DNA from: a virus
Taxonomy: Duplodnaviria > Heunggongvirae > Uroviricota > Caudoviricetes
Virus record (IMG/VR): IMGVR_UViG_3300037504_000227
Coordinates: 11,201-75,200 of that record
Direction: 5' to 3' (one strand)
Length of the DNA: 64,000 bases
This document shows positions 1-64,000 of this stretch, piece after piece. Every line of letters begins with the position of its first letter. The stretch's first letter is position 1. The notes below the pieces were generated by a model, which ran no database searches, was not told where the DNA came from, and saw only the letters and a list, made by a program, of their open reading frames with translations. The translations under genes were made by a program, and so were the position numbers.

Positions 1-139
1 TTTGGTTTGCCCCAACGTATAGCAGTCGTGATAATTTGCGCAAGTTTGAGAGGGCTTGCGCAACGCTGGGATGGAAAAAGATTGTGACAGGTTGGTGGCC
101 CGGTGATAATCTGCCACCTTATCTAAAGGAGGTCCAGCG

Positions 140-463
140 ATGAAAGCCAACTTGACAGAAGAGAAGTTTGAACTGACTTTCGAGTGCCCAAACTGCTTTG
201 ACGAAATTGCAGTTGACTTTGCCGATGAAGACGCCGACGCATGGGTCGAACACGGGTGCGGATTCTCTTGCGACGTTATCAGTATCGCTGAAGCCTATGC
301 TTTGGCGCTGACAGGATGCTATGGGACGCCTGAACACTATGAACAGCTATCCTGGTTTGCTCGTAACGCACGCAACTTTGCCCAGTTTGCTGACGAGCTT
401 GATGGTGCATGGCAACGTGTTTTGTATGAGCTGTTCTGCGATGAATTGCTAGAGGAGGGTTGA
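140..463 (+). CDS. hypothetical protein (acidic, Cys-rich)
   Basis: ORF with AAGGAGG RBS 8 nt upstream of ATG; no recognisable motif. Confidence 0.45.
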   Translation: MKANLTEEKFELTFECPNCFDEIAVDFADEDADAWVEHGCGFSCDVISIAEAYALALTGCYGTPEHYEQLSWFARNARNFAQFADELDGAWQRVLYELFCDELLEEG

Positions 464-699
464 GGATGGATCAACTGCTAGAAGAAATCTTTGAGGCCGG
501 ATATCAGGGGCGCGATATCCTCACAGATATCGACCTGATGGTCCGCTCTATCAAGGCGGGTCTGAGCGTCGATGAAATACGAGCTGAACACAAAAAAGGA
601 CAATGCCAGCATAGACTGGACGAACACCGTCGAAAAACAAAGCCGCAAGGGATGAGCAGCAAGGAATGGGTTGACCGATGGATTGAAGGAGAAAGATAA
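460..699 (+). CDS. hypothetical protein
   Basis: ORF overlapping upstream stop (ATGA-type coupling); basic C-terminus. Confidence 0.4.
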   Translation: MRMDQLLEEIFEAGYQGRDILTDIDLMVRSIKAGLSVDEIRAEHKKGQCQHRLDEHRRKTKPQGMSSKEWVDRWIEGER

Positions 700-700
700 A

Positions 701-1141
701 ATGGATAACTGCCTGAGTTGCAACAATACAGGTGTAGCAAACGGGTATCTCTGCGGGCGCTGCCCCCGTGGTCGAGAGCTGCGGGAAAAGCTGCTGACCG
801 AAGCCGTCTCGGAGAAGAACCTAAAAGAGTTGCGCCGCAAGCACAAGCTTGGACCAGAGTTCTGCACCGTCGAGGCCCTAGCGAACGATCAGGGAGCATT
901 GCTTGTGTCCCTGCTCGGGAGCGGGCCGGCTTACGTGACCGACTACACCCGCAACTTCGCCGAGGACGCCGAGAAGGTGTTGGAAGGCGCCGACTTGGAC
1001 GACTTCGATGGGGTGATGTTCCTGGACCTGATAGACAAGGAGGGTTTTAACCGAGTAGCCTTCTACAATCAGGAACGAGGTGCATTCTGGGATCGAGAGC
1101 TGGCGCACGGGCAAATGCCGAAATGGTATAAGGAGGCATAA
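701..1141 (+). CDS. hypothetical protein with N-terminal CxxC..CxxC zinc-ribbon
   Basis: ATG at 701 directly after upstream TAA; GGAGAAAG RBS; CLSCNN...CGRC motif. Confidence 0.45.
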   Translation: MDNCLSCNNTGVANGYLCGRCPRGRELREKLLTEAVSEKNLKELRRKHKLGPEFCTVEALANDQGALLVSLLGSGPAYVTDYTRNFAEDAEKVLEGADLDDFDGVMFLDLIDKEGFNRVAFYNQERGAFWDRELAHGQMPKWYKEA

Positions 1142-1419
1142 TGGACGCTGACCAGTACATTAAAAACGCAGCTGCCGCCGTGCGCTCTAATCGGCAAGAG
1201 TGGTTCCCGATGAACAAACAGTTAAGGCGCGAACGCAACTTGCGCCTAGCCAGCGAAGTGGGCTATGGGCTGTCCGCCTATGACAACTGGGAGGACGCTG
1301 CAAAGTCAACTTACTCCCGGATCATAGTTGCTAATTCGTTTGATTCGACTGGCGTAGTGCTGGATAACACAGAATGGTTGGACGCCATTCGTAAAGGCGT
1401 CGAAAGGGGAAACAAATGA
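1141..1419 (+). CDS. hypothetical protein
   Basis: ORF, ATG overlaps upstream stop (TAATG). Confidence 0.4.
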   Translation: MDADQYIKNAAAAVRSNRQEWFPMNKQLRRERNLRLASEVGYGLSAYDNWEDAAKSTYSRIIVANSFDSTGVVLDNTEWLDAIRKGVERGNK

Positions 1420-1580
1420 ATATGAAAAACTATCTGGTGATCACGTTTCATGAGAATGGGGACACGACTGAAGAGGTCGTGTATCGTATGGATCGTCTCT
1501 ACGAAATCCTTGACGAAGCGAAGCGAAATGGCACAAAGATCTCGGTATACGAGATTGAGTGCGTGCTTGACTGGGCATAA
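1416..1580 (+). CDS. hypothetical small protein (54 aa)
   Basis: ATGA overlap with upstream gene; not in supplied ORF track (<60 aa). Confidence 0.3.
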   Translation: MNMKNYLVITFHENGDTTEEVVYRMDRLYEILDEAKRNGTKISVYEIECVLDWA

Positions 1581-1595
1581 GGAAGGGGGATCGAA

Positions 1596-1820
1596 ATGAA
1601 AAACTTACCGCCGAAGGTTAAGGTATATGGACCCAATGAGGTTTGGGCAATGAGCACGGCTGAGTATCTGGGGCTTATTGAAGAAGCCCACGATCAAGGG
1701 CTCAAAGCTTGGCAACACGACGACAGTAGCCTTGGCTTTGCGTCTTATGAGGCAATGGAAGAGTATGTCGCCTGCACCGGTGACGATGGCTGGGTCGAGA
1801 TTTGCGCGGAAGCGGAATGA
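1596..1820 (+). CDS. hypothetical protein
   Basis: GGAAGGGGG RBS then ATG. Confidence 0.4.
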   Translation: MKNLPPKVKVYGPNEVWAMSTAEYLGLIEEAHDQGLKAWQHDDSSLGFASYEAMEEYVACTGDDGWVEICAEAE

Positions 1821-2005
1821 TGAAAGTAATTCACTTGGATATGGCCGTCACTCACAAAACAGACAAGGTAAGAGAGCGTGACCTTGAGATAATCGAGCGG
1901 GTGGTGCGTCGCGTCCTGTTCTCAGTCGGATATGAGGCAACAGGACACCTTGAAATCGTAACCGTTGACCTGGACAATGATGGGGAAATCACCCTTGACA
2001 AATAG
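1817..2005 (+). CDS. hypothetical protein
   Basis: ATGA overlap with upstream gene. Confidence 0.4.
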   Translation: MMKVIHLDMAVTHKTDKVRERDLEIIERVVRRVLFSVGYEATGHLEIVTVDLDNDGEITLDK

Positions 2006-2181
2006 GGCTATATGTGATACAATGTATCACGGGGAGTTAAATAACACAGGAGGTGTAGGAATGAAGAAACGAGAGGCTTTCAAGCTAGCGAAGAAGTTTA
2101 TCAAGGACCACCCCGAGATCGAGAGCGTTTCGAGAGTCTAATCAGGGGCACCCGCCCCACCCCACAAGGAAGGAGTAGCCT

Positions 2182-3309
2182 GTGAACATTGACCGCACCA
2201 TTAAACTCATCGAAGAAAAATCACTAGGCCCACGAATCCCTCTTGAGGTAGAGGATGTGCTTGAGTCTCCCCAGTTCTGGAGACTTAAAGTTAACCCCCT
2301 GCCGCCAAAGCTAGCAAACGGCAACGATGGTAAGATCCTTAGCATGAACACCATCGCTAGCCGCGCCACAAAAGATCTCCCTGTTCTCACAGGGGTGCCC
2401 ATTAGTGGGTGCAACTATGGCCCTGATGGGATGTTCCTGGTCATTCGCAAGGAAGCCCCTGACATCGTTCCATACACCAAGGGAGTGAAAGGCGTGCTTC
2501 CAATTCGTCTAGGCGTCGATCCTGATGGGAAGCCGGTGGAAATCGACTTGGCGCAAGCTCCCCACCTGCTTGTAGCTGGCGAAACAGGGTCAGGGAAGTC
2601 GGTCTTCGTTAACAGTCTCATCTTGTCCCTACTGGAAAACAATACGCCTCAAGAACTTCGGATGCTGATGGTGGACCCCAAGCGGGTCGAACTGTCAGCA
2701 TACCAGCGGATTGGACACCTGCTAGCTCCTATCATCACCGAAACAGATAAAGCCATTGCCACACTGGAATGGCTAGTCACAGAGATGAATAAGCGGTATA
2801 CAGAAATGGCCGAGGCAGGGGCGCGTAATATCGCCCAAACGGATATGCCAAGAATCGTGGTAGTGGTTGACGAGCTGGCAGATCTGATTATGTCGGATGA
2901 CGACGTAGAAGATTTGCTAGTCAAGCTGGCTCAAAAGGGCAGGGCAGCAGGGATTCACCTTGTCCTAGCAACCCAGTACCCAACGCACGAAGTGGTAACC
3001 GGCCTGCTTAAGGCTAACATGCCCGTCCGTGTTTCCTTCAGGCTCGCCCAGGGATACAATAGCAGGGTTGTGCTGGACCAATCTGGTGCGGAAGACTTAT
3101 ATGGCAAGGGCGATGGATTGCTTTTGCTTAATGGCGAGCTGGTGCGGTTTCAGGGTGCATACGCCACTGATAAGCAGATAGGCTTAATCGCTTGTCAGGC
3201 ACGCAAGCAGTATTCTCAGTGGCAGCCTGAAGTGAAGTCAGACAAGATGGATACAGCCCAGCAAATCGCAGAGATGTTGAGCTGGGTTGACATATATAAG
3301 GAGGGGTGA
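2182..3309 (+). CDS. FtsK/SpoIIIE-family DNA translocase-like ATPase
   Basis: Walker A (VAGETGSGKSVFVNSLILSLL) and Walker B (IVVVVDELADL) as in FtsK/SpoIIIE/TraB motor domains; GTG start with AAGGAGG RBS. Confidence 0.75.
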   Translation: MNIDRTIKLIEEKSLGPRIPLEVEDVLESPQFWRLKVNPLPPKLANGNDGKILSMNTIASRATKDLPVLTGVPISGCNYGPDGMFLVIRKEAPDIVPYTKGVKGVLPIRLGVDPDGKPVEIDLAQAPHLLVAGETGSGKSVFVNSLILSLLENNTPQELRMLMVDPKRVELSAYQRIGHLLAPIITETDKAIATLEWLVTEMNKRYTEMAEAGARNIAQTDMPRIVVVVDELADLIMSDDDVEDLLVKLAQKGRAAGIHLVLATQYPTHEVVTGLLKANMPVRVSFRLAQGYNSRVVLDQSGAEDLYGKGDGLLLLNGELVRFQGAYATDKQIGLIACQARKQYSQWQPEVKSDKMDTAQQIAEMLSWVDIYKEG

Positions 3310-3699
3310 AATGGATAAGAGAGATCCTGATATTGAAATCCTAAAACCGACAAGCATCTGGATCGAAGAAAAAGGAGCGCCAGAGAACGCATACGAAACC
3401 GAGATCAATGGCGTGAAAGTGTGGATCGCCCCAAAGGAAGACGACGATGAATAAGGGATTCGACCGCAACCATGGGGAGATCAACAGACGACAGTGGCGT
3501 CACAACTGCCATCGCGGCGCATACGAGAGAGAGCTTGCGCCAGGGACTAGGCCGAGTGCAGACGCACACGCCACGCTCCCACATCCCAACAAGCACAAGC
3601 GCAAGCAGGGATGGAGGATCGAGGTCATCTTTCTTGGGCTGCTTATGTCTCTCGCGCCGATTGCATACGTGCTGATTATGTTCGCAAAGTGAGGCGACT

Positions 3700-4638
3700 A
3701 TGAAAATTAAAGTCAAGGACGCCGTTCAACAGTGGCTTGGACACCTTCGATCTACCCAAGCCGAAAACACCTACATCACTTACGAAATCGCCATCCGGCT
3801 GTTCAACGAGATGTTTGGCGAGATGCAGGTTAATGAGTTGGGGTTCACCCAGCTTACAGACTACATGGCACAACTCCGCGACTACGCACCGTCCACGGAA
3901 AGCATCAAAACGTCAGCGGTCATGAACTTCTACGAATGGTGTGTTGCTAGTGGTGCCAGCATCGATATCGAGCGGGCCAGAGCCATCCGGAAGAGAATGT
4001 CTCGGAAGGTTCCCGAACAGATCCCCGACTTCAACATGGAGGACGTTGAAGCCGTAATCGACTATGTTCTATCAAGACCGGATTCAATCGAGATGACTAC
4101 ACGGCAGAGGATGGTCCTAGCACGGGACAAAGCGATCTTCGCCATTCTGGCCCATGCCGGGCTCAGGGTTAGCGAGATTGCCGCCCTTAAGGTGTACGAT
4201 TACGAGGATGGACACCTGATCCTTAGAACACAAAAGAATCTCAGGCGCAACGAGAGAGTTCCGCTCTCAGGAACAGCACAGGAGAATCTGAACAAGTATC
4301 TTGTATTGCGCGACCTTTGGACTGGTGAAACGGGGCAACACTTACCCCTAATCTCTGGACACGCCAGACGCCAGAGCAGGGAAATCTCCAGTATGTCCTC
4401 ACAAAGCCTTTACGATCTGGTCAAGCGCTGGACTATCGAGGCGATTGGAGAAGAGCGGGCAGAGGGCATTAGCCCACATACATTCCGCCATCGGTTCGTG
4501 ACCAGGGTCTTACAAAAGACTGGCGATCTGGTCATCACACAGAAAGCAGCACGTCACAGAAGCCCGAAGGTCACACTGCGATATGTCCATCTTGCTGACG
4601 ATGAGGTCAGCCAAGCGATCTTGGAGGCAGTAGAGTGA
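3700..4638 (+). CDS. int: tyrosine recombinase / phage integrase (XerC/D-like)
   Basis: C-terminal catalytic signature HTFRHRF...RHRSPKVTLRYVHL (R-H-R-Y tetrad). Confidence 0.8.
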   Translation: MKIKVKDAVQQWLGHLRSTQAENTYITYEIAIRLFNEMFGEMQVNELGFTQLTDYMAQLRDYAPSTESIKTSAVMNFYEWCVASGASIDIERARAIRKRMSRKVPEQIPDFNMEDVEAVIDYVLSRPDSIEMTTRQRMVLARDKAIFAILAHAGLRVSEIAALKVYDYEDGHLILRTQKNLRRNERVPLSGTAQENLNKYLVLRDLWTGETGQHLPLISGHARRQSREISSMSSQSLYDLVKRWTIEAIGEERAEGISPHTFRHRFVTRVLQKTGDLVITQKAARHRSPKVTLRYVHLADDEVSQAILEAVE

Positions 4639-4937
4639 ACCACAAAGAATTTCTCCGCAGGAATTGGCGCGATGGCCGACTGGGCTGGTTCCCCGAAGAG
4701 CAACGTCACATCTTCGAACACCCCATGTCCCCGGTGGCATTGCGATTCGTGAAAACTGTAAGGCTGTTTGGAGGACGTGTCGAAGGCCCCCCCTATGTCT
4801 ATGAGGAACAAGTAGAGATGGTGGGGGGAGGAACGCAAAATCGGTGTATTGTCAAGGCGTTCATCCCGAACTTCGATGGGGTGACGAAGGAAGAGCAGGA
4901 TCAACCCTGGAAAGATCAGGGAAGGAGGAACGTATGA
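4635..4937 (+). CDS. hypothetical protein
   Basis: ORF overlapping int stop. Confidence 0.4.
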   Translation: MNHKEFLRRNWRDGRLGWFPEEQRHIFEHPMSPVALRFVKTVRLFGGRVEGPPYVYEEQVEMVGGGTQNRCIVKAFIPNFDGVTKEEQDQPWKDQGRRNV

Positions 4938-5140
4938 ATAAAACACAACCACAAGTAGGCGATGCTATCCGAGTGAGCTGGCCTGGGGAAAGAGAACTAG
5001 TTGAGTTTCCCATAGGAGTAATCCGCCCAGACAAAGATGGCGTAATGTGTGCAGTGTTCGGCAGGGACGGGACAATCGGCGCTGAAGCTGTCGAGGATTT
5101 GGTGTGGGACGAAGAGCGCAAAGCCTGGATCAAGCAATGA
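4934..5140 (+). CDS. hypothetical protein
   Basis: GAAGGAGG RBS, ATG at 4934. Confidence 0.35.
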   Translation: MNKTQPQVGDAIRVSWPGERELVEFPIGVIRPDKDGVMCAVFGRDGTIGAEAVEDLVWDEERKAWIKQ

Positions 5141-5565
5141 TCGTCAACTGCCCCACCAGAATTAAGAAGCTACTTCCCGATGGCTTCTCCTTCTCAGCCA
5201 ACGGCGACGCCCGGGCCGAGGTTAAAGTTAAGGCCGGGCGCATCGTGATCAATGGAGAAGAATATCGCACCCTGACGCGGAGAATGTTGATCAACCTTCT
5301 GCGACAGCTAGACCACACTGTCCTTGAGTGTGGGAGGTATAAGTATAATTGTGACACCAGAGAAGTATTTCTGGACAACGAAAGACTGGGAACACTTCGG
5401 CGAGGATGTGGGCGCATCATGCGCCAGATGATGGAGAATGATGGGCGCATTGAAAAGGACACACTAGTTCGCCAAATTGGGCGAAACAATATGTACGTTC
5501 ACATTTCGCACCTGCGCAAAGTGGTCCCTGTGGAATCCCGCGGGGCGTTCTACAAGTTGGGATAG
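5137..5565 (+). CDS. hypothetical protein
   Basis: ATGA overlap with upstream gene. Confidence 0.4.
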   Translation: MIVNCPTRIKKLLPDGFSFSANGDARAEVKVKAGRIVINGEEYRTLTRRMLINLLRQLDHTVLECGRYKYNCDTREVFLDNERLGTLRRGCGRIMRQMMENDGRIEKDTLVRQIGRNNMYVHISHLRKVVPVESRGAFYKLG

Positions 5566-5600
5566 CTTTAAGGTGGATTCTGGCAGAATTGTGGTATAAT
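5566..5600 (+). promoter_or_regulatory. phage promoter, conserved motif CTTTAAGGT-N16-GTGGTATAAT (extended -10)
   Basis: one of at least 6 near-identical 35-nt sites in this window. Confidence 0.55.
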
Positions 5601-5634
5601 TGAGACAAGAAAATCTAGTCAACAGGAGGCAGCA

Positions 5635-5967
5635 ATGGATCAAGCAATCGAGCAACTGATTCAATTCGTTGAACAAGCGTCCCCTATGGTGTGGGATTCG
5701 CTTGTTCGTCAAGTCTATGTATCCGCATTCCTGAATCTCTTCTGGGGCATCGTGGCAGTCATTCTGACCATTGTGGGATTCGTCTACGGGCAGAAATTCT
5801 ACAAGCGGTACGAGGAAGAGGGTAGTTGGTCACCCTATGATATATGTGCTATAGGATGCTATGTGGGCGCTGGGTTCTCTGTCTTCGTTGCAGCAATTTG
5901 TCTGTCTGAGGCTTTCGTCAGGTTCGCCAACCCGATGTACTACGCTATTCAGCTCATTGTTGGCTAA
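5635..5967 (+). CDS. small membrane protein (2-3 TM helices)
   Basis: hydrophobic stretches; AGGAGG RBS. Confidence 0.45.
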   Translation: MDQAIEQLIQFVEQASPMVWDSLVRQVYVSAFLNLFWGIVAVILTIVGFVYGQKFYKRYEEEGSWSPYDICAIGCYVGAGFSVFVAAICLSEAFVRFANPMYYAIQLIVG

Positions 5968-5969
5968 CC

Positions 5970-6383
5970 ATGCAAATCGAAAGCGCAGAAAACCAAAACT
6001 GTTTGGCGCACGGGCTAAGCATCATGCGTGCTGCACTAGGATACACCGAGCCTGCTCCAGACTATCACAACATGGAGAAATCACCACGTGGCGCGCTGGA
6101 AAATGTGGGTAAATGGTTCCCTGACCATGAAGTAATCGTAATGTGCGGCGAAGACCAAGCAGACGAGGCAAACACTCAAGACAATGTTAAGTATGCTGGC
6201 ACCTGGTTTGACTACACAAAAGACTGGAACAACTATATCATAGGATTCAGCTACTACATTGGAGAGAAGAACTCTCCTTCCCACTTCGTTATAGGATACC
6301 CAATATTCTATGGCGACATGAAAGCGTCTGTGTGCGTGTGTGTTAAGTTTAAGGAGGTGCAGGATGTACGAGTTGATCATTGA
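5970..6383 (+). CDS. hypothetical protein
   Basis: ORF only. Confidence 0.4.
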   Translation: MQIESAENQNCLAHGLSIMRAALGYTEPAPDYHNMEKSPRGALENVGKWFPDHEVIVMCGEDQADEANTQDNVKYAGTWFDYTKDWNNYIIGFSYYIGEKNSPSHFVIGYPIFYGDMKASVCVCVKFKEVQDVRVDH

Positions 6384-6807
6384 AGATCGAGGCAAGGAAG
6401 AATCACTTGGAGAATACCAAATACACCCAGAGCCAGAGCGTGGCGACGAAGTGGTAATCGACGGGAAAAGCTACACGCTTGCCCGTCGAAGATGCACCGC
6501 TGATGAAGTCGCTTGGATTTGTCATCCCTTGCGAGAGGGCGTTGTGAAGGCAGGTGTTGACGCTGCTCGCAGGATTGTTGAGAAAAACGTAGATAGCGTA
6601 GAGTTCTTCCAAGAGCGCCCATATACCATCACCAAAGTCACAGCCTATATCAACGGCGCAGAATACTCTGCTATCGGAATTTCGAAAGTTCAGTATCCTG
6701 ACCGCTGGAACCGAGAGCTTGGCATCAAGATCGCAACAGGCAGAGCGGTTAAGAAGATCGCTCGCGCCATTGCCAGCGGAGAGCAACTGAACGAGTCGCT
6801 ATCTTAG
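6364..6807 (+). CDS. hypothetical protein
   Basis: AAGGAGG RBS then ATG at 6364. Confidence 0.4.
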   Translation: MYELIIEDRGKEESLGEYQIHPEPERGDEVVIDGKSYTLARRRCTADEVAWICHPLREGVVKAGVDAARRIVEKNVDSVEFFQERPYTITKVTAYINGAEYSAIGISKVQYPDRWNRELGIKIATGRAVKKIARAIASGEQLNESLS

Positions 6808-6828
6808 ACACCTTTAAGCTATACCTCC

Positions 6829-6857
6829 TTGACTTTCTCCCCTCTTCATGGTAAGAT
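6829..6857 (+). promoter_or_regulatory. sigma70-like promoter (TTGACT-17-TAAGAT)
   Basis: predicted TSS ~6865, exactly at the 5' end of the first tRNA-like element. Confidence 0.5.
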
Positions 6858-6866
6858 GTGTCTGAA

Positions 6867-6988
6867 GTGGTCGTGGTGTAATGGGAGCACGCGAAAAGCC
6901 CGTCTTTCACCAATTGCCTGCAAGGGCCGACGAGGGACGGTTATCCTATTCGGAAGGCGAGGATCGGGTTCGAATCCCGACGACCACT
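6867..6988 (+). ncRNA. tRNA-like ncRNA, candidate Y RNA (YrlA-like) copy 1
   Basis: 7-bp acceptor pairing GTGGTCG/CGACCAC, D-arm GTGT-AATGGGA-GCAC, T-arm TCGGG-TTCGAAT-CCCGA; ~70-nt insertion where a 17-nt anticodon arm would be; 300 nt upstream of a Ro60/TROVE gene. Confidence 0.5.
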
Positions 6989-7058
6989 TTTTGGGCCGAA
7001 GAGCCATCGTTATCCTATATAGATGAAGCTGATGGCTCGCTCACTTGCCCATAACAGC

Positions 7059-7178
7059 GTGGCTGTAGCTTAATTGGAAAAGCACTTACCCTCTTCTTCA
7101 GCAACTTACCTTTTGGGTCGATTGAGGAAGATTACCGCTCATAACGGAGTGTTCTGGGTTCGAGTCCCAGCAGCCACG
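7059..7178 (+). ncRNA. tRNA-like ncRNA, candidate Y RNA (YrlA-like) copy 2
   Basis: acceptor GTGGCTG/CAGCCAC, D-arm GCTT-AATTGGA-AAGC, T-arm CTGGG-TTCGAGT-CCCAG; ~70-nt insertion in anticodon position. Confidence 0.5.
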
Positions 7179-7286
7179 GTTCGTGTACGGGTCGCCGCTT
7201 GACGCTTATCTTTCGCCAGTAGCATTGGTGTTTGAAAGGCACCAGAAGCACCCGCGTCGGCAATTTTATCTGTACAGGAGGATAAT

Positions 7287-8906
7287 ATGCAGGAATACCA
7301 CAAGCATTTCTCGACCAAGAAAACCCCGCAATCTCAGCCAATCCCAGGAACCAATCAGCAGCAGAACAGCGCTGGTGGATTTGCTTGGAAGGTTGACGAC
7401 TGGGCACGCCTTGACCGCTTCCTGATCTTGGGATCAGAGGGTGGCACTTACTACGTCAACGAGCGTGAGCTGACCATAAGAAACGCAAATGCTGTTATGC
7501 GTTGCATCAAGAACGACGGCAAGCGTGCAGTCGAACACATTGCAGAAATCAGCGAGCAGGGCAGAGCGCCCAAAAACGATCCTGCTCTGTTTGCCCTTGC
7601 AATGGCGGCCAGCGCAGATGATCAAGAAACCCGCGTGGCGGCACTTGATGCACTTCCTCGTGTGGCTCGCATTCCGACGCACCTGTTTCACTTCCTGGAA
7701 TACTGCAAGGCATTTCGGGGATGGGGACGCGGACTGCGTGAGGCTGTGGCAAGCTGGTACAACGACAGAGACCCAGGACGACTAGCCTATCACGTTGTAA
7801 AATACCAAAGCCGCGATGGATGGAGTAATCGTGATGCTCTTAGACTGTCTCACCCAACTCCTACAACGCCACAGCACGACAAGATTTATGGATGGGTGAC
7901 GCAAGGACACTCAGTTGACATCCCTCTGATCTCAGCATTCGAGGAAGCAAAAACTGCTGACGAGAAAAGAACAGTCGAGCTAATTCAAGAACACCGTCTT
8001 ACTAGAGAGATGATCAACACCAAACACCTAAACAGCGCTGCTGTGTGGGAGGCACTACTTGAGAATATGCCTCTGCATGCTATGGTGCGCAACTTGGGCA
8101 AGATGACAGATGTTGGACTAATCAAGCCAATGAGCAACGCCGTTACGACAGTGGCTAGCAAGCTATCAGACAAAGAGTATATCCACAAAAGCAGAATGCA
8201 CCCTCTCAAGTTGCTTGTCGCCTTGAAGGTGTATGAGAGTGGTGGTGGATACAGAGGAAGCCTGAGCTGGAATCCAGTGACACAGGTTGTCGATGCACTA
8301 GACAACGCTTTCTATCTGGCGTTTGATAATGCTAAGGTGACTGGCAAGAGAAGGATGCTGGCCTTGGACGTGTCAGGCTCTATGGCATCTGGCGAGATTG
8401 CCGGGATGCCAAACATCACGCCTAGAGTGGCAAGCGCCGCATTGGCAATGGTAACACTTCAAACAGAACCCAGCGTAACGACGACAATCTTCTCGTCCGG
8501 CGGCACGAACTTCAAACAAACAGGGCGCGGGGGGTGGCTGGGCGCGAACGGGATTTCAACCTTCTCCCTGTCGTCAAAGCGGCGACTTGATGATGTTATC
8601 CGAGCTGTATCAGGGCTTCCGTTTGGTGGCACTGATTGTGCCCTGCCAATGATCTATGCTCTTGAGAATGATCTAGAGATTGATTCGTTTGAGGTATACA
8701 CAGACTCCGAGACATGGGCAGGAGATATCCATCCCGTACAGGCACTTGATAAATACCGCAACAAAACTGGAATCCCTGCAAAGCTTGTTGTAATTGGGAT
8801 GACTAGCAATGGATTCTCAATCGCAGACCCAAACGACCCGGGAATGTTGGATGTAGTCGGATTTGACACCGCCACTCCGAATGTAATCTCTCAATTCCTC
8901 CTGTAG
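7287..8906 (+). CDS. rsr: Ro60-like TROVE-domain protein with C-terminal vWA/MIDAS domain (Rsr-like)
   Basis: TROVE-like N-terminal region, long helical repeat region, DxSxS MIDAS (LDVSGSM) plus GGTDCALP as in Ro60/Rsr; AGGAGG RBS. Confidence 0.75.
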   Translation: MQEYHKHFSTKKTPQSQPIPGTNQQQNSAGGFAWKVDDWARLDRFLILGSEGGTYYVNERELTIRNANAVMRCIKNDGKRAVEHIAEISEQGRAPKNDPALFALAMAASADDQETRVAALDALPRVARIPTHLFHFLEYCKAFRGWGRGLREAVASWYNDRDPGRLAYHVVKYQSRDGWSNRDALRLSHPTPTTPQHDKIYGWVTQGHSVDIPLISAFEEAKTADEKRTVELIQEHRLTREMINTKHLNSAAVWEALLENMPLHAMVRNLGKMTDVGLIKPMSNAVTTVASKLSDKEYIHKSRMHPLKLLVALKVYESGGGYRGSLSWNPVTQVVDALDNAFYLAFDNAKVTGKRRMLALDVSGSMASGEIAGMPNITPRVASAALAMVTLQTEPSVTTTIFSSGGTNFKQTGRGGWLGANGISTFSLSSKRRLDDVIRAVSGLPFGGTDCALPMIYALENDLEIDSFEVYTDSETWAGDIHPVQALDKYRNKTGIPAKLVVIGMTSNGFSIADPNDPGMLDVVGFDTATPNVISQFLL

Positions 8907-8926
8907 TATTCGCACCTCCTTTCGCA

Positions 8927-8970
8927 GAAGGGCAATCGCTCGCACAGGGTTGCCCTTCTTGCGTTATCTT
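8927..8970 (+). terminator. intrinsic terminator-like hairpin after rsr
   Basis: GAAGGGCAA/TTGCCCTTC 9-bp stem followed by TTGCGTTATCTTT. Confidence 0.4.
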
Positions 8971-9002
8971 TAAGGTGTAATCCAGCAATTTCGTGGTATA
9001 AT
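8968..9002 (+). promoter_or_regulatory. phage promoter CTTTAAGGT-N16-GTGGTATAAT
   Basis: motif family member. Confidence 0.55.
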
Positions 9003-9035
9003 GGAGGCAGGATTAACTTTAACCTAGGAGGAGTT

Positions 9036-9347
9036 ATGAGATCACATAAAACAGAGACACATAAGAAGATTGTCACGAAAACAACATCGACTACAATCAC
9101 ATGTGACATATGTGAAGCGTCAATAACCAAACATGGCAAGCACACAGGAATAAATGGCACAAACTGGGCAATGTACGACTTTGACTTCAGCACAACCATT
9201 CTGAAAATAGAGATCGGAAACGCCTATCCGGAAGAGACGTTTGGAGAAAGATACGAGATTGATATTTGTCCAGACTGCTTCGAGGAGAAGTTGATTCCTT
9301 GGCTTAGGTCACTTGGTGTAGAGCGTGAATGGGAGGAGTTTGGATAA
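9036..9347 (+). CDS. hypothetical protein
   Basis: AGGAGG RBS. Confidence 0.45.
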   Translation: MRSHKTETHKKIVTKTTSTTITCDICEASITKHGKHTGINGTNWAMYDFDFSTTILKIEIGNAYPEETFGERYEIDICPDCFEEKLIPWLRSLGVEREWEEFG

Positions 9348-9361
9348 GCAAGTTGGATTAA

Positions 9362-9396
9362 CTTTAAGGTCGGGGTTAGTCACTTTGTGGTATAAT
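9362..9396 (+). promoter_or_regulatory. phage promoter CTTTAAGGT-N16-GTGGTATAAT
   Basis: motif family member. Confidence 0.55.
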
Positions 9397-9445
9397 AGGG
9401 ACAGTGATGAGAGCAAAATCGTTTAGTAAGATTAAGGAGGACTAA

Positions 9446-9694
9446 ATGGAGAAAGTAGAAGAATTCTTCGCTGGGATTTTCAGCATCATCTTTGGTGTAA
9501 ACTGCGGGTGTATCGTCCTGATCGGAATCTTCAACCTAGCTCTCGGGGGGTGGTCTGTAAATTACCTGATCCACTTCTTCACCAACGATAAGATTCCCTT
9601 CCTGGCCGCAGCGCTGATTGGCTTGTTCGCTGGGGAATTGTCTATCCCTGGCGCGATTATCGTGGCGATTCTTAGAATGTTTGGAGTAGTTTAA
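9446..9694 (+). CDS. small membrane protein (holin-like topology)
   Basis: two hydrophobic helices; AAGGAGG RBS. Confidence 0.4.
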   Translation: MEKVEEFFAGIFSIIFGVNCGCIVLIGIFNLALGGWSVNYLIHFFTNDKIPFLAAALIGLFAGELSIPGAIIVAILRMFGVV

Positions 9695-9704
9695 AGGAGA
9701 ACAT

Positions 9705-10058
9705 ATGAACACTAACGTATTGGTTTTGACGGGGCGTCTCGGTCGAGATCCTGAGCTTCGGTACACTGGAGAAGGAACAGCAATCTGCAACTTCTCAATC
9801 GCAGTAAATCGTTATGGCGACAAGCCAGCGATGTGGGTTAAGGTAGGCGCGTGGGGTAAGCTTGGCGAACGATGCAATCAGTATCTCCGCAAGGGGAGCC
9901 TGGTCACTGCGTCTGGACGCCTTGAGCCTTCCGGGGCCTGGATCAAGGACGAAGAGGCGCGATCCAGTAACGAGATGACCGCCCTTAATGTTGAGTTCCT
10001 GGCTGACTGGGGCGACAACACCGAGGATGTTCCTGTCGAGGAAGAGATCCCCTTCTAG
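9705..10058 (+). CDS. ssb: single-stranded DNA-binding protein
   Basis: OB-fold N-terminus (VLTGRLGRDPELRYTGEGTAICNFSIAVN) and acidic C-terminal tail EEEIPF. Confidence 0.8.
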   Translation: MNTNVLVLTGRLGRDPELRYTGEGTAICNFSIAVNRYGDKPAMWVKVGAWGKLGERCNQYLRKGSLVTASGRLEPSGAWIKDEEARSSNEMTALNVEFLADWGDNTEDVPVEEEIPF

Positions 10059-10282
10059 TGAAGTGTCAAAATGGATTTGTTCGGACTAGACCTGTGGCGT
10101 GGAAGTATATCCCGCCGCAGGAAGGGGATCAGTATTGGGTGATTAACGGGCGTCTAATGACGGTGTGTTTGTTCTGCGAGGCGTCCGTTAATTGCCCTCC
10201 CTTAAGCTTGGAAGAATTGAGAAAGGAGGTCGAGAGCGATGCATATTCACACAAAAGCAAGAGAAGGCAAGCAATTAATTGA
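10058..10282 (+). CDS. hypothetical protein
   Basis: ORF. Confidence 0.35.
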   Translation: MKCQNGFVRTRPVAWKYIPPQEGDQYWVINGRLMTVCLFCEASVNCPPLSLEELRKEVESDAYSHKSKRRQAIN

Positions 10283-10502
10283 CGAAGTTCTAGAGGATGC
10301 CAAAAGTCTACAGATTGCACTGACAGATCTTCTTAGAGCCTCGCCAACCATCAATCACCCTGGAGGGAAAATCAGACACGTTTTGGTCACATACGAAGAC
10401 GAAAGCACACAAATGATCTTTGGGGATGTAGTCGAGAATGCTGTATATGAGGCAGACAGACGACTAAACAGTTTGTTTCACAAATACTGGAGGACGCCAT
10501 GA
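10239..10502 (+). CDS. hypothetical protein
   Basis: GAAAGGAGG RBS. Confidence 0.4.
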   Translation: MHIHTKAREGKQLIDEVLEDAKSLQIALTDLLRASPTINHPGGKIRHVLVTYEDESTQMIFGDVVENAVYEADRRLNSLFHKYWRTP

Positions 10503-10681
10503 GATTTCTTAAGACAGAGGAGCGCCACGCCACGATGCCCGAAGACAGAATCAAGCCCAAGTCGAACGATCAACTGGCATTGATGACCGATACGAGCCTG
10601 TTGTGAGGGTCAAGTCATGAAACACTACAAGTTCTTAACTGCTGACAACAAAGGCCCATTCTCCGGCATTGAAGGTGGACC

Positions 10682-10978
10682 ATGAACATTCCTGAAGTGG
10701 CTGACAAGCACGCAACAGAATACATCCTTGACCATACGATGTTTCGCTCAGATGGCAAGGCACACCGCGCATTAGTGAAAGCATTTGCGCGTATCATCAG
10801 AAAAACTCTACAGGAAGCCTGCAAGGCCCAATGCCCTCATTGCGCCGATGGAATCCCAGCCTACACTCTCCCAAAGTCTCCCCTCTACTTCCATAACAAG
10901 GAGCGTCAATCCCACTCAGATTGTCTCAGGGAAGTGTGTGAAGCCAGCGGGATAAGGAGGATGATGGATGGGACGTGA
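10682..10978 (+). CDS. hypothetical protein
   Basis: ORF. Confidence 0.35.
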   Translation: MNIPEVADKHATEYILDHTMFRSDGKAHRALVKAFARIIRKTLQEACKAQCPHCADGIPAYTLPKSPLYFHNKERQSHSDCLREVCEASGIRRMMDGT

Positions 10979-11474
10979 ACTAGACAGAAAGATCGCAGAG
11001 GCCCAAGGGTATACAGTGCATATGCTTCACTGCTGGCACGACCCGGAAAATGGCAACCTGCTCATAGAGCACAACCAGAAAGACCCAACAGGCAATTACT
11101 ACGCCGGCATGCATCCGTGCTACATCGCTGGATGTATATGTTCGTTTGTTGAGCCTCTCCCGGAAGACTCAATTGTCAATGGGCACTTTATAGGATGCTA
11201 CGATGTGGTTCCTAGATACTCCACCAGGATTCAGGACGCATGGGAGCTAAACGAAGAGGGGTGGGAATGGGTATTCCAAGAAAGTGGTGGTTGCCTCACT
11301 GTTGCTATCTCCATACCTGGACAAGTCTGGCAATCCATCGTTAGGGTTAACTGGCAAGACTACGCAGAAACATACGCCTTGGCGCGGTCAAGGGCTTACT
11401 TGAAAGCAAAAGAGGCTGTCGGCAAAGGGATAAGGATTTTCCTAAAAGGAGTAAGCGATGATCAATCCAAGTGA
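10968..11474 (+). CDS. hypothetical protein (Cys/His-rich)
   Basis: ORF. Confidence 0.4.
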   Translation: MGRELDRKIAEAQGYTVHMLHCWHDPENGNLLIEHNQKDPTGNYYAGMHPCYIAGCICSFVEPLPEDSIVNGHFIGCYDVVPRYSTRIQDAWELNEEGWEWVFQESGGCLTVAISIPGQVWQSIVRVNWQDYAETYALARSRAYLKAKEAVGKGIRIFLKGVSDDQSK

Positions 11475-11709
11475 GTGGCGCAACGCCATCAAGAGCACAA
11501 TGACCAAGGTTCGGGCCAGAGAATCATACACCACACTAACTAGAACTAGCACCTTGATGGCTACCCTATGGGCACTGGAAGCAATGGTGGACGAGGTAGA
11601 CGCGCTTCAACAAGAGAATCGCAACCTCAGACAGAGGATTGCCTGGATGGAGGAACTCCATGACTGTGATGCTGTGTCTGCTGTTCATGATAATTGTCAT
11701 ACTGATTAG
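11458..11709 (+). CDS. hypothetical protein (C-terminal coiled coil)
   Basis: ORF. Confidence 0.35.
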   Translation: MINPSEWRNAIKSTMTKVRARESYTTLTRTSTLMATLWALEAMVDEVDALQQENRNLRQRIAWMEELHDCDAVSAVHDNCHTD

Positions 11710-11718
11710 GAGAAGAAA

Positions 11719-12399
11719 ATGAAAAACTGGAAAACGCCTGTACTACTATTATTGACTGTAATCGCTTGCGCGATAATGTTTTGCGCATGCAGTTGTCTCG
11801 TCCTCCCCATTCTGTTCCCCTCTGCTACATACGAGTCATCCCCCGCTGTCACATCCACGCCTACCCTGCAACTCTCAACAAACACACCCCGTCCAACCAA
11901 TACCCCTAGACCAACGGCTACTGCTACGCCTGCCCCCGAAGCTGGAAGCAAAGAAAATCCATATGTGATTGGCGAAAGCGCTAGTCTAACCAAGAACGGG
12001 ACTATAGAGTTTACACTAAGCGTAGAAGAGGTGATTAGAGGAAGCGGCGCTCTTGATGTGATCATGCAGGCGAACCAATTCAACGATCCAGCACCCGAAG
12101 GGTTTGAGTGGGTGCTAGCGCGAATCCAAATAAACTACACTGGCGAAGACCAAGGGATGTTAGAAATATCAAAGCAAAACTTCGCTGTTGTAACCAATGG
12201 ACGTATAATCCACTACGACGACACCTTTATCTATAGCCCATGCTGTATAGAGCCGGATCTAGAACTAAGTTTGATGCCGGGAGGAACAGGGAGTGGCTGG
12301 ATTTCTGTTCCTGTAGTAATTGACGATCAATCCCCTCTGTTAGCCATCGGCCTGAGAGATAACGGAACTGGCGGAATCTTCTTTTCGCTAACACAATAA
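11719..12399 (+). CDS. secreted lipoprotein, DUF4352-like fold
   Basis: signal peptide with lipobox-like CACSC, Pro/Thr-rich linker (TPRPTNTPRPTATATPAP), ENPYVIGE motif typical of DUF4352. Confidence 0.5.
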   Translation: MKNWKTPVLLLLTVIACAIMFCACSCLVLPILFPSATYESSPAVTSTPTLQLSTNTPRPTNTPRPTATATPAPEAGSKENPYVIGESASLTKNGTIEFTLSVEEVIRGSGALDVIMQANQFNDPAPEGFEWVLARIQINYTGEDQGMLEISKQNFAVVTNGRIIHYDDTFIYSPCCIEPDLELSLMPGGTGSGWISVPVVIDDQSPLLAIGLRDNGTGGIFFSLTQ

Positions 12400-12427
12400 A
12401 ACTTTAAGCTTCATGGACGTGAAAGGT

Positions 12428-12456
12428 TTGCGCAGGTTGCGGATGTGTGGTACAAT
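12428..12456 (+). promoter_or_regulatory. promoter TTGCGC-17-TACAAT with extended TGTGG
   Basis: precedes ~160-nt structured leader. Confidence 0.4.
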
Positions 12457-12623
12457 GCGCTTGACGGTGAAAAACAATAAACCGTCCTGTCCTGGCAAGA
12501 CTGAAGGCACGCAATGAGAAAGGCGCTTTTTGTGAGCGCCGTTGCGCCGGAACCCTGCGTGTCGGGAACTTGCCAGCGGCCAGCGGTGTTCACAGAAGGC
12601 GCTTTTTGCATAGAGAGGAAAGC

Positions 12624-13157
12624 ATGAGCAAGCTGCTAATTGATACCATTTTTGTAGTATCGGAACAAACTATAGTTGATGACGATGGATTTAAGTCCAC
12701 TATGCCCGCCATAAAGAATTGCAACGGGCTTATAATTGACTGGGATAGTATACAGCGCATAATCGAATCTGTCGCCCCGTTCTACCGCGAGGTGAGCAGA
12801 GAGGAAATAGATAGACACAATGAAGCGGTGATGGAGTCGATGGGCGCTCCAAGATTTAATGATCGGGCAGAGGTCGAGAAAGATAAATCGGGATACGTTT
12901 ATGTCGTTGGAAATCATGACGAGGGGTTGTACAAGATTGGGATGACGACACGGACGCCATCGGAGCGGGTGTTAGAGTTCAGTCCAAAGCTTCCTTTTGA
13001 GTGCGAGATCATGGCGACGATAAGAACGATGGATGCACGCTCACTAGAAAGAGAGATACATGATTTATATAAGCACAAGAGAGAAAACGGGGAGTGGTTT
13101 AGACTAGAAGAAGCAGACATTGATGATTTAATAGCCGCCGATTGGAGTTCAAAATGA
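12624..13157 (+). CDS. T5orf172 (GIY-YIG-like) domain protein
   Basis: GYVYVVGNHDEGLYKIGMTTRTPSERVLEFS motif. Confidence 0.55.
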   Translation: MSKLLIDTIFVVSEQTIVDDDGFKSTMPAIKNCNGLIIDWDSIQRIIESVAPFYREVSREEIDRHNEAVMESMGAPRFNDRAEVEKDKSGYVYVVGNHDEGLYKIGMTTRTPSERVLEFSPKLPFECEIMATIRTMDARSLEREIHDLYKHKRENGEWFRLEEADIDDLIAADWSSK

Positions 13158-14185
13158 CCACCAAAGCAACCGGCTGGACATTCTCGCAGGTTCCGATCTG
13201 GCTTCTATGCAACCACGATATCAGCGACGGCGCAAAAGTACTGTTCGCGTACCTCAAATATCGCCAAGGCACCGACGCAGCATGCTGGCCGTCCAGAGAG
13301 ACTATTGCAAGCGACATTGGGATTGCGCAATCGACTGTGACACGACGACTAAAAGAGTTAGAGGACGCAGGTTACATCAAACGGCACTTCAGGGATGGCA
13401 CATCAACACTCTACGAGATGATAGCAGATCCCCCCGGAGAGCAAGAGCGATGGGCCAAAATGATGAATGATCGCCAGAGGGCAAAGCAAGGTCGCAATTC
13501 TATACCCTGCTCAAAAACGATCAGACCCCCTGCTCAAAAACGATCAGACCCCCTGCTCAAAAATGATCAGCATGACGATAGTCATGAACGAGAATCAAAG
13601 AACGACACTTCCGCTGACGCGGAAAATTCAGGGAAAGAGGAAAAGACTGGCGATGATTTATTAGATGAATTCGGCATACAACCTGCCTTCCCTGAAAACA
13701 GAAAGAAGCAATCTAGTATAGATTATACAGACAAAGAAGCAAGAGATCGCAGATTGCTTGAGGCAACTGTAAGTTTCGCTCAGAAGCACATGGACGGTCC
13801 TGTTCCGCACCCGTGGTCAGAGTGGGGGCAGACATCCGACACTGTGAAGGACTATCTGGAACGTGTTTCGCCCCAGATGGCACACAAGATGCTTGAGGCT
13901 GGATACAAGCTTGAGATGCAGATGATGTTTGAGGTTCCGTGGGGCGACAAGAGCAAGCTTAAGTCCTGGATGCACGGGTTGAAAGTGTGTCTAGAGAAAC
14001 AGGGTGCTACACCGAATACACTCATCGAGGCAGCGAGGCTGCTTGTAACTAGAGATATGATAGTCAGTGAGCCTCATCAGCTTGAGAAAACTGTTGCTGG
14101 ATTGTGTACAAAGAAACGCCTTAAGGAGAGTGGTATGAACGTTGAACCCAAGCATTCCCTCGCCCAAGACATCGACTACTCATGA
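13154..14185 (+). CDS. replication initiator-like protein with winged-helix DNA-binding domain
   Basis: HTH (IASDIGIAQSTVTRRLKELEDAGYIKR); gene carries 3 tandem 23-bp iterons; directly upstream of DnaB. Confidence 0.55.
   Translation: MTTKATGWTFSQVPIWLLCNHDISDGAKVLFAYLKYRQGTDAACWPSRETIASDIGIAQSTVTRRLKELEDAGYIKRHFRDGTSTLYEMIADPPGEQERWAKMMNDRQRAKQGRNSIPCSKTIRPPAQKRSDPLLKNDQHDDSHERESKNDTSADAENSGKEEKTGDDLLDEFGIQPAFPENRKKQSSIDYTDKEARDRRLLEATVSFAQKHMDGPVPHPWSEWGQTSDTVKDYLERVSPQMAHKMLEAGYKLEMQMMFEVPWGDKSKLKSWMHGLKVCLEKQGATPNTLIEAARLLVTRDMIVSEPHQLEKTVAGLCTKKRLKESGMNVEPKHSLAQDIDYS
13505..13573. repeat. 3 tandem 23-bp direct repeats (CCCTGCTCAAAAACGATCAGACC), candidate origin iterons
   Basis: exact x2 plus a degenerate third copy, inside the initiator gene. 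Confidence 0.6.
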
Positions 14186-15489
14186 CAGATCTTATCCCAA
14201 TTGAGGCCGAGATGGGCGTTATCGGTGGAATGACCATCGACAACGAAGTGGTACACAAGGTTGCCCTCCACGTAGACCCGGAAGATTTCGGTCTGACGAA
14301 GCATCAAGAGATTGTCTGTGCTATCTTCAATCTCAGCAGGCGTGGAGATCCGGTTGACTTCCTGACCATCACTGCTGAGCTTGACACTTTAGGGAACGAC
14401 GATAACTACGCTGCGTACATTTCCAAATGCATAAACTCTGTTCCGAGTGCGTTAAACGCTGAGAGCTATGCGCAAACTGTGGCTCAGAAGGCAGAAGAGC
14501 GGAGGATGGAACGGGCTGCTGGGGAGATTGCGAAATTGGCACACGCCCCCCTGCCCATCGAGGACAAGAGGGAGAAGTCCAGGCAGATTCTCCAGCAAGT
14601 CCACAGTCGCAAGGGAACTGGCGCAGTAACAGCAAGGCAAGCGATGGAGGACATTTCTGCCCGTGTAGCCGAATGGGCAGAGAGTCCTCTTGGTCCTGGA
14701 GAAGTCAGGGGATACTCAACTGGACTCAGGGATCTTGACACGCTGATGGATGGGCTAGGTATAGGATTGTATCTGATTGCCGCCGCACAGCACGTTGGGA
14801 AGTCCGCCTTTTGCCACCAATTATCTGTCAATATCGCAGATCAGGGAGGGCGCATCCTTGTATTCACGATGGAGGACAGTAGAGAACAGGTTGCGATGCG
14901 ATGGGCCTGTAATTTAGCAAAGGTTGATATGAAGCAAGTGAGACGCGGATTGCAGGGGGATGATTATGCCCGATTCGTTCGTGCTCAGGGAAGGATTGCC
15001 GAGTGGAATGCGGAGATTGTCGAGGGACACGTACCATTGCCTCAGTTGCACGCAGAGATTGTAGGGAGAGCCAACACAGGCCCGCTGGATCTGGTGGTGG
15101 TAGACAACCTTGAGATCGCTTCCAAGAACGCCAGGGGCAACAAGGAGTATGTAAGGCTTCGTAGTGGTGCCTATGGGCTCCTGGGGGCGGCAAACGCTGG
15201 CAAGTTACCTCTGCTAACCACAATGCAGATTGGGGTTAAGAAGCTAGAGAATCGCCCCAACAAAGAGCCAGAGATGGGAGACATTTATGGGAGTGACGGC
15301 CCTGGGCACGCTGCAAGTGCTGTGTGGTTGCTTCATCGTGATGACAGGTGGACGTTCGATGAGAGTAAGAAGAATCACATTATGAAACTTGCGTGTTGGA
15401 AGGATAAGGTATATCATTCAGGTACAGGGAAGGGTCGAGAGTTTGTCTTTGGTCCGCAAGGTCAGGTTTGGGATAAGGCGAGGGAGTGA
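14182..15489 (+). CDS. dnaB: DnaB-family replicative helicase
   Basis: DnaB N-terminal domain plus RecA-like core with Walker A (AAAQHVGKSAF). Confidence 0.7.
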   Translation: MTDLIPIEAEMGVIGGMTIDNEVVHKVALHVDPEDFGLTKHQEIVCAIFNLSRRGDPVDFLTITAELDTLGNDDNYAAYISKCINSVPSALNAESYAQTVAQKAEERRMERAAGEIAKLAHAPLPIEDKREKSRQILQQVHSRKGTGAVTARQAMEDISARVAEWAESPLGPGEVRGYSTGLRDLDTLMDGLGIGLYLIAAAQHVGKSAFCHQLSVNIADQGGRILVFTMEDSREQVAMRWACNLAKVDMKQVRRGLQGDDYARFVRAQGRIAEWNAEIVEGHVPLPQLHAEIVGRANTGPLDLVVVDNLEIASKNARGNKEYVRLRSGAYGLLGAANAGKLPLLTTMQIGVKKLENRPNKEPEMGDIYGSDGPGHAASAVWLLHRDDRWTFDESKKNHIMKLACWKDKVYHSGTGKGREFVFGPQGQVWDKARE

Positions 15490-15839
15490 TGTTCAAGGTG
15501 ATCGTCGCTGGCAGTCGATCCTTCAATGACTACGAACACCTAGAGAAAACTCTAGACACCCTTCTTCAAAATAAGAAGTTCGTTGAGATTCTAAGCGGTG
15601 GCGCTGATGGCGCAGACAAGCTTGGAGAGCAATACGCAAAGACTCACGGCCACATATTAACCGTTGTCCCTGCCCAATGGAGCAAGCACGGCAAATCTGC
15701 TGGTCCTATCAGAAACAAAAGGATGGCAAGCATGGCCGAAGCACTGGTCGCGTTTTGGGATGGGGAATCGAAGGGAACGAAGAGCATGCTCGAAGAGGCG
15801 CGTAAAGCAGGTTTAGAGATCAGGGAGGTGCGAGTGTGA
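15486..15839 (+). CDS. SLOG/DUF2493-family Rossmann protein
   Basis: VIVAGSRSF ... SGGADGADKLGEQYA signature. Confidence 0.5.
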   Translation: MMFKVIVAGSRSFNDYEHLEKTLDTLLQNKKFVEILSGGADGADKLGEQYAKTHGHILTVVPAQWSKHGKSAGPIRNKRMASMAEALVAFWDGESKGTKSMLEEARKAGLEIREVRV

Positions 15840-16018
15840 ACAACTGCATCGTCATAGAGCAGACAATCGTCACGGACCACGAAGTAACGCGGGAAGAGGT
15901 TGACGAGCTGTGTACTGCTTTCCTGGAAATGGTGTCAGATTTCGGGTGCCAGACTGGCGGCACGTTCAAGATCGTCTCTGAGTTTGACAACGAAGAAGTG
16001 GCGAGGCTTGCGATATGA
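15836..16018 (+). CDS. hypothetical protein
   Basis: ORF. Confidence 0.3.
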   Translation: MNNCIVIEQTIVTDHEVTREEVDELCTAFLEMVSDFGCQTGGTFKIVSEFDNEEVARLAI

Positions 16019-16614
16019 AATACGAAGTAGTGGATGTGCCAGCGAAAATCATAGAGATCAACCACCCCCTATCTGCAGAGGGATTCAAGATCCTACAGGA
16101 AAGTGACGATTTCGTTTCGGGCAACCGCTATCGCTACAAAGTCTGGACGCCTGGATACACGATGCGTGTTGCTCCCACACTCACCAAGGTCCACGAATGG
16201 CTTTGGGGAGACTGGGGGCCGATGTATATCACCTGGAAAGAGGGTCTATTGTGCCCCTTCCACGACAGCGTTGGGACACGTAACATTCGGTGCCTGGAAG
16301 GAAACTGCCACAGACGAACCTTCACTGACATCACGCAACAGTACGTGAGGCATCTAGACGAAGATTCACAGCGCCGCCTAATAGGAAGGGTTGTGTGTTA
16401 CGACTGGGCGCATTTGCTGACATTGGCACTTTACGACATTCCGTTTGACTGGCAGTTGAGCCTCCCTGATGACCCTCAGTTGGTTGTGATCAAGCTGTTG
16501 CGTAGGGTGTACAAGGAGAGTGGATATGAGGATTGGTGGCACGAATTGAAGCGCAGGAAGCGTGGGAAGCCACGGAGTGAGTGGCTAAGGAGGGTTAAAG
16601 TTAATGTTGCCTAA
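16015..16614 (+). CDS. hypothetical protein
   Basis: ORF. Confidence 0.4.
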   Translation: MKYEVVDVPAKIIEINHPLSAEGFKILQESDDFVSGNRYRYKVWTPGYTMRVAPTLTKVHEWLWGDWGPMYITWKEGLLCPFHDSVGTRNIRCLEGNCHRRTFTDITQQYVRHLDEDSQRRLIGRVVCYDWAHLLTLALYDIPFDWQLSLPDDPQLVVIKLLRRVYKESGYEDWWHELKRRKRGKPRSEWLRRVKVNVA

Positions 16615-16984
16615 TGCACCGACGAGAATGTGGGAGCCAGACGATCACACCAAGCTTGGGGGATGGGTAGCATTAGCTGGCAGAGATCCTAGTGAAGTGT
16701 TTGGCGTCCGAGGGGTTAACCATCCGTGGGTTGGCCTAGAGATCTCGTTTCCCTTCGAGGGATTCGGGAATGGCAAAATCGTCAAGTGTCTCACTCATCC
16801 GAAAGGGCAGTTCATGTTCGATGTGGAGTGGGACAAGCCAGTTCCTCCTGTCCACTACAACTTGAGAGATGGATACCACGCCCCATTTGACAGGGACGAA
16901 ACATACTATTCGAGTATTCAGAGGTATATGGCAAACAAGCTGATCAGGATTCTTGGAATGGAGGAAGTCAGTGAAGACGTATAA
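16604..16984 (+). CDS. hypothetical protein
   Basis: ORF. Confidence 0.4.
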   Translation: MLPNAPTRMWEPDDHTKLGGWVALAGRDPSEVFGVRGVNHPWVGLEISFPFEGFGNGKIVKCLTHPKGQFMFDVEWDKPVPPVHYNLRDGYHAPFDRDETYYSSIQRYMANKLIRILGMEEVSEDV

Positions 16985-17139
16985 CTTTGTCCTATCTGTC
17001 AAGGAGCGAAAAGACGAATTCTGGGAGTCAGATCCCACTCCCGGGATAATCGAGATGTGGATCAAAGAAATTCTCAGACTTGGTGATATGCTTGAAGGGT
17101 TCGACTATGATTTGGAGTTTATCGGAAAGGAGACACAAG

Positions 17140-17454
17140 ATGAATGACTGGAAGACTAATCTGCAACAAAAGCAAAAATTGCGCTCTGGACCCAGGGTGA
17201 GTTCGCCTTTGGCGAAGGCGGCACCGGCGCAGTTGGTGCCTAGCCGAAGCTTTCACCCCATGAAAGTAGACAGTTCGCCTAGATTAAACTTGTCAATCAA
17301 ACAATCGAGAGAAAGCGCACAATCTTTAGTTGCTCTACTCGGTGTCACTGGTGCGTTTGTCATGGGAGTGATTGGGCTTACAATGATCTATGTTGGGATG
17401 CAACAATATCTAAGCATGGTAACGTTTATGTCATTCTTGGCTTGGTTGCGATGA
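17140..17454 (+). CDS. membrane protein
   Basis: AAAGGAG RBS, ATG at 17140; C-terminal TM helices. Confidence 0.4.
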   Translation: MNDWKTNLQQKQKLRSGPRVSSPLAKAAPAQLVPSRSFHPMKVDSSPRLNLSIKQSRESAQSLVALLGVTGAFVMGVIGLTMIYVGMQQYLSMVTFMSFLAWLR

Positions 17455-17960
17455 GTACAATCCAAGTAGCAAGCCGAGGAGACATTGCACAACTTCAGCA
17501 TATACACCAATGTATGTTTTGTCCGCCTGTTCCTCAAGACACTGTGGTTAGTCTATCCGAGTATCGGTTAAAGCCTCTGGTTAAGAAAAAGGCTCAGGCT
17601 ACTGCATCGGCAATGATTGAGGCTGCGTTGGGCAAGGCTGTTTTGAAGGAGTCATGTGGGCGCGTTATCACCATCGACGTAGAGCCACAGGCGCTTCCTA
17701 AGCGTCCATCGGTAGACCCTCCCATCCCTGTCGTGTTGACCAATATGGGAATGTGGTACGATCTTGCTGTTCGTCAGTACGTCCGACACATCCTTACGCC
17801 AGTTGGTCACAATTGGGGTCCGTGGTATCGCAGGGCTCGACGGCGTCTTTCGCGATGCCTATCTGTTATTCCAGGAGATCGCCTGACAAACGTAGAGTAC
17901 GAGTATTTAGTTGTGATGCTTGATCACTTGGGAGCAAATTACCGTGGACAAATTGCGTAG
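17442..17960 (+). CDS. hypothetical protein
   Basis: ORF. Confidence 0.4.
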   Translation: MVAMSTIQVASRGDIAQLQHIHQCMFCPPVPQDTVVSLSEYRLKPLVKKKAQATASAMIEAALGKAVLKESCGRVITIDVEPQALPKRPSVDPPIPVVLTNMGMWYDLAVRQYVRHILTPVGHNWGPWYRRARRRLSRCLSVIPGDRLTNVEYEYLVVMLDHLGANYRGQIA

Positions 17961-18050
17961 TGTACAGCTACTTGTGATCGAACTTTTCGACCGTGTGAAT
18001 CTAGGGGGAATCTCGCCTCGCATAATAGGTGTAGTTAGCATGTTGCTGAT

Positions 18051-18698
18051 ATGGATTATCGTGACAGTGGCCTGTCTGGTTGCTGGATGGGAGGCAATGT
18101 GAACGTTGAATTGTTAGCGTATACGAAGATGGTTGACGGAAGAGGCCCAGAGGCGCTACTTGCACATTCAGGAAGGGTGTGTTATAATAGTCAAGGTAGC
18201 AACGATGCTGGTTTCTTACAGGCTAGGATCAGAGAGGGGCACGAATCACTGATTGAACATGCAAGTTTCACCTTTGAGATCAGTGGGATCTCTCGATCTT
18301 GCTCACATCAGATCGTTCGGCATCGCTTGGCCTCTTATTCGCAAAGGTCGATGCGATATGTTCTCCACGACCAAGCAGGAGCGGTTGTTCCTCAAACTGT
18401 GATGGACAACAAGGCAATGTCTGAGTACACTATGGGTGTTGCCGCAGCGCAAGATGTGTACGAGAAGCTGCTTGAGATGGGTGTTCCGAAAGAAGATGCG
18501 CGATTTGTTCTGCCTATCGGAACAATGACTCGACTGGTAATAACGATGAACTGTCGTAGTCTACGTCACTTATTTAAGGTTAGAATTTCCAAGCACGCAC
18601 AGTGGGAGATCCGGGACGTTGCCAAAGAAATGCTGAGGCAGTGTCTAGAGGTTGCGCCGAATGCGTTTGGGGATTTTGAGGAGCTGCTCGATGTTTAA
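18051..18698 (+). CDS. thyX: FAD-dependent thymidylate synthase ThyX (true start possibly GTG ~18100)
   Basis: ThyX signature RHRLASYSQRSMRY (RHRxxxxSxxSxRY). Confidence 0.75.
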   Translation: MDYRDSGLSGCWMGGNVNVELLAYTKMVDGRGPEALLAHSGRVCYNSQGSNDAGFLQARIREGHESLIEHASFTFEISGISRSCSHQIVRHRLASYSQRSMRYVLHDQAGAVVPQTVMDNKAMSEYTMGVAAAQDVYEKLLEMGVPKEDARFVLPIGTMTRLVITMNCRSLRHLFKVRISKHAQWEIRDVAKEMLRQCLEVAPNAFGDFEELLDV

Positions 18699-18990
18699 CA
18701 AGGATAGGATTGAAAAACTGGAAAGGCTTGTTGACCTTCAGGCGGGAGACATAAAAGACTTGCGGCGAGAGGTTAGGCGACTAGAAGATGCATTAGAGAA
18801 GACCAGTGTCATCTGGGTGGAAGAAGATATGAGATTCCGATCTTTTGACAAGAGGTACGACGTTGGTATCATTGCTCGTATTGTTCATCAGTTAGTAGAG
18901 GCGACAGGGTACAAGGTGGTATACAGAAAAGATATTCCACCAGTCGATTTGGTCAGGGTATATGCTCAAGACGAAACAGACGATCCATAA
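18691..18990 (+). CDS. hypothetical coiled-coil protein
   Basis: ATG overlaps thyX stop. Confidence 0.35.
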   Translation: MFNKDRIEKLERLVDLQAGDIKDLRREVRRLEDALEKTSVIWVEEDMRFRSFDKRYDVGIIARIVHQLVEATGYKVVYRKDIPPVDLVRVYAQDETDDP

Positions 18991-19876
18991 TGGTATCTAC
19001 ATCCTCGAATACCCTGTCAAATTCGTGTGTGCAGAGTGTGGTGGAGATCTTGAATTCCGGTATAAAGATGAAGGATATCTGGTTTATTGCCCAAGGGGGC
19101 ACGAAGGCTTTGAAAGGAGACAAGAGATGGACTATGTAGAAATCGCAAAGATGCTACGCGAGCATCCAATTGATTCAGACGACATTCAGTTCAGAGTTGG
19201 TGCCAGAACGAGCGACAAGAAGCGCGGGATTGGACTTGCATACGCTGACTTGCGTGCTTACCTGGACGCTCTGGATGCAATAACAGATGGGAATTGGACT
19301 GATGATCAGACACAGATCTTTGAGATGGATGGTGGTGTCTACGCCCGCTGTCCGATTATGATTGATGGTGTAGTGAAGGTTGGGTTCAGTGAAGTCCACA
19401 GTGGCAATAACGCTGTAACCGCAGCCGTGGCCCAGGCGTTCAAGCGGGCATTGGTGAAACACGGACTGTGGCGCGATCTGTATTCATTCCCTGACGTGTG
19501 GGTCGAGTTGAAGAATGGGAAATATATTACTAAGCAGGGCAAGCAGAAGTTGCAGGCTGCTCTGCGTAGCTTCCTCGCAGGAAACAAGATTGACGGTGGG
19601 TCGCCGGACGAATTGGACGATGAAGTTAAGCTGGGCGATCTAGAAGTGTCTCATTACAACAAGACCATCGCCGCTCTCAAAAAGTCTCTTGAGAACGCTG
19701 GGTACGACTCGTCTGGTGCTCGTGGGAAGTTTGTCTCAGGCGTGTTCAACGTAGATGACGTGAAGGCCTTAACACTTGGCGATATCTCTCTGATCGAGGG
19801 GTTCTGCCAGAAAGTTGCCGATGGAGCCGATAAGGAGGCTCAGCTTAAGATGCTGAAGGCGGCGGCCAGTGGCTAA
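18962..19876 (+). CDS. Rad52/Sak-family single-strand annealing protein with N-terminal zinc ribbon
   Basis: Rad52-like core (VYARCPIMIDGVVKVGFSEVHSGNNAVTAAVAQAFKRALVKHGLWRDLY); CxxC...CPRGH ribbon. Confidence 0.55.
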   Translation: MLKTKQTIHNGIYILEYPVKFVCAECGGDLEFRYKDEGYLVYCPRGHEGFERRQEMDYVEIAKMLREHPIDSDDIQFRVGARTSDKKRGIGLAYADLRAYLDALDAITDGNWTDDQTQIFEMDGGVYARCPIMIDGVVKVGFSEVHSGNNAVTAAVAQAFKRALVKHGLWRDLYSFPDVWVELKNGKYITKQGKQKLQAALRSFLAGNKIDGGSPDELDDEVKLGDLEVSHYNKTIAALKKSLENAGYDSSGARGKFVSGVFNVDDVKALTLGDISLIEGFCQKVADGADKEAQLKMLKAAASG

Positions 19877-20765
19877 CTCACTTCAGAAAGTGACTAATCC
19901 CATCGCAAACCTGGACTCGGATAGCGTTGCCCACGTTCTCACCAAGGACTTCGATCAAGAGTATGAGTCCTTGGTTCGTGCCATCAAGGGGAAAAACCTG
20001 ATGGAGATGGAGGTCCAGCTTAGGGTTAGCTGGATTGTCCTGAAAGGGCTTTGGGCACAGGCCAGAGTGTGGGTTAATCCAGAAACAGGTGTCGTGTATG
20101 AAAGCAAGCGCGACATTCCTGAGAACGAGAAGTATCTTGTGTCTTCCAAGCGTCGATGGCATCACCAGAAAGAGTTCTCTGAGCACGTCCAGGAAGTGTA
20201 TGGCCTAAATACAAACACCTGGAGACGAAGGCATATTGTCATAGAGAGGATGCTTGCAAACAAGAGGGCATTGTATAACCGAGAAAACACTGCCACAGAT
20301 CTAGTAGATGCTGTTAAGGCTGTGATGTCTGCTTTCACCGCCACAGACGAAATTCGTGAGTCCCTGGTTTATGAGAGAACGCCTGCTGGAGAACTCGAAG
20401 TTGTGGGCGTCAATGAAAATGTGTTTGGCGAAACCCCACTTGAGGAAGCCTTGGAGGTTGTAGAGCGCGAGACTGACAATGTAGTGGCGCGCTCTCAGGG
20501 TGGTGAATCAACGCGAGAGATTATGAAGGACGTGCGCGGAAGCTTCTTGCGCAAGCCTCTAATCAACGCATACCTGGATACAGACCATCAATGCATCGGG
20601 ATCTATGTAGAATGGCCCGATAAAGAAGAGGACGAGGAACAGTGGACAGAGAAGATGCCAACGCGATATTACATGCGCATCTACGACGAAGACGGTACTG
20701 AGGTTACATTCAAGATGCCAACAGAGATCTTCTCTTGGATCAGGAATCGCTTGAATGCGTCCTGA
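19869..20765 (+). CDS. hypothetical protein
   Basis: ORF. Confidence 0.4.
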   Translation: MANSLQKVTNPIANLDSDSVAHVLTKDFDQEYESLVRAIKGKNLMEMEVQLRVSWIVLKGLWAQARVWVNPETGVVYESKRDIPENEKYLVSSKRRWHHQKEFSEHVQEVYGLNTNTWRRRHIVIERMLANKRALYNRENTATDLVDAVKAVMSAFTATDEIRESLVYERTPAGELEVVGVNENVFGETPLEEALEVVERETDNVVARSQGGESTREIMKDVRGSFLRKPLINAYLDTDHQCIGIYVEWPDKEEDEEQWTEKMPTRYYMRIYDEDGTEVTFKMPTEIFSWIRNRLNAS

Positions 20766-21561
20766 CCCACTCTCCGATCTTCTTTGGAATCACATTCGGC
20801 TTCCCTGTGGACTCGCCCCGCCACGTAAGCCATTTGTCACGCTCTACGTCCGAAGATAAAATATGGCAGTAGGCTCCAGCGATTCCTAGGGATTGACAAC
20901 GAGATAGGAAGTTAGTGTATTGCTTGGCTTTCACTGACTTTTTTATTACCGCTGATGGGTTCATATATTCTACCATCAGCGGTTTATCGTATCTCAGACG
21001 GTCAGACATTCTCCATAGACAGGTGTTGTAGTCATCCAGACAATCAGCGCTTGACGACCACGAATATAAATCAGAAATGTAATCGCACGCCTCGACTGCC
21101 CCCTCAGACGCTCTTAGAAACGCCTCTGAGTCGCCTCTGAGCCTGCCGACCCCTCCACCAGCTTTGAGTGCTGGATACCCCCATTTAGCCTCTGGGAACC
21201 AAACGCCGAGCTTGCTTCTCAGCTCGACCCACCATGAAGCAAACTCTGCCCCATCTCTCCACGCCCAACCAAACCCGTTGTTCTCTACGTTCGGGAAGCG
21301 ATGTAAGTCAAAGTGTCGCGCGCCATCTTCATAGGCAGAACACAAACGATCATAGATGTAGTCTATGTAATCATTCACCGGGTCTGGTTGTGCAACTATC
21401 TGATAATGCGTGTCTAGGTTTGTGGCAGGGGGATAGTCCTCTAGCGAGATCTTAATTGTAGAAACGCCTGATAACTTTAATGCTGTCAGGTCTTTTTCTT
21501 TAACAGGACGAATTGCAACGACGCCTATGATCATAGAGGTATTATACAATAAATCTTGCAA
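20740..21561 (-). CDS. hypothetical protein, possible glycoside-hydrolase-like lysin/depolymerase
   Basis: last gene of tail block; aromatic/acidic-rich; weak resemblance only. Confidence 0.3.
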   Translation of the reverse strand: MQDLLYNTSMIIGVVAIRPVKEKDLTALKLSGVSTIKISLEDYPPATNLDTHYQIVAQPDPVNDYIDYIYDRLCSAYEDGARHFDLHRFPNVENNGFGWAWRDGAEFASWWVELRSKLGVWFPEAKWGYPALKAGGGVGRLRGDSEAFLRASEGAVEACDYISDLYSWSSSADCLDDYNTCLWRMSDRLRYDKPLMVEYMNPSAVIKKSVKAKQYTNFLSRCQSLGIAGAYCHILSSDVERDKWLTWRGESTGKPNVIPKKIGEWVRTHSSDS

Positions 21562-21564
21562 AAG

Positions 21565-22098
21565 TCAAATCCAGTACCCCCAGATCTCCAGATAGACTTC
21601 CATCGTACCCGCGCCGCTTGCATTACATCGGTACCACAAATCCCCGTTGTTGCACGGGCAAACCGCGGTTTCATAGATCCAATCGTCATTGTCTTTACCG
21701 CTCGGATCTGCGAGGACGGTGAACGTGGAAACTGACGACGACCCGTTCACAGCGAAATAGAGTCCTGATGTGCCGGCGCTCCCGCTGTCTCGGACCTGCA
21801 CTTTGAGGAGCACAGCCGTGGCGCTGGCCGGGATTGTAGTGCTCCAGGATGTATTCTCAATTTTGGTATTTGAGGAGACATCGCTGAATGAATCGCCATC
21901 GAAGCTTGTGTTAGTATATGGTGTGGTGAGCGGAACAAACACGCTCCCTGTATATGACGTGCTGGACCTGGACGGCTTGATGTCGCCTGCATAGTTAATG
22001 TCTCCAGAGTCACTGACCCCAAAGTTCTGAGTGCGCTTAACAAAGTATGTAGCCAGCTGGTTTACTGCTTGCTTAAATGAAGTTCTAAATGGATTCAT
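21565..22098 (-). CDS. tail-associated hypothetical protein
   Basis: position downstream of tail genes. Confidence 0.35.
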   Translation of the reverse strand: MNPFRTSFKQAVNQLATYFVKRTQNFGVSDSGDINYAGDIKPSRSSTSYTGSVFVPLTTPYTNTSFDGDSFSDVSSNTKIENTSWSTTIPASATAVLLKVQVRDSGSAGTSGLYFAVNGSSSVSTFTVLADPSGKDNDDWIYETAVCPCNNGDLWYRCNASGAGTMEVYLEIWGYWI

Positions 22099-23237
22099 CT
22101 AAATGCCTCGATTCTTGCCAATATCGCATCTGCGCGATTGCTTTCCTGATCTAGCACAACGCGCAATGTGTTATCTGCCCCAGAGTACTCGGCTTCCATA
22201 ATCTGCCCAATCCGTTTCCTGTCCCAAGAAGAACTCAACAGTGTTGAGTCAGGGAACAAGTCATTGACGCGCAAGTATCCACCACTCTCCTTAATGACAT
22301 TCCACAGTGGCACTCTTGCTCCATTTGAGTTAGTGATCTTGGGTGCAGAGATTTGGATTTCATACCTGAGCATTGGTTGTTTGAACTTGTTCAGGAATAA
22401 GTCTCTATACTGTGTTGCTGCCACATCTGGCACGTCACCAACGTCTATGTGTGCCTCTCTGGTCCAGAAATCAGATTGGCTGGTTGAGTCTGTAGCAGCG
22501 CTAGTGATGCTCAAATATCCATCCTCATCTGTATAGATTACTTGCACATCGTTGGCAAGCTTTGAGATGCTACGAGTCATGGAGAATGATCCTTTGGCTA
22601 AATCTTTTTTCCACACCTGCCAGTCAAACGTACCGTCGTCAACTTGTGCTTTGAAGTATGGTAGCGGGAGCTGTGGAATTGCGCCTTGTAACTGTTGATT
22701 GACTAGGTAGTAATTCCATTGGTTGTTTGACGAATCAGACAGCGCAGCCATCTTCTGAATCAGGTCGCCAGGGAATATGCCTTCGTCTGGCGGCTCCCAG
22801 AACCCGATGACTGTACTTGTCTCGTCTATGTTAGACTGCGTGCTTGAAACGAACGGCACATTGTTTGTAAGCGCGTCTTTGATTACATCAGAAGTGGAGT
22901 CTGTGTCCGTGACAGTCTGAACGTAGTATTGGTCGAAGTGTCGATCCCAGAACCCGCGACAGTCTACTCTGACTCCACTCTGTGTAAGTGAGATGTCTGT
23001 AATGTGACCGTCTGCTACAGGTTTGTCAACATAGTCGTCCAGCAAACATACTCTGTATCCAGGGTAGTCTTTGAAGAATCGCCACGCCTGATATTCTGGC
23101 ATAGCAATTGAGAACCCAAAAGAGATCACGCCTCCGTGAATAGCCCAAGTGATATTGGTGTCAGAAACATCCCTGTATATATTCTCTAGAGATGGTGAGG
23201 CTGTGCTATTTGTATATAGAGCAGCTTGAAGTTCCAT
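22095..23237 (-). CDS. putative tail tip/baseplate protein
   Basis: second gene after tape measure. Confidence 0.4.
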   Translation of the reverse strand: MELQAALYTNSTASPSLENIYRDVSDTNITWAIHGGVISFGFSIAMPEYQAWRFFKDYPGYRVCLLDDYVDKPVADGHITDISLTQSGVRVDCRGFWDRHFDQYYVQTVTDTDSTSDVIKDALTNNVPFVSSTQSNIDETSTVIGFWEPPDEGIFPGDLIQKMAALSDSSNNQWNYYLVNQQLQGAIPQLPLPYFKAQVDDGTFDWQVWKKDLAKGSFSMTRSISKLANDVQVIYTDEDGYLSITSAATDSTSQSDFWTREAHIDVGDVPDVAATQYRDLFLNKFKQPMLRYEIQISAPKITNSNGARVPLWNVIKESGGYLRVNDLFPDSTLLSSSWDRKRIGQIMEAEYSGADNTLRVVLDQESNRADAILARIEAFR

Positions 23238-25174
23238 TATTTTGTTCCAATCAAGAACTCTGTGCGAGGTGTAGTGCGAATCGTTAATTGGATCTCGTCA
23301 TCAATGTCATCTCCGCTGTAGTCTGTTAAATAGTTTGCTCCAGACTTTGTTCCATAGCTTATTGTAAATCTGTTTTTGTTGTATTCAGGATCGCAATTAG
23401 GAATTGTGCCGATTAGGTTTGAAAGTTCTGAGTTATAATAAGATCTGGTGTACAAAAGGGCTTCGCCATTATACGTTGTGTGAAGGCTGTCCCCTGTAGA
23501 AAACGGTGGGTTGCCATTGAAGTTTGGCGGGGTCATGTCTATTATTGTTCTTGAATTATCTCTAATGGGAACAATGGACACATAATCAACATCTAGATTT
23601 GCTATATCTGAATGGTTCTCGAATTCAGTGTAAAGCCTTGTTACATAATCTTCTATCCCCGAAAACACATTCGGGTAAAACAGTTCGGATTCTACCAGTT
23701 CCCATGTATTGTTTTCTTGTGGGATTATGCTTTGCCCGCTGCTGGATTCGTGCTGAGCCCATCCAACACCAGAGTTTGTATCAACATATTGTGTCGATAT
23801 ATTTGCGCTTCGTGTTCTGAATCTAATAATGACAGGAGCCTCTATAATATTTGTAAGCAAAGCACCAGCAGTTGTGCTTGTTAAAACTGTATCTGTGGCT
23901 AGCCCGGCTCCTGCACGAAGATATTTCCCATTGCTTGCTGAGGTATCTGACTGCTCTGTCCAAGAGTCTGCACGTCCGTTAAAGTCTCTTTCTGCTTCAA
24001 GATATGTGATATGTGCGCCTCTTGTATTGACTATATACATTAGTGATGCGCCTGTGGATGCAGTTGTTGCTGTTATGTCCATCTCAATCGGGCTTTGCAA
24101 GTCCCCCAATACGTCGACATCAAAATAGTTAATATCCCCATCCCCAGTGTCATAGTGATTTCTGACATTCCGATAACTCATCCAGGAATCAGGCGTCGTT
24201 GTGGTGCCAAGTTGTAGATACGTTTTGTCTAGATAATATGTCGTTGCTGCGCTTGCATCCCCGGACAACCTGCGCACGTACATCGAAAGTGTGGAGTCGC
24301 CTGACGTAGTAGCGCCAGATACATCCAGTCTCTTCCAGGTGTTACTGTCGTCATCGTCTTCTGTTTTAGTTGCAGCGTTATATTTCGCAGTCCCAATAGA
24401 GCCAGAACTGTCACCCTGAATATCCAGCGTAATGTCATCGCCAGAAGCGCGATACACCCAAGCATACGAAACGAAATTCCCCGCTGTACTGACAGAAACG
24501 GTGTCGCTGTAAACGCCTTCTGTTGTGCTAGCGTCTGTCACAACCTTCTGACTTTGGCTACCAATCAAGAAAGTGGATGTATCCAATGTGGTTGTTGGTG
24601 TCCCACTCTCTGTCCAGTTGTCAGCAAGGCCATTAGAGTCAGCATCTTCCTCGAAGTGTGGCGTCTTCAATTCGTTAGCCAGCGTCTCTTCATCCCCATA
24701 TCCCCAAGGTTTGGTCGTCACTGTGATGGACAGCCCATCCCCAAAGATGATTTCCTGACTGGTCCTGTTGAAGAAGTTAAAGAAGTCAACCCCGTCAGGT
24801 TCGATCTCCATCACGTCATAGTACGTGGTGTTCGTCGCACCCTCAAGTTTAATCTCTAGGTACACCTTGTCAACATTCTTCTCCTTCCAATACTGAGAAG
24901 CTTGTCGCGCAAGACGATTAAATGACGCTAGTGTGTCAATCACATCGTCGTCTGTAGACCCTCTTACAGCCAATCTGAGAGGCCACTTCCTGTTCTCAAG
25001 GCGTGTCCTAACCAGGTCCTCCCCATCCTCCCACTCTGAGGTGTGATACAAAGAGTCGTGAGGCGCGACGCCAAACTTGGTTCCTTGCACCAGCAACTCA
25101 AATCCTGCTGTGTCAAAGAACAAGTCGATTTCTGTTGTCCCGTCCGTAAGTTTAATCGTATCTGAAATAGCCAT
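23237..25174 (-). CDS. putative distal tail protein / tail fibre-like protein
   Basis: Ser/Thr-rich 645-aa protein immediately downstream of tape measure. Confidence 0.45.
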   Translation of the reverse strand: MAISDTIKLTDGTTEIDLFFDTAGFELLVQGTKFGVAPHDSLYHTSEWEDGEDLVRTRLENRKWPLRLAVRGSTDDDVIDTLASFNRLARQASQYWKEKNVDKVYLEIKLEGATNTTYYDVMEIEPDGVDFFNFFNRTSQEIIFGDGLSITVTTKPWGYGDEETLANELKTPHFEEDADSNGLADNWTESGTPTTTLDTSTFLIGSQSQKVVTDASTTEGVYSDTVSVSTAGNFVSYAWVYRASGDDITLDIQGDSSGSIGTAKYNAATKTEDDDDSNTWKRLDVSGATTSGDSTLSMYVRRLSGDASAATTYYLDKTYLQLGTTTTPDSWMSYRNVRNHYDTGDGDINYFDVDVLGDLQSPIEMDITATTASTGASLMYIVNTRGAHITYLEAERDFNGRADSWTEQSDTSASNGKYLRAGAGLATDTVLTSTTAGALLTNIIEAPVIIRFRTRSANISTQYVDTNSGVGWAQHESSSGQSIIPQENNTWELVESELFYPNVFSGIEDYVTRLYTEFENHSDIANLDVDYVSIVPIRDNSRTIIDMTPPNFNGNPPFSTGDSLHTTYNGEALLYTRSYYNSELSNLIGTIPNCDPEYNKNRFTISYGTKSGANYLTDYSGDDIDDEIQLTIRTTPRTEFLIGTK

Positions 25175-28100
25175 TACGCTGCTGATCTCCTCATATATGC
25201 CATCTCACCGATGTCAGATGCCAACTGTCTACTTATTGCTCTACCTGTCTGCGCGTTCGGAACCACCATAGATTGCACAATCGGACCTTGGAATACTACT
25301 GTGGATGTGTTGTTGGCTACGGGAGCGGGTGTCATTGGCGATCCTGTCATATTCCCTATCGTGCTTGCCAAAGACCTCATCTCGGCATTCACTTCGCTAA
25401 CACCAACTGCCAACTTCGGAGGCGACTTGACAAACAGTTGGTCGAAAAGCTCACTTAGTCCAGGCGGAATGGAAGGCCACGAAATATCTAGGTCCAGTGT
25501 GTGATCCTTGAACCATTGCCACGCTTCCTGAATTGGGTCCAGGATGGTTTTCTTCAGGTTGTCCATAATCGTCTCTGCGCTCGACTTCAGGTTGTTCAGG
25601 ATGGTTTCAATTGCTGTCTTGATATCTGTAAAGATCCTCTTTGCCTCAGACTTCGCCATTGTGATTGCTGTGACAACTGCATCCTTAAGGTTGTTGAAGT
25701 GCATCTCGCCCTTTTTCTTGATCTCAAGGAACTTAGACACACCATTTTGAACCATTGTCGTCACAGCAAGTGTTACAGCCTGCTTGGCGGCATTAAACTT
25801 ATCCTTCAGATTTGCCTGGATCTCTGAGGCGCGAGCAACGATATTATCTTTAAGGCTGGTGTATTCTTTTGCAACACCTTTGGCTGAGTTCTCTGTGTCA
25901 GATCCAGTCTTGATAGCTGTTTCTGCCAGAGAGTACAAGGCACGGCGACCTCTGTCTCTGAATTTTTCAAAGTGATCGCCTGTTCTGATTACGCCATCTG
26001 TTATTTTGTCAAGTGACGAGCCAACATCCGTGAATGTATCATCTACCTCAAACGAAACCTTTAGCCCGGCTTCCCTTGTCCCTCCGTCGTCTCCAAATAG
26101 TGCAGCTGCAGACTCCCTAAACTCAAGCATTTGCACAGTAGCTTCTGCTAAAGCAGATGGGTCTGGTCCTCCGCCGCGTATACTGGATATTAAAGTTAAT
26201 GCTATCTTTATGCCGTCTAGTATTAGCCCAACAAACCTTAGAGCATCAGACAATATGCCAATTAGCCCTTGTCCTCCATCTCCGCCTATGATAAGCTCTG
26301 GCAAAGTAGGAAGTTCTTCTAGGCCAAATATCTCTTTGGCAAGGTCACCAACGGCGTCTGTTAGCTCGCCGAACGCCGGCTTGAGATCTTTGTTTATTTG
26401 TCCTCTTACCTCGTTCACAAAATCCCTGAATCCCTCTTGAATCTCAGGGTCAGTGACAGTATCAACCAGTTCCCCCCAAGCCTCAGAGATCTCCTCTGTG
26501 CTAGTGTTCCACTGGTCGATAAAGTCCTGGAAGTCAATCTGTCCCAAGATCTCTTCAAGACGATCTCTTAATCCCTCAATTCTCTCTTCCAGGTCCATTG
26601 TGCCAGCAAGGGGCGTGTCCAAGCTTGGCATACTTGGCATCTCAATCGCCCCTGCACCCGCACCCCCGCCCCCACCACCTCCGCCGCCGCCTCCAGAGGC
26701 TTCTTTGTTAAGATCCTTCACTGCTCTCAACAGCAAGCGGAACAGCTTCAATTGATCCTGCAACAGCTTCTTGCGATCCTCTAGCTTCTCAACCTCTTTT
26801 TCCTGTGCTTCAAGCGCATCCTCAGTTGCCTGAACCTGAGCAACCTTGTTCCTAATCGCAGCAGGGTCTTTGTTCAAAATTTGCAACCTGAACAGTTCAC
26901 GTCTTTGTGTTCCCAGCGCATCAGTAAGTTCTTCTTGCTTGTCCTTTGCTCGATCAAGGACGCTCTCAACGTCCCGAATTAGGAACTCAAGGTCGATAAT
27001 TGACAATCCCTCGGCCCAGGACTCAATTGCATCCACGCCAATCTTGAAGAACTCAGGCTCTACAGTGTCCTCTAGGGACTTTGCCAACTCAGACGCGATA
27101 GGTTCAAAGGTGAATCCTTCAGCCCTTCTCTTAATCCCGTCAAGCCACTCCTGAATTGTCTCAGCACCCCAAGTGTCAATCTCTGGCAGGATGTTTGGTG
27201 GAGATCCAGGCGCAAACCAGTGAGTTAGGATTCCAGCAATCGTGTTCAGAACGAACGTGATGACGTTAGTGAACCCTTTCAGGATTCCTGTGGCAAAATT
27301 GATGCCGATGTTTGCGCCCCACACCACAGCATTCGCCGCCCATTCGGCAGCTCTCGCCCCCATCCTCGCCGCTTCTGAGTCAATTGTTGGGGGCAGGAAT
27401 GCCAGTTGGTCAACAAACCCTTGAACAAAGTCTGTGATCCTGCTTGACGACTGTACAGCCATCTCGGTAATTGCTTCCAGGATAACCGTGAACACTGGTG
27501 CCAGATCGTTTAGCACCTCGTCTCGGACGTTCTGGAATGTGGCAGCCAGCGCGTTTGCTTGAGTTGACAGGTACAGCGAAGCATCGCCAGTGCGAAGGAT
27601 GATTTCTTGTCCAGCTCTCAGCGTCTCCTGCAACAAACCCATAACCTGCTCTTGGTGTGTTAGTTCATCAGATGCTTTGCCAATTTTCTCTGCATACTGA
27701 TCTGTTGCCTCTGACAAGGAAATGCTCAGGCCAAGATTGTCTAGATAGCGCGTGCTCAGACGCCCAACACCACGGACAATGGACTCAAACATATGTTCAA
27801 TGTCCTGTCCTGTTGACAGCGCTGCTGCCTGCGCCACACCTAGAAGTGCTGGGAGTTCAGTTGCAACCTGATCGCCAATCAGCATAAAGGCAAGGTTGCT
27901 CATTTTCAGCATATCTGTGGTTGCAATCGCCCCATGGGTAGCACGCTGTAGGTCAGAGATCATCTGATCTGTTGTCGAGCTAAATCCATCAACACTTTGA
28001 TTCGCTGCATCAACAAAGTTCGCAAATGCAGTTCTCACAGATTGGATGGGTCCAATCTCTTCTGCAACACCCCTTAGCGCCCTTCCAATCCCACGGATGC

Positions 28101-28719
28101 CCTGATACCCAATCAGTGCCCCAACCATCTTTGCCATATCGCCAAAGGCACTAATCAATCCCCTCGCGCCCTTCTGAACAATCTTGAATGGCAAAGCTGC
28201 AAGGTTCACACCAAGCCCAGCAATCAGCCCTGTCACTCCGGGTACCCCGCCCTGGATTGCCATAAACACATTGGACATCACGTTACCAAACCTAGCGGCA
28301 ACTCCGCCTGCTGACTGGAAGCCCTGAATCATACTACGGATAGATTTATTGATAGCCTTCGCCGCATCCTTGGCAGCCTTCTCGGCTTCCTTTTGGGCCT
28401 TTTCTTCCTTCTTCGCCGCAATCTGAGCTGCCTCAGCTCTAGTTCTATATGACGCAGCAACCTTGGCAGATCCTTCAGAGGTTTGCTTGGACGCTGTGGC
28501 TGTTACTCCACCAAGCTTTTGCAACAACTGTGTTGCTTTCTCGACATTTGCAGGGTCGATCTCGCTGAACGATGCAGACATTTTCTTGAGTTGCCCATCG
28601 ACAGCAGAAATCGCCACACGCGCATCTTTACCCAACTGTCCTAGCGCCTGTGCTATTTTCTTTATGTCATCAGAACTTCCATCTAGCGTTTCAATTCTGA
28701 TCTGGGCATCACTTGGCAT
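25174..28719 (-). CDS. tail tape measure protein
   Basis: 1181 aa, long coiled-coil A/E/K-rich regions, hydrophobic glycine-zipper segments, (G)11AGAGA tract; follows G/GT chaperone pair. Confidence 0.8.
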   Translation of the reverse strand: MPSDAQIRIETLDGSSDDIKKIAQALGQLGKDARVAISAVDGQLKKMSASFSEIDPANVEKATQLLQKLGGVTATASKQTSEGSAKVAASYRTRAEAAQIAAKKEEKAQKEAEKAAKDAAKAINKSIRSMIQGFQSAGGVAARFGNVMSNVFMAIQGGVPGVTGLIAGLGVNLAALPFKIVQKGARGLISAFGDMAKMVGALIGYQGIRGIGRALRGVAEEIGPIQSVRTAFANFVDAANQSVDGFSSTTDQMISDLQRATHGAIATTDMLKMSNLAFMLIGDQVATELPALLGVAQAAALSTGQDIEHMFESIVRGVGRLSTRYLDNLGLSISLSEATDQYAEKIGKASDELTHQEQVMGLLQETLRAGQEIILRTGDASLYLSTQANALAATFQNVRDEVLNDLAPVFTVILEAITEMAVQSSSRITDFVQGFVDQLAFLPPTIDSEAARMGARAAEWAANAVVWGANIGINFATGILKGFTNVITFVLNTIAGILTHWFAPGSPPNILPEIDTWGAETIQEWLDGIKRRAEGFTFEPIASELAKSLEDTVEPEFFKIGVDAIESWAEGLSIIDLEFLIRDVESVLDRAKDKQEELTDALGTQRRELFRLQILNKDPAAIRNKVAQVQATEDALEAQEKEVEKLEDRKKLLQDQLKLFRLLLRAVKDLNKEASGGGGGGGGGGGAGAGAIEMPSMPSLDTPLAGTMDLEERIEGLRDRLEEILGQIDFQDFIDQWNTSTEEISEAWGELVDTVTDPEIQEGFRDFVNEVRGQINKDLKPAFGELTDAVGDLAKEIFGLEELPTLPELIIGGDGGQGLIGILSDALRFVGLILDGIKIALTLISSIRGGGPDPSALAEATVQMLEFRESAAALFGDDGGTREAGLKVSFEVDDTFTDVGSSLDKITDGVIRTGDHFEKFRDRGRRALYSLAETAIKTGSDTENSAKGVAKEYTSLKDNIVARASEIQANLKDKFNAAKQAVTLAVTTMVQNGVSKFLEIKKKGEMHFNNLKDAVVTAITMAKSEAKRIFTDIKTAIETILNNLKSSAETIMDNLKKTILDPIQEAWQWFKDHTLDLDISWPSIPPGLSELFDQLFVKSPPKLAVGVSEVNAEMRSLASTIGNMTGSPMTPAPVANNTSTVVFQGPIVQSMVVPNAQTGRAISRQLASDIGEMAYMRRSAA

Positions 28720-28728
28720 ACAATACTC

Positions 28729-29435
28729 CTAAAGCAACTTGTGCTTCCCTGGGTCTTTCAAGTCCACATCTGGCGCAGAAGATCCCATTTTCCTATACAG
28801 CGCCGTCTCATCACCAGTGACAAGCATAATCTCCATCCTAATCCTGTCATCTGGATCACACGACTTGGGATCTCTCTTGTACGCATTCGCAGAATCCCGC
28901 CAGTGTTTCAGTTCGAGCATCCGAAGTAGCTGTACCCCATCCTCGCTCTCTAAATCTGAGGGAAGACAGTTGAACGTCTCACATAGAGACAGTATCAAAG
29001 CATCCTTCGGAGGAACGCCCTCGTCCTTAAGAATGCAACGGACTAGCTGGGCGCTTGCTCTTTTTTTTCTTGATCCCCAAGAACCCCAGACAACTTATTG
29101 GTTAGATACGTCAACTCAGGGATGTCAAGATTCTGAATCGCCTCAAGGGACAATTCCATCGGCTCTCCAGTGTACGGATCGGTCCACGTCCAACTGTGAA
29201 TCGCCCTGAGCAAAATTGGGGGGATCTCGCCAAACAAGAAATGGACGATCTCTCGCTGATCCTCAGAGTCGCCCAACTCTTCTGCCTGCATCATCATCAT
29301 TAAATCGGCAGGCGAAAGCCGACGACGGAATATCACACTCTCCCCTGCATGGGGATAATATTCCTCGCCACCTTCCTCAATCACAAAATCATCGCTCTTG
29401 CGCTCAATGAGCGGTGCTCGTCTATTCTTTCCCAT
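28729..29435 (-). CDS. tail assembly chaperone GT-like fusion via programmed -1 frameshift at A_AAA_AAA (plus-strand T8 29061-29068)
   Basis: downstream ORF 28729-28998 lies in -1 frame and stays open back through the slippery heptamer. Confidence 0.55.
29043..29435 (-). CDS. tail assembly chaperone (G-like)
   Basis: immediately upstream of tape measure; ends 3 codons after A8 slippery site. Confidence 0.6.
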   Translation of the reverse strand: MGKNRRAPLIERKSDDFVIEEGGEEYYPHAGESVIFRRRLSPADLMMMMQAEELGDSEDQREIVHFLFGEIPPILLRAIHSWTWTDPYTGEPMELSLEAIQNLDIPELTYLTNKLSGVLGDQEKKEQAPS

Positions 29436-29467
29436 TGGTTTCCTCCTATGGGTAATAAGTTGTTATA

Positions 29468-30131
29468 CTACGCGCCGAATCCTAGTGTCGATACGTCACC
29501 CTCAACAACGCCACCGAAGTCGATGCTCCAGAACTCGCCAGTCGAAGCCGATACACTCCAGCTTCCAAACTGACCGTCAAAGTACCACCCGTTCCCGGTA
29601 TTGGTACGATCTGGATAGACAGCGATATTAACCGTCGTGGTGCTTGAGCCAGTCACCTGATCGAACAGTGTCTTTTCAGACGTGTTCATTAGCGCTGATC
29701 CACTGAAGTCTGTGCCGTAGGTTCCGACACGTCGGATCTGGCTCTCGTCACCGAAAATGCTTGCCTCGGCTGTCTCACGGCTGATGTCGATGCTGAAGGA
29801 GGTTACGTAGTTAGTAATGCTTCCGTCGATGTAAACTGCTCCATCACTGTTGTCTATTAGCTTTCACTAGCAGTTGGACTATATCATCACCTAACGGTGT
29901 CGGGCGCTCTGGGAGAGGTTATTGCCTGCTTGGCTCACTCTCTAGTCTCTGAACCTGCCCCATACTGAATAGCGTTCAGGGGATTGGCTGCTGATTGCCC
30001 AATGCGGTCTGTTTTCAAACCTTCACGCTTGCCGTTTCCAGCTACGTTGTGGTCAGATCGCCTCTAAGGGTATTCCAGCAATTCACCCGATTACGGCCCC
30101 GATGGAATTAGAGGCCGGTCTTGTAGGCCAT
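29468..30131 (-). CDS. putative major tail protein, two exons: complement(join(29468..29864,30112..30131)), 138 aa after splicing
   Basis: exon 1 AGGAGGattttATG encodes MAYKTGL then hits a stop; large C-terminal ORF has no start; removing 29865-30111 joins them in frame (..KTGL|KLIDNSDG..). Confidence 0.5.
29865..30111 (-). mobile_element. group I intron (~247 nt, no ORF) in major tail protein gene
   Basis: exon 1 ends in U; P1 exon CGGCCU pairs with IGS GGGCCG (intron nt 13-18) giving U.G at splice site; R-like GUUCAGAGACUAGAG and S-like GAUGAUAUAGUCC elements (P7 GACUA/UAGUC); intron ends in G. Confidence 0.55.
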
Positions 30132-30140
30132 AAAATCCTC

Positions 30141-31220
30141 CTATGTTGTTTCTAAACGTTCGAAATATTCAAGAATGTTTTCAATCACATCATCTCTCAC
30201 AAATGGCATCTCTGCTGCCCACTCCATAGCGTCCTTGTCATTTTTGCTGGAGTTGCATCGCTTGCAAGCTGGAACTATGTTGTTTTGTGTGTATGGACCG
30301 CCTTTTGCCACTGGTATAAAGTGATCTTGGGTCAACCGCTTCATCTTTCTGCCACAGTATGCACATTTGTTTCCAAAGCACTTTTTGACCTCACTCCACT
30401 GTTTAGAGGTGAAGTTGTGCTCTAGTCCGTTAATTTTCGCTCGGCGGATTTGTGCATTCCTATTGGCCACAGCGCGCCCCCTATCAGACTTTGTATATTT
30501 AGACCAGCACTCATTACACCAAGACCCAACTCCATTTTGCCTGCGCTCATCTGGTCTAAATTCGTCCAATGGCTTTGTCTGATTGCAGTTCGAACATCGT
30601 GAAAGCCCTCTGTCAAACAAAAACTTTGTTTCTGCCCATGACCAAGCTCTCTCTCCACCAGCTCGACAATCTCTGCATCGACTTCTGTACCCACATTTGT
30701 TGTATGCGCTTTTCCCAAATTCATCAAGCTCTTTTGTTTCATTGCACTGTGAGCACTCTTTAAGCCCCATCCATCTTAGAACTTGCTCCATTGCTCGGCG
30801 TCCTGATAGTATATGTTGTCCTCTGTCAGACCATATCTCTTTGCGCTTTTTGGAATCGCACTCTAGACAGTGTGTCATTTTGCTGTTTGGTCCAGACAAC
30901 TTGTTTCCAAATGCAGAAATTGGCTTAATTTCTTCGCAATGCGTGCATCTTCTAAGCCCCTCCTCGAATAATCTCTGGCGCTCCTTCTGAGTTTTGTGTC
31001 TGTTTGTTGTTCTTTTGCATTCCATACACTCAGATCTAACACCACCGATTTTTGCCCCTGTTCTGTCCTCGTAGAATTCATCAAGGGGCTTAATCTCGCC
31101 ACACCGCTTGCAGAACTTTAGACCTGTAGCTATCAGGGTGTCTTGGATCTCTCTATACCGATTTGTCCTGTGATGCAATTGTAAAAGTTCGTCCTTGATA
31201 TTCATGTGCCCTCCTAGCAC
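30141..31220 (-). CDS. HNH homing endonuclease with multiple CxxC zinc-ribbon repeats
   Basis: C-terminal HNH motif CAYCGRK...QDHFIPVAKGGPYTQNNIVPACKRCNSSK; stop overlaps RBS of intron-containing gene. Confidence 0.75.
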   Translation of the reverse strand: MLGGHMNIKDELLQLHHRTNRYREIQDTLIATGLKFCKRCGEIKPLDEFYEDRTGAKIGGVRSECMECKRTTNRHKTQKERQRLFEEGLRRCTHCEEIKPISAFGNKLSGPNSKMTHCLECDSKKRKEIWSDRGQHILSGRRAMEQVLRWMGLKECSQCNETKELDEFGKSAYNKCGYRSRCRDCRAGGERAWSWAETKFLFDRGLSRCSNCNQTKPLDEFRPDERRQNGVGSWCNECWSKYTKSDRGRAVANRNAQIRRAKINGLEHNFTSKQWSEVKKCFGNKCAYCGRKMKRLTQDHFIPVAKGGPYTQNNIVPACKRCNSSKNDKDAMEWAAEMPFVRDDVIENILEYFERLETT

Positions 31221-31354
31221 TCCCCTAGATTGATTGGGGCAGAGGGGTAGGAGAGTCCCCCTTTTCGCTCCGTCGAGCTAGCCCCATATACTCTTAATTC
31301 TCATCTATTTTATCTAAGTGTTAAAGCCCACTCAAGGTTGCACATCTGCGACAC

Positions 31355-31389
31355 CTTTAAGGTCACTTTTTTGACTTTTGTGGTATAAT
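31355..31389 (+). promoter_or_regulatory. phage promoter CTTTAAGGT-N16-GTGGTATAAT
   Basis: motif family member; divergent from tail block. Confidence 0.55.
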
Positions 31390-31541
31390 AGCATCACGGG
31401 TCGGGTAGAGGGCTTAAGCCCTGGGGAGACTGGCGCAAGAGATGAAACCCCTCCAATTGCAGCGCTAGGCATAATTTGGCAGATGGTGAGAGTCCATCAC
31501 CGACCCGATAATAGACAATCTTAGTCAAAAGGAGGCAGTAG

Positions 31542-32462
31542 ATGAAACGAAATGCAGGATACGTAATCGGTACAGTCGTTGTGATCGCAGTCCTGGTTGG
31601 TATGGGGTTGCTAATGTCACTTGTCCGAGTCAACTACGACGAAGTAGGGCTTCTGACGAAGTGGGGCGCTCTGACTGGCGATGTATATGAGCCGGGGGCG
31701 CATCTTCGAATCCCTGTCATCTATGGTGTTCGCCGGGTGCCTGTTGCTATTCGCTCGTATGAAACCTCAAGCAATCCAGAATCTTCCCTGGCGGACTATC
31801 GGGATTTCCCTATCACGGCCCAGACAGTCGATGGTCAGCAGATCGAGATTCGCTTCACAGTCATCTTCCGCGTAACGAGCGACAGCGCACTTGAGGCAAT
31901 CCGAAACGCTGGCAGCTTCAACGCCATTGTTGAGAATGTCGTCAAGGCACACTCCCGTAGTCTTGCGCGAACCATTGCCCAGCAGTATTCTGCTGAGGAA
32001 TTGTACTCTGGTGATGGGATCGTTGGTTACCAAGACGAAGTTGAGCGTCAGTTGACTGAGGAGTTCTCTGAATACAACGTCGTGCTTGAGGATTTCCTTG
32101 TGCGCAAGATTGACTTCGACCAGAACTACACAGACGCAATCGAGCAGCAGCAGATTGCCGAAGAGGCGATTGAGACTGCAGAGTATCGCGCACAAGCTGC
32201 AGAGCATGAACGTGACCAGCAGATCACAATGGCTGAGGCCGAGGCAGAGCGTGCTCGGTTGAACGCCCAGGCCGAGGCTGATAGCCAGCGGTTATTGGCC
32301 GATGCAGAGGCGTACAGCATCGAGGTTCGTGGAGCTGCGCTTCGACAATATCCTGAATTAGTCCAGTGGCAGTTTGTGCAGGGGCTTGATAGTGTGGACT
32401 GGGGTATTATGCCCAGCGACGGCATCACGCCTCTCATCCCTGTTCCCGAAGTCGGAGAGTAA
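31542..32462 (+). CDS. SPFH/band-7 (HflK/C, stomatin-like) membrane protein
   Basis: N-terminal TM helix, SPFH core, C-terminal Ala/Glu-rich coiled coil. Confidence 0.7.
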   Translation: MKRNAGYVIGTVVVIAVLVGMGLLMSLVRVNYDEVGLLTKWGALTGDVYEPGAHLRIPVIYGVRRVPVAIRSYETSSNPESSLADYRDFPITAQTVDGQQIEIRFTVIFRVTSDSALEAIRNAGSFNAIVENVVKAHSRSLARTIAQQYSAEELYSGDGIVGYQDEVERQLTEEFSEYNVVLEDFLVRKIDFDQNYTDAIEQQQIAEEAIETAEYRAQAAEHERDQQITMAEAEAERARLNAQAEADSQRLLADAEAYSIEVRGAALRQYPELVQWQFVQGLDSVDWGIMPSDGITPLIPVPEVGE

Positions 32463-32470
32463 CTTTAATT

Positions 32471-32493
32471 GGGAGGGGGCTTGTCCCCCTCCC
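32471..32493 (+). terminator. strong hairpin GGGAGGGGG-cttgt-CCCCCTCCC
   Basis: 9-bp GC stem after SPFH gene; no U-tract. Confidence 0.45.
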
Positions 32494-32511
32494 GCAAAGG
32501 AGGTTGATAGA

Positions 32512-32730
32512 ATGGATGATAACGCTGTTTTCTACTTGTTTCTGATTTGGACTGCTATCATAGCCATATTCTTCGGAGTTCTTGGGCGCAATTTGGAAGT
32601 AGACTATCTGTGCACTGAGAATGGGTACGACGGCAGAGAATTCGTTAACGGGGTTGCTTATTGTCGTCTTGACACTAATGATGGGCAGGAACTGTTTGCC
32701 CTGAACGATCTGATTGCCGATGCAGAATAG
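32512..32730 (+). CDS. small membrane protein (NfeD-like partner position)
   Basis: TM helix; directly downstream of SPFH gene. Confidence 0.4.
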   Translation: MDDNAVFYLFLIWTAIIAIFFGVLGRNLEVDYLCTENGYDGREFVNGVAYCRLDTNDGQELFALNDLIADAE

Positions 32731-32932
32731 GGACGCTGTAGCCGATCTGTTGCACGATGCTGTAGACGATTGGGCTAATGGGGAGTTGTCGGATTGGACA
32801 TTCTTGTTCCTGATTAAGAGCTTGGTTGAGCGTCCAAGCAATGAGGATGCTGAAAAAGCGCAAGAATGGGGGCGTAAAAAGATGGCAGGGCAGCTTTCTG
32901 CGCTTGACATCGTTAGTGTAGATGGCTCATAA
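32714..32932 (+). CDS. hypothetical protein
   Basis: ORF. Confidence 0.35.
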   Translation: MPMQNRDAVADLLHDAVDDWANGELSDWTFLFLIKSLVERPSNEDAEKAQEWGRKKMAGQLSALDIVSVDGS

Positions 32933-33575
32933 GGAGGCGAGGATGAAATATCCAAAGATTGAAACCTTGTACAACCGCGATGATAACTTTAAGGTCGTCC
33001 CTGGCGATTTCAGGGTGCCAGAGTTTGCCTTGGTGAAACGATGGTTGTTCACAGAGAAGATTGATGGTCGCAACCATCGAATCATCCTGCATCATGACGG
33101 ACAGGTTAAGCATCGTGGGCGGACAGATCGTGCTCAGTTTGCTGACTTTGAGATGGCAGGGGCGCAAGCGGCGATTGATGAGGATCAATTGCGATATGTC
33201 ATCAAGGAAGGTGACAGCGGATGGCCTCTGACGATCTTGTATGGGGAATTGTATGGCCCTAAGATCCAGGGTGGCGGCAAATATCGTGATGATGTTGGGT
33301 TCAGGCTGTTCGATATCCGAATCGAAGACTGGTGGATGAATTGGTCTGACGTTGTGGACATTGGGACGCAGTTGGGCTTGCAGATCGTCCCAGTTCTTGG
33401 TGAGTATGACAGTTGGCTACCAACGTGTCTAGATGAGCTTTTGGATCTGTTGCCAGATGGGTCTAGGCTTGAGAAGCCTGGGGAACCTGAAGGCGTTGTT
33501 GCACGGACAGAACCGTTGCTGATGACGCGGCGTGGGGATCGGTTGATGTGGAAACTCAAAGTGAGGGATTTCTGA
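32922..33575 (+). CDS. ATP-dependent RNA ligase-like nucleotidyltransferase (small Rnl/PF09414-like)
   Basis: motif I lysine TEKIDGRN (KxDG), TILYGELYGPKIQGGGKY downstream motif, basic C-terminus. Confidence 0.5.
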   Translation: MAHKEARMKYPKIETLYNRDDNFKVVPGDFRVPEFALVKRWLFTEKIDGRNHRIILHHDGQVKHRGRTDRAQFADFEMAGAQAAIDEDQLRYVIKEGDSGWPLTILYGELYGPKIQGGGKYRDDVGFRLFDIRIEDWWMNWSDVVDIGTQLGLQIVPVLGEYDSWLPTCLDELLDLLPDGSRLEKPGEPEGVVARTEPLLMTRRGDRLMWKLKVRDF

Positions 33576-33576
33576 A

Positions 33577-33858
33577 ATGGCTATCCAATTCACTCAATAT
33601 CTGTTACCCAATGGTCGTCGCCGCCAGATCGAGATCGAGCGCCCCGATGATATCGAGGCAATGGCACAAATCCTTGTTGATCATGGATGCTTCTTCGATG
33701 CTGAGGTTTTGCGCACAGACCACGTTAGCCTGACCTGCGAACACGATGACGATCTGATTGCAATTCAGGTTTGCCCCAATGACGAGAATGTGCCTAGGGC
33801 AGTTGATAATTTGGTACGAGACGCATATGAAAAGGTGGTGCAAAATGGATCTGGTTAA
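33577..33858 (+). CDS. hypothetical protein
   Basis: ORF. Confidence 0.4.
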   Translation: MAIQFTQYLLPNGRRRQIEIERPDDIEAMAQILVDHGCFFDAEVLRTDHVSLTCEHDDDLIAIQVCPNDENVPRAVDNLVRDAYEKVVQNGSG

Positions 33859-33991
33859 AGAGGCGCAGAAAATGTTGGACACGCTCAATCAGCCTCACAT
33901 TGACGACTCCGAGGAGTTACTGATGTGGTTGATGACGACTGGCAAAAAGATTCTTGAGGACTATGTGGAAAAGGAGGCTTCAGATGGATAA
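33845..33991 (+). CDS. hypothetical small protein
   Basis: ORF. Confidence 0.3.
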   Translation: MDLVKEAQKMLDTLNQPHIDDSEELLMWLMTTGKKILEDYVEKEASDG

Positions 33992-34322
33992 CGAAAATGA
34001 AGTTAGCACTTTCTTGCTTTCGTGCTTGGGACTGGTTGCTCTTACAGCAATCGTGATTGTTGTAGGGCCGCCGATGCATGGGTGGGCGCTGGCACAGTTG
34101 TGGGATTGGTTTGTTGTGCCTATCTTTGATTTGCCATCAATGACTGTGTTGCAGGCATACGGCGTTGCTATGGTTGTGTCTCTGCTGGCTAGAGACTTCG
34201 ATCTTGAAAGCCACGAGGACAAGTCGCAGTTTGAGCGATGGACGATTATCATTGCAGGAACAATCTTCCGCCCGCTGTTTGCAGTTCTGGTTGGATGGAT
34301 CGTTCACGGGCTTGCTTTCTAG
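33984..34322 (+). CDS. membrane protein (3 TM)
   Basis: AAGGAGG RBS, ATG 33984. Confidence 0.4.
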   Translation: MDNENEVSTFLLSCLGLVALTAIVIVVGPPMHGWALAQLWDWFVVPIFDLPSMTVLQAYGVAMVVSLLARDFDLESHEDKSQFERWTIIIAGTIFRPLFAVLVGWIVHGLAF

Positions 34323-34558
34323 TGGAGCCTAAACTTTTCACTGTAATCCGCCACCACGATGCCTCTGGTGTCTCAGGGACAGGACGTGTGCTGGACGGCG
34401 TAATCTTCCCAAATGGCAAAGTCGTGGTATGCTGGCGAACTGAGAACAGTAGCGTCGCTGTCTATGATAGCTTTGAGATCTTCAGTGCGATTCACATAGA
34501 CAGTCACCCAGAAAACGAAACGGAGGTGCGATATGCAGAAGGGCCAGGGGTTAGTTGA
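34322..34558 (+). CDS. hypothetical protein
   Basis: GTG start overlapping upstream stop. Confidence 0.3.
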   Translation: MEPKLFTVIRHHDASGVSGTGRVLDGVIFPNGKVVVCWRTENSSVAVYDSFEIFSAIHIDSHPENETEVRYAEGPGVS

Positions 34559-34874
34559 GTATGTCGTGATTATTTTTTTGGTGGTGTTTGTCGTGGTTGC
34601 CGCCCTGAGCGCGATAGATTTCAAGCAAGATCTGGACAGGGAGCGATGGGGAGGGTGTGACACGTTTGGATATGAGATCGTGTTCGTTACTAGGAACAGG
34701 CGTTGTGCGCGCTGGCTAGAGGCGGATCTAGATAAAGGAATGTTGTACTGGGATAATGGGTCTGCATCAATTGCAACTGTTAGAAGTGTACATTCAACTA
34801 GTGGGTATATGTGTAATCGTGGCGGTATTCGTTCTGGCAACTGTGCGATTGTCACTTACAGAGGAGGCAACTAA
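34533..34874 (+). CDS. protein with Flp/Fap-pilin-like N-terminus
   Basis: MQKGQGLVEYVVIIFLVVFVVVAALSA matches Flp motif G-x-x-x-x-EY-x-LI. Confidence 0.4.
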   Translation: MQKGQGLVEYVVIIFLVVFVVVAALSAIDFKQDLDRERWGGCDTFGYEIVFVTRNRRCARWLEADLDKGMLYWDNGSASIATVRSVHSTSGYMCNRGGIRSGNCAIVTYRGGN

Positions 34875-35326
34875 TGGATCAAGAGAAACTTGAGCAACTG
34901 GCGATGCAGGCATATGCAGAGCGAGAGGCTGAATATCACGAAGCAAGAGTGCGAGATTTAACAAGGCAGGCTAATCGGACTGTTGAGTTGGTCAAGCGCA
35001 CCATTGGCATAAACGCAGAACCATCTAGTAATGAAGGGGTTGCTCGGGTAGGAGACGTGCGCTTTGAGATCAGGACAGATGCTTACAGTCAGCGTGAATA
35101 TCTGAAGGCGTTCTATCGTGGTCACTCGACACAAATTCGTAGCCTGGCTGACTTGGGCGAGTTGATGTCTAGGAAGCCGAAAGAAGTGGAAGAGAAAGGT
35201 CCAGTCTGCTATCTTGAAACAGCCAAGCGTGCCATGAATGAGAAGCCTAATGCAGTTGCCTGTACGCTAATTGATATTGCAGAATCGCTTAGGGAGATTC
35301 TTGAGTGGATGCCTTACGAGTTTTAA
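34874..35326 (+). CDS. hypothetical protein
   Basis: ORF. Confidence 0.4.
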   Translation: MDQEKLEQLAMQAYAEREAEYHEARVRDLTRQANRTVELVKRTIGINAEPSSNEGVARVGDVRFEIRTDAYSQREYLKAFYRGHSTQIRSLADLGELMSRKPKEVEEKGPVCYLETAKRAMNEKPNAVACTLIDIAESLREILEWMPYEF

Positions 35327-35475
35327 GGAGACATTATGGAAGAATTAAGAGAAATGCTGTTGGAGCTTTGCAACATACAGGATACTATCACTCACTTGAA
35401 CGAGGGGCTTGCAGACCTTAACCGTATCGCTCGCGAGAAGGTAAGACGCAAGCAACAGATTGAGAAGATTGTTGC

Positions 35476-36198
35476 TTGGGTGAGGGGGGAACAGTGATTA
35501 TAGCGTTTGATTTGGAGATCACAACACCTATCCCTGAAGGTGATGACTGGCAGGATCTTCGCCCTCTGGGAATCTCTTGTGCTGCTACTCACACATCACA
35601 GGGAGAAACCATCGTTTGGCATGATAACTTCAGCCCGCGAATGTCTAAGCGCGAAGTGGACGAGATAGCTAAATACCTCTACTGGGAGTGGCGCGAGGGA
35701 GCACAGATCGTTACTTGGAATGGTCTTGGATTCGACTTCGATGTAATGCATGAAGAGTGCCGGTGGTGGAAGTCCAGTCTGCGGTTCATGGCTTGGAACC
35801 ATATTGACCCCGGATTCCAGATGCTTTGTGAGAAAGGGTTTATGGTAGGCCTAGATACGGCAGCCAAGGGAATGGGGCTTCACGGCAAGACAGAAGGTAT
35901 GTCTGGCAAAGACGCCCCTGTGATGTGGGCAGAGGGGCGAAATCAACAGGAGAAAGTGTTAGAATACGTTGCTCAAGACGCCGTCACGACCCTAGAGGTC
36001 TACGAGGCAATCCTGCGACGCGGGAGTCTGAGTTGGATCAGCAGGTCAGGGAGAGCAAATAAGTGGCGTCCAGAGTTCAAGAATGGGCGTATGCTGACTG
36101 CAAAAGAGTGTATGCATATCCCTGAGCCTGATACGTCGTGGATGTCAGACCCTTGGCCTAGAAAGAAATTCTATGGATGGCTAGATCCTCTCAAGTAA
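35476..36198 (+). CDS. DEDDy-type 3'-5' exonuclease (DnaQ/RNase T-like)
   Basis: Exo I AFDLEI, Exo II VTWNGLGFDFDVM, Exo III YVAQDAVTTLEVY. Confidence 0.6.
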   Translation: MGEGGTVIIAFDLEITTPIPEGDDWQDLRPLGISCAATHTSQGETIVWHDNFSPRMSKREVDEIAKYLYWEWREGAQIVTWNGLGFDFDVMHEECRWWKSSLRFMAWNHIDPGFQMLCEKGFMVGLDTAAKGMGLHGKTEGMSGKDAPVMWAEGRNQQEKVLEYVAQDAVTTLEVYEAILRRGSLSWISRSGRANKWRPEFKNGRMLTAKECMHIPEPDTSWMSDPWPRKKFYGWLDPLK

Positions 36199-37224
36199 GC
36201 TAATCGCCCTATCCAGGTACGAATGACTCTCCACAGCTTTCCTGAGCATCCTTCCTCTCTCGATTCGCTCTTCCTCTTTGGGAAGCCAATAATGGATTAG
36301 CTCATTCAGCTCCTTGTCTGTGGAGAACGTTGGCACAAGATCGCCAAACACAGTCTCTAGTTCAGGTCGCCCATCCTCAGATAGCATAAATGCCCCACAC
36401 GCTGCGATCTCATACACCCTCGGAGAAATAGATTCTGCCTCAGTGACTTTTTCCCCGCCTTTGTAGTCCACACTTTGACGATTAAAGTTAAGGACAATCT
36501 TCGCTCCATTGTAATGCATCGCCGCCTCTGGGTTGGGTACCATCGCTGCCTTGTAGTGCTCGGCCAGTGGATGGTCATAGTCGAATGGGTAATGACCGAT
36601 TAACGTTAAGTCAATCCCCTCCCAATCCACGCCCTCAAGAAGCTTAATCCGCTCAGGCCACCCAGATCCAATAAAACAGACATCGCTCTTGTATTTGTTA
36701 GAAACAATCATTGGGTGATGGACTTCTTGGTGCCATCCTGTAGGCTGATATGGCACACCCATCTTCCTGGCGCTTGCCAAGTCATTGCTAAATGGATAAT
36801 CAGCAACAGTGGAAACGTGAGCCAGCAGATTGTCTCGATATGGGCACTCTGTCATTATCAGTACAGTTGGGATATTCAGCCTGCGCCATACGTTCCAGGC
36901 ACGTCTATGGATTTGTGTTCCATCAATGACGACGATAAGATCAGGGAACTCTGCCAAGGACACCAACGCAACCTCGCCAGATGCACGTTCGAGAGCCTTA
37001 ATTTTAAGCTCGTTGTTGATCTCGTTGCCCTCGAATAGAGCACGGTATCTTAGCGTCTCATGCCAGCGTGTGACGTAGCTGTTGTACTCGATTACGTTGG
37101 TTCTAATCCCGATTCTGCGGAAGGCGTCGATGTATCCAGACGCAACATCATTTGGACCTGTGGACGATGCCGCTGTGACAACAGTGATGTGCCTAAATCC
37201 AACCGTACTCTGGGCTAATTCCAT
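36181..37224 (-). CDS. glycosyltransferase (GT-B, CgeB/DUF3880-like C-terminus)
   Basis: C-terminal GAFMLSEDGRPELETVFG...ERIERGRMLRKAVESHSY. Confidence 0.5.
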   Translation of the reverse strand: MELAQSTVGFRHITVVTAASSTGPNDVASGYIDAFRRIGIRTNVIEYNSYVTRWHETLRYRALFEGNEINNELKIKALERASGEVALVSLAEFPDLIVVIDGTQIHRRAWNVWRRLNIPTVLIMTECPYRDNLLAHVSTVADYPFSNDLASARKMGVPYQPTGWHQEVHHPMIVSNKYKSDVCFIGSGWPERIKLLEGVDWEGIDLTLIGHYPFDYDHPLAEHYKAAMVPNPEAAMHYNGAKIVLNFNRQSVDYKGGEKVTEAESISPRVYEIAACGAFMLSEDGRPELETVFGDLVPTFSTDKELNELIHYWLPKEEERIERGRMLRKAVESHSYLDRAISLLERI

Positions 37225-37948
37225 TTAGCTCCTCGAACTTTCTTTTGTTTCGTTGTTTCTCTCGTATCCACTGTTCATAGTCCTCTTCTGACTTCTCCCA
37301 AGCGTACTGATGGTACTGATGGATGGGTCGCACAGAGGAGTCGAATGCGCACTTGCATCCTTCCAGGAAGCATCTATACGCAAAGTCTATGTCCTCATAC
37401 CCATAGAATCCATCGTAGTCTGGACGAAGCCTGACTTTCTTTGCGGTCTCCATTGGGACACTGATCGAGTGCCCTGACATATACTGCCAACGCAAAACGA
37501 TAGGGGTTTTGTCGGGATTGAATCTGCGTTTCCAGAAGTTGTCGGCAATTGCATATTCCCCATCTGATTGTTGGAGATACATTGGATTGCTGACCATCCA
37601 GGGTCCATCATCTCTCTCGTGCCATTTGATGTGACTCTCGATCCAATCAACAGGGAAAATCATATCATCCTGTGTCATTAGGCACACGTCGCCTTCTTGC
37701 ATATCTAGGGCCATGTTGTTGTGTGTGGCACGTCCGTGGAGTTCAGGGCAATCGCAGACATCAACTTTAAGATCAAACGGGGGATCTGGGATCTCGTTTA
37801 GCACCCAACTGGCAATCTTGCCATCACGATGAACTATTACCAGTGCAACCTCAAAGTCTTTTACTGTTTGGTGGTATAGAGATCCGAAGCACTTCTTGAA
37901 GAGTTCAGCCTTCCAGTCTGCAGCGGCTAAGTTGATAGAGACTCGCAT
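37193..37948 (-). CDS. glycosyltransferase-like (GT-A fold); start placed at internal Met MRVSINL
   Basis: QDDMIF DxD-like motif; first 41 codons of the track ORF overlap the upstream gene. Confidence 0.45.
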   Translation of the reverse strand: MRVSINLAAADWKAELFKKCFGSLYHQTVKDFEVALVIVHRDGKIASWVLNEIPDPPFDLKVDVCDCPELHGRATHNNMALDMQEGDVCLMTQDDMIFPVDWIESHIKWHERDDGPWMVSNPMYLQQSDGEYAIADNFWKRRFNPDKTPIVLRWQYMSGHSISVPMETAKKVRLRPDYDGFYGYEDIDFAYRCFLEGCKCAFDSSVRPIHQYHQYAWEKSEEDYEQWIREKQRNKRKFEELNGISPEYGWI

Positions 37949-38576
37949 ACACCCTCGCCCAGTCGTAGAATGTCCATAGGGACAATGTGCTTTTCTCAGG
38001 GGGGCGATACGGAATGTCCACAGTGTCAATCGTCCCCTCCCACTTGACAAGCATCTCAATCTGAAATGCATGTGGACTCTTGGAGATTATACCACTGTCA
38101 GGTAGTTTGTCAAGTTTGTATGCGCGGAACCCGCACGTTGCATCGTCTAAGTCTACTCCGAGGAGCGACACAGCCAAGCTGGCGACATTCGATATGATTC
38201 TGCGGATTCCTTTCCCGTAGAACCTTCTTTGCCCAATGACAAGATCGGCATCTTTGTCAAGCAACTCCACCTCGTATGGCATGAAGTTGTCGCCGCAGTC
38301 CATTGTGATCCCAATCTCATATCCTAGCCTTTTTGCAGTTTGGAGGCCCAGCATATACTTCAAGGGGATGTACTGCCACTTGGCGCGTGGCATACGCAAA
38401 ACAATAGCGCCCATCTCTTCTGCCAAATCTGCTGTGGCATCCGAACTATCATCAATAATAATGGGGTGATAACCTTGCGGAATCTGTGCAAGAAATGGGC
38501 GTATGTTCTTTTCTTCGTTGTGCGTTGGAACAATAACAGCAGTCATAAGTTCAGAAACCGAGTCGTGCGGAGACAT
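37905..38576 (-). CDS. family 2 glycosyltransferase (DPM1-like)
   Basis: AVIVPTHNEEKNI ... IIIDDSSDATADL. Confidence 0.65.
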   Translation of the reverse strand: MSPHDSVSELMTAVIVPTHNEEKNIRPFLAQIPQGYHPIIIDDSSDATADLAEEMGAIVLRMPRAKWQYIPLKYMLGLQTAKRLGYEIGITMDCGDNFMPYEVELLDKDADLVIGQRRFYGKGIRRIISNVASLAVSLLGVDLDDATCGFRAYKLDKLPDSGIISKSPHAFQIEMLVKWEGTIDTVDIPYRPPEKSTLSLWTFYDWARVYASLYQLSRCRLEG

Positions 38577-38614
38577 GCGCAGCAGCGAAGATGCGCCACG
38601 ACCCGGAACGCTGC

Positions 38615-39118
38615 CTATTCAGGTGGCTCCCCAGGAATACAAGCTGGGATCATATCTGCGTCCAAAATCTGCTTATACAGCTTGATCGCTACAGAGTACA
38701 AGCGCTTGCGATCATTCTTAAGAAACCTGATCTCTCTTTGCATTTCCTCGATAACCTTGTCTTGTTCTTGCTTATCTTGGTTGAGAGCATCAACTTCCCT
38801 GCGCAGATTGTCAATCGTGTCATCCCTTTCCTGAATCATCGCCCTTTGCTCTTGTATCAGAGCATCTTGTTCGTCCATCTTACCCTCTACTCTTTCGAGG
38901 CGTTCACAGACACGCTTGTACATCTCAAGCGCAGAGTCGCTTAACGCTTGTGCTGTTTCTGCCTCGACCTTATCAATTTGGGCTTGTGTCAAATCAGATT
39001 CTTGCTCTCTCTTGCGCCTAGACTTAATCCTCTTGATGATTGGTGGCAAAATAGCTGTTAGAATGCTTCCGGCAAGAGAGAAGATGGCAATAACGATAGC
39101 TGCATCAATGTTTTGCAT
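38615..39118 (-). CDS. membrane-anchored coiled-coil protein
   Basis: N-terminal TM then heptad-rich Q/E/R region. Confidence 0.4.
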   Translation of the reverse strand: MQNIDAAIVIAIFSLAGSILTAILPPIIKRIKSRRKREQESDLTQAQIDKVEAETAQALSDSALEMYKRVCERLERVEGKMDEQDALIQEQRAMIQERDDTIDNLRREVDALNQDKQEQDKVIEEMQREIRFLKNDRKRLYSVAIKLYKQILDADMIPACIPGEPPE

Positions 39119-39121
39119 TTG

Positions 39122-39592
39122 TCACTCCGATGATGTTCTAGTAATTTCAAACTCTACGTGCAGTGTTAGAGGTTGCATCAGGAAGTATGGACCCTCACCG
39201 TCTCGCAGAATCTCAAATACATCCCCTGCTGTTTCGATGTAGGAAATTACTACACTTGATGCACCGTCTAGTGTCGGGTATTTGTTAAATTCGTCAATCA
39301 ATGAGTCCACTGTATCTGATAAACTCAATAGTGTTACGCCATCATACTCATATCTTCTGTAGACTTCCAGTGTGTAAGCCCGCTCTGATGAATACTTGCC
39401 AAAGGGCGAGTTGAACGATCCTGTCTGCACTGGACCGTTGTTAAATGGGGTGACAGGCTTAATAATCAGTGCGTCGTCAACGCCGGCGTCCAGGATCTTG
39501 TAGTTTGCAATGCTGGTGTTTGTGCTACTAAACTCAGTTGTTTTCTGTGCGATTGTCTCAACCGCATTCATGGTCGTGCGCTGAAGTCCCAC
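39122..39592 (-). CDS. hypothetical protein (possible head-tail connector component)
   Basis: size and position only. Confidence 0.3.
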   Translation of the reverse strand: MGLQRTTMNAVETIAQKTTEFSSTNTSIANYKILDAGVDDALIIKPVTPFNNGPVQTGSFNSPFGKYSSERAYTLEVYRRYEYDGVTLLSLSDTVDSLIDEFNKYPTLDGASSVVISYIETAGDVFEILRDGEGPYFLMQPLTLHVEFEITRTSSE

Positions 39593-40173
39593 TATGCCCC
39601 CTCGATCAATCTGACAAACTCAATCTCAAGCTCTTTCGCCGCCTGTTCTAATGTAGTGTCTGTGGTTGGATCTGCAAGAGTCTCCTCTGGGAATGGGAAT
39701 CCCATCGTGCCACGTTCCCTCATTTGCCAGGATGACGTGCCAACCTTCTGAATGTTTGCCTGCACGGCATAAGCCGCCCTGCGTGTCCAACTAGTAGATC
39801 CTCCACGCTCTCCGCTCAATCCAAAATCTGTTTCCGCTTTTGTTCCCCCTAGCTTTACAGCAACCCAAGGCTCAAGATCCTCGATTGCCTCAGTTCTTGG
39901 CGGGCCGCCCTGCCAGATATTCTTAACCTTCGCTGGCGCAACAGATACACCTGCAACATTAGGCCCAATCACTACAGCGTCTTTTTCCACTCTTTTGCCA
40001 ACAGACGCTTGCATTTCGCCTGTATAGCGAATTGGCTCCAGCTTCCTAATCATTACACCACGAAGCTGATCGCCAATCCACGTCAACACAGCTTTCTTGC
40101 GCTTGTCAAACTGGTCAGGAATATCCTGCAATCTTCTTGCTAACGAATCAACTTGACTAGTATCAACTGGCAT
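39592..40173 (-). CDS. hypothetical protein (possible virion morphogenesis protein)
   Basis: ORF. Confidence 0.3.
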   Translation of the reverse strand: MPVDTSQVDSLARRLQDIPDQFDKRKKAVLTWIGDQLRGVMIRKLEPIRYTGEMQASVGKRVEKDAVVIGPNVAGVSVAPAKVKNIWQGGPPRTEAIEDLEPWVAVKLGGTKAETDFGLSGERGGSTSWTRRAAYAVQANIQKVGTSSWQMRERGTMGFPFPEETLADPTTDTTLEQAAKELEIEFVRLIEGA

Positions 40174-41174
40174 CAGTCGTTATCCCACATATCAGACTGG
40201 AATAGAGGCTGGATAATGTCGTCATCGTCCCTGTAGTCGTCTCGCTCATCCTCGTCAATATGACCAGCGGTAAGCCCAGCAGCCAGACTGCCTGTAGACG
40301 ATCTCTCAAGGCCGGCGTCAATCAGTGAATCAACCAATGCGCCGCCACTGCGAATCTCGTCTCTTAGGTAGTGATATAAACTTCTGAACGCACCAGTGCG
40401 AGTGTCTGCCCCTCCCTGAGCACGGAAGCCTGCTGATCTTTGTGTCAGTTCAGCCCCCATCATCACGCCCCATTTGGCGTAGGGTTTCAGGATATTGATT
40501 GCAGAGGTCGATGTTACAGGCGTATCAAACCCAGCGCCAGCAAGCCAAGTGTCTATTTCGTCTGAGATGTCTTCTTGAATATCCATAATCGCTGTTGCTG
40601 TAATGTTAGACGAGCTTGAGAACTGCCCTGTAGCTGTGGCGTGTTTAATCAGCGCCTCGACCTCTTGCAACTCAGAGTACACTGAGCGCCTACGACTGTA
40701 CAGTTTGAAGTCAAAGTCTGTGGCAGTTGCAATATTTGACCACGACCCATCATAAACTTCGCCCTCTCCATCCAGATAGGCTGGATCAGTTTGATCACAT
40801 CCCCACACAACTTCTGTTGTTCCATCTGTGTAGGTGTAGCCTGTGGACTTAAGCACAATATGATAATCCGTGGCAGATGTAAGGCTGGGTCTGTTGTCAG
40901 TGTAGAAGTCGAAATCAATATATCCATATGCTGATGCCAAAGATGATACCTTGACACCTTTTGATTTCCCGTTGGTAATCATTGCGTCTGGGTTTCCACT
41001 GTCGTCTGAGTAAATCTCAATCCACAATACGCCAGATGGTGATCCCGTAGTCTTAAGGTATAGTTGCACGCGCCCCACAGGTGCATCGCGATATAGGGAG
41101 AATCGTTGTCCCAGCCACCCGCTTGTGGTTAGGTCTTCTCCTGTGTTCTGAGTTGTATATTCTAGTAAAAGCAT
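40173..41174 (-). CDS. hypothetical protein, Ser/Thr/Asp-rich
   Basis: ORF. Confidence 0.35.
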   Translation of the reverse strand: MLLLEYTTQNTGEDLTTSGWLGQRFSLYRDAPVGRVQLYLKTTGSPSGVLWIEIYSDDSGNPDAMITNGKSKGVKVSSLASAYGYIDFDFYTDNRPSLTSATDYHIVLKSTGYTYTDGTTEVVWGCDQTDPAYLDGEGEVYDGSWSNIATATDFDFKLYSRRRSVYSELQEVEALIKHATATGQFSSSSNITATAIMDIQEDISDEIDTWLAGAGFDTPVTSTSAINILKPYAKWGVMMGAELTQRSAGFRAQGGADTRTGAFRSLYHYLRDEIRSGGALVDSLIDAGLERSSTGSLAAGLTAGHIDEDERDDYRDDDDIIQPLFQSDMWDND

Positions 41175-41205
41175 TCAATTTCTCCTGTAACCGCGATTAT
41201 GGGGG

Positions 41206-41805
41206 CTACGACGTGAACCGTAGAGCAATCTCCGGTTGGTTGCCACGCGCCAACAGCAAACCGACGAAAAACTGGACCAGTCGCTTGCCCCGGTCAATCT
41301 CAGTCGGCAGCGCCAACCCTAGCACGTTCTCGATTCGCGCTTCCCACGTCGCCCGCTCCTCTGCCGCCCACTGCTCGTCAACCAACGCGCCGATGACACT
41401 CTCGCCATCGACCTCCACGATCTCTGCCTGGCAGGCGATGTAGCAATCCGCGTCGCTGGCAATTACCGCAGCGTCCGCATCACTCCCCGCCCAGAACAGT
41501 AAAAACCAGTCGGGTGATAGAATCCCATCGACCAGTGGCAGATCGTGATCGTGCTCGGTGACGGAGTCGGGGAGCGTTAGCTGCACCCACTGTCCCGTTA
41601 CGTCAGTCACAAAGTGCTCGTGGAAAACGCCGATCTGATCGGAGTGCATCGCCAGTGAGCCGACCAGCAGGTGCGTGTGTTCGTTTCCGGCGGGGCCGCC
41701 CGTGATCCGCACGATGTCAAGCGGGTTGACGTAGCGCCCGCCAATACCATCCGGCAGCGAGGGTGTGCCGCCATCATCCCGCGCAAAAACCCATCCAGCC
41801 TTCAT
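41206..41805 (-). CDS. hypothetical protein in GC-rich island
   Basis: ORF; visibly higher GC than flanks. Confidence 0.35.
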   Translation of the reverse strand: MKAGWVFARDDGGTPSLPDGIGGRYVNPLDIVRITGGPAGNEHTHLLVGSLAMHSDQIGVFHEHFVTDVTGQWVQLTLPDSVTEHDHDLPLVDGILSPDWFLLFWAGSDADAAVIASDADCYIACQAEIVEVDGESVIGALVDEQWAAEERATWEARIENVLGLALPTEIDRGKRLVQFFVGLLLARGNQPEIALRFTS

Positions 41806-41830
41806 GTGTATTTCTCCAATTCGTTAAGCG

Positions 41831-42334
41831 TCATAGCCCCAACCTCGACCGACACGCAGTTGATAGCTGGTACGTTACAATGTCGGAAACCTCGCCCGCG
41901 GTAACAAGTCGTTCAAGCTCACCGCTGGTCTCTGTTTTAAAATTCGCAGCCAGTGCATAATTTAGTTTCACCGCTCCGCCAACGTAAGCGATGATGCTCT
42001 CATCGTCCAATTCAATGATAATTTCATCCCCGTCCGACACAGTTCCAGCCGCCGCGAATGACCGAGTGGTCAGTGCACCACCAACAATCTCCTCTAGCGA
42101 AAAAGCTCCGCTACTGTAGATTCGTATCTTCCACAGGTTGTTTGCATCCTGCCTGCGGACAAAAACCTCTATTCTGCCAGCCGTAGGTACCGCATCAACG
42201 GTAAATGTAATGTAAGCATCTGCTTCATGCGTAAATGAGTCTCCAGCAGATCTAGAGCCAGGCAACCTATCCGTTACTATACACCCGCCCAGCCCGAACA
42301 TGCCCGGTATGAATCCGCCACCGATGATCGCCAT
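41831..42334 (-). CDS. hypothetical protein in GC-rich island
   Basis: ORF. Confidence 0.35.
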   Translation of the reverse strand: MAIIGGGFIPGMFGLGGCIVTDRLPGSRSAGDSFTHEADAYITFTVDAVPTAGRIEVFVRRQDANNLWKIRIYSSGAFSLEEIVGGALTTRSFAAAGTVSDGDEIIIELDDESIIAYVGGAVKLNYALAANFKTETSGELERLVTAGEVSDIVTYQLSTACRSRLGL

Positions 42335-42358
42335 TACCCAGCCCCCATAATGCTATTA

Positions 42359-42691
42359 CTATGTGTTGTCAGTGTAATACGCAACTGAATACCCACATGT
42401 GTTTGCGCCAGACAGATTCAAGTTAAGCGCACTGTTATCCCCTAACTGCCAAAACGTCTTTGGATGGAATTCCTTGGTAATCCCATCTCCCTGATCCTGT
42501 CCCAGCAGCCGATAAACATCGCTTGCGCCAGACTGCAGCTTCATAGTGGTCGCAGTAGATGTTTCATTTTGTATCGTAAACCCGGTCACAACAATTTGTC
42601 GTCCAGATCCAGGCGCGGCAACTAGTTCGTTTGTTCCAGACGACGCTGTGGTGCTGGAAATATACGTTAGGTCAATCATCCTATTGGTCAT
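42359..42691 (-). CDS. hypothetical protein
   Basis: ORF. Confidence 0.35.
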   Translation of the reverse strand: MTNRMIDLTYISSTTASSGTNELVAAPGSGRQIVVTGFTIQNETSTATTMKLQSGASDVYRLLGQDQGDGITKEFHPKTFWQLGDNSALNLNLSGANTCGYSVAYYTDNT

Positions 42692-43367
42692 TATTGTCCC
42701 ACCTATTGTACTGCCTGAAGTGTGCGTTCGTTATCCCGTTGATGCTGATATGCACACACTGAACGTTCATATCTAGATATGTTTTATACCCCTGCTCTTT
42801 CGCGTTAAGACAAAACAGAACATCCTCGCCTAGATTCTCTCCGTGTTTACCGAACCTTGGCTCTGGTATCACCTCAACAACCTCACGCTTGATTACAATT
42901 AGCCCGAACCCAATACAATCACACGGAATGATCGAGTCGTCATAATCCCCAACAAAATACGTGCTCTGGATAGGGACTTGTTGCTCCTGATGCCAATTGA
43001 GCACTGTCTGGCTGATGGATCTGGTCTTGTTGTCCGGCGTCATCTCAAATGCACAGGCCACAGGCACGTCGCGTCTTCCGTAGTACAACCCGCCTACAAT
43101 CGGCAAATTATCCTCAATCAGCCTCATAATAGAGTTGGGATGGATCGCCATGTCGCTGTCTATGAAGCACAAGTGTGTGGCGTCAGATTCTAGAAATGAC
43201 TCTGCAACCCACTCCCTGCCCTGATGGATGTAGGTAGGGCTACACGCTGCCCTGTAGACCTCAATTCCGTTTTGCTGAACGACACTCAACGCATTTGCAA
43301 CAGTGTCAACGTGGTCCCAGAACGCAATGCGCTCCCGCAACGTGCCGACAAATAACTTGATATCCAT
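42681..43367 (-). CDS. GT-A-fold glycosyltransferase-like protein
   Basis: FIDSDMAI DxD-like motif; paralogous to 50540-51208. Confidence 0.4.
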   Translation of the reverse strand: MDIKLFVGTLRERIAFWDHVDTVANALSVVQQNGIEVYRAACSPTYIHQGREWVAESFLESDATHLCFIDSDMAIHPNSIMRLIEDNLPIVGGLYYGRRDVPVACAFEMTPDNKTRSISQTVLNWHQEQQVPIQSTYFVGDYDDSIIPCDCIGFGLIVIKREVVEVIPEPRFGKHGENLGEDVLFCLNAKEQGYKTYLDMNVQCVHISINGITNAHFRQYNRWDNNDQ

Positions 43368-43387
43368 CTAGCTTATCTCCGATTTTA

Positions 43388-44704
43388 TCAAACTGTGGAA
43401 GGCGATTCAAGGTTGTGTTCAAAGCCCAGAACACGTTCTGCTTTCTCTGTACTGATTAGTTGATCTGGCACCTCTTGATCTGGATATTCTTGTTGCACGA
43501 ACGCTTCAACGTCCACGCAATCAGGTGGATAACGGTCACAAATGTTAAACGCCTCGTACCAGAACTCTTGTTCTGATTCAACAGCAAGGACGATGGCCTG
43601 CACAGCATACTCTGGCGTGCAATTGGCAAAGAACGCGCCTTTGCGATAGGACGTATCGGTTTCCCAATCATAACCGTCAGGATATTGATCCTCTTTTGTG
43701 TTACAGGGAGCAAGGCGAAGCGCGACAGTTTCAACTAGATGGTTGGTGCCGTAGTATGCCAACAGTTGTTCTGCCATTACCTTGCTTTGGTTGTAGGAAT
43801 CCAACGCGCCACTGGATGCACCCTCTATGCTTGCTGGCGGTGTTTCCTCTGTGATGGGCAATTCTGGATATAGTTTGCCGTCGATGTTGCACCCGTAATA
43901 CGCTGTCGAACTGGTGTAAATCACCCGTTTCACGCCAGCTTGTTTAGCGCACCACAGGACATTATTTGTACCTAGGACATTAACGTTAATGTAGTCATCC
44001 ATTGTCCCTGAGTTGGGATGCGGGATGCCTGCGCAATGGACAACTGTATGACATCCTTGCATTGCCCCAAGTAAAGCTTGGCGGTCGAGGATGTTTTGTC
44101 CGTTCTTCAAATCATATCCCACAGCGCCACCCAGCGCCTTCATGACCAAGCTACCAATCTTCCCAGCGCTGCCAGTCACCAATGTAGCTTGCTCTCTTGC
44201 TTCGACTAACATATCTGTGTCTCCGTGTTTCACGTATGCCTCCTCAATATCAAGCCGCTGCGCTCTATTGAACCCTGCCTCTATTAGACATTCCTCAAGA
44301 AACTCAAAAGTGAATACTGATTTATGTTCTGTCCCGGGCGATCCTTCGTCCATCCAGAACAGCTTCCGATTGAGCCATATACCAAGATTGACAGACTCCA
44401 TTGCGTCTATTTCGCCAGACGTGTACAAATCGACAATCAAATCAAAGTCGTGTGTCTGGACTTTCAGCATACCTGTGGGCTTCAACACACGATGAAACTC
44501 TTTCAGAAACTCAATTGTATCTGTCCAAGGGATATGCTCTAAAACATGTGACAGGAGAATTTCGTCGCAGGAATTGGACAAGAATGGCAAGTTGAATCCA
44601 TCTGCTACCAAATCGACATCAGGATATACTTGCCAGTCTACGTGTATATATCCTAGTGTTGGATATCTGCCAGATCCAATGTCAAGACGTATACCATTCG
44701 ACAA
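43388..44704 (-). CDS. bifunctional class I SAM methyltransferase / NAD(P)-dependent sugar epimerase-dehydratase (SDR)
   Basis: N-terminal LDIGSG...ILLSHVLEHI; C-terminal Rossmann VTGSAGKIGSLV. Confidence 0.55.
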   Translation of the reverse strand: MSNGIRLDIGSGRYPTLGYIHVDWQVYPDVDLVADGFNLPFLSNSCDEILLSHVLEHIPWTDTIEFLKEFHRVLKPTGMLKVQTHDFDLIVDLYTSGEIDAMESVNLGIWLNRKLFWMDEGSPGTEHKSVFTFEFLEECLIEAGFNRAQRLDIEEAYVKHGDTDMLVEAREQATLVTGSAGKIGSLVMKALGGAVGYDLKNGQNILDRQALLGAMQGCHTVVHCAGIPHPNSGTMDDYINVNVLGTNNVLWCAKQAGVKRVIYTSSTAYYGCNIDGKLYPELPITEETPPASIEGASSGALDSYNQSKVMAEQLLAYYGTNHLVETVALRLAPCNTKEDQYPDGYDWETDTSYRKGAFFANCTPEYAVQAIVLAVESEQEFWYEAFNICDRYPPDCVDVEAFVQQEYPDQEVPDQLISTEKAERVLGFEHNLESPSTV

Positions 44705-45632
44705 GCTTGGCTATCCCTTCTGGCAACGGTGTAGGCTCAAAGTCTGACACAATCGCCTTCATTCTGGATACGTCACACATTCGTGCTGGATACCCATCTG
44801 GATACGACGTGTCAAAGAAAGCCTCTTTCTCTGTTCCGAGTGTGCCCTGAATAATCTCTAGCAGTTCCCGAATAGATACAACCTCCCCGCTTGCCACGTT
44901 GATTGGATAGGGCAATGGGCCACTCTCTGCCAGCTTCATTGTGACTCTGGCGGCGTCCTCAGCAAACATAAATTCCCTGATCTGTTTGCCAGTCCCAAAA
45001 ACGTGCATTCTATCTTGCTCTAAACACTTGCGGATCAGCGCCGGGATGACGTGAGATCGGTCGTGCCTGAACTCGTCTCCAATTCCGTACAGGTTGGTGT
45101 AGCGCGTCATAATGATGGGCAACCCATATTCTTCGTGTGCCCATAGAGCATAACGCTCCCCCATTCTCTTTGCCCATCCGTACCCTGCATTGGTTGGCTC
45201 TGGCTCCTTGCTATGTCCTGTCTCTTCTTGAGATGGATATGCATACTCAGGGGCGTAAACACAGACAGTGGAGCAACAGTGGAACATTTTTGCCTTACCT
45301 TCAATTGCCATTTTCAAAGGCTCAACTTGTAGCCTGACATTCTCGTAGAACATATCTGCGTGGTGTTCGCGGTTATAGTGCATCCCTGTCACCTTGGCTG
45401 CCAGGTTAAACACCACATCCTTGTTCTCATACAACTTTGTATTATTCCAGTCCGCTGCGTCGCCCTCAAATACGTGAATATCAGGCGCAATGTCCTCAAT
45501 AAATTCCCACTTACCCCTAGAGAAATCGTCTAGGATCGTGACTCTTGCGCCCTGTTCAACCAACAATCGGCACAGGGCATTTCCCACCATCCCTGCGCCA
45601 CCAGTAACTAGTACGTCTTTGTTATTCCACAC
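44682..45632 (-). CDS. NAD-dependent nucleotide-sugar epimerase/dehydratase (extended SDR)
   Basis: VLVTGGAGMVGNALCRLL Rossmann motif and YGWAKRMGE (YxxxK). Confidence 0.7.
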   Translation of the reverse strand: MWNNKDVLVTGGAGMVGNALCRLLVEQGARVTILDDFSRGKWEFIEDIAPDIHVFEGDAADWNNTKLYENKDVVFNLAAKVTGMHYNREHHADMFYENVRLQVEPLKMAIEGKAKMFHCCSTVCVYAPEYAYPSQEETGHSKEPEPTNAGYGWAKRMGERYALWAHEEYGLPIIMTRYTNLYGIGDEFRHDRSHVIPALIRKCLEQDRMHVFGTGKQIREFMFAEDAARVTMKLAESGPLPYPINVASGEVVSIRELLEIIQGTLGTEKEAFFDTSYPDGYPARMCDVSRMKAIVSDFEPTPLPEGIAKLVEWYTS

Positions 45633-46422
45633 GCTGAATCTCCCTCAAATACGACCTGTAAATGTTCTCCTGAACCCACGGATGGATTGGGTACCTGTCT
45701 TCCCCAAGCCCGTGGAAGTGGTAGAAAACGATGGGGTATAACCCCTCAACCTTCCAACTCTCATAAGTGTACTGCATCTGGTTCCAGGGTGCTAAATTGC
45801 ACCCCAAGTGTTCTACAATATGCGCTCCATAATCTTGAGGCCAGTAATCCAAATATCCTTGCGTGCCACAGATTTGACCTCTTCCTGGCCCCGGACGCGG
45901 ATCTGTCCACACCAAGTCCCATTCGATACAGTTCTCAAGCCACTCGTTGACACAATCTCTCCCAATCTGTGTGTTCCTAAAATACGTCGCACCACCATTG
46001 TATACGCCTGTTCGTTTGGCTAAGTGCTGCAATTGGGGAGGGAATCTGTGGGGATGAACCGCAACGTCAGCAGTCTTGATCTCTCCAAAGAGAGGGCGAG
46101 GGCTATTGAAAAACCAAATGTCGCCATCGAGCATCATCACGCGCTCTAGGCCGACATCTAACAGAAACGCAGGGAAAGCAGGCTGGAACAACCAGATATA
46201 CTCTACATAGTTCCTGTTGTCTTTTTGCGCTGCGATCTCAGGCGTCTCAACCTTGTGCTTTGGTATGACGTGGATTCCGTGTCCCTGAGCAGCCTTATAG
46301 ACATCATCATCCAGCGCCAGCAAAAACAGTTCAGCTTTCGGCTCGTGCCTCCGTATCGACTGGAGCATTGTCAGCGTCCTCTTCCAATACCCCATGTCGC
46401 TCATCGTCGCAAACTGGTACAT
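45622..46422 (-). CDS. nucleotide-diphospho-sugar transferase-like protein (start uncertain)
   Basis: DGDIWFF motif; track ORF N-terminus overlaps upstream gene by ~270 nt, so internal Met chosen. Confidence 0.35.
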   Translation of the reverse strand: MYQFATMSDMGYWKRTLTMLQSIRRHEPKAELFLLALDDDVYKAAQGHGIHVIPKHKVETPEIAAQKDNRNYVEYIWLFQPAFPAFLLDVGLERVMMLDGDIWFFNSPRPLFGEIKTADVAVHPHRFPPQLQHLAKRTGVYNGGATYFRNTQIGRDCVNEWLENCIEWDLVWTDPRPGPGRGQICGTQGYLDYWPQDYGAHIVEHLGCNLAPWNQMQYTYESWKVEGLYPIVFYHFHGLGEDRYPIHPWVQENIYRSYLREIQRVE

Positions 46423-47107
46423 ACTTTTCAAACGTCTCCCTGCCAACATCCCATCCTTGCTTCGAGATGTCCTTGTTGGCTTTGTGTGTCTCAGATGTGT
46501 TGTCTGGTCGCTCGTGCCATAGATGGAATAGCCCTGGACCCTCAATCCACTTAATCTTGTGTGGCAGCCTGTTCGACAGGTCTGTGTCAATATATCCCCA
46601 TCCACTCATTCGTTCGTCGTACCCACCAGCGTCCATCAACGTTTCTCTGTGGAATACACCGAAGTCTCCAAGTGAAGTTAATGGGTGAAGCTCGCCATCC
46701 CAATCGTCAGAACAAAATCGCCAAGGGTTAATCTCTGCCATCGCCTCCGCACTTGCTTCCTCTGAAAGATCAAATCGCTGGTGGTAAAGTTGAGTTTCTG
46801 GCTCTAGTTCTGCATTAACTACAGCCAGCAGGTTAGGTGCCCATAGGCAATGACTGCACGCAATAATAATGTATTCTCCCTTGGCGTGCGCAATCCCGCA
46901 GTTGATCGCAGTCGGCTTGTGCCACTCATCAAGTGGCAAGTCAATAAACTTGACGCCCTTCTTTCTTTTCTTCTTGCCACTACAATTTACAACCAGAACT
47001 TCGTGCTCCGGGGCGTCAGCCTGCCATCCCAAACTTTTCAAGAGATAAGTAACACTCTTGTCCTTAAAGGCTGTCAATATGGTGAATTTCAATTCAAGGT
47101 CCTCCAA
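46331..47107 (-). CDS. glycosyltransferase-like protein
   Basis: ORF in glycan island. Confidence 0.35.
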   Translation of the reverse strand: MEDLELKFTILTAFKDKSVTYLLKSLGWQADAPEHEVLVVNCSGKKKRKKGVKFIDLPLDEWHKPTAINCGIAHAKGEYIIIACSHCLWAPNLLAVVNAELEPETQLYHQRFDLSEEASAEAMAEINPWRFCSDDWDGELHPLTSLGDFGVFHRETLMDAGGYDERMSGWGYIDTDLSNRLPHKIKWIEGPGLFHLWHERPDNTSETHKANKDISKQGWDVGRETFEKYVPVCDDERHGVLEEDADNAPVDTEARAES

Positions 47108-47949
47108 TGCACTGTGTCCAAATCGTACTTGCGCGTTACAGCTAAAGCTTCATCTTTGTAGATCTTCTTAAGCTTTTCCTCTAGGTCTGGATCTAGTGTC
47201 GGCTTCTTATTGCCAAATCTAGGCGACAGGATCTCCCTGTCAAACCAATACATCGCCTCGATAAATGTCTTGTCCGACTCGGATAGATTTATACCTTGCG
47301 TCACCCCGCCCCGACTGTATTCGCTATACCTGACGCTTTTTAGAATAAGCTCAAACCTTATTCGCTCTAATGAGTATATACCGGCTTGCGGACTGTTGCC
47401 GTTGAACTCTATGAACACACGACGCAAGGATAGAAGTTCATAGATCCTGTCCATTGCCTGTTGTGTGTCGTCAATCAACTCCTGGTGAGTCAGGACTAGG
47501 ACATCATCATAGCGACTTAATCCAGACGCATATCTTCCAAATTCTATCACTTCGTTAGACCTCGGCCAATGTTCCATCCTGTGCTCCAGAATGTCAGGCA
47601 GTCCTACGTTGATGGGTAGTACAGGTAGAAGCCCGGTCCTCATATAGTGATGATAGGCAGAGATCAAACGGTCGATGGGATCTCTCAAGACAGCAATCAG
47701 TTTTGCTCCCTGATTTAGCTGTTTGAATTCCCCGCATCGCCCACACAGCAACGTGGGGCGCTTGATGCCCACAACCTTTAGATGGTTTGGAACCTCGCCC
47801 TCGAACAATTGTTCTTTTGTTGTTGCCCAGTCTGCGTTCCCTGTTTCCCCTTTGGGCATCCATACGTCTGGGTGTGTTCTGAGCAGTCGGTGCAAGAACG
47901 TGGTGCCTGATCGCGGCGCTCCAATAATCGCAAAGTCTACAGCGCCCAC
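47089..47949 (-). CDS. PAPS-dependent sulfotransferase
   Basis: 5'-PSB loop IIGAPRSGTTFLHRLL and 3'-PB motif VLRDPIDRLISAY. Confidence 0.7.
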   Translation of the reverse strand: MGAVDFAIIGAPRSGTTFLHRLLRTHPDVWMPKGETGNADWATTKEQLFEGEVPNHLKVVGIKRPTLLCGRCGEFKQLNQGAKLIAVLRDPIDRLISAYHHYMRTGLLPVLPINVGLPDILEHRMEHWPRSNEVIEFGRYASGLSRYDDVLVLTHQELIDDTQQAMDRIYELLSLRRVFIEFNGNSPQAGIYSLERIRFELILKSVRYSEYSRGGVTQGINLSESDKTFIEAMYWFDREILSPRFGNKKPTLDPDLEEKLKKIYKDEALAVTRKYDLDTVHWRTLN

Positions 47950-48860
47950 AGAATCTCCTCTCGAAGCCGCTTCTCTAGTTGATCCATTCTTTTTCTGATT
48001 GGCTCTGGATGCGTGCCACTGAACTCATATGTTCTGCATTCTCCCCTGAACGATGGTCTGAAGTGGTGTGGTCCATCAAACTTATTTTCCACTTCCTGCC
48101 TTTGCCCCAGCATCCAAGGCTTGTAGACTTTGTGCCAGTATTGCGAGATGGTCTTATTGGGACGAATGCCCTCATAATACTTCGTTTTCCAATACATCTG
48201 CATTGGGAAGATCTTGCCATAGTGATACAGCCTAATGCCCTCCTGGGCTAGCTCTTCATATCCTAAATGACGATGCTCCCCCCAGGGCTTCATTGTCTGT
48301 GGGTTCAGTATAGTTGGGGGGCGGTGAGTGAGCCACTTAGCGCCGGGGTAAACACGCTGGATTCTGTGCATCTCAAACGCCTCCTCCCATCCTCCAAGAA
48401 CTGTGTTGAAGCTCCCGAAAAATGAATAGGGTTTGAATCCCACAGAGTCATAGTTATCTAGATGATCAAGGACGGACTCAACATCCTCTGCCTTGTATAC
48501 TTCATCTGAGTCAATGTGCCAGATGTGAGTTTCGTCCTCTAGGTACTTCATATACTCATTGCACATCTCATCTTTCTCAGGCCATTGTCCAGTGATAACT
48601 TTAATCTTGGACTCTGGGTCAGGGAAGTTGCGCAGGATTTGTAGGGTGTCATCGAATGACGACAGGAATCCCTCAGAAACCCAGTGCTGCACTGGACCCT
48701 CAACCACAATGATTTGATGGGCGTATGGGTAGATGCTTTCTAGGCACGGCTCAAGGATATGATCTCCGTTGAACACAATCATCCCGAATGAGACTTTAGC
48801 CATCGTCCACTTCTTTGGCGCAGAGCTGGTACTTTTCCACCTTAGTCGTGAAGTCTTCAA
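47937..48860 (-). CDS. glycosyltransferase-like protein
   Basis: FGMIVFNGDHILEPCLESIYPYAHQIIVVEG resembles GT-A N-terminus. Confidence 0.4.
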   Translation of the reverse strand: MKTSRLRWKSTSSAPKKWTMAKVSFGMIVFNGDHILEPCLESIYPYAHQIIVVEGPVQHWVSEGFLSSFDDTLQILRNFPDPESKIKVITGQWPEKDEMCNEYMKYLEDETHIWHIDSDEVYKAEDVESVLDHLDNYDSVGFKPYSFFGSFNTVLGGWEEAFEMHRIQRVYPGAKWLTHRPPTILNPQTMKPWGEHRHLGYEELAQEGIRLYHYGKIFPMQMYWKTKYYEGIRPNKTISQYWHKVYKPWMLGQRQEVENKFDGPHHFRPSFRGECRTYEFSGTHPEPIRKRMDQLEKRLREEILWAL

Positions 48861-49011
48861 TCATCTTTGCTGTGACAATGCGCTCTATTTTGATCATGCC
48901 AAATGTATCCGTGTCGAGCTCCAGCCTGACATGCGTCACATATTTAGAATCTATCCCAAGAGCCTCTAATAGCTCTGGTACAATCTCGTCGTGTATTGTA
49001 ATAACACTCAT
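48796..49011 (-). CDS. hypothetical small protein
   Basis: ORF. Confidence 0.3.
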   Translation of the reverse strand: MSVITIHDEIVPELLEALGIDSKYVTHVRLELDTDTFGMIKIERIVTAKMIEDFTTKVEKYQLCAKEVDDG

Positions 49012-49012
49012 T

Positions 49013-49573
49013 TCAAAACTCCCAATCGTATCTACGCATCAGCGTAAAGCATCCAATTCCATAATACCAAGGCTCTGTAGTTGGTTCCTCTCTCATTGCA
49101 ACCTCAATTGGCGCAGGGTTCCATTTGCCTTCGCGCTTTACATATCCTGTACTGTGTATGACCATATATCCCCACAGCAGCCTTGGCAGTCGATGTTTCC
49201 CATACACTCTGTGCATCGGGCTGAACACAGAATCTATTCCAACAGGGATAGTGAGGATCATTGTTGCCCCTGGCTCCATGATTTCCAAGAGCTTCCTCAT
49301 TCCCCATATGTCTCCTTCTGACAGGCTCGTCTCCACGTCGTATCGTCCCGCCAGTCCAAAGTGCTCGATACTAGACACATTTAGAACCCAGTTGAACTTA
49401 TCTGCTGGCATATAATTCAACAGGTCGCCGTGGACAAACTCAACCCCACGCGGAACATGGGGCTTCTGTAACCCAATGGCAGTCACATCATACCCACGAT
49501 CACTAGCGATTTTCGATAGGGGAGCGTTCTCTGACGGTCCGATGTCGAGTAGTCGCCCGCCGCCAGGGGGCAA
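49013..49573 (-). CDS. class I SAM-dependent methyltransferase (FkbM-like)
   Basis: RLLDIGPSEN motif I. Confidence 0.5.
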   Translation of the reverse strand: MPPGGGRLLDIGPSENAPLSKIASDRGYDVTAIGLQKPHVPRGVEFVHGDLLNYMPADKFNWVLNVSSIEHFGLAGRYDVETSLSEGDIWGMRKLLEIMEPGATMILTIPVGIDSVFSPMHRVYGKHRLPRLLWGYMVIHSTGYVKREGKWNPAPIEVAMREEPTTEPWYYGIGCFTLMRRYDWEF

Positions 49574-49623
49574 AACATTCTTGGCATACCCCCACTCTAC
49601 CAGCCTGTCTCCTGATAAGTCCC

Positions 49624-50340
49624 TTAGTTCAGAAATGGTATGTCTCCTGATTTGTACTGTTCCTCAGTGATAAGTGGGAACTCTGGACAAGCAAACGCGC
49701 CCCATCCCCACTTGCCAAACACCTTGTTGTTGTCCTCTCTCGCTTTGTACTGTGCTCTTAGATCATCCTGGTGCCTTGAGTGGTCAATGATTGTGTGCGG
49801 AGATGCCTCAACAGTGTACCCCTTACTCCATATGGTCAGTGACAGATGCGGGTCACCACCATAAGTCCGTGACAGATTGCCCCACCATCCACAGTGTTTC
49901 CCCAACCACTTCCGTGTCATCCCGAAGTTGGCATACGTTCTTCCACAGGCCTGCTTGATTACATATTGCCCTTTTGTCCCAGGCTCTTTGTGAGGGAATG
50001 CAAGCTGTCCTATGGTTGGGTTGTGGTCCAGATACGATGCATCTCGACACAGGTTACCGAACATCACGCAGTCGTCGTTGACGTGAACGACGTATTTCCC
50101 CCTGGCAATCCTGAACCCTGTGTTGAAGGCAGGGATTGCCCCGACCAACTTGCCCTGAGCAAACAGGTTTACATCGTCTTGCTTTTTGCACCATTCAAGC
50201 GTGTCATCCTCAGATCCCCCATCGACTACAACGATCTCGTATGGGGAGTACGCGATGCTTTCTCTAACGCTCTCTATACAAGGCTCAAGTAGCTCAAGCC
50301 TGTTGTATGTGGCAATGACGACAGAGATGCGAGGGTTCAC
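49624..50340 (-). CDS. family 2 glycosyltransferase
   Basis: ISVVIATYNRLELL...EIVVVDGGSEDDT. Confidence 0.7.
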   Translation of the reverse strand: MNPRISVVIATYNRLELLEPCIESVRESIAYSPYEIVVVDGGSEDDTLEWCKKQDDVNLFAQGKLVGAIPAFNTGFRIARGKYVVHVNDDCVMFGNLCRDASYLDHNPTIGQLAFPHKEPGTKGQYVIKQACGRTYANFGMTRKWLGKHCGWWGNLSRTYGGDPHLSLTIWSKGYTVEASPHTIIDHSRHQDDLRAQYKAREDNNKVFGKWGWGAFACPEFPLITEEQYKSGDIPFLN

Positions 50341-50540
50341 TGATCGCTTTCTGCGTTAGGATCTGTTGGGGGATTCTGTGCTGCCTGCGATCCAACTCTC
50401 AGGATGCGATTGATCTCTGCGCGAGCGCCCATATGCTGGTAATACTCTGCATTCTTTTGCTCGATCTCTTCCTCCAACTTCTTCATTGCGTTCTCGTGCT
50501 CTGTTTTCCAGAAAATCAACTGCTGTGCGTTAAGTGCCAT
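50337..50540 (-). CDS. hypothetical small coiled-coil protein
   Basis: ORF. Confidence 0.3.
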   Translation of the reverse strand: MALNAQQLIFWKTEHENAMKKLEEEIEQKNAEYYQHMGARAEINRILRVGSQAAQNPPTDPNAESDQ

Positions 50541-51208
50541 TAGCTACTCTCCTTTAGATATTTCTCCCACTGAATAATCGACCAATCCTTTACATCAAGC
50601 CAATCGCTCTCTGTAATCGGCTTGACAGACAAATGTCCACACTGAAGCCCTGTATCAATCCATATTTTCTCGTTAGCTTCCTCCCTGATCTTCAAACACA
50701 GCCTAACGTCACTCCCAACTACAGGCTCATCACCAAACGGCCCTAAGCGTGAATAAGGCGGCTCTAACTTCTCTAGCACAGTCCTATGAAGCAACAAGCA
50801 TCCGTGCCCCGTAGCGCCCGCCTCTACCAGTGCATTCTTGGGATAGTTAAACATCCTGGTCTTAGGCCAATGGTGAATTGGCTCCATCTGAAACGGAATA
50901 GGCCACGTGTGATCGCCACGACTAAAGTACATAGCAGAGACAACCTTCTTGTTGTGGCTTAGAAGCCTGTCCAATGCACCCCGCGGCACCTCCATATCCG
51001 TGTCTACAATCCACAACCACTCCGAGCCACTTTCCTCCAGGAAGTTGTTAATCAGCAATTCCCTAGCATACTCAGAGCGCATCCCCACCTTAGACCAGAT
51101 ACGTGACACTCTGGGATGCAGAACGATGTCAAACAATGTACTTGTGACGAATCGCGCTGCGATCAGTTCGGGGAATAGTAGGAGAAGATCAACCTTGCCA
51201 TCATCCAT
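50540..51208 (-). CDS. GT-A-fold glycosyltransferase-like protein
   Basis: WIVDTDMEV motif; paralogous to 42681-43367. Confidence 0.4.
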   Translation of the reverse strand: MDDGKVDLLLLFPELIAARFVTSTLFDIVLHPRVSRIWSKVGMRSEYARELLINNFLEESGSEWLWIVDTDMEVPRGALDRLLSHNKKVVSAMYFSRGDHTWPIPFQMEPIHHWPKTRMFNYPKNALVEAGATGHGCLLLHRTVLEKLEPPYSRLGPFGDEPVVGSDVRLCLKIREEANEKIWIDTGLQCGHLSVKPITESDWLDVKDWSIIQWEKYLKESS

Positions 51209-51524
51209 CTTTGCACTCCATCACTGCGTGGATTCTGTCTAGTTCTTTCTGCAATTCGTTGACCATCATCTTCGTCGCAGCAAACTCCTCGACACATCCC
51301 AGCACAGTGCTTAGATCAGTCTCTCTGACCCTGTATTCGAGCCTGTCTCTAGCCTCCCATATTGTTACGCCCTCCACAGCCTGGGCAAGCGAATTGAGCA
51401 CAGCGATTTCGTCGCCAGTCATCTCAACAATACAGTTTCCTTTAGGGGTTCTGCCAATCTCTTTCACTTTTGTCTCCTTTTGCAAATACAATTGCATTAT
51501 ACGACACGCTCGCAACATTGTCAA
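51201..51524 (-). CDS. hypothetical protein
   Basis: ORF; first gene of minus-strand island. Confidence 0.35.
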   Translation of the reverse strand: MTMLRACRIMQLYLQKETKVKEIGRTPKGNCIVEMTGDEIAVLNSLAQAVEGVTIWEARDRLEYRVRETDLSTVLGCVEEFAATKMMVNELQKELDRIHAVMECKDG

Positions 51525-51534
51525 GTCGGGATAG

Positions 51535-51569
51535 TTTTAAGGTTGACTTTCGGCCTTTTGTGGTATAAT
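51535..51569 (+). promoter_or_regulatory. phage promoter TTTTAAGGT-N16-GTGGTATAAT driving a near-leaderless mRNA
   Basis: TATAATAGGGTCACGATG: ATG 8 nt after -10. Confidence 0.55.
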
Positions 51570-51577
51570 AGGGTCAC

Positions 51578-51812
51578 GATGGCCTATGAAAACTATGACA
51601 ATATTCCAACACGAATAGAGAAGTTCATGCGGCAGTTCCCGCCAGGGGTAATAATCCCCAAGCCAGTGCTATATACTGCTGTGTGGGGCGGGGAGTACAA
51701 TAGATTGTGCGACAATACTATTCGTGCAAACATAAGCTATTTGAGGAAGAGCGGGTTTTCAATCAGAGTTAGAAGAGGAAAGGGGTATGTGTGGGAGGAA
51801 ACAGATGGATAA
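51578..51812 (+). CDS. hypothetical protein (78 aa, basic C-terminus)
   Basis: ATG directly after promoter. Confidence 0.4.
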
Positions 51813-52221
51813 ACTGTCGTGGTCGTCTAGAGCACATCGTGTTCACAAGGCTACTGCGAGTGCTCGCGCAACATATGAAGTGAATGCCAAGTTTGCTTAT
51901 GAAAGGATGCGGGAAGGCCCGTATCTGGAAGACTTTGGTGTAGGTGGGCCTTTCATTGTAATCCCGTCTGACTGGTACAGAGAAGAAGCTAAAGAGTATT
52001 GGGCAAAGGCCGGGTTCACCTTTAGATATTTGGATGGGCTTCCAAGTTGGGTTAGATCAACTGACAGGCCGTGGAAGGACCGCAAGTTTACTCCGATGGC
52101 CTGGCTCAAGTGGGCAAGAGATAGATTCTATGACTTCTTTGGCTCAGAGCTTTGCCAGCATGGGGATCTAGTGTTGAAGAAAGACTTTGTGAGGGAGGGA
52201 TTAAGTGACAAAGATGGATAG
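51787..52221 (+). CDS. hypothetical protein
   Basis: ORF. Confidence 0.4.
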   Translation: MCGRKQMDKLSWSSRAHRVHKATASARATYEVNAKFAYERMREGPYLEDFGVGGPFIVIPSDWYREEAKEYWAKAGFTFRYLDGLPSWVRSTDRPWKDRKFTPMAWLKWARDRFYDFFGSELCQHGDLVLKKDFVREGLSDKDG

Positions 52222-52289
52222 GGATAGCTTGGCGCTCGCAATCATAACCCTAGTTGTTATAGTAGCTATTAGACTTCTAGGAGGCTAGT

Positions 52290-52580
52290 GTGAAAATTGT
52301 CGTGTTTGATAATGAACATAGATGGATTCAGCATGTCAGGGATGAACTTGGCGACATCGTGGCAACTACAGACCAGGAAGATGTGAAAGATGCAGATCTA
52401 GTCATTGTTGCGCCTAGGTTTTTGGACTCTATAGATTGCGACGGCGATATTGTCGTTGCAACGTCTAGGCCAACAACAAATGGCGCGCTGAAAGCATTTA
52501 GATGTGGCGCAATCAGGTATATAGCCAAAACGTTTGGTGATTTGGAGGAAATTCATGCCATATGCAGTAAGTCTCAGTGA
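52290..52580 (+). CDS. degenerate receiver (REC/CheY-like) domain protein
   Basis: KIVVFDNEH ... DLVIVAPRFLD pattern; TAGGAGG RBS, GTG start. Confidence 0.35.
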   Translation: MKIVVFDNEHRWIQHVRDELGDIVATTDQEDVKDADLVIVAPRFLDSIDCDGDIVVATSRPTTNGALKAFRCGAIRYIAKTFGDLEEIHAICSKSQ

Positions 52581-52815
52581 TTGGCACGCTCGCAAGGATA
52601 GATTGCCTGTACAAATTCTTTTCTCTGGTGTAGTCAGCGAGGGCTCAGAGATCGTTGAGGCAGAGAAGGGGCGCGTTGATGGAACAGCTGTGCTACTGGA
52701 CTGTGACGACGAACGTGGAGAGGCAATCCACTTTGTCCTGCGCAAGAAGTTCACTAAGAATCTGTTTCGGATGTACTACAGCAAGACAGGAGAGGGCGGA
52801 TGGAAACGAGTCTGA
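52555..52815 (+). CDS. hypothetical protein
   Basis: GGAGGAA RBS. Confidence 0.35.
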   Translation: MPYAVSLSDWHARKDRLPVQILFSGVVSEGSEIVEAEKGRVDGTAVLLDCDDERGEAIHFVLRKKFTKNLFRMYYSKTGEGGWKRV

Positions 52816-53099
52816 GGTCTGGGTTTATGTATCTCCTTGGATACGCAAATGCTTTACAGAATACGTTTGGTGTAATATCTAAGGTTGGTGCTACTAGAGC
52901 AGATATTATCCATCTTCTAGCGCGGGCCGACGAAATGCAAATGTATCTCCAGCGACAGACAGACGCAATCCTTGAGTGCGGGAGTGTTGTTTGGATTGAT
53001 CCAATGGTCGAAGGGATGATTCAAAGTTGGCCGTTTGAGGACTTGGTTGACAAGACCATTGTTCGCGCTGCGATGAAAGGGGAAAAAGATGGCGCTTAA
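52800..53099 (+). CDS. hypothetical protein
   Basis: ORF. Confidence 0.35.
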   Translation: METSLRSGFMYLLGYANALQNTFGVISKVGATRADIIHLLARADEMQMYLQRQTDAILECGSVVWIDPMVEGMIQSWPFEDLVDKTIVRAAMKGEKDGA

Positions 53100-53292
53100 C
53101 TTTAACCCTGGCCTTGGCACTGTGAACGAATACTTTGAAGTCATTGAGGATGGTGAGGTTGTCACAGAGGGCGAGGCCTATATCCTAGACGATGGAGAGA
53201 TCTGGATTGAGTTCTGGGAATCTGGTGAGCTGACGTTCTCGGAGATGAAAGAGATGGTTGAGAAAATCGAGGGATGGGCGAATGCCAGATAA
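53089..53292 (+). CDS. hypothetical acidic protein
   Basis: ORF. Confidence 0.35.
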   Translation: MALNFNPGLGTVNEYFEVIEDGEVVTEGEAYILDDGEIWIEFWESGELTFSEMKEMVEKIEGWANAR

Positions 53293-54688
53293 TTACACTA
53301 TTATCTGCGACGATGTGATTTCTGCATTGCAACAATACGACGATGGTGTATTTCGCGGATGCTTCTGTGATCCGCCATATGGCCTGACAGACATTACCAA
53401 AGATGACATCGTTGATGTTTTGACACACTGGCTTTTGGGAGATGCGTACAACGGGACAGGCGGCGGGTTTATGGGGAGAAGTTGGGACTCGTTTGTTCCT
53501 GGTCCAAACTATTGGAGTGAAGTGTATCGTGTGCTTAAACCTGGGGGCAACTTGCTTGCGTTCGGTGGAGCGCGGACGTATGACTTGCTAACGTTAGCGC
53601 TTAGATTGGCTGGGTTTGAGATTCGGGATACTGTGTATTGGGTGCATGGGCAGGGAATGGCGCTTGGATTAAATATTGGCAAGGCTGTTGACAGTCACCT
53701 TGGGGCAGAGAGAGAAGTGGTCGGGAAGGGGCACAGTGGTGCATCATATAACCTTGCTGGGGGCAACGACAGACCGTGGCATGAAGATCGCAAAAACGAC
53801 AATGGACGCATCGAGTACGATATTACAACCCCGGCAACAGAGCAAGCCAAGATATGGGACGGATATAACACACGACTAAAACCAGCAGTGGAGCCAATTG
53901 TGTGGGCAATGAAGCCAAGAGACGGAACGTTTGCTGAGAATGCGCTGAAACATGGTGTTGCAGGAATCAACGTGGATGGGTGCAGGGTGCCGACAGATGG
54001 TAGGCCGAAACGCGAAGTGGCACAGGCAAACAAAGACGTGGATTATTCGGGAACATCCTTAGCTGGAAGACTGGACGGTTCTCTGCAAACAAACAAAGCT
54101 GTTGGGCAAACTGATCAGGGGAGATTCCCTGCCAATCTAATTCACGACGGGAGCGATGAGGTAACTCAATTCTTCCCAAGAACACCAGGACAGCAAGGCA
54201 GAGTTGGTCCAGAGATGGGCAAGAAGGACAGCGTAAACGTCTATGGCGATTATGGCGAACGTCCAGAGTTCACTCCCAGGGGCGATCAAGGCTCTGCTGC
54301 TCGATACTTTTACTGTGCCAAGGCATCTGGGTCAGAGAAAAATGCGGGATGTGAAGATCTCTATTGGCGCAAAGACAAATCGTCATCAACTGGATTCGTG
54401 CGCATAACTAGACGAGAGTGGCAAGATCTTCCCAATAATCGTCGCGCAAGAGGCAACATCCATCCAACAGTTAAACCATTGGCCCTAACAGAGTATCTAG
54501 CCAAACTAATTAAACCGCCACAGGGAGGAAGATTGTTGGTTCCGTTCTCTGGAAGCGGGTCTGAGGGCAAAGGCGGCATTGCCGCTGGATGGGATAGAGT
54601 GACATTGATCGACGTAGAGCAAGCGTATTGTGACATCGCAGATGCAAGATTGGGAATGGCAATTCAGATGAAGTTGAACTTTCTGTAA
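53282..54688 (+). CDS. DNA N6-adenine (or N4-cytosine) methyltransferase
   Basis: motif IV CFCDPPYGL and SAM-binding region. Confidence 0.7.
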   Translation: MPDNYTIICDDVISALQQYDDGVFRGCFCDPPYGLTDITKDDIVDVLTHWLLGDAYNGTGGGFMGRSWDSFVPGPNYWSEVYRVLKPGGNLLAFGGARTYDLLTLALRLAGFEIRDTVYWVHGQGMALGLNIGKAVDSHLGAEREVVGKGHSGASYNLAGGNDRPWHEDRKNDNGRIEYDITTPATEQAKIWDGYNTRLKPAVEPIVWAMKPRDGTFAENALKHGVAGINVDGCRVPTDGRPKREVAQANKDVDYSGTSLAGRLDGSLQTNKAVGQTDQGRFPANLIHDGSDEVTQFFPRTPGQQGRVGPEMGKKDSVNVYGDYGERPEFTPRGDQGSAARYFYCAKASGSEKNAGCEDLYWRKDKSSSTGFVRITRREWQDLPNNRRARGNIHPTVKPLALTEYLAKLIKPPQGGRLLVPFSGSGSEGKGGIAAGWDRVTLIDVEQAYCDIADARLGMAIQMKLNFL

Positions 54689-54696
54689 GGAGGAAC

Positions 54697-54909
54697 ATGA
54701 ACATATTCAAGTGGCTCAAAAGTGGACGAGCTCGATACAAGAAGGACGCACAAGGAAACCCTATCAAGTTCAAGATGCCTGCCCCCAAGACCCCCAAAGT
54801 CAGGGGCAAGGCCAAGCAGAAGCCGAAAGACTGGAAGAAGAAGAGAAAGAAGAAGCGTAAGATGGCTAAAGAATCCCGGCGCAAGAATCGCTGGGCAAAT
54901 CAGGGGTGA
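54697..54909 (+). CDS. highly basic Lys/Arg-rich small protein (possible DNA-binding/condensing protein)
   Basis: KPKDWKKKRKKKRKMAKESRRKNR; AGGAGG RBS. Confidence 0.45.
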   Translation: MNIFKWLKSGRARYKKDAQGNPIKFKMPAPKTPKVRGKAKQKPKDWKKKRKKKRKMAKESRRKNRWANQG

Positions 54910-55060
54910 TACATGTTGATGATATGCTACGCAATCGCGTGTAGAATCGCCAAGAAAAAGGTCGATGAAGTGTTTCTGTTTACCCTCTTGATGTTTGATG
55001 CCATTGTATTTGCGATGTTGGTTATTCCAGTGACAGCTGCGCTTCTGCTAGGAGGATAAT

Positions 55061-55201
55061 ATGCTACAATCAGAGAATGGTCAAGGGCTTGTCGAGTACG
55101 TGCTGATTTGCGTACTGGTTGCTATCGTGGTGCTTTCTGCTGTGGCGCTGTTTGGACCCGTGATTGAGGAGGCGCTGAACAAGATAGCAGACAAGCTATA
55201 A
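55061..55201 (+). CDS. Flp/Fap-pilin-like small protein (46 aa)
   Basis: MLQSENGQGLVEYVLICVLVAIVVLSAVALFG; AGGAGG RBS. Confidence 0.45.
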   Translation: MLQSENGQGLVEYVLICVLVAIVVLSAVALFGPVIEEALNKIADKL

Positions 55202-55210
55202 CACAAAAAG

Positions 55211-55240
55211 CCACAGCGCAATGCTGTGGCTAAATGTGTT
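55211..55240. terminator. bidirectional intrinsic terminator CCACAGC-gcaat-GCTGTGG
   Basis: between convergent genes; on minus strand followed by TTTTTGTGT. Confidence 0.55.
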
Positions 55241-55250
55241 CCAATGTTAT

Positions 55251-55718
55251 CTATGCAGTTGACGTGGCTGACAACTCGACGTACTTTAGAGATCCACCTG
55301 CTGTGGTCACTGCAAGGAACCACTTGTTGGATTCGTCTGTTGCGCGCACGACTCTCAGTGAACCTGTCTCGCCCGTGCCTGGTGAAGCACTTGTATATCC
55401 AAGGTTTGTCCATCCCTGAACATCTAGTGTGTTGTAGCTCGATGCGTCTTGCTCAAGCTTCAAGGCAGGTCGCGTGTCCGAAGCGTGATCTTGCTTAATC
55501 ACAACAACGGCGGCGTCGGTGCTTGTTGCAGTCAGGTTGCGCGTGACATTAAACGACGGATTCGATCCATACAGATCAATGTCACCTGTCTGGATGTTGA
55601 AGTCCAAGTCAACATATTCATCTGAGGTTCCAACCTCAAAGTCCGCCCCAGATGAATAGGGCTTCATCTTGAGATGTCCTCTTATGAAAGTTGTTCTCCA
55701 AAACTTATTAACTGGCAT
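55251..55718 (-). CDS. hypothetical protein (possible head-tail joining component)
   Basis: ORF downstream of capsid genes. Confidence 0.35.
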   Translation of the reverse strand: MPVNKFWRTTFIRGHLKMKPYSSGADFEVGTSDEYVDLDFNIQTGDIDLYGSNPSFNVTRNLTATSTDAAVVVIKQDHASDTRPALKLEQDASSYNTLDVQGWTNLGYTSASPGTGETGSLRVVRATDESNKWFLAVTTAGGSLKYVELSATSTA

Positions 55719-55788
55719 ACTATCCTCCTAATGTGTGGGTACAGACCCCCACTGGTCATATGCTGGGGTACAGTCCCCCCAGCCAGGA

Positions 55789-56085
55789 CTATCTATTTCC
55801 GTGAGTGTTATGTCCGTGAACGTCCAGCAGAGAAGCGTGAGTAAACTTCGCCCCACACTCCCCACACTCAAACAGTTCATCACTATCTGGCACAGGGACA
55901 ACGTGCTTGTTCCGAAGCAAGCCTTCGTCATTCTTGAACCCCTTTAGCTCAAAGACTTGCCCGCGGTCAAACTTGTCCCCGCCATAGGAAAACCCCTCAC
56001 GGGCTACAGCTACTAGCATATTTTGTCTCCTTTGCTCACTTGACATTTCCAAGATTTGTGCTATACTTATTCTAACCAAAATCAC
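55789..56085 (-). CDS. protein with classical C2H2 zinc finger
   Basis: FECGECGAKFTHASLLDVHGHNTH fits C-x2-C-x3-F-x5-L-x2-H-x3-H. Confidence 0.45.
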   Translation of the reverse strand: MILVRISIAQILEMSSEQRRQNMLVAVAREGFSYGGDKFDRGQVFELKGFKNDEGLLRNKHVVPVPDSDELFECGECGAKFTHASLLDVHGHNTHGNR

Positions 56086-56103
56086 ACGATAGGAGAATCA
56101 AGT

Positions 56104-56964
56104 ATGGGAAGATCCCCCAAGTATGATGCTCAAGAAGCGCTGTGTATTTATGAAGAGGAAGGTACGTATGCCGCCGTTGCCAGAGCGTTTGGATGTAGTC
56201 AATCGTCTGCTACACAAGCTGTTCGTCGCGCCCAAGGTGTGTGCTTGTTTTGTGGAGACGAAACCGTTGAAGGTCGCTCGTTTTGCGAGAAGCATTTGAA
56301 GGTTCAACGTGAGAATTCCCGCAAACTATATCATCGTAGAAAGTTAAACGGCATCTGCCCCAACTGTGGCAAGAAATCCAACAGAGATGGTACGCTTTGC
56401 CGAGAGTGTGCCGACAAAAACACTCAACACACAATGAAGAGCGGCAACAAGGCGCGCGACCAAGGACTATGCTTCAATTGCCGGTCAAGCCCACTGTCAG
56501 AAAGATCTGACTGGCTGTGTGAGACATGTCTAGATAAAACAAATAGGAGAACCAAGGCTCGTCGCGAAGAATTGTTGGATGCAGGAATCTGCATTCGTTG
56601 CAGAGAAGCTCCGTCTACAGACGAAAACAAATCCTATTGTCAAGAGTGTAGGGAGATAGTTAACGAAGCCAAGCGTCTCAAAAACAGCAACTCTGAGTGG
56701 GCAATGAATCGTCGTCGAGCGATGAAAGAAAACGGTCATAGATGTCAGATATGTGGAGAGAAAGCCAAGGTGGGGCATCACATTGATGAAAGTGGAAACA
56801 CAGACAATCCAAATGATGCGATTGACAACATTGCTGTTTTGTGCTGGCCTTGCCACGGCAGACTTACAGCAGCTCTTGAATTGTTAAAGTTAGATAATAT
56901 TGAGTATATCTTGAGGCTGTTGGCGGAGTCTCCGCACAACAACCTGCAAGATTATCTCAATTAA
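56104..56964 (+). CDS. HNH endonuclease with multiple zinc ribbons
   Basis: CQICGEKAKVGHHIDESGNTDNPNDAIDNIAVLCWPCHGR; seven CxxC pairs upstream. Confidence 0.7.
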   Translation: MGRSPKYDAQEALCIYEEEGTYAAVARAFGCSQSSATQAVRRAQGVCLFCGDETVEGRSFCEKHLKVQRENSRKLYHRRKLNGICPNCGKKSNRDGTLCRECADKNTQHTMKSGNKARDQGLCFNCRSSPLSERSDWLCETCLDKTNRRTKARREELLDAGICIRCREAPSTDENKSYCQECREIVNEAKRLKNSNSEWAMNRRRAMKENGHRCQICGEKAKVGHHIDESGNTDNPNDAIDNIAVLCWPCHGRLTAALELLKLDNIEYILRLLAESPHNNLQDYLN

Positions 56965-57932
56965 TCGGCGATTCCTGAGAAGAAAGCCCCTGCATCGGCA
57001 ACCAAGGACTTCTGATCGTAGTACGACCGAACCTCAACCACGTCGCCCATGCGTTCCTCGTCTCGATACTTGCGCATCCACTGCGGTCCGCCGCCTGCAT
57101 TTGAGCTGGTGCGCCAAACGAAGGTGTACCCTGCGGCTGGCTCCATCAACATCGGGTTGTCAGGAACGTACAGCAACAGAGCGTCGTCGTCCCAGTTGGC
57201 ACTTAGTGTCACAGAAGCCTCTGCAAGCCCTTCCTCGTCAGCAGTGTAAACGCTGGTGCCGACTAGAACCTTGCTTAGACCGAACATTGAAGCCAGTAGA
57301 TCCTGGGTTGCAATGCCGCGCTCAGTGTACTTAATACGGTCAAGCACGTCTGGGTGATCCAGAAGCTTGTCGTAGGTCAGGTCGCCAAGGACCAAGCAGT
57401 TTGGGTCACGCCCGATTAGGCGTCGAACGGTACGCTTGTAGGTGCGAACATCCACGATTGGATCGCTGGTACCGAAGTCGCTCCACTTGTTGACCGTGCT
57501 CCCACCTGTGATATCCGTGGTCCAAACACTGGTGCTCCAGAAGTCGGACACGAATGATCGCTCCCTGCGAAGCATTAGGCGATCAGTCACCCACTTGGTA
57601 GCATCGCGGTCGATATTGAATGGGTCGTCCTGGTTTGCGCGCTGGTCGTCAGAGATGAAGTAGCGCAGACCGAAGCGGTCGCAGTAGTATGTGGTGGTGG
57701 TCGTCACGTCGAATCCTGCGAACGGCGCAGTGCCGCCCTCAGAGATTCGGTCCGCCATATCACGGAACCAGTGTGACTTATCGTACTCAGGAACGATGTC
57801 GGTTTGCTTATCCACCATCACAGTTGGGAAAATCTCATCTGCGATGTAACGTGGATTCGAATATGCGACGGAAATATCCGTCAGCATCTTATTTACATGT
57901 AGATCACTTGCTGATGGCATGAAAACTGGCAT
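56961..57932 (-). CDS. major capsid protein (lambda gpE-like)
   Basis: 323 aa; order protease/scaffold - decoration - capsid mirrors lambda C-Nu3-D-E. Confidence 0.6.
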   Translation of the reverse strand: MPVFMPSASDLHVNKMLTDISVAYSNPRYIADEIFPTVMVDKQTDIVPEYDKSHWFRDMADRISEGGTAPFAGFDVTTTTTYYCDRFGLRYFISDDQRANQDDPFNIDRDATKWVTDRLMLRRERSFVSDFWSTSVWTTDITGGSTVNKWSDFGTSDPIVDVRTYKRTVRRLIGRDPNCLVLGDLTYDKLLDHPDVLDRIKYTERGIATQDLLASMFGLSKVLVGTSVYTADEEGLAEASVTLSANWDDDALLLYVPDNPMLMEPAAGYTFVWRTSSNAGGGPQWMRKYRDEERMGDVVEVRSYYDQKSLVADAGAFFSGIAD

Positions 57933-57946
57933 TAGTTAATCCTCCT

Positions 57947-58345
57947 CTAGCTAGCCAAGTAAGCTGGGCCGGTAAGGACGATGCTGGCGATGTCGCCTGC
58001 AGATCCACAGCCAGTCTCAACAACGCCTACCATGTAAACCCCAGTGGTCGTACCAGGGGTAACAACAGCCGCCTGTCCATCTGCTGAAGTGCTCACAACG
58101 TTGCCTGCAGTCAGAGACTCGTTAGCCGAAATCTTAGAGTGCCCCTTGATCCTCACCCGTGCTTCCTGTGAAGTCTCAGGCTTGTTCTGCAGAACGCCGA
58201 GCACTACATCTGTGGTCCCATCGCATACGTCAACCTGACCATCCCCGCTCAACTCTACGAAGTAATACTGTTTCGAGCTAAGATCATTCTCTGCCTTCAG
58301 AGTGATGTCCTGCCCGTCGTATTGTCGTGCTCCCTTTACAGCCAT
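57947..58345 (-). CDS. head decoration protein-like
   Basis: 132-aa Gly/Val/Thr-rich beta protein between scaffold and capsid genes. Confidence 0.45.
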   Translation of the reverse strand: MAVKGARQYDGQDITLKAENDLSSKQYYFVELSGDGQVDVCDGTTDVVLGVLQNKPETSQEARVRIKGHSKISANESLTAGNVVSTSADGQAAVVTPGTTTGVYMVGVVETGCGSAGDIASIVLTGPAYLAS

Positions 58346-58349
58346 TTAT

Positions 58350-59663
58350 CTATTCCTCCCTGTCCGCCTTGATGCTCTTAACGGTCTTCTTGTCGTACTC
58401 AGCGTACAGACCAGGGTTCTGGCTTAGAACCTTCTCAAGAGCGGTCACTTCATCTTCCCCAAACTTCTCCACGCGCTCGCTAACCAGGGCATCAATCTTG
58501 CTTTCCACACCCTCGTTAACCCCACTGTGTCCGCGCTCACCGAAAAGCTCACTTTCGTCAATCTGATTGCTCAGGGCAACCAATGTGGTGTGAATCTTCT
58601 CGTATGCCTCTTCGTCCTCGTCGTGCAGCTTCATAAGCGCAGGTGCCACATCATCAGCCTCAAGATTCTTAATCTCTTTTAGCCCATCTGTGAACTCAAC
58701 CAGTCGCTTCTCGCGCTCGATCTCGGACAGTTGGGTTAGCGCCTCTTTCTTCTCTGAACGCTCAGCCTCTAGAGCATCATTAGCCTCCTGAAGCTGCTCG
58801 GACAGATTAGTGATTTGAGCGCTCTGCTCATTCAGTTTGCCTTCCAACTCTGCAAACTTTTCTTCCAACTCACTCATATCGTCCTCCATATCCTCCGTGT
58901 CATTATCCATTCCGAACTCATCTTCTGGCAGGCTGAACGTGTCATTGAACCAGCCCTTGAGCTTTTCAAATACAGACTTCGCAATTTGCTCTTCGTCTAC
59001 CTCAGCCTCTTCAATGACCCAGCCATCCTCGTCTGAGAAAAATGCTGTGTCTCTACCAAGCCGAGGTCGTGGCGTAAACGCAATGCCCATTGCAACATTG
59101 TTGTACATATTGCCGTCGTTGGCCTGATAGTCGCGGAACCAAATCTCAGGAGATGTGTAACGATACCCCTTATCCTTAATCTCTTCGTCTTTCCCATCTC
59201 GGAAACTTGGACGCCACTGAACCTCTGTATCAGTCGCCCTCAGATCAGCGATGTTGCCATAAATGCCTGCTGAATCTCGGTGCAATACGTTGATTGGCAG
59301 GTCGTAGCCAGGAACATCGTGCTCTTTGAAGTTGGCTACCATCTCTTGGGCATCGCTAGGCGTAAGCTCGTGACTCTTGCCGTGATGATAAACTTCGCGT
59401 CCGATGGGGAAGTAGAAATACCATCCATCTTCGCGTTCGGAAAAAGGGACAATAAACTTAAGATCGTCACTCATCTTCTTCACCCATTTACCGTCCTTCT
59501 TGACATAGTTCTTCTTGATCACTCCCCAGGCAAGCGTAAAGGCATCCGATTCATCTTTCCCGTCCCGCAAGGCTTTGTTGACAACAGCCAAAAATTGTTT
59601 CTGCGCTGACTCGGGCAGACCCTTTACTCTGTCTGGGAGTTCACTTACACTATCATATGGCAT
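58350..59663 (-). CDS. putative head maturation protease/scaffolding protein with ChaB-like N-terminus
   Basis: N-terminal PYDSVSELPDRVKGLPESAQKQF; C-terminal acidic coiled coil. Confidence 0.45.
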   Translation of the reverse strand: MPYDSVSELPDRVKGLPESAQKQFLAVVNKALRDGKDESDAFTLAWGVIKKNYVKKDGKWVKKMSDDLKFIVPFSEREDGWYFYFPIGREVYHHGKSHELTPSDAQEMVANFKEHDVPGYDLPINVLHRDSAGIYGNIADLRATDTEVQWRPSFRDGKDEEIKDKGYRYTSPEIWFRDYQANDGNMYNNVAMGIAFTPRPRLGRDTAFFSDEDGWVIEEAEVDEEQIAKSVFEKLKGWFNDTFSLPEDEFGMDNDTEDMEDDMSELEEKFAELEGKLNEQSAQITNLSEQLQEANDALEAERSEKKEALTQLSEIEREKRLVEFTDGLKEIKNLEADDVAPALMKLHDEDEEAYEKIHTTLVALSNQIDESELFGERGHSGVNEGVESKIDALVSERVEKFGEDEVTALEKVLSQNPGLYAEYDKKTVKSIKADREE

Positions 59664-59743
59664 GCAGTCCCTCCGACAATTCTATCATCTGTGTCTATTT
59701 TATTGCGTGATGGAAGGTGGTACAAGGTTGCAATCTGAGATAG

Positions 59744-59778
59744 CTTTAAGTTCGGTTTTGGACGCTTTGTGGTATAAT
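59744..59778 (+). promoter_or_regulatory. phage promoter CTTTAAGTT-N16-GTGGTATAAT driving a near-leaderless mRNA
   Basis: TATAATAGGGTCACGATG: ATG 9 nt after -10. Confidence 0.55.
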
Positions 59779-59787
59779 AGGGTCACG

Positions 59788-60708
59788 ATGAAAAACACGC
59801 GAGCCGACCTAGCGAAGTTACAGAGCAAGACTCTTGATGAGAAAATCGAGATGTCTGTTGCCCTGATAGAAACGTGGCTTGATGTATTTGATGGTAAAGC
59901 ATTTGTGTCTTTTTCTGGCGGCTTAGACTCAACTGTTCTGTTGCATTTGGCTAGAACTGTTTATCCACATATACCAGGAGTTTGTGCAGATGCATTGCTG
60001 TACCCAGAGATCAAGCAATTTGTCGCGTCTACAAGTAATACGCACTTTGTAAAACCAAGGAAGAGCTTCTATCGTGTTACACAAGAATACGGATACCCTG
60101 TTGTTAGCAGGCGTGTTGCCACTGGAATAGACAGATGTTATTCTGGTGACGAAACGCAGATTAGGCTGAGGCTTCATGGTGGAATAAACCCAACATCTGG
60201 CAAAAAGCAACGACAGGATGTTCCAAGGAAGTGGCATTATTTACTGGATGCACCATTTAAGGTGTCTGACAAATGCTGTTACTGGCTAAAGAAAGCACCG
60301 TTGAGACGGGCCTATAAAGACTTTGGCGCTCCAATGATTGGGACTAGGGCATCAGAAGGAATGATGCGCACTAGGTTATGGTTGAAGTATGGATGTAGTA
60401 TATACAAATCTTCCGAGCCGAAATCAGCACCGTTGTCGTTTTGGACAGATCTGGACATCCGAGAATACATTAGGCAGGTTAATATTCCTTATTGTGAAAT
60501 TTATGATATGGGATACAAGCGCACTGGATGTTTTGCTTGTATGTTCGGCGTTCACATGGAAAATATTCCGAATCGCTTTCAGCGGATGCAGGAAACGCAT
60601 CCAAAACTATGGAGGGCTTGTCAGAAATGGGGCATACCAGAGGTTCTTGATTACATCAACGTCCCGTATGGAAAATATTATAAGCAAATGGAGCTTGATC
60701 TAGGTTAA
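59788..60708 (+). CDS. PAPS reductase-family PP-loop protein (DndC/CysH-like)
   Basis: PP-loop SFSGGLDSTVLLHLA; C-terminal Cys cluster. Confidence 0.65.
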   Translation: MKNTRADLAKLQSKTLDEKIEMSVALIETWLDVFDGKAFVSFSGGLDSTVLLHLARTVYPHIPGVCADALLYPEIKQFVASTSNTHFVKPRKSFYRVTQEYGYPVVSRRVATGIDRCYSGDETQIRLRLHGGINPTSGKKQRQDVPRKWHYLLDAPFKVSDKCCYWLKKAPLRRAYKDFGAPMIGTRASEGMMRTRLWLKYGCSIYKSSEPKSAPLSFWTDLDIREYIRQVNIPYCEIYDMGYKRTGCFACMFGVHMENIPNRFQRMQETHPKLWRACQKWGIPEVLDYINVPYGKYYKQMELDLG

Positions 60709-60713
60709 AGTTA

Positions 60714-60971
60714 ATGATGCATCAACTGAAACACTGGAAAGAGGCAATGGAACACAAGAAAGAACAGGATCTCGCAAGGTTGCAGAGAGAGATGTTGAAG
60801 CGCGCCAATGATAACTTTAATGCCCGAACTAGGGAGCTTTGGCAGCTTCAGAGAGCGCTGTATGTTCTCCGGGATCAGGGAAGGCTGAAAATCACAGGTA
60901 ATACAGAGGAGCGAGTGGTTGTGGAAAAAGCAATTGGTGAGTGCAGAAAGCGCGTGAAGGAGGTAAGATGA
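60714..60971 (+). CDS. hypothetical coiled-coil protein
   Basis: ORF. Confidence 0.35.
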   Translation: MMHQLKHWKEAMEHKKEQDLARLQREMLKRANDNFNARTRELWQLQRALYVLRDQGRLKITGNTEERVVVEKAIGECRKRVKEVR

Positions 60972-61240
60972 ACTTGAATAACGCTACAGAATCATCGTTA
61001 ACTGAACTCCATAAGGTCACAGACGAAATGGGCATGTATGGAGTAGATGTAGATCTTTTGGAGGCTGTTGTTCGAGACGCTGTTCATGCCGGATGGGTAG
61101 CTGGCATACTCAACGAGGAAGTGTGCATACGATGTGAGTCGTATCCAGCAATGCCTGGGTCTTGCTACTGTGAATACTGCATGGACGCTGAGCGAATGGC
61201 TTGGGAGGATGACGAGGAATGGGTAGAGTGGTCGGTTTGA
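60968..61240 (+). CDS. hypothetical Cys-rich protein
   Basis: CIRCESYPAMPGSCYCEYC. Confidence 0.35.
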   Translation: MNLNNATESSLTELHKVTDEMGMYGVDVDLLEAVVRDAVHAGWVAGILNEEVCIRCESYPAMPGSCYCEYCMDAERMAWEDDEEWVEWSV

Positions 61241-61704
61241 AGCGCGACATTATCATAGGACTCAAGAACATTTGGCACTGGCTCCCTGTAATATGGCGTG
61301 ATAGGGATTGGGATAGATACTATATCATCGAGATTCTGGCACACAAGCTAGAGAAGATGGCAAAGTCTGCCAAGACAGAGTGGTACACGAGTCGTGGAGA
61401 AGAAGCCGCTGCAGAGATGGAGGATCTAGCATCGGCCTTGCGGAGGCTCCAAAAGGATCACTACGAACGATGGTATCTCGACAGACACGCAGAAAAATGG
61501 GGCGAGATCGAGATGCACACTGTCCCAATTGATGATGAGTGGTGTGAGGTTTTCGTTACTCGGGGCGGTGTGATCCCTGAGAACGAGGAACAGGAGCGAC
61601 AAGAGTTCCTTGAGGCTTACGCAAAAGCACGCAGGGATCAGGAACAAGACTTGAAGTTTGTTGGCGAGATGATCACGGAGAGGTTGCTATGGTGGTGGGA
61701 CTGA
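61219..61704 (+). CDS. hypothetical protein
   Basis: ORF. Confidence 0.4.
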   Translation: MGRVVGLKRDIIIGLKNIWHWLPVIWRDRDWDRYYIIEILAHKLEKMAKSAKTEWYTSRGEEAAAEMEDLASALRRLQKDHYERWYLDRHAEKWGEIEMHTVPIDDEWCEVFVTRGGVIPENEEQERQEFLEAYAKARRDQEQDLKFVGEMITERLLWWWD

Positions 61705-61895
61705 AGCCGGGAGACATTTTTCTTAAAGGATGGGCTTTCTTGACTGTAATCAGTATAGAGGATGGATTGATCACAGCCAAAGACGAGATAGGAGCGACTT
61801 GGACTTGGTCGTACGAAGAGAGATTTGAGAACCAGTTTTGTGGCGTGTTTATAGACGGGAAGCTCAACCTCGTGATTGGTTCAGAGCTTTGGTAG
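61689..61895 (+). CDS. hypothetical protein
   Basis: ORF. Confidence 0.35.
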   Translation: MVVGLKPGDIFLKGWAFLTVISIEDGLITAKDEIGATWTWSYEERFENQFCGVFIDGKLNLVIGSELW

Positions 61896-61900
61896 AATAC

Positions 61901-61929
61901 TTGACACGCCTGGCGAATTGTGGTATACT
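61901..61929 (+). promoter_or_regulatory. sigma70 promoter TTGACA-17-TATACT with extended TG, drives tRNA array
   Basis: near-consensus hexamers with TGTGG extension. Confidence 0.6.
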
Positions 61930-61940
61930 GTATCACGCGA

Positions 61941-62012
61941 GGGTCGGTAGTTTAATCGGTAAAACCTCCGTCTCCAACACGGAAGATGCTGACTCAGTTT
62001 CAGCCCGGCCTG
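61941..62012 (+). tRNA. tRNA-Trp(CCA)
   Basis: hand-folded cloverleaf, anticodon loop CTCCAAC; T-loop CTCAGTT non-canonical. Confidence 0.5.
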
Positions 62013-62017
62013 CCTAG

Positions 62018-62090
62018 AGGGGATTAGCTCAGGTGGAAGAGCGCTGGCTTTGGGAGTCAGAGGTCGCCAGATCATGGCTGGCATCCCCTA
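62018..62090 (+). tRNA. tRNA-Pro(TGG)
   Basis: acceptor AGGGGAT/ATCCCCT, D GCTC-AGGTGGAA-GAGC, loop TTTGGGA; T-loop ATCATGG. Confidence 0.55.
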
Positions 62091-62095
62091 TAAAC

Positions 62096-62168
62096 TGCTC
62101 CGTAGCTCAATTGGAGGAGCCGCCGCCTGTTAAGCGGAGGGTTGCTGGATCATAGCCAGTCGGAGCAG
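62096..62168 (+). tRNA. tRNA-Asn(GTT)
   Basis: acceptor TGCTCCG/CGGAGCA, loop CTGTTAA; T-loop ATCATAG. Confidence 0.55.
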
Positions 62169-62196
62169 CCTGAATAGAACCTTAACACTTGAACAA

Positions 62197-62268
62197 GCGT
62201 CTATAATTTAGTCGGTAGAATGCCTGCTTGCCATGCAGGCTGCGCGGGTTCAAGTCCCGCTAGACGCT
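62197..62268 (+). tRNA. tRNA-Gly(GCC)
   Basis: acceptor GCGTCTA/TAGACGC, loop TTGCCAT, canonical T-arm GCGGG-TTCAAGT-CCCGC. Confidence 0.6.
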
Positions 62269-62336
62269 CTTTGTCTGGGAGAGAAATGTCGGAGTTGCCG
62301 ACACTAAATGCATACCTGGACTCTCTCAGGCGCTAT

Positions 62337-62412
62337 TCCCGGATAGCCAAGTCTGGTAAGGCGCTGCTCTGATGAGGCAGTAATTGCGTGGGTTCAAATC
62401 CCACTCCGGGGA
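62337..62412 (+). tRNA. tRNA-Ile(GAT) (tentative)
   Basis: acceptor TCCCGGA/TCCGGGG, loop CTGATGA, T-arm GTGGG-TTCAAAT-CCCAC; 3-bp D stem, 7-nt variable loop. Confidence 0.4.
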
Positions 62413-62531
62413 CTCTCCGCGTGGGCTAATTGCCTTAAAGTCGCAGGGATGGCCTCCTGAGATGTGCGAGGTCGAGCGAGAGTGCTTTAGCGGGCATTTG
62501 AGCAAGACAGGCGACCGCACCGCGAGAACGA

Positions 62532-62604
62532 GGGCCTGTAGATCAGTCAGGAGATCACTTCTTTTGCAAAGAAGAGGACACCGGGGCGGAGCCGGTCAGG
62601 TCCA
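62532..62604 (+). tRNA. tRNA-Ala(TGC) (non-canonical T-loop)
   Basis: perfect 73-nt cloverleaf count, D GATC-AGTCAGGA-GATC, loop TTTGCAA; T-loop GGCGGAG lacks TPsiC. Confidence 0.4.
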
Positions 62605-62710
62605 CTAAGGACATTTGGGTTCAATTCCCATTCAGATGCCCTAGGAGCATCTGAGCGCTTCTGTTCAGGCCAAATAGAAGCGTCAGTCTGGAATGACTGT
62701 GTCCGAGAAA

Positions 62711-62781
62711 TGCGAGGTAACTCAGAGGTAGAGTGCTGGTTTCATGTGCCAGAAGCCTCGGTTCAATTCCGAGCCTCGCTA
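62711..62781 (+). tRNA. tRNA-Met/Ile2(CAT) (tentative)
   Basis: loop TTCATGT, T-arm CTCGG-TTCAATT-CCGAG, 1-72 mismatch. Confidence 0.4.
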
Positions 62782-62784
62782 TAA

Positions 62785-62858
62785 GCGGGTGTGGTCTAGT
62801 GGTCGAGGATGCTTGCCTGTCAAGCAAGAGGACGTCGGTTCAAATCCGTCCACCCGCG
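62785..62858 (+). tRNA. tRNA-Asp(GTC)
   Basis: acceptor GCGGGTG/CACCCGC, anticodon stem CTTGC/GCAAG, loop CTGTCAA, T-loop TTCAAAT. Confidence 0.55.
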
Positions 62859-62863
62859 CCTAG

Positions 62864-62935
62864 AGGCGCTTTGTGTAGTGGCTATCACACAGGGCTTTGA
62901 CCCCTGGGACACTGGTTCAAATCCAGTAGCGCCTG
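62864..62935 (+). tRNA. tRNA-Gln(TTG)
   Basis: acceptor AGGCGCT/AGCGCCT, anticodon stem CAGGG/CCCTG, loop CTTTGAC, T-arm ACTGG-TTCAAAT-CCAGT. Confidence 0.55.
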
Positions 62936-62938
62936 TTT

Positions 62939-63012
62939 GCGCCCGTAGTGGAATCGGTTAACACGCCGGCCTCTCAAGTCGGAGATTGCGGGATCGTACC
63001 CCGCCGGGCGTA
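62939..63012 (+). tRNA. tRNA-Glu(CTC)
   Basis: acceptor GCGCCCG/CGGGCGT, loop CTCTCAA; T-loop ATCGTAC non-canonical. Confidence 0.5.
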
Positions 63013-63013
63013 C

Positions 63014-63071
63014 TGGGATGTGGCCTAACGGTATGGCGTGTAAGATTCAGGTTCAAGTCCTGGCATCCTAG
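63014..63071 (+). other. truncated tRNA-like element (acceptor + D-arm + T-arm, no anticodon arm)
   Basis: TGGGATG/CATCCTA acceptor pairing, T-arm TCAGG-TTCAAGT-CCTGG, only 58 nt. Confidence 0.35.
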
Positions 63072-63074
63072 CCT

Positions 63075-63095
63075 AGCGCGCCCAGCGCTTTCCTA
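63075..63095 (+). terminator. weak terminator hairpin AGCGC-gccca-GCGCT + TTCCT
   Basis: inverted repeat after last tRNA. Confidence 0.3.
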
Positions 63096-63122
63096 CGGTT
63101 TAAACAGACCAAGGAGGATCAA

Positions 63123-63776
63123 ATGTATCTCAATCGTTTCTCAGTCGTAATCCCTGAAGGTAGGGAAGTAGATGACGGATACGTGGAAATGTCCCACGGG
63201 CAGACCTACACAATCCGTCTGAAGAATAGTCGCAGTGTCCGATGCAACGCTAGGGTAGAGGTTGATGGCGAACACGTCGGCACGTTCAGGATCGGAGCGC
63301 ACAGCAACATCACGCTAGAACGTCCCTCTCACGACCACGGACAGTTCACCTTCTACAAGGCAGGGACGCAGGAAGCCCGGCAGGCTCAGCTTGATCGAGT
63401 CAGCGTTCACGACCTGGGGTTGGTTTCAGTGACGTTCACGCCAGAGAAGAGGGCGAAGCCTCTCAAGTGGCGACATGCATCCAACCATTCATATCCATCT
63501 GACCCGTGGTATGATCCCAGTGGAACAGCTCGTGGGCGGAGCGTGTCTTGCTACTACACCAACACCCTAGAGGGCAACATGCGGGGCATGACGAAAGGTG
63601 CTTCCGCAGGCGGCACTGGACTCTCTGGACACAGTGATCAGCAGTTCTATCAGGCAGACGCAATGACGCTGGACTACACACAAGCCACCAGCATCAACCT
63701 TCGCCTGGTTACGCGGGATAGTGGACCTCGACCTTTGACGCATCGGTCGAACCCAACTCCGCCGCCAGTATTGTAA
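63123..63776 (+). CDS. hypothetical protein
   Basis: AAGGAGG RBS, 217-aa ORF. Confidence 0.45.
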   Translation: MYLNRFSVVIPEGREVDDGYVEMSHGQTYTIRLKNSRSVRCNARVEVDGEHVGTFRIGAHSNITLERPSHDHGQFTFYKAGTQEARQAQLDRVSVHDLGLVSVTFTPEKRAKPLKWRHASNHSYPSDPWYDPSGTARGRSVSCYYTNTLEGNMRGMTKGASAGGTGLSGHSDQQFYQADAMTLDYTQATSINLRLVTRDSGPRPLTHRSNPTPPPVL

Positions 63777-63804
63777 GTTAATCTGCGCTGGGCGCGCATA
63801 AATC

Positions 63805-64000
63805 ATGACACATCAAATACACCTGTTCGCACCACCAGAAGAGATTGCTCTTTCGGATATTCAGGTTGTACGAACAACAAAGCACAAACGAATCGCTCAA
63901 CTTAACAAAAGGTGGCATAGCGTTCTGCCACACTGTCCACCAGGGATGAGAGCAGGGTTTATATTCTATGTCAACTTCTCTCCAATAGCTTGTGCAATGT
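63805..64000 (+). CDS. hypothetical protein (5' partial, runs off window)
   Basis: ORF open to window end. Confidence 0.3.
   Translation, partial: MTHQIHLFAPPEEIALSDIQVVRTTKHKRIAQLNKRWHSVLPHCPPGMRAGFIFYVNFSPIACAM

What the first reader, a model, noticed from the sequence alone, without database searches (positions are those of the whole stretch)
5566..59778. Conserved 35-nt phage promoter motif CTTTAAGGT-N16-GTGGTATAAT at six or more sites
Sites at 5566, 8968, 9362, 31355, 51535 and 59744 share an invariant upstream 9-mer, exact 16-nt spacing, and a GTGG-extended perfect -10. The 9-mer sits where a -35 would be but does not resemble TTGACA. This suggests extended -10 promoters plus a phage- or host-specific upstream element (UP-like or factor binding site). 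CTTTAAG-like words also recur near other gene ends (6815, 12397, 53096).
Basis: seen in the sequence. Interest (0 to 1): 0.6.

Follow-up and report, generated by a model that had tools for sequence, protein, structure and literature searches.

The report
Phage promoter class lacking a -35 box
Six near-identical promoter sequences drive the non-structural genes of a novel, roughly 110-kb phage; they pair a perfect extended -10 box with a conserved 9-base element where the usual -35 box would be, a known type of design with a new sequence.

Summary
CTTTAAGGT-N16-GTGGTATAAT occurs four times exactly and twice with one mismatch. All six copies are on the + strand, in intergenic gaps, and point at + strand genes; shuffles give none.

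Only the two blocks are conserved (93% and 100% pairwise identity). The flanks are at random level (25-29%), so this reflects selection, not recent duplication.

The window is part of a novel phage with three promoter classes:
- Class I: canonical TTGACA-16/17-TAtAaT, on both strands.
- Class II: the finding, + strand only, upstream of non-structural genes.
- Class III: AACCTTGnnn-N17-TAAAAT, - strand only, upstream of structural operons.

The polymerase that transcribes this phage therefore reads TTGACA, and the 9-mer (about -41 to -33) is a class-specific substitute for the -35 box. Two variant copies (CTTTAAGCT) lie 11 and 20 nt further from their -10 boxes, roughly in helical phase.

The same bipartite motif is conserved upstream of orthologous genes in two Anaerolineae-like bacterial loci. 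It also resembles the Campylobacter RpoD consensus (-35 TTTAAGTnTT, T-rich -16, TATAAT) in sequence and geometry.

A 77-aa OmpR/PhoB-type winged-helix protein is encoded leaderless from one of the sites. It is a candidate regulator, but nothing links it to the 9-mer.

Verdict: a new member of a known kind; moderate interest.

The parts
5566..5600 (+). Class II promoter 1: CTTTAAGGT (5566-5574), N16, GTGGTATAAT (5591-5600). The downstream gene starts at ATG 5635, preceded by AGGAGG.
8968..9002 (+). Class II promoter 2, exact motif. A GC hairpin (GGGCAA...TTGCCC) lies just upstream. The downstream gene starts at ATG 9036, preceded by AGGAGG.
9362..9396 (+). Class II promoter 3, exact motif. An ATG 10 nt after TATAAT opens a 12-codon mini-ORF that stops right before ATG 9446. 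The SSB gene (9705) lies downstream.
31355..31389 (+). Class II promoter 4, exact motif. It stands back to back with a class III promoter. A leader of about 150 nt precedes the SPFH gene (31542), followed by RNA ligase and exonuclease genes.
51535..51569 (+). Class II promoter 5: TTTTAAGGT variant, the only site that also has a TTGACT (15-nt spacer). It stands back to back with a perfect TTGACA-17-TATAAT promoter on the - strand. ATG 51579 lies 9 nt after TATAAT (leaderless).
59744..59778 (+). Class II promoter 6: CTTTAAGTT variant, back to back with the class III promoter of the capsid operon. ATG 59788 lies 9 nt after TATAAT (leaderless PAPS-reductase-like gene).
6812..6857 (+). Variant promoter: CTTTAAGCT (6812-6820), then TTGACT (6829-6834), 17 nt, TAAGAT (6852-6857). 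The 9-mer starts 40 nt before the -10 hexamer, 11 nt further than in the six main sites. It would drive two tRNA-like RNAs and the Ro60 gene. The first tRNA-like fold starts at 6864, 7 nt after the -10 hexamer.
12402..12456 (+). Variant promoter: CTTTAAGCT (12402-12410) starts 49 nt before the TACAAT of TGTGGTACAAT (12446-12456), 20 nt further than in the six main sites. It lies upstream of the T5orf172, replication-initiator and DnaB genes.
51579..51812 (+). Gene for a 77-aa stand-alone OmpR/PhoB-type winged-helix DNA-binding protein. It is the leaderless first gene of promoter 5 and a candidate regulator. No evidence links it to the 9-mer.
51496..51524 (-). Class I (canonical) promoter, TTGACA-17-TATAAT, divergent from promoter 5. 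It shows that the RNA polymerase transcribing this phage reads a normal -35 box. Other class I sites: + 1995-2023, + 18160-18188, + 56040-56067, + 61901-61929 (tRNA cluster), - 38113-38086, - 21568-21541.
59697..59729 (-). Class III promoter, AACCTTGTAC-N17-TAAAAT, upstream of the ChaB/capsid operon. Two further exact copies of AACCTTG-N20-TAAAAT lie on the - strand at 31339-31307 (HNH/tail operon) and 43414-43382.

Best explanation
The six sites are strong promoters for the phage's rightward, non-structural transcription units: small unknown genes, SSB and replication genes, SPFH/RNA-ligase/exonuclease genes, the winged-helix/methyltransferase module, and the PAPS-reductase-like gene.

Proposed mechanism:
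- The host primary-sigma RNA polymerase binds the perfect extended -10 block (TtTGTGG-TATAAT). Such a block does not need a -35 hexamer.
- The 9-mer C-TTTAAG-G-T, at about -41 to -33, takes the place of the -35 box as a class-specific recruitment element on the polymerase-facing side of the helix.
- T-rich clusters repeat every 10-11 nt between the 9-mer and the -10 box.
- Because the same bipartite motif is conserved at bacterial chromosomal promoters, I infer that a host component reads the 9-mer. This could be the polymerase itself (alpha C-terminal domain or sigma region 4, as at Campylobacter-type promoters) or a host factor.
- The phage uses this element to set one gene class apart from its canonical (class I) and structural-gene (class III) promoters.

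Shown: the motif, its statistics, its placement, the three classes, and the cellular occurrences.
For: Statistics and conservation:
- Six sites against none in the shuffles.
- Only the two blocks are conserved; the flanks are at random level.

Placement:
- All six sites are intergenic and co-oriented with + strand genes.

Same -10 block, different -35 region:
- Promoters with a canonical TTGACA at 16-17 nt carry the same TGTGG-TAtAaT block, so the same sigma probably reads the -10 box.
- The class II sites themselves have no -35 hexamer.

Start site position:
- Start codons lie 9 nt after TATAAT at 51579 and 59788, and independent gene calls use them.
- A tRNA-like fold starts 7 nt after the -10 hexamer of the 6812 variant.

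Helical phasing:
- The 9-mer starts 29 nt (six sites), 40 nt and 49 nt before the -10 hexamer.
- In loci L004 and L021 a second TTTTTAAGG lies 22 nt upstream of the first.

Cellular occurrences:
- The exact motif lies upstream of orthologous genes in L004 (an Anaerolineae MAG) and L021, and upstream of a homologous sRNA-like sequence in L012, L014, L019, L022 and L026. The spacers differ in each case.
- L004 encodes ordinary chromosomal genes.

Resemblance to a known type:
- The C. jejuni RpoD consensus has -35 TTTAAGTnTT, -16 TTTTTTTG and -10 TATAAT. In a published construct TTTAAG starts 29 nt before TATAAT, against 28 nt here (PMC3824568).
- Epsilonproteobacterial promoters show a periodic A/T pattern plus an extended -10 box instead of a -35 box (PMC3656092).
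- T clusters occur here at offsets 1-3, 12-15 and 21-24.
Against: - There are no start site or expression data.
- The host is unknown. The Chloroflexota assignment rests only on the best named homologues of the Ro60 protein and on locus L004.
- The genome and metagenome scans used a fixed 16-nt spacing, so the identical geometry of the cellular hits is partly an artefact of how they were found.
- The 9 genome hits are close to the roughly 4 expected by chance (my calculation: 2 x 596 Gb / 4^19).
- Capsid relatives at 51-73% identity, and one phage-like contig (L048) found through its Ro60 gene, use canonical TTGACA promoters and lack the 9-mer. The element is therefore not general in this phage group or its hosts.
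- Near-invariance of 9 bases is more typical of a sequence-specific protein than of an UP-like or DNA-shape element.
Confidence: 0.45

Rival explanations
1. The 9-mer is the binding site of a phage-encoded activator: the 77-aa stand-alone OmpR/PhoB-type winged-helix protein (51579-51812). Bound at about -37, it would contact sigma region 4 or alpha and recruit RNA polymerase to promoters without a -35 box. That would make it a middle-gene switch, analogous to PhoB at pho boxes or MotA at T4 middle promoters. Lacking a receiver domain, it would be constitutively active. Its own promoter (51535) has an extra TTGACT that could give basal expression and positive feedback.
For: - Pfam Trans_reg_C match, 23 bits, E = 8e-5. 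JGI names the protein an OmpR family regulator.
- The AlphaFold2 model has pLDDT 81. Most of the best 50 Foldseek hits in PDB are OmpR-family DNA-binding domains, with TM-score up to 0.74 normalised to the query.
- It is the only DNA-binding domain Pfam detected in the ~79 window ORFs scanned.
- Its + strand module is an insertion relative to relatives that lack the 9-mer class.
- It is the leaderless first gene of a class II promoter.
Against: - The same motif occurs at bacterial chromosomal promoters with no such protein nearby.
- The loci of its only two homologues (41-44% identity) show no 9-mer promoters. One of them has a canonical TTGACA-17-TACAAT promoter.
- OmpR-family proteins normally bind tandem repeats, whereas the phage sites have a single 9-mer.
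- The Pfam score is below the curated cut-off.
- Only 64 kb of the ~110-kb genome was inspected.
Confidence: 0.2
2. The 9-mer is an operator for a repressor, either the winged-helix protein or another phage or host protein. These would then be strong, constitutive early promoters with an extended -10 box that are shut off later, or during lysogeny, by a protein occupying the -35 region.
For: - A perfect extended -10 box should be active without any upstream element.
- The window encodes an integrase, so a lysogenic state is possible.
- The site overlaps the -35 region.
- Promoter 5 and a canonical promoter stand back to back, like a genetic switch.
Against: - The register is exact in six promoters, and the displaced copies keep rough helical phase (L004/L021). 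This points to stereospecific cooperation with the polymerase rather than occlusion.
- No dispersed copies exist of the kind seen with mycobacteriophage L5 stoperators.
- The site is asymmetric and single.
Confidence: 0.13
3. The 9-mer is the -35-type element of a second sigma factor, either a host group-2 sigma or a phage-encoded one, that shares the TATAAT specificity for the -10 box.
For: - Two or three promoter classes share a -10 box but differ upstream.
- Both canonical and 9-mer promoters occur in the bacterial or mobile-element locus L024.
Against: - TTTAAG lies 22 nt from TATAAT, too far for sigma region 4 in the usual geometry.
- At site 6812 the 9-mer sits upstream of a complete TTGACT-17-TAAGAT promoter, a position region 4 cannot occupy.
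- No sigma domain was found in the ~79 ORFs scanned.
Confidence: 0.1
4. The repeats are copies of one promoter cassette spread by recombination. The 9-mer would be conserved by descent and have no function of its own.
For: - Sites 51535 and 59744 share the 12 nt after TATAAT and GATAG before the 9-mer.
- Three sites share CAAGTYGG upstream.
Against: - The spacer and distal flanks are at random identity, while the 9-mer is 93% and the -10 block 100% identical.
- The 9-mer is conserved across diverged orthologous bacterial loci.
Confidence: 0.04

Closest known systems
Campylobacter jejuni / Helicobacter pylori RpoD (sigma-70/80) promoters
   Same: - No TTGACA box.
- An extended -10 box, TGnTATAAT, with a T-rich -16 region.
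- A '-35' consensus TTTAAGTnTT whose first six bases equal TTTAAG of the 9-mer. Site 59744 reads TTTAAGTT.
- TTTAAG starts 29 nt before TATAAT in a published construct, against 28 nt here (PMC3824568).
[quoted passage not shown]
   Different: - The same phage also has perfect TTGACA-17-TATAAT promoters, so the element marks a class and is not the general promoter form.
- GC content is 49%, Shine-Dalgarno sequences are strong AGGAGG, and the Ro60 homologues point to Chloroflexota or Deinococcus rather than Campylobacterota.
- The 9-mer is far better conserved than the weak Campylobacter -35 region.
Phage T4 middle promoters (MotA box plus sigma-70 -10 box, sigma appropriation by AsiA/MotA); stated from my own knowledge
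   Same: - A phage temporal-class promoter that keeps the host -10 box and replaces the -35 box with a roughly 9-bp asymmetric element.
- A monomeric phage DNA-binding protein reads that element.
- Canonical early promoters coexist in the same genome.
   Different: - The MotA box is (a/t)(a/t)(a/t)TGCTTtA centred at -30. Here the sequence differs and is centred at about -37.
- No MotA or AsiA homologue was detected in the window.
- The motif also occurs in bacterial chromosomes.
PhoB/OmpR-family activated promoters (pho box replacing the -35 box); stated from my own knowledge
   Same: - The -35 box is replaced by a binding site for a winged-helix activator that contacts sigma region 4.
- The phage encodes an OmpR-type winged-helix protein.
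- L004 and L021 carry two TTTAAGG copies 22 nt apart in direct orientation.
   Different: - The phage sites have a single 9-mer, not tandem half-sites 10-11 bp apart.
- The protein lacks both the receiver domain and the N-terminal beta-sheet.
- No binding evidence exists.
Mycobacteriophage L5 gp71 stoperators; stated from my own knowledge
   Same: An asymmetric short site that overlaps the -35 region of an early promoter and is repeated in one orientation.
   Different: - Stoperators are scattered through transcription units at variable positions.
- Here every excess copy sits at a fixed or helically phased distance from a -10 box, and there are no dispersed copies.

Membership tests
Extended -10 (TGn) sigma-70-type promoter | A TG dinucleotide one base upstream of a -10 hexamer close to TATAAT | tested here: met
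   All six sites read TGG-TATAAT, within (T)GTGGTATAAT.
Extended -10 (TGn) sigma-70-type promoter | No recognisable -35 hexamer at 16-18 nt | tested here: met
   The consensus scanner (at least 4 of 6 matches in each hexamer) does not call 5566, 8968 or 9362. Only 51535 has a TTGACT, with a 15-nt spacer.
Extended -10 (TGn) sigma-70-type promoter | Transcription starts 6-8 nt downstream of the -10 hexamer | not testable with these tools
   Indirect support only: start codons 9 nt after TATAAT at two sites, and a tRNA-like fold beginning 7 nt after the -10 hexamer at the 6812 variant.
Campylobacter/Helicobacter-type RpoD promoter | '-35' region TTTAAGTnTT about 29 nt upstream of TATAAT | tested here: met
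   TTTAAG is invariant in all six sites and starts 28 nt before TATAAT. The published construct has 29 nt. Position 7 is G in five sites and T in one.
Campylobacter/Helicobacter-type RpoD promoter | Periodic A/T (T-tract) signal upstream of the -10 box, and a T-rich -16 region | tested here: inconclusive
   T clusters at offsets 1-3, 12-15 and 21-24, with TTTG before TGG. Only six sequences were available and no significance test was run.
Campylobacter/Helicobacter-type RpoD promoter | It is the general housekeeping promoter form of the host (Campylobacterota), with no TTGACA promoters | tested here: not met
   At least seven canonical TTGACA/TTGACT promoters occur in the same window. The host is not identified. 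Ro60 homologues point to Chloroflexota or Deinococcus.
T4-type middle promoter (MotA/AsiA) | MotA box TGCTTtA centred at -30 | tested here: not met
   The region from -33 to -17 is variable. The conserved element has a different sequence and is centred at about -37.
T4-type middle promoter (MotA/AsiA) | MotA and AsiA homologues encoded by the phage | tested here: not met
   No such Pfam or PHROG match among the ~79 ORFs of the 64-kb window that were scanned. The other ~46 kb of the genome was not seen.
PhoB/OmpR-activated promoter | An OmpR-family winged-helix regulator is present | tested here: met
   The product of 51579-51812: Trans_reg_C match with E = 8e-5, below the curated cut-off; the top Foldseek hits in PDB are mostly OmpR-family DNA-binding domains.
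PhoB/OmpR-activated promoter | Two or more direct-repeat half-sites 10-11 bp apart that overlap the -35 region | tested here: not met
   Each phage site has a single 9-mer. L004 and L021 have a second copy 22 nt upstream.
PhoB/OmpR-activated promoter | The regulator binds the site and activates transcription | not testable with these tools
   This needs EMSA or footprinting and in vitro transcription.
L5-type stoperator system | Many copies of an asymmetric site dispersed within transcription units, at no fixed distance from the -10 boxes | tested here: not met
   There are 16 copies with at most one mismatch on the + strand. Eight are promoter-linked, at 29, 40 or 49 nt. The remaining 8 equal the chance expectation of 7.2 +/- 2.6.

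The most novel reading that the evidence does not exclude
A phage-encoded, receiver-less OmpR/PhoB winged-helix protein acts as a constitutive, MotA-like activator. It would read the 9-mer and redirect host primary-sigma RNA polymerase to a 'middle' promoter class, mimicking a host response regulator whose TTTAAGG sites occur in Chloroflexota-like chromosomes.

Equivalently novel: TTTAAGG at about -37 is a so far undescribed promoter element of an uncultivated bacterial lineage, and could serve as a marker for phage-host assignment.
Probability: 0.2. Interest if true: 0.65.

Novelty: new member of a known kind. Interest (0 to 1): 0.4.

Why it matters
The motif gives a clean, testable map of transcription for a phage with no close cultured or database relatives. 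The map has three promoter classes that separate non-structural from structural genes, several leaderless first genes, and one candidate regulator.

The same bipartite element is conserved at promoters in Anaerolineae-like bacterial contigs. It could therefore be a first handle on promoter architecture in a poorly studied lineage, and a sequence signature for linking phages to such hosts.

If the small winged-helix protein reads the 9-mer, this would be a new route for a phage to take over host RNA polymerase. If the polymerase reads it directly, the Campylobacter-type promoter without a -35 box would extend beyond Campylobacterota.

Tried and rejected
Searches for close relatives:
- Megablast of 5000-12000 against GenBank phages found nothing.
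- tblastn with DnaB and the tape-measure protein found only hits at 28% identity or less.
- Protein-seeded scans of IMG/VR with the capsid protein and DnaB found no relatives.

Motif scans:
- The exact motif gave 0 hits in IMG/VR, 9 in genomes and 17 in metagenomes.
- None of the hit loci shares a protein with the window.
- Several low-GC hits are a chance juxtaposition of a terminator and a promoter (L005, L006, L013, L017).
- A relaxed 17-base pattern in IMG/VR gave 12 single hits. I judge that close to chance, but the size of the collection is not given.

Phage relatives, fetched through capsid homologues and one Ro60 homologue:
- L030-L033, L035 and L048 have canonical promoters and no 9-mer class.
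- A Chloroflexota MAG contig (L050), fetched through another Ro60 homologue, shows no copy of the motif either.
- Phylogenetic footprinting of the phage sites was therefore impossible.

The winged-helix protein:
- Its homologue loci L028 and L029 show no shared motif.

Other tests:
- Rfam found nothing in the motif-bearing metagenome loci and nothing on the + strand leader after site 31355. That leader's fold is not significant (z = -1.4).
- A literature search by sequence returned only primer hits. A search on Chloroflexi promoter motifs returned nothing relevant.
- I considered sigma-B-type (GTTTAA-N12-15-GGGTAT) and sigma-H-type readings and rejected them because the spacing is wrong (20 nt against about 14). 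This rests on my own knowledge.
- The apparent upstream extension CAAGGTTGCA at sites 31355 and 59744 proved to be the -35 region of divergent class III promoters.

Limits:
- Attempts to reach the rest of the 110-kb contig failed.

Full report
**1. The observation**

- The pattern CTTTAAGGT-N16-GTGGTATAAT matches exactly at 5566, 8968, 9362 and 31355.
- With up to three mismatches, only two more sites appear: 51535 (TTTTAAGGT) and 59744 (CTTTAAGTT). All six are on the + strand, and 100 dinucleotide-preserving shuffles gave none.
- GTGGTATAAT occurs on the + strand only at these six places.
- Pairwise identity among the sites:

| Region | Identity |
|---|---|
| 9-mer | 0.93 |
| -10 block | 1.00 |
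| First 12 spacer bases | 0.37 |
| Distal flanks | 0.25-0.29 |

Two blocks are therefore held constant inside otherwise unrelated sequence. That is the signature of selection, not of recent duplication.

Two corrections to the finding:
- The 9-mer is not strictly invariant. Positions 1 and 8 each vary once.
- Of the extra 'CTTTAAG-like words', 6812 and 12402 are real (both read CTTTAAGCT). The one at 53096 is not a match.

**2. What the window is**

- It is part of a novel tailed phage. The window's capsid and Ro60 proteins have 100%-identical counterparts recorded on a JGI contig of 110,716 bp.
- Recognisable genes:
  - FtsK-like ATPase
  - tyrosine integrase
  - Ro60/TROVE protein
  - SSB
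  - replication initiator
  - DnaB
  - tape-measure protein
  - capsid protein
  - ChaB-domain protein
  - DNA methyltransferase
  - PAPS-reductase-like protein
  - SPFH protein
  - RNA ligase
  - a long cluster of sugar-modifying enzymes
  - a tRNA cluster
- ThyX was identified from the gene calls on a Logan contig identical to window 13630-21519.
- GenBank phages hold nothing close.
- + strand blocks carry the non-structural genes; - strand blocks carry the structural and glycosylation genes.
- Each of the six sites lies in an intergenic gap and points at a + strand block.

**3. Three promoter classes**

A search for the extended -10 block with up to two mismatches found further promoters with a canonical -35 hexamer 16-17 nt upstream:
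- + strand: 1995-2023; 18160-18188; 56040-56067; and 61901-61929, which ends 12 nt before the first tRNA.
- - strand: 51524-51496 (a perfect TTGACA-17-TATAAT), 38113-38086 and 21568-21541.

The polymerase that transcribes this phage therefore reads TTGACA. The class II sites lack such a hexamer, and the consensus scanner does not call 5566, 8968 or 9362.

A third class, AACCTTGnnn-N17-TAAAAT, occurs three times exactly, all on the - strand:
- upstream of the HNH/tail operon (31339)
- upstream of gene 42681-43367 (43414)
- upstream of the ChaB/capsid operon (59729)

The closest capsid relative, L030, keeps AACCTTGCCT at its capsid-operon promoter. The sequence CAAGGTTGCA upstream of sites 31355 and 59744 is simply the -35 region of these divergent class III promoters.

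**4. Geometry**

- If transcription starts 7 nt after TATAAT, the 9-mer spans -41 to -33.
- An unbiased search looked for the 9-mer (at most one mismatch) followed within 20-62 nt by TGnTAnnnT. It found eight cases, all on the + strand. The distance from the start of the 9-mer to the -10 hexamer is 29 nt six times, 40 nt once (6812) and 49 nt once (12402).
- The two outliers are displaced by 11 and 20 nt, that is, about one and two helical turns.
- At 6812 the 9-mer lies upstream of a complete TTGACT-17-TAAGAT promoter.
- The 9-mer with at most one mismatch occurs 16 times on the + strand and 8 times on the - strand, against 7.2 +/- 2.6 expected. The excess equals the promoter-linked copies, so there is no dispersed pattern of the stoperator kind.
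- T-rich clusters occur at offsets 1-3, 12-15 and 21-24 from the start of the 9-mer.

**5. Indirect support for the start sites**

- At 51535 and 59744 an ATG lies 9 nt after TATAAT with no Shine-Dalgarno sequence. Independent gene callers start the genes at those ATGs. This implies leaderless mRNAs.
- A relative, L032, likewise has its ATG 10 nt after TATAAT.
- At the 6812 variant, the acceptor stem of a tRNA-like fold begins at 6864, 7 nt after the -10 hexamer.

**6. A candidate phage factor**

- The leaderless gene 51579-51812 encodes a 77-aa protein. Evidence for an OmpR/PhoB-type winged helix:
  - a Trans_reg_C match (E = 8e-5, below the curated cut-off)
  - the JGI name 'OmpR family regulator'
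  - the characteristic recognition-helix and wing pattern in a PDB sequence alignment
  - a confident model (pLDDT 81)
  - most of the best 50 Foldseek hits in PDB are OmpR-family DNA-binding domains
- Pfam saw no other DNA-binding domain in the ~79 ORFs scanned.
- Its + strand module is an insertion relative to capsid relatives that lack the 9-mer class.
- Against a link to the 9-mer:
  - An exhaustive search of 1.8 billion representatives found only two convincing homologues.
  - Their loci show no such promoters.
  - No motif-bearing locus encodes a homologue.

**7. The motif outside the phage**

- Exact-match scans gave 0 hits in IMG/VR, 9 in 596 Gb of genomes and 17 in metagenomes. About 4 genome hits are expected by chance (my calculation).
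- None of the hit loci shares proteins with the window. Several hits are nonetheless informative:
  - L004 (an Anaerolineae MAG) and L021 are syntenic orthologous regions. Both carry the exact motif upstream of the same small gene and a DedA-like gene, with diverged spacers. Both also have a second TTTTTAAGG 22 nt upstream.
  - L012, L019, L014, L022 and L026 (GC 0.54-0.63) carry the motif upstream of a homologous, roughly 110-nt sRNA-like sequence with a terminator.
  - L024 has the motif back to back with a canonical TTGACA promoter.
- The element is therefore used and conserved in bacterial genomes, which argues that a cellular component reads it.
- Caveat: these scans fixed the spacing at 16 nt, so the shared geometry is partly an artefact of how the hits were found.
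- The best named homologues of the phage's Ro60 protein come from Chloroflexota and Caldilineaceae MAGs and from Deinococcus (58-59% identity). This is weak support for a Chloroflexota host.

**8. Comparison with known systems**

- The nearest described architecture is the Campylobacter/Helicobacter RpoD promoter: -35 TTTAAGTnTT, -16 TTTTTTTG, -10 TATAAT. In a published construct TTTAAG starts 29 nt before TATAAT, against 28 nt here (PMC3824568).
- Genome-wide start-site maps of C. jejuni show a periodic A/T pattern plus TGxTATAAT instead of a -35 box (PMC3656092).
- The present sites match that design. However, they coexist with canonical promoters, they are far more strongly conserved, and the phage does not look like a phage of Campylobacterota. 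I therefore report resemblance in how it works, not membership.
- From my own knowledge, T4 middle promoters (MotA box) and PhoB-dependent promoters are functional analogues. Their defining sequence features are not met here. L5-type stoperators are excluded by the distribution of copies.

**9. Verdict**

- I am about 90% confident that these are real promoters.
- They form one temporal or functional class of a three-class system.
- The 9-mer most likely acts as a recruitment element in helical phase with the polymerase, read by host machinery (confidence 0.45).
- Rivals, in order: a phage winged-helix activator, a repressor operator, an alternative sigma factor.
- This is a well-known kind of feature with a new sequence and an unknown reader. 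Interest is moderate.

Noticed in passing
window 31339-31307, 43414-43382, 59729-59697 (all - strand): A third promoter class, AACCTTGnnn-N17-TAAAAT, occurs three times exactly and only on the - strand. The copies lie upstream of the HNH/tail operon, gene 42681-43367 and the ChaB/capsid operon. By my calculation about 0.002 copies are expected by chance. The closest relative, L030, keeps AACCTTGCCT at its capsid-operon promoter.
   Followed up: partly
window 6864-7200 (+) and 7287-8906 (+): A Ro60/TROVE gene is preceded by two tRNA-like structured RNAs. The fold of 6864-7200 shows two cloverleaf-like modules (z = -2.1). Rfam calls 7059-7178 a tRNA with a ~49-nt insertion, and ARAGORN does not find it. 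This looks like a phage-borne Ro plus YrlA-like Y RNA module, driven by the variant promoter at 6812.
   Followed up: partly
window 29855-30180 (-): A group I intron (Rfam RF00028, 81 bits) sits directly after a very short exon that starts at ATG 30130. It apparently splits a structural gene (about 29.47-30.13 kb) just downstream of the HNH endonuclease gene 30141-31220.
   Followed up: partly
window 31222-31288 (-): An int-alpA RNA motif (RF02996, 51.8 bits, E = 4.6e-10) lies in the 5' untranslated region of the HNH endonuclease gene, between the class III promoter and the start codon.
   Followed up: partly
window 51579, 59788, 21535, 9407: Several first genes appear to be leaderless, with an ATG 6-10 nt after the -10 hexamer. 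At 9407 this is a 12-codon mini-ORF whose stop codon abuts ATG 9446. Relative L032 shows the same arrangement (ATG 10 nt after TATAAT).
   Followed up: partly
window 51535-56964: The + strand module (winged-helix gene, small ORFs, DNA methyltransferase 53258-54688) and the HNH gene 56056-56964 interrupt what is one continuous structural operon in the closest relatives L030-L032. L033 keeps an HNH homologue at the same place. The module looks like an inserted one with its own promoters.
   Followed up: partly
window 36181-51208 (-): A ~15-kb cluster of glycosyltransferases, methyltransferases, a DUF268 protein and epimerase-like genes lies inside the - strand structural region. It is partly conserved in relatives; L030 adds a sulfotransferase. 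Its function (virion or DNA glycan modification?) is unknown.
   Followed up: no
window 61941-63013 (+): A cluster of 9 (ARAGORN) to 10 (Rfam) tRNA genes begins 12 nt after a canonical promoter (61901-61929).
   Followed up: no
L012 276-400, L014 (- strand, after the motif), L019, L022, L026: A conserved, roughly 110-nt sRNA-like sequence with a terminator hairpin (caccgaagcggc...gtagctgccgaag...ttcggct-Tn) follows the exact motif in GC-rich bacterial metagenome contigs. It has no Rfam family.
   Followed up: partly
L047 2449 and 10408 (+); L023 849, 294, 63 (-); L003 235, 3388, 4165 (+): Other unrelated phage-like contigs carry their own repeated promoter families that begin with (T/C/G)TTTAAGGT and end in TG(G/A)TATAAT. 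In L047 each is followed by the palindrome TGTATCAAGTTGATACA.
   Followed up: no

What the first reader, a model, noticed from the sequence alone, without database searches (positions are those of the whole stretch)
6829..8906. Phage Ro60 (TROVE-vWA) gene preceded by two promoter-driven tRNA-like RNAs: candidate Ro60/Y-RNA module
7287-8906 encodes a Ro60/Rsr-like protein (TROVE region plus MIDAS DxSxS). Just upstream, a TTGACT-17-TAAGAT promoter has its predicted +1 at the 5' end of the first of two ~120-nt elements. Each element has a 7-bp acceptor-like closing stem, a D-arm with GG and a canonical TTCGAAT/TTCGAGT T-arm. In each, the anticodon-arm position is occupied by a ~70-nt insertion, about 50 nt longer than an anticodon arm. 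Bacterial and phage Ro60 orthologs are known to pair with YrlA-type Y RNAs that mimic tRNA D/T/acceptor features, so these are the natural candidates. Two tandem diverged copies is unusual. The same genome also carries an RNA ligase-like gene, a DEDD exonuclease and a 10-tRNA array, which together suggest an RNA-repair or tRNA-protection theme.
Basis: partly seen in the sequence, partly recalled or inferred. Interest (0 to 1): 0.85.

Follow-up and report, generated by a model that had tools for sequence, protein, structure and literature searches.

The report
Phage Ro60 operon with four Y RNAs
A phage carries a Ro60 gene preceded by four small RNAs with Ro60-docking helices; two of them are complete tRNA-shaped molecules with that helix inserted between the D arm and the anticodon arm, a widespread layout that I did not find described in the papers I could read.

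Summary
Window 7287-8906 encodes a full-length Ro60 (TROVE plus vWA/MIDAS). A sigma70-like promoter (6829-6857) sits just upstream of two about 120-nt tRNA-like elements.

The leader holds four Ro60-type RNAs: tRNA-like el1 (6866-6988), hairpin Y RNA (6990-7053), tRNA-like el2 (7058-7178) and a weaker hairpin Y RNA (7186-7274).

The "insertion" in el1 and el2 is a capped copy of the Y-RNA Ro60-binding helix (CUUGCC-loop-GGGCCGA...GUUAUC). It is followed by a relic anticodon arm.

The elements therefore keep the normal tRNA order, with open ends at an 8-bp acceptor stem. Published YrlA RNAs are the circular permutation, T arm, closed acceptor loop, then D arm.

A covariance model built only from bacterial genomes scores el2 at 85 bits and el1 at 80 bits. 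The window's true tRNAs score 36 bits or less.

The same layout occurs next to Ro60, on the same strand, in about 100 of 248 loci examined. These include phages, Myxococcota, Chloroflexota, Gemmatimonadota and Armatimonadota, often in tandem copies. Covariation is strong: 98% of cells paired and 22 of 26 pairs with compensatory changes.

Verdict: a genuine Ro60/Y-RNA operon, ordinary in kind. Its tRNA-like members belong to an apparently undescribed tRNA-collinear variant of YrlA.

The parts
6829..6857 (+). Sigma70-like promoter: -35 TTGACT (6829-6834), 17-nt spacer, extended -10 TG-n-TAAGAT (6852-6857). Predicted +1 is about 6864-6866, at the 5' end of el1.
   Evidence: Consensus scan, 9 of 12 matches with TG. 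The closest relative L002 has a 12 of 12 promoter ending 9 nt before its own tRNA-like element. Function is inferred.
6866..6988 (+). el1, a tRNA-collinear Y RNA. 8-bp closing stem (6866-6873 with 6981-6988). D arm 6876-6890 (GUGU/GCAC). Capped Ro60-type hairpin 6899-6940: inner stem, 3'-type strand AAUUGCCU 6912-6919, GCAA cap 6920-6923, 5'-type strand GGGCCGA 6924-6930. GUUAUC at 6940-6945. Degenerate anticodon-like hairpin CCU-AUUCGGA-AGG at 6945-6957. T arm 6964-6980.
   Evidence: R3 80.3 bits, E 2.2e-18, with all modelled pairs standard. R1 92.5 bits. MFE fold. Family alignment and covariation.
6990..7053 (+). Hairpin Y RNA 'Y-A'. 5' strand UGGGCCGAAG, inner stem AGCCAUC, GUUAUCC, loop, inner stem GAUGGCU, 3' strand CACUUGCCCA. 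The GCCGAAG stretch matches the published GNCGAAN0-1G motif exactly.
   Evidence: The rule-based detector fires only here and at 7186-7274 in the 64-kb window, and 254 versus 1 times on the Ro60 strand versus the opposite strand of 1.42 Mb of loci. R2 48.8 bits, but this sequence was in the seed. Fold z-score -3.6.
7058..7178 (+). el2, a tRNA-collinear Y RNA. 8-bp closing stem (7058-7065 with 7171-7178). D arm 7068-7083. Capped Ro60-type hairpin about 7092-7131: 3'-type strand AACUUACCU ending at 7111, UUU cap 7112-7114, 5'-type strand GGGUCGA 7115-7121. UUACC at 7132-7136. Anticodon-like arm UACCG-CUCAUAA-CGGAG at 7133-7149 (pseudo-anticodon CAU). Variable loop UGUU. T arm 7154-7170.
   Evidence: R3 85.1 bits, E 1.4e-19. 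R1 95.5 bits. Rfam tRNA 44.9 bits with a 61-nt insert. Fold z-score -3.5. ARAGORN calls tRNA-Met(CAU) once the hairpin is removed in silico.
7186..7274 (+). Probable second hairpin Y RNA 'Y-B'. 5' strand UACGGGUCGCCG, inner stem GACGC, UUAUCU, 40-nt loop region, inner stem GCGUC, 3' strand GGCAAUUUUAUCUGUA. The Ro motif is weaker (GUCGCC).
   Evidence: R2 18.2 bits, E 0.04; it was not in the seed and is the only other R2 hit in the window on either strand. The rule-based detector also finds it. The closing helix forms in the MFE of the whole leader but not when the segment is folded alone.
7276..7281 (+). Shine-Dalgarno AGGAGG, 5 nt before the Ro60 start codon.
   Evidence: Read directly from the sequence.
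7287..8906 (+). Ro60 (Rsr) gene, 539 aa: TROVE/HEAT ring plus vWA domain with MIDAS residues (DVSGS, GGTDC).
   Evidence: Pfam hits. About 60% identity to thousands of bacterial and phage Ro60 proteins. Invariant residues among 30 homologues. Solved relatives 9nen and 1yvp (E 1e-126) and 2nvo (E 1e-118).
8927..8971 (+). Terminator-like hairpin GAAGGGCAA-14 nt-UUGCCCUUC followed by the U-rich tail UUGCGUUAUCUUU. Likely end of the transcription unit.
   Evidence: Read directly from the sequence. The scan tool did not call it because its loop limit is 8 nt. Inferred.

Best explanation
The segment 6829-8971 is one transcription unit. A sigma70-type promoter drives a roughly 420-nt leader that folds into four independent Ro60-ligand RNAs, followed by the Ro60 mRNA.

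Two of the RNAs (6990-7053 and 7186-7274) are simple hairpin Y RNAs. Their 5' and 3' ends form the conserved bulged Ro60-binding helix, GGGYCGR paired with CUURYCC, with GUUAUC above it.

The other two (6866-6988 and 7058-7178) are tRNA-collinear Y RNAs. Each is a whole tRNA body with an 8-bp acceptor stem, D arm, shortened anticodon arm, variable loop and T arm. The same Ro60-binding helix, closed by a small cap loop, is inserted between the D arm and the anticodon arm at tRNA position 26/27.

In connectivity these elements equal published YrlA RNAs, except that the chain break sits at the acceptor end instead of at the end of the Ro60 helix.

Inferred steps:
- Phage Ro60 binds all four RNAs through the GGGYCGR strand.
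- The tRNA-like bodies are made or trimmed by tRNA enzymes. el1 probably starts at the transcription start site. The ends of el2 are probably cut by RNase P and 3' tRNA processing, which would also release the interleaved hairpin Y RNAs and the Ro60 mRNA.
- The resulting RNPs tether Ro60 to host partners (PNPase-type exonucleases, or tRNA-binding or RNA-repair factors) to remodel or repair RNA during infection.

Shown here: the sequence and structure family, its covariation, its strict linkage to Ro60 and its topology. Inferred: Ro60 binding, processing and biological role.
For: - Protein. A bona fide Ro60.
- Independent scoring. Model R3, built without window sequences, gives el2 85.1 bits and el1 80.3 bits with no non-standard pair. 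True tRNAs score 36 bits or less.
- Family structure. In 48 seed sequences, 22 of 26 pairs show compensatory changes. In an independent set of 76 bacterial elements, 98.3% of cells are paired, against 38-52% in slid controls, and 22 of 26 pairs are compensatory.
- Unselected features. The -1:73 pair is present in 41 of 48, whereas -2:74 pairs in 17 of 48, which is chance level. The Levitt pair covaries, G15:C48 in 30 and A15:U48 in 14. Acceptor pairing of at least 6 of 7 occurs in 27 of 39 candidates not selected for it, against 1 of 156 in shifted controls.
- Ro60 motif. The family consensus CGGGCCGAAGG contains the published GNCGAAN0-1G motif (PMC4201824).
- Anticodon-arm relic. In 97 elements the loop has U33 in 89, a purine at 37 in 91 and A38 in 77, followed by the variable loop AGGUC.
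- Hairpin Y RNAs. 254 on the Ro60 strand, 1 on the opposite strand and 0 in shuffles; only two in the window. R2 results agree.
- Linkage to Ro60. Every R1 hit of 55 bits or more lies on the Ro60 strand. In an RNA-first pattern scan of IMG/VR, 11 of the 15 matching loci have Ro60 nearby on the same strand, and the other 4 give no R1 hit, so they are not this RNA.
- Modular folding. The MFE fold of the whole leader gives four separate modules.
- Relatives. The closest loci L001-L003 carry the same mix of one tRNA-like element plus two or three hairpin Y RNAs upstream of Ro60, behind consensus promoters.
- Precedent. M. smegmatis YrlA and YrlB are processed from one precursor upstream of rsr, and YrlA is cut by RNase P and receives CCA (PMC4201824). 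Thermus phage Ro60 binds two phage Y-like RNAs and host PNPase (PMC12135203).
Against: - There are no expression, end-mapping or binding data for this phage or for any collinear element.
- el1 and el2 each deviate by one base from the strict GNCGAA motif (GCCGAC and GUCGAU). Y-B deviates by two, and its model score is marginal (E 0.04).
- The anticodon-like arm of el1 is degenerate (3 bp), and its 15:48 pair is A-A.
- It is untested whether Ro60 tolerates a capped helix end.
- With -1:73 paired, RNase P cleavage may be inefficient or shifted.
- No terminator or processing site is demonstrated.
- The promoter is only a 9 of 12 consensus match.
Confidence: 0.75

Rival explanations
1. el1 and el2 are interrupted tRNA genes. 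The Ro-type hairpin would be an intron-like insert that is excised to give functional decoding tRNAs, for example tRNA-Met(CAU) from el2.
For: - After in-silico removal of the hairpin, ARAGORN calls a tRNA for 47 of 48 family members, and el2 becomes tRNA-Met(CAU).
- The anticodon-like loop keeps the Y32-U33-NNN-R37-A38 signature.
- The Rfam tRNA model hits el2 above its gathering score.
Against: - The insert lies at position 26/27, not in the anticodon loop. It has no group I core and no known bacterial excision machinery (established knowledge).
- It carries the conserved Ro60-binding consensus and is strictly linked to Ro60 genes.
- The anticodon stem usually keeps a mismatch, with 4 of 5 pairs in most members.
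- 13 of 97 pseudo-anticodons start with A34, and only 2 of those are ACG, the one A34 anticodon bacteria normally use.
- The 'discriminator' is C in 40% of these elements against 4.5% in neighbouring tRNAs.
- The chimera control for the ARAGORN test is leaky, at 19 of 48.
- The permuted relatives are experimentally stable, Ro60-bound RNAs (PMC4201824).
Confidence: 0.05
2. The locus encodes one canonical, permuted YrlA. It would run from the 5' Ro strand of el1 (6924) through the el1 T arm, use 6981-7065 including Y-A as a long 'acceptor stem', and continue through the el2 D arm to the el2 3' Ro strand (7111). The outer halves of el1 and el2 would be incidental.
For: - Published YrlA has the order T arm, AS, D arm, and 'longer acceptor stems' were reported in some phyla (PMC4201824).
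- The two acceptor stems are similar, so CGACCAC (el1) can pair with GUGGCUG (el2) at 6 of 7 positions.
- The purine-rich and pyrimidine-rich inner strands of el1 and el2 can partly cross-pair.
Against: - Within-element pairing is perfect, and covaries across the family in 7 of 7 acceptor pairs and in the Ro helix.
- At the covarying Ro-helix pair, el1 has G:C and el2 has A:U. The cross-pairing would give C-A.
- The 8th pair, -1:73, marks the element ends precisely.
- 64 loci have a single collinear element with no partner T or D arm.
- The MFE of the whole leader keeps four separate modules.
- The promoter +1 coincides with the 5' end of el1, here and in L002.
Confidence: 0.05
3. The tRNA-like elements act only as processing punctuation, as in mascRNA or mitochondrial tRNA punctuation. 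They would recruit RNase P and RNase Z to release the hairpin Y RNAs and the Ro60 mRNA, and would not themselves be Ro60 ligands.
For: - The elements alternate with hairpin Y RNAs.
- They have an authentic acceptor plus T-arm stack.
- M. smegmatis YrlA is an RNase P substrate, and YrlA and YrlB come from one precursor (PMC4201824).
- mascRNA appeared as a weak Rfam look-alike of el1.
Against: - Punctuation needs no Ro helix, yet the GGGYCGR/CUURYCC helix and GUUAUC are the most conserved non-tRNA parts of the elements and covary.
- Many loci carry collinear elements without interleaved hairpins, or carry them downstream of Ro60.
Confidence: 0.1

Closest known systems
YrlA RNAs (tRNA-like bacterial and phage Y RNAs; Chen et al. 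2014, PMC4201824; crystal structure 6CU1, bioRxiv 10.1101/312249)
   Same: - Encoded next to Ro60 on the same strand.
- Ro60-binding 5' strand of GNCGAA type, followed by YUAY (UUAUC).
- Near-invariant tRNA-type D and T arms, with G15:C48 / A15:U48 Levitt covariation.
- A hairpin between UUAUC and the T arm, called 'V' in that paper.
- Identical connectivity of the helices.
   Different: - The chain is circularly permuted relative to YrlA. Here the 5' and 3' ends lie at an open 8-bp acceptor stem and the Ro60 helix is capped by a loop. In YrlA the ends lie in the Ro60 helix and the acceptor stem is a closed loop of variable length.
- I verified the YrlA order in phages Rizal and Cashline. There the collinear model scores lower, and its acceptor-stem pairs are broken in part.
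[quoted passage not shown]
   Same: A tRNA-like body with a free, tRNA-type 7-bp acceptor end joined to a Ro60-binding stem. It is encoded upstream of rsr together with a second Y RNA in one precursor.
   Different: That RNA is a two-piece molecule produced by cutting a permuted precursor. The window's elements would give the same shape as a single chain. CCA is not encoded in el1 or el2; in the family it is encoded in 17 of 139 elements.
Simple Y RNAs: metazoan Y RNAs, D. radiodurans Yrn1 and Yrn2, YrlB, and Thermus phage phiLo Yrl1 and Yrl2 (PMC12135203)
   Same: For 6990-7053 and 7186-7274: the 5' and 3' ends form a bulged helix whose 5' strand resembles GGUCCGA. They are encoded beside Ro60, and there are several per locus.
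   Different: Neither hairpin Y RNA gives an Rfam Y_RNA hit. They are short (64 and 89 nt) with small effector loops. Binding is untested.
b7a-tRNA (Band-7-associated tRNA-like RNA; Burroughs and Aravind 2016, as cited in bioRxiv 10.1101/312249)
   Same: A predicted tRNA-like RNA with native tRNA topology in RNA-repair neighbourhoods, said to lie occasionally next to Rsr.
   Different: It is described as strongly resembling an authentic tRNA, with no mention of a Ro60-binding hairpin. I could not read the paper or its alignments, so identity or overlap with the collinear family is unresolved. The window has a separate Band-7 plus RNA-ligase module with its own unrelated structured leader RNA at 31397-31512.

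Membership tests
Ro60 / Rsr protein (TROVE family) | TROVE (HEAT-repeat ring) domain | tested here: met
   PF05731 at 9.4e-48. Full-length alignment to 1yvp, 9nen and 2nvo.
Ro60 / Rsr protein (TROVE family) | C-terminal vWA domain with MIDAS residues (DxSxS ... T ... D) | tested here: met
   PF25045 at 1.1e-60. D361, S363, S365, T449 and D450 are invariant in 30 homologues.
YrlA RNA | Encoded within about 4 kb of Ro60 on the same strand | tested here: met
   el1 and el2 lie 110-420 nt upstream of the Ro60 ATG on the same strand. Every family hit of 55 bits or more lies on the Ro60 strand.
YrlA RNA | GNCGAAN0-1G Ro60-binding motif on the 5' strand of the Ro helix | tested here: inconclusive
   The family consensus CGGGCCGAAGG contains it. 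el1 has GCCGACG and el2 has GUCGAUUG, one mismatch each. Y-A has GCCGAAG, an exact match.
YrlA RNA | tRNA-type D and T arms with invariant tRNA nucleotides and a covarying 15:48 Levitt pair | tested here: met
   A14, G18G19 and the UUCGA T loop are present in both elements. 15:48 is G:C in 30, A:U in 14 and other in 4. el2 has A:U; el1 has A-A.
YrlA RNA | Conserved YUAY after the Ro 5' strand, followed by a 'V' hairpin before the T arm | tested here: met
   UUAUC in el1 and UUACC in el2, each followed by a hairpin.
YrlA RNA | Order 5'-Ro strand, V, T arm, closed acceptor stem-loop, D arm, Ro strand-3' (circularly permuted tRNA with ends in the Ro helix) | tested here: not met
   The order here is acceptor 5' strand, D arm, Ro hairpin (capped), anticodon-like arm, T arm, acceptor 3' strand. 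This is supported by covariation and by the 8-bp end boundary. The true permuted order is seen in Rizal and Cashline.
YrlA RNA | Bound by Ro60 in vivo; modified by TruB and DusA | not testable with these tools
   Requires RIP, EMSA and modification mapping.
Hairpin Y RNA (Y RNA sensu lato) | 5' and 3' termini form a bulged helix carrying the Ro60-binding motif, encoded beside Ro60 | tested here: met
   6990-7053: GGGC-C-GA paired with UU-GCCC. It meets the detector and R2 at 48.8 bits, though it was in the seed. 7186-7274 is weaker: R2 18.2 bits, E 0.04.
Hairpin Y RNA (Y RNA sensu lato) | Match to the Rfam Y_RNA model (RF00019) or a related Rfam model | tested here: not met
   No hit at E up to 10. 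The test has little power because Rfam also gives no Y-type hit on true YrlA loci.
Decoding tRNA (RF00005) | Cloverleaf of 70-95 nt with a 5-bp anticodon stem and a usable anticodon, accepted by tRNA finders | tested here: not met
   ARAGORN rejects both elements. The lengths are 121-123 nt. The Rfam tRNA model hits el2 only by skipping 61 nt. The anticodon stem usually has 4 of 5 pairs, and A34 pseudo-anticodons occur.
Group I intron-containing tRNA | Group I catalytic core inserted in the anticodon loop | tested here: not met
   There is no Intron_gpI hit in 6780-7300. The window's only group I intron is at 29855-30180. The insert is 45-50 nt at position 26/27.
b7a-tRNA | tRNA-like RNA associated with Band-7 and RtcB operons (definition in Burroughs and Aravind 2016) | not testable with these tools
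   The paper is not held. No alignment or model is available.

The most novel reading that the evidence does not exclude
The tRNA-collinear elements are a distinct class of 'Ro60-tagged tRNAs', and possibly the ancestral one. Each would be a complete tRNA body with an 8-bp acceptor stem (often G-1:C73, as in tRNA-His), a preserved U-turn anticodon loop and sometimes an encoded CCA, carrying a Ro60-docking hairpin at position 26/27. They would be matured by the tRNA machinery. They would bring Ro60 and its nuclease or ligase partners to tRNA-binding factors, or serve as decoys or sensors for tRNA-targeting nucleases during phage infection. Permuted YrlA would then derive from tandem arrays of such elements by a shift of transcript boundaries. 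This refines the 'dimeric tRNA' origin model.
Probability: 0.25. Interest if true: 0.8.

Novelty: new variant of a known kind. Interest (0 to 1): 0.6.

Why it matters
Ro60/Y-RNA modules in bacteria and phages have been known since 2014, so the module itself is not new. Three things stand out here.

1. The tRNA-like Y RNAs beside this Ro60 clade mostly have native tRNA topology, with an open 8-bp acceptor stem. The papers I could read describe only the circularly permuted form.
2. The hairpin labelled the 'variable arm' of YrlA-type RNAs carries a full anticodon-loop signature. These RNAs are therefore whole tRNAs with a Ro60-binding hairpin inserted at position 26/27.
3. The layout is widespread. 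By my strict rule-based census it occurs in about 100 of 248 sampled Ro60 loci across phages and at least four bacterial phyla.

This gives a simple route from tRNA to Y RNA. [quoted passage not shown] It also offers compact single-chain substrates, such as the 121-nt el2, for testing what the tRNA-like domain recruits, which remains an open question for bacterial Ro60.

For phage biology, the window shows Ro60 with four Y RNAs in a genome that also encodes a Band-7 plus RNA-ligase module and ten tRNAs. That is consistent with an RNA-repair or RNA-turnover counter-defence toolkit.

Tried and rejected
- Rfam Y_RNA or YrlA similarity. There were no hits on the leader. I set this aside as evidence because Rfam 15 also fails on true YrlA loci.
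- Near and distant DNA relatives in GenBank phages. Only weak Ro60-coding matches to actinophages were found, and none to the RNAs.
- Single-protein scan of IMG/VR. No close relative was found, so an alignment-based scan was needed.
- A second contig carrying the same Ro60 (L248). Its upstream region is identical, so it adds no covariation information.
- Literature. The Chen 2014 supplements, Sim and Wolin 2018, the 2020 Annual Review article and Burroughs and Aravind 2016 are not held. The novelty claim is therefore limited to what I could read.
- Permuted reading across el1 and el2. Rejected on covariation, end boundaries and single-copy loci.
- Intron-containing tRNA. Rejected, as set out under the rival explanations.
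- My first hairpin-picking script for the 'V' arm gave mixed loop sizes. Fixing the register by counting back from the T stem resolved it.
- Band-7 relatives in IMG/VR, sought in order to test the leader RNA at 31397-31512. None were found.
- Four RNA-pattern hits in IMG/VR without Ro60 nearby. They gave no R1 hit, so they are not this RNA.

Full report
**1. What is in the window**

The ORF at 7287-8906 (539 aa) is a full-length Ro60. Pfam gives vWA_Ro60 at 1.1e-60 and TROVE at 9.4e-48. The MIDAS residues DVSGS and GGTDC are invariant among 30 homologues.

The protein is about 60% identical to thousands of Ro60 proteins from metagenomes, MAGs and Deinococcus. It aligns end to end with solved vertebrate Ro60 (9nen, 1yvp; E 1e-126) and D. 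radiodurans Rsr (2nvo; E 1e-118). Its match to the Thermus phage Ro60 is remote (9kop; E 1e-7).

The surrounding genome is phage-like and has no close relative in GenBank phages. Identified genes include an integrase, SSB, DnaB, ThyX, a capsid protein, HNH endonucleases and a tRNA array.

A TTGACT-17-TAAGAT promoter with an upstream TG lies at 6829-6857. Its predicted start, about 6864-6866, coincides with the 5' end of the first tRNA-like element. No terminator-like site separates the leader from Ro60. A long-loop hairpin with a U-rich tail follows the stop codon at 8927-8971.

**2.

el1 (6867-6988) and el2 (7059-7178) have perfect 7-bp closing stems, D arms and canonical T arms. ARAGORN rejects both. 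The Rfam tRNA model hits el2 only, by skipping 61 nt. No Rfam Y-type family hits the leader. The same is true for bona fide YrlA loci, so that absence carries no weight.

**3.

I compared the leader with the upstream regions of the three closest Ro60 loci, L001-L003, which are phage-like contigs with 62-64% protein identity. This exposed a recurring hairpin: NNN-GGGYCGR-NN-[stem]-GUUAUC-[loop]-[stem']-N-A(A)CUURYCC-NNN.

Its 5' strand is the GNCGAAN0-1G motif that Chen et al. assign to Ro60 binding and relate to the vertebrate GGUCCGA (PMC4201824).

A rule-based detector for this hairpin finds 254 copies on the Ro60 strand of 1.42 Mb of Ro60 loci. It finds 1 on the opposite strand and 0 in shuffles. 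In the 64-kb window it fires only at 6990-7053 and 7186-7274.

A covariance model of 61 such hairpins (A3, R2) also hits only these two places in the window. The first scores 48.8 bits but was a seed member. The second scores 18.2 bits (E 0.04) and was not in the seed. The 'spacers' are therefore Y RNAs in their own right, the second one less certainly.

**4. What the 'insertion' is**

Inside el1 and el2 the same helix is present with its strands in reverse order and joined by a small cap.
- el1: ...CACCAAUUGCC-U-GCAA-G-GGCCGACGAGGGACGGUUAUCC...
- el2: ...CAGCAACUUACCU-UUU-GGGUCGAUUGAGGAAGAUUACC...

The inner stem of the helix opens into the tRNA body. Its 3'-type strand follows the D arm. Its 5'-type strand leads through GUUAUC into a hairpin and then the T arm.

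This is the connectivity of YrlA with the chain break moved from the end of the Ro helix to the acceptor stem.

**5. The family and its structure**

Alignment-based scans for Ro60 gave 80 metagenome, 80 IMG/VR and 80 GTDB-genome loci.

A simple search for a T arm with a 7-bp partner upstream produced a sharp length peak at 120-135 nt. I aligned 48 such elements (A2). RNAalifold recovers the acceptor, D, inner Ro stem, GCCC/GGGC Ro helix and T stems, with compensatory changes in 22 of 26 pairs.

Because the acceptor and T stems had been used as filters, I checked features that were not selected:
- D stem, inner stem and Ro helix covariation.
- The Levitt pair: G15:C48 in 30, A15:U48 in 14.
- Acceptor pairing of at least 6 of 7 in 27 of 39 candidates chosen without it, against 1 of 156 in shifted controls.
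- An extra pair, -1:73, present in 41 of 48 (GC 25, UA 9, AU 3, CG 2, plus 2 G-U wobble pairs), whereas -2:74 pairs in 17 of 48, which is chance level.

The closing stem is therefore exactly 8 bp, which fixes the ends of the RNA. In the window these pairs are A6866:U6988 and C7058:G7178.

Model R1 then found 76 strong hits (E at most 1e-17) in bacterial genome loci that contributed nothing to the seed. The organisms include Polyangium jinanense and other Polyangium, Kofleriaceae, Haliangiales, Chloroflexia, Longimicrobium and other Gemmatimonadota, and Capsulimonadaceae and other Armatimonadota.

On that independent set, 98.3% of cells form standard pairs, against 38-52% when partners are slid. 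Again 22 of 26 pairs show compensatory changes.

Model R3, built from those 76 sequences alone, scores window el2 at 85.1 bits and el1 at 80.3 bits without a single non-standard pair. The window's ten real tRNAs score 36 bits or less.

**6. Topology against published YrlA**

Chen et al. 2014 and Wang et al. 2018 define YrlA as a circularly permuted tRNA mimic. Its order is 5' Ro strand, V, T arm, closed acceptor stem-loop, D arm, 3' Ro strand.

I confirmed that order in Mycobacterium phage Rizal (L165, about 2186-2345) and Gordonia phage Cashline (L166). In Cashline the acceptor stems are closed by short loops (UUCG, GCGAG). In both phages the collinear model scores lower, with part of its acceptor-stem pairs broken.

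Both topologies occur in my sample. Under strict rules, 97 of 248 loci carry collinear elements (33 of them with 2-4 copies) and 45 carry permuted ones.

For the window, a permuted reading across el1 and el2 is disfavoured on four grounds:
- The covarying Ro-helix pair is G:C in el1 and A:U in el2, which would be C-A if crossed.
- The 8-bp boundaries mark the element ends.
- The MFE of the whole leader gives four separate modules.
- The promoter +1 falls at the 5' end of el1, as it does for the 12 of 12 promoter of L002.

**7. The 'V arm' is an anticodon arm**

The distance from UUAYC to the T stem peaks at 23-24 nt, which is two nucleotides plus a standard 17-nt anticodon arm and a 5-nt variable loop.

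Read in tRNA register, 97 of 149 elements have at least 4 of 5 stem pairs. Their 7-nt loops have Y32 in 86 of 97, U33 in 89, a purine at 37 in 91 and A38 in 77, followed by AGGUC.

The triplet at positions 34-36 is free and includes A34 triplets that bacteria do not use. It is therefore not a decoding anticodon.

el2 reads UACCG-CUCAUAA-CGGAG-UGUU. el1 is degenerate (CCU-AUUCGGA-AGG).

Removing the Ro hairpin in silico makes ARAGORN call a tRNA for 47 of 48 members, against 2 of 48 when intact. A chimera control gives 19 of 48, so this test is only supportive.

The same loop signature is visible in the published-type YrlA of Rizal (AUUGCAA).

These RNAs are best described as whole tRNAs with a Ro60-binding hairpin inserted at position 26/27.

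**8. Linkage to Ro60**

Every R1 hit of 55 bits or more lies on the Ro60 strand, upstream or downstream of the gene.

I also ran an RNA-first scan of IMG/VR with a topology-specific pattern, CTTGCCC-N3-20-GGGCCGA-N8-16-GGTTATC. It gave 15 loci. Eleven encode Ro60 nearby on the same strand. The other four are not recognised by R1, so they are not this RNA.

**9. Mechanism**

The structure family, topology and linkage are shown. The rest is inferred.

By analogy with M. smegmatis, where YrlA and YrlB are cut from one precursor upstream of rsr and YrlA is cleaved by RNase P and given CCA (PMC4201824), I infer the following. The leader is processed into four RNAs. el1 begins at the transcription start. 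The tRNA-like bodies supply RNase P and 3'-processing sites.

By analogy with D. radiodurans and with Thermus phage phiLo, whose Ro60 binds two phage Y-like RNAs and host PNPase (PMC12135203), the RNPs probably couple Ro60 to host exonucleases or to tRNA-binding or repair factors.

The genome also encodes a Band-7 protein and a PF09414 RNA ligase behind their own structured leader, a PolB-exo/RNase H-like exonuclease and ten tRNAs. This is consistent with, but does not prove, an RNA-repair or turnover theme.

**10. Novelty and limits**

Ro60 with Y RNAs in phages is known. The collinear architecture, the 8-bp end and the retained anticodon loop are not described in the papers I could read, including all 26 library papers dated 2018 or later that contain 'YrlA'.

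Four key sources are not held: the Chen 2014 supplements, Sim and Wolin 2018, the 2020 Annual Review article and Burroughs and Aravind 2016, which describes b7a-tRNA. Prior description therefore cannot be excluded.

Chen et al. note that their first model found few YrlAs in delta-proteobacteria. Those are the lineages where I find the collinear form to dominate.

I rate this a new variant of a known kind, of moderate to high interest to specialists. The window's copy is a typical member of the variant.

Noticed in passing
window 31372-33575: A sigma70-like promoter (TTGACT...TGGTATAAT) drives a structured RNA of about 115 nt at 31397-31512, with an 8-bp closing stem CGGGUCGG/CCGACCCG and a fold z-score of -2.3. 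It sits directly upstream of a Band_7/SPFH gene (31542-32462), which is followed by a PF09414 RNA ligase (32922-33575). The arrangement resembles the Band-7 plus ligase plus ncRNA repair systems attributed to Burroughs and Aravind. The RNA has no Rfam match and no Ro motif.
   Followed up: partly
window 29855-31288 (- strand): A group I intron at 29855-30180 (Rfam 81.4 bits) lies next to, and slightly overlaps, an HNH endonuclease ORF at 30141-31220. An int-alpA RNA motif follows at 31222-31288 (51.8 bits). The interrupted host gene was not identified.
   Followed up: no
window 61941-63071: tRNA array. ARAGORN finds 9 tRNAs and Rfam adds a 10th at 62532-62604. Model R3 gives a weak extra tRNA-like hit at 63014-63071 (21 bits). 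None of the three window tRNAs my script picked up (62197-62267, 62337-62411, 62864-62934) encodes CCA, and neither do el1 and el2.
   Followed up: partly
A2 family members (e.g. L008 2214-2335, L026 2130-2252, L119 2153-2275): In the collinear family the position-73 base is C in 25 of 48, and it always faces a G at -1. This G-1:C73 pair is the hallmark of tRNA-His. C73 occurs in only 4.5% of neighbouring tRNAs. The window's elements instead have A:U and C:G at this pair.
   Followed up: partly
139 collinear elements across loci L001-L248 and the window: CCA is encoded directly after position 73 in 17 of 139 elements, against about 1.6% expected by chance. This hints at tRNA-like 3' ends in some lineages.
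   Followed up: partly
L201 289-491; L181 1737-1919; L198 1241-1421: Some collinear elements are 180-203 nt long yet still score 73-92 bits. The extra length is presumably the large insert in the cap-loop columns of alignment A5, which would mean the cap tolerates 3 to about 100 nt; I did not check these three elements individually.
   Followed up: no
L165 2186-2345 (Mycobacterium phage Rizal): The published-type permuted YrlA also carries the anticodon-loop signature in its 'V' hairpin (CUC-AUUGCAA-GAG followed by AGGUC). It is flanked by two hairpin Y RNAs, at about 2090-2155 and 2365-2450.
   Followed up: partly
L003 168-2799; L057 9-684; L050, L100, L128, L147: Ro60/Y-RNA loci on phage and metagenome contigs very often sit beside long tRNA arrays. 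L003, for example, has 14 tRNAs upstream.
   Followed up: no
window 2182-4638: An FtsK/SpoIIIE-like ATPase (2182-3309) and a tyrosine integrase (3700-4638) lie upstream of the Ro60 unit. The element may be temperate or integrative.
   Followed up: no
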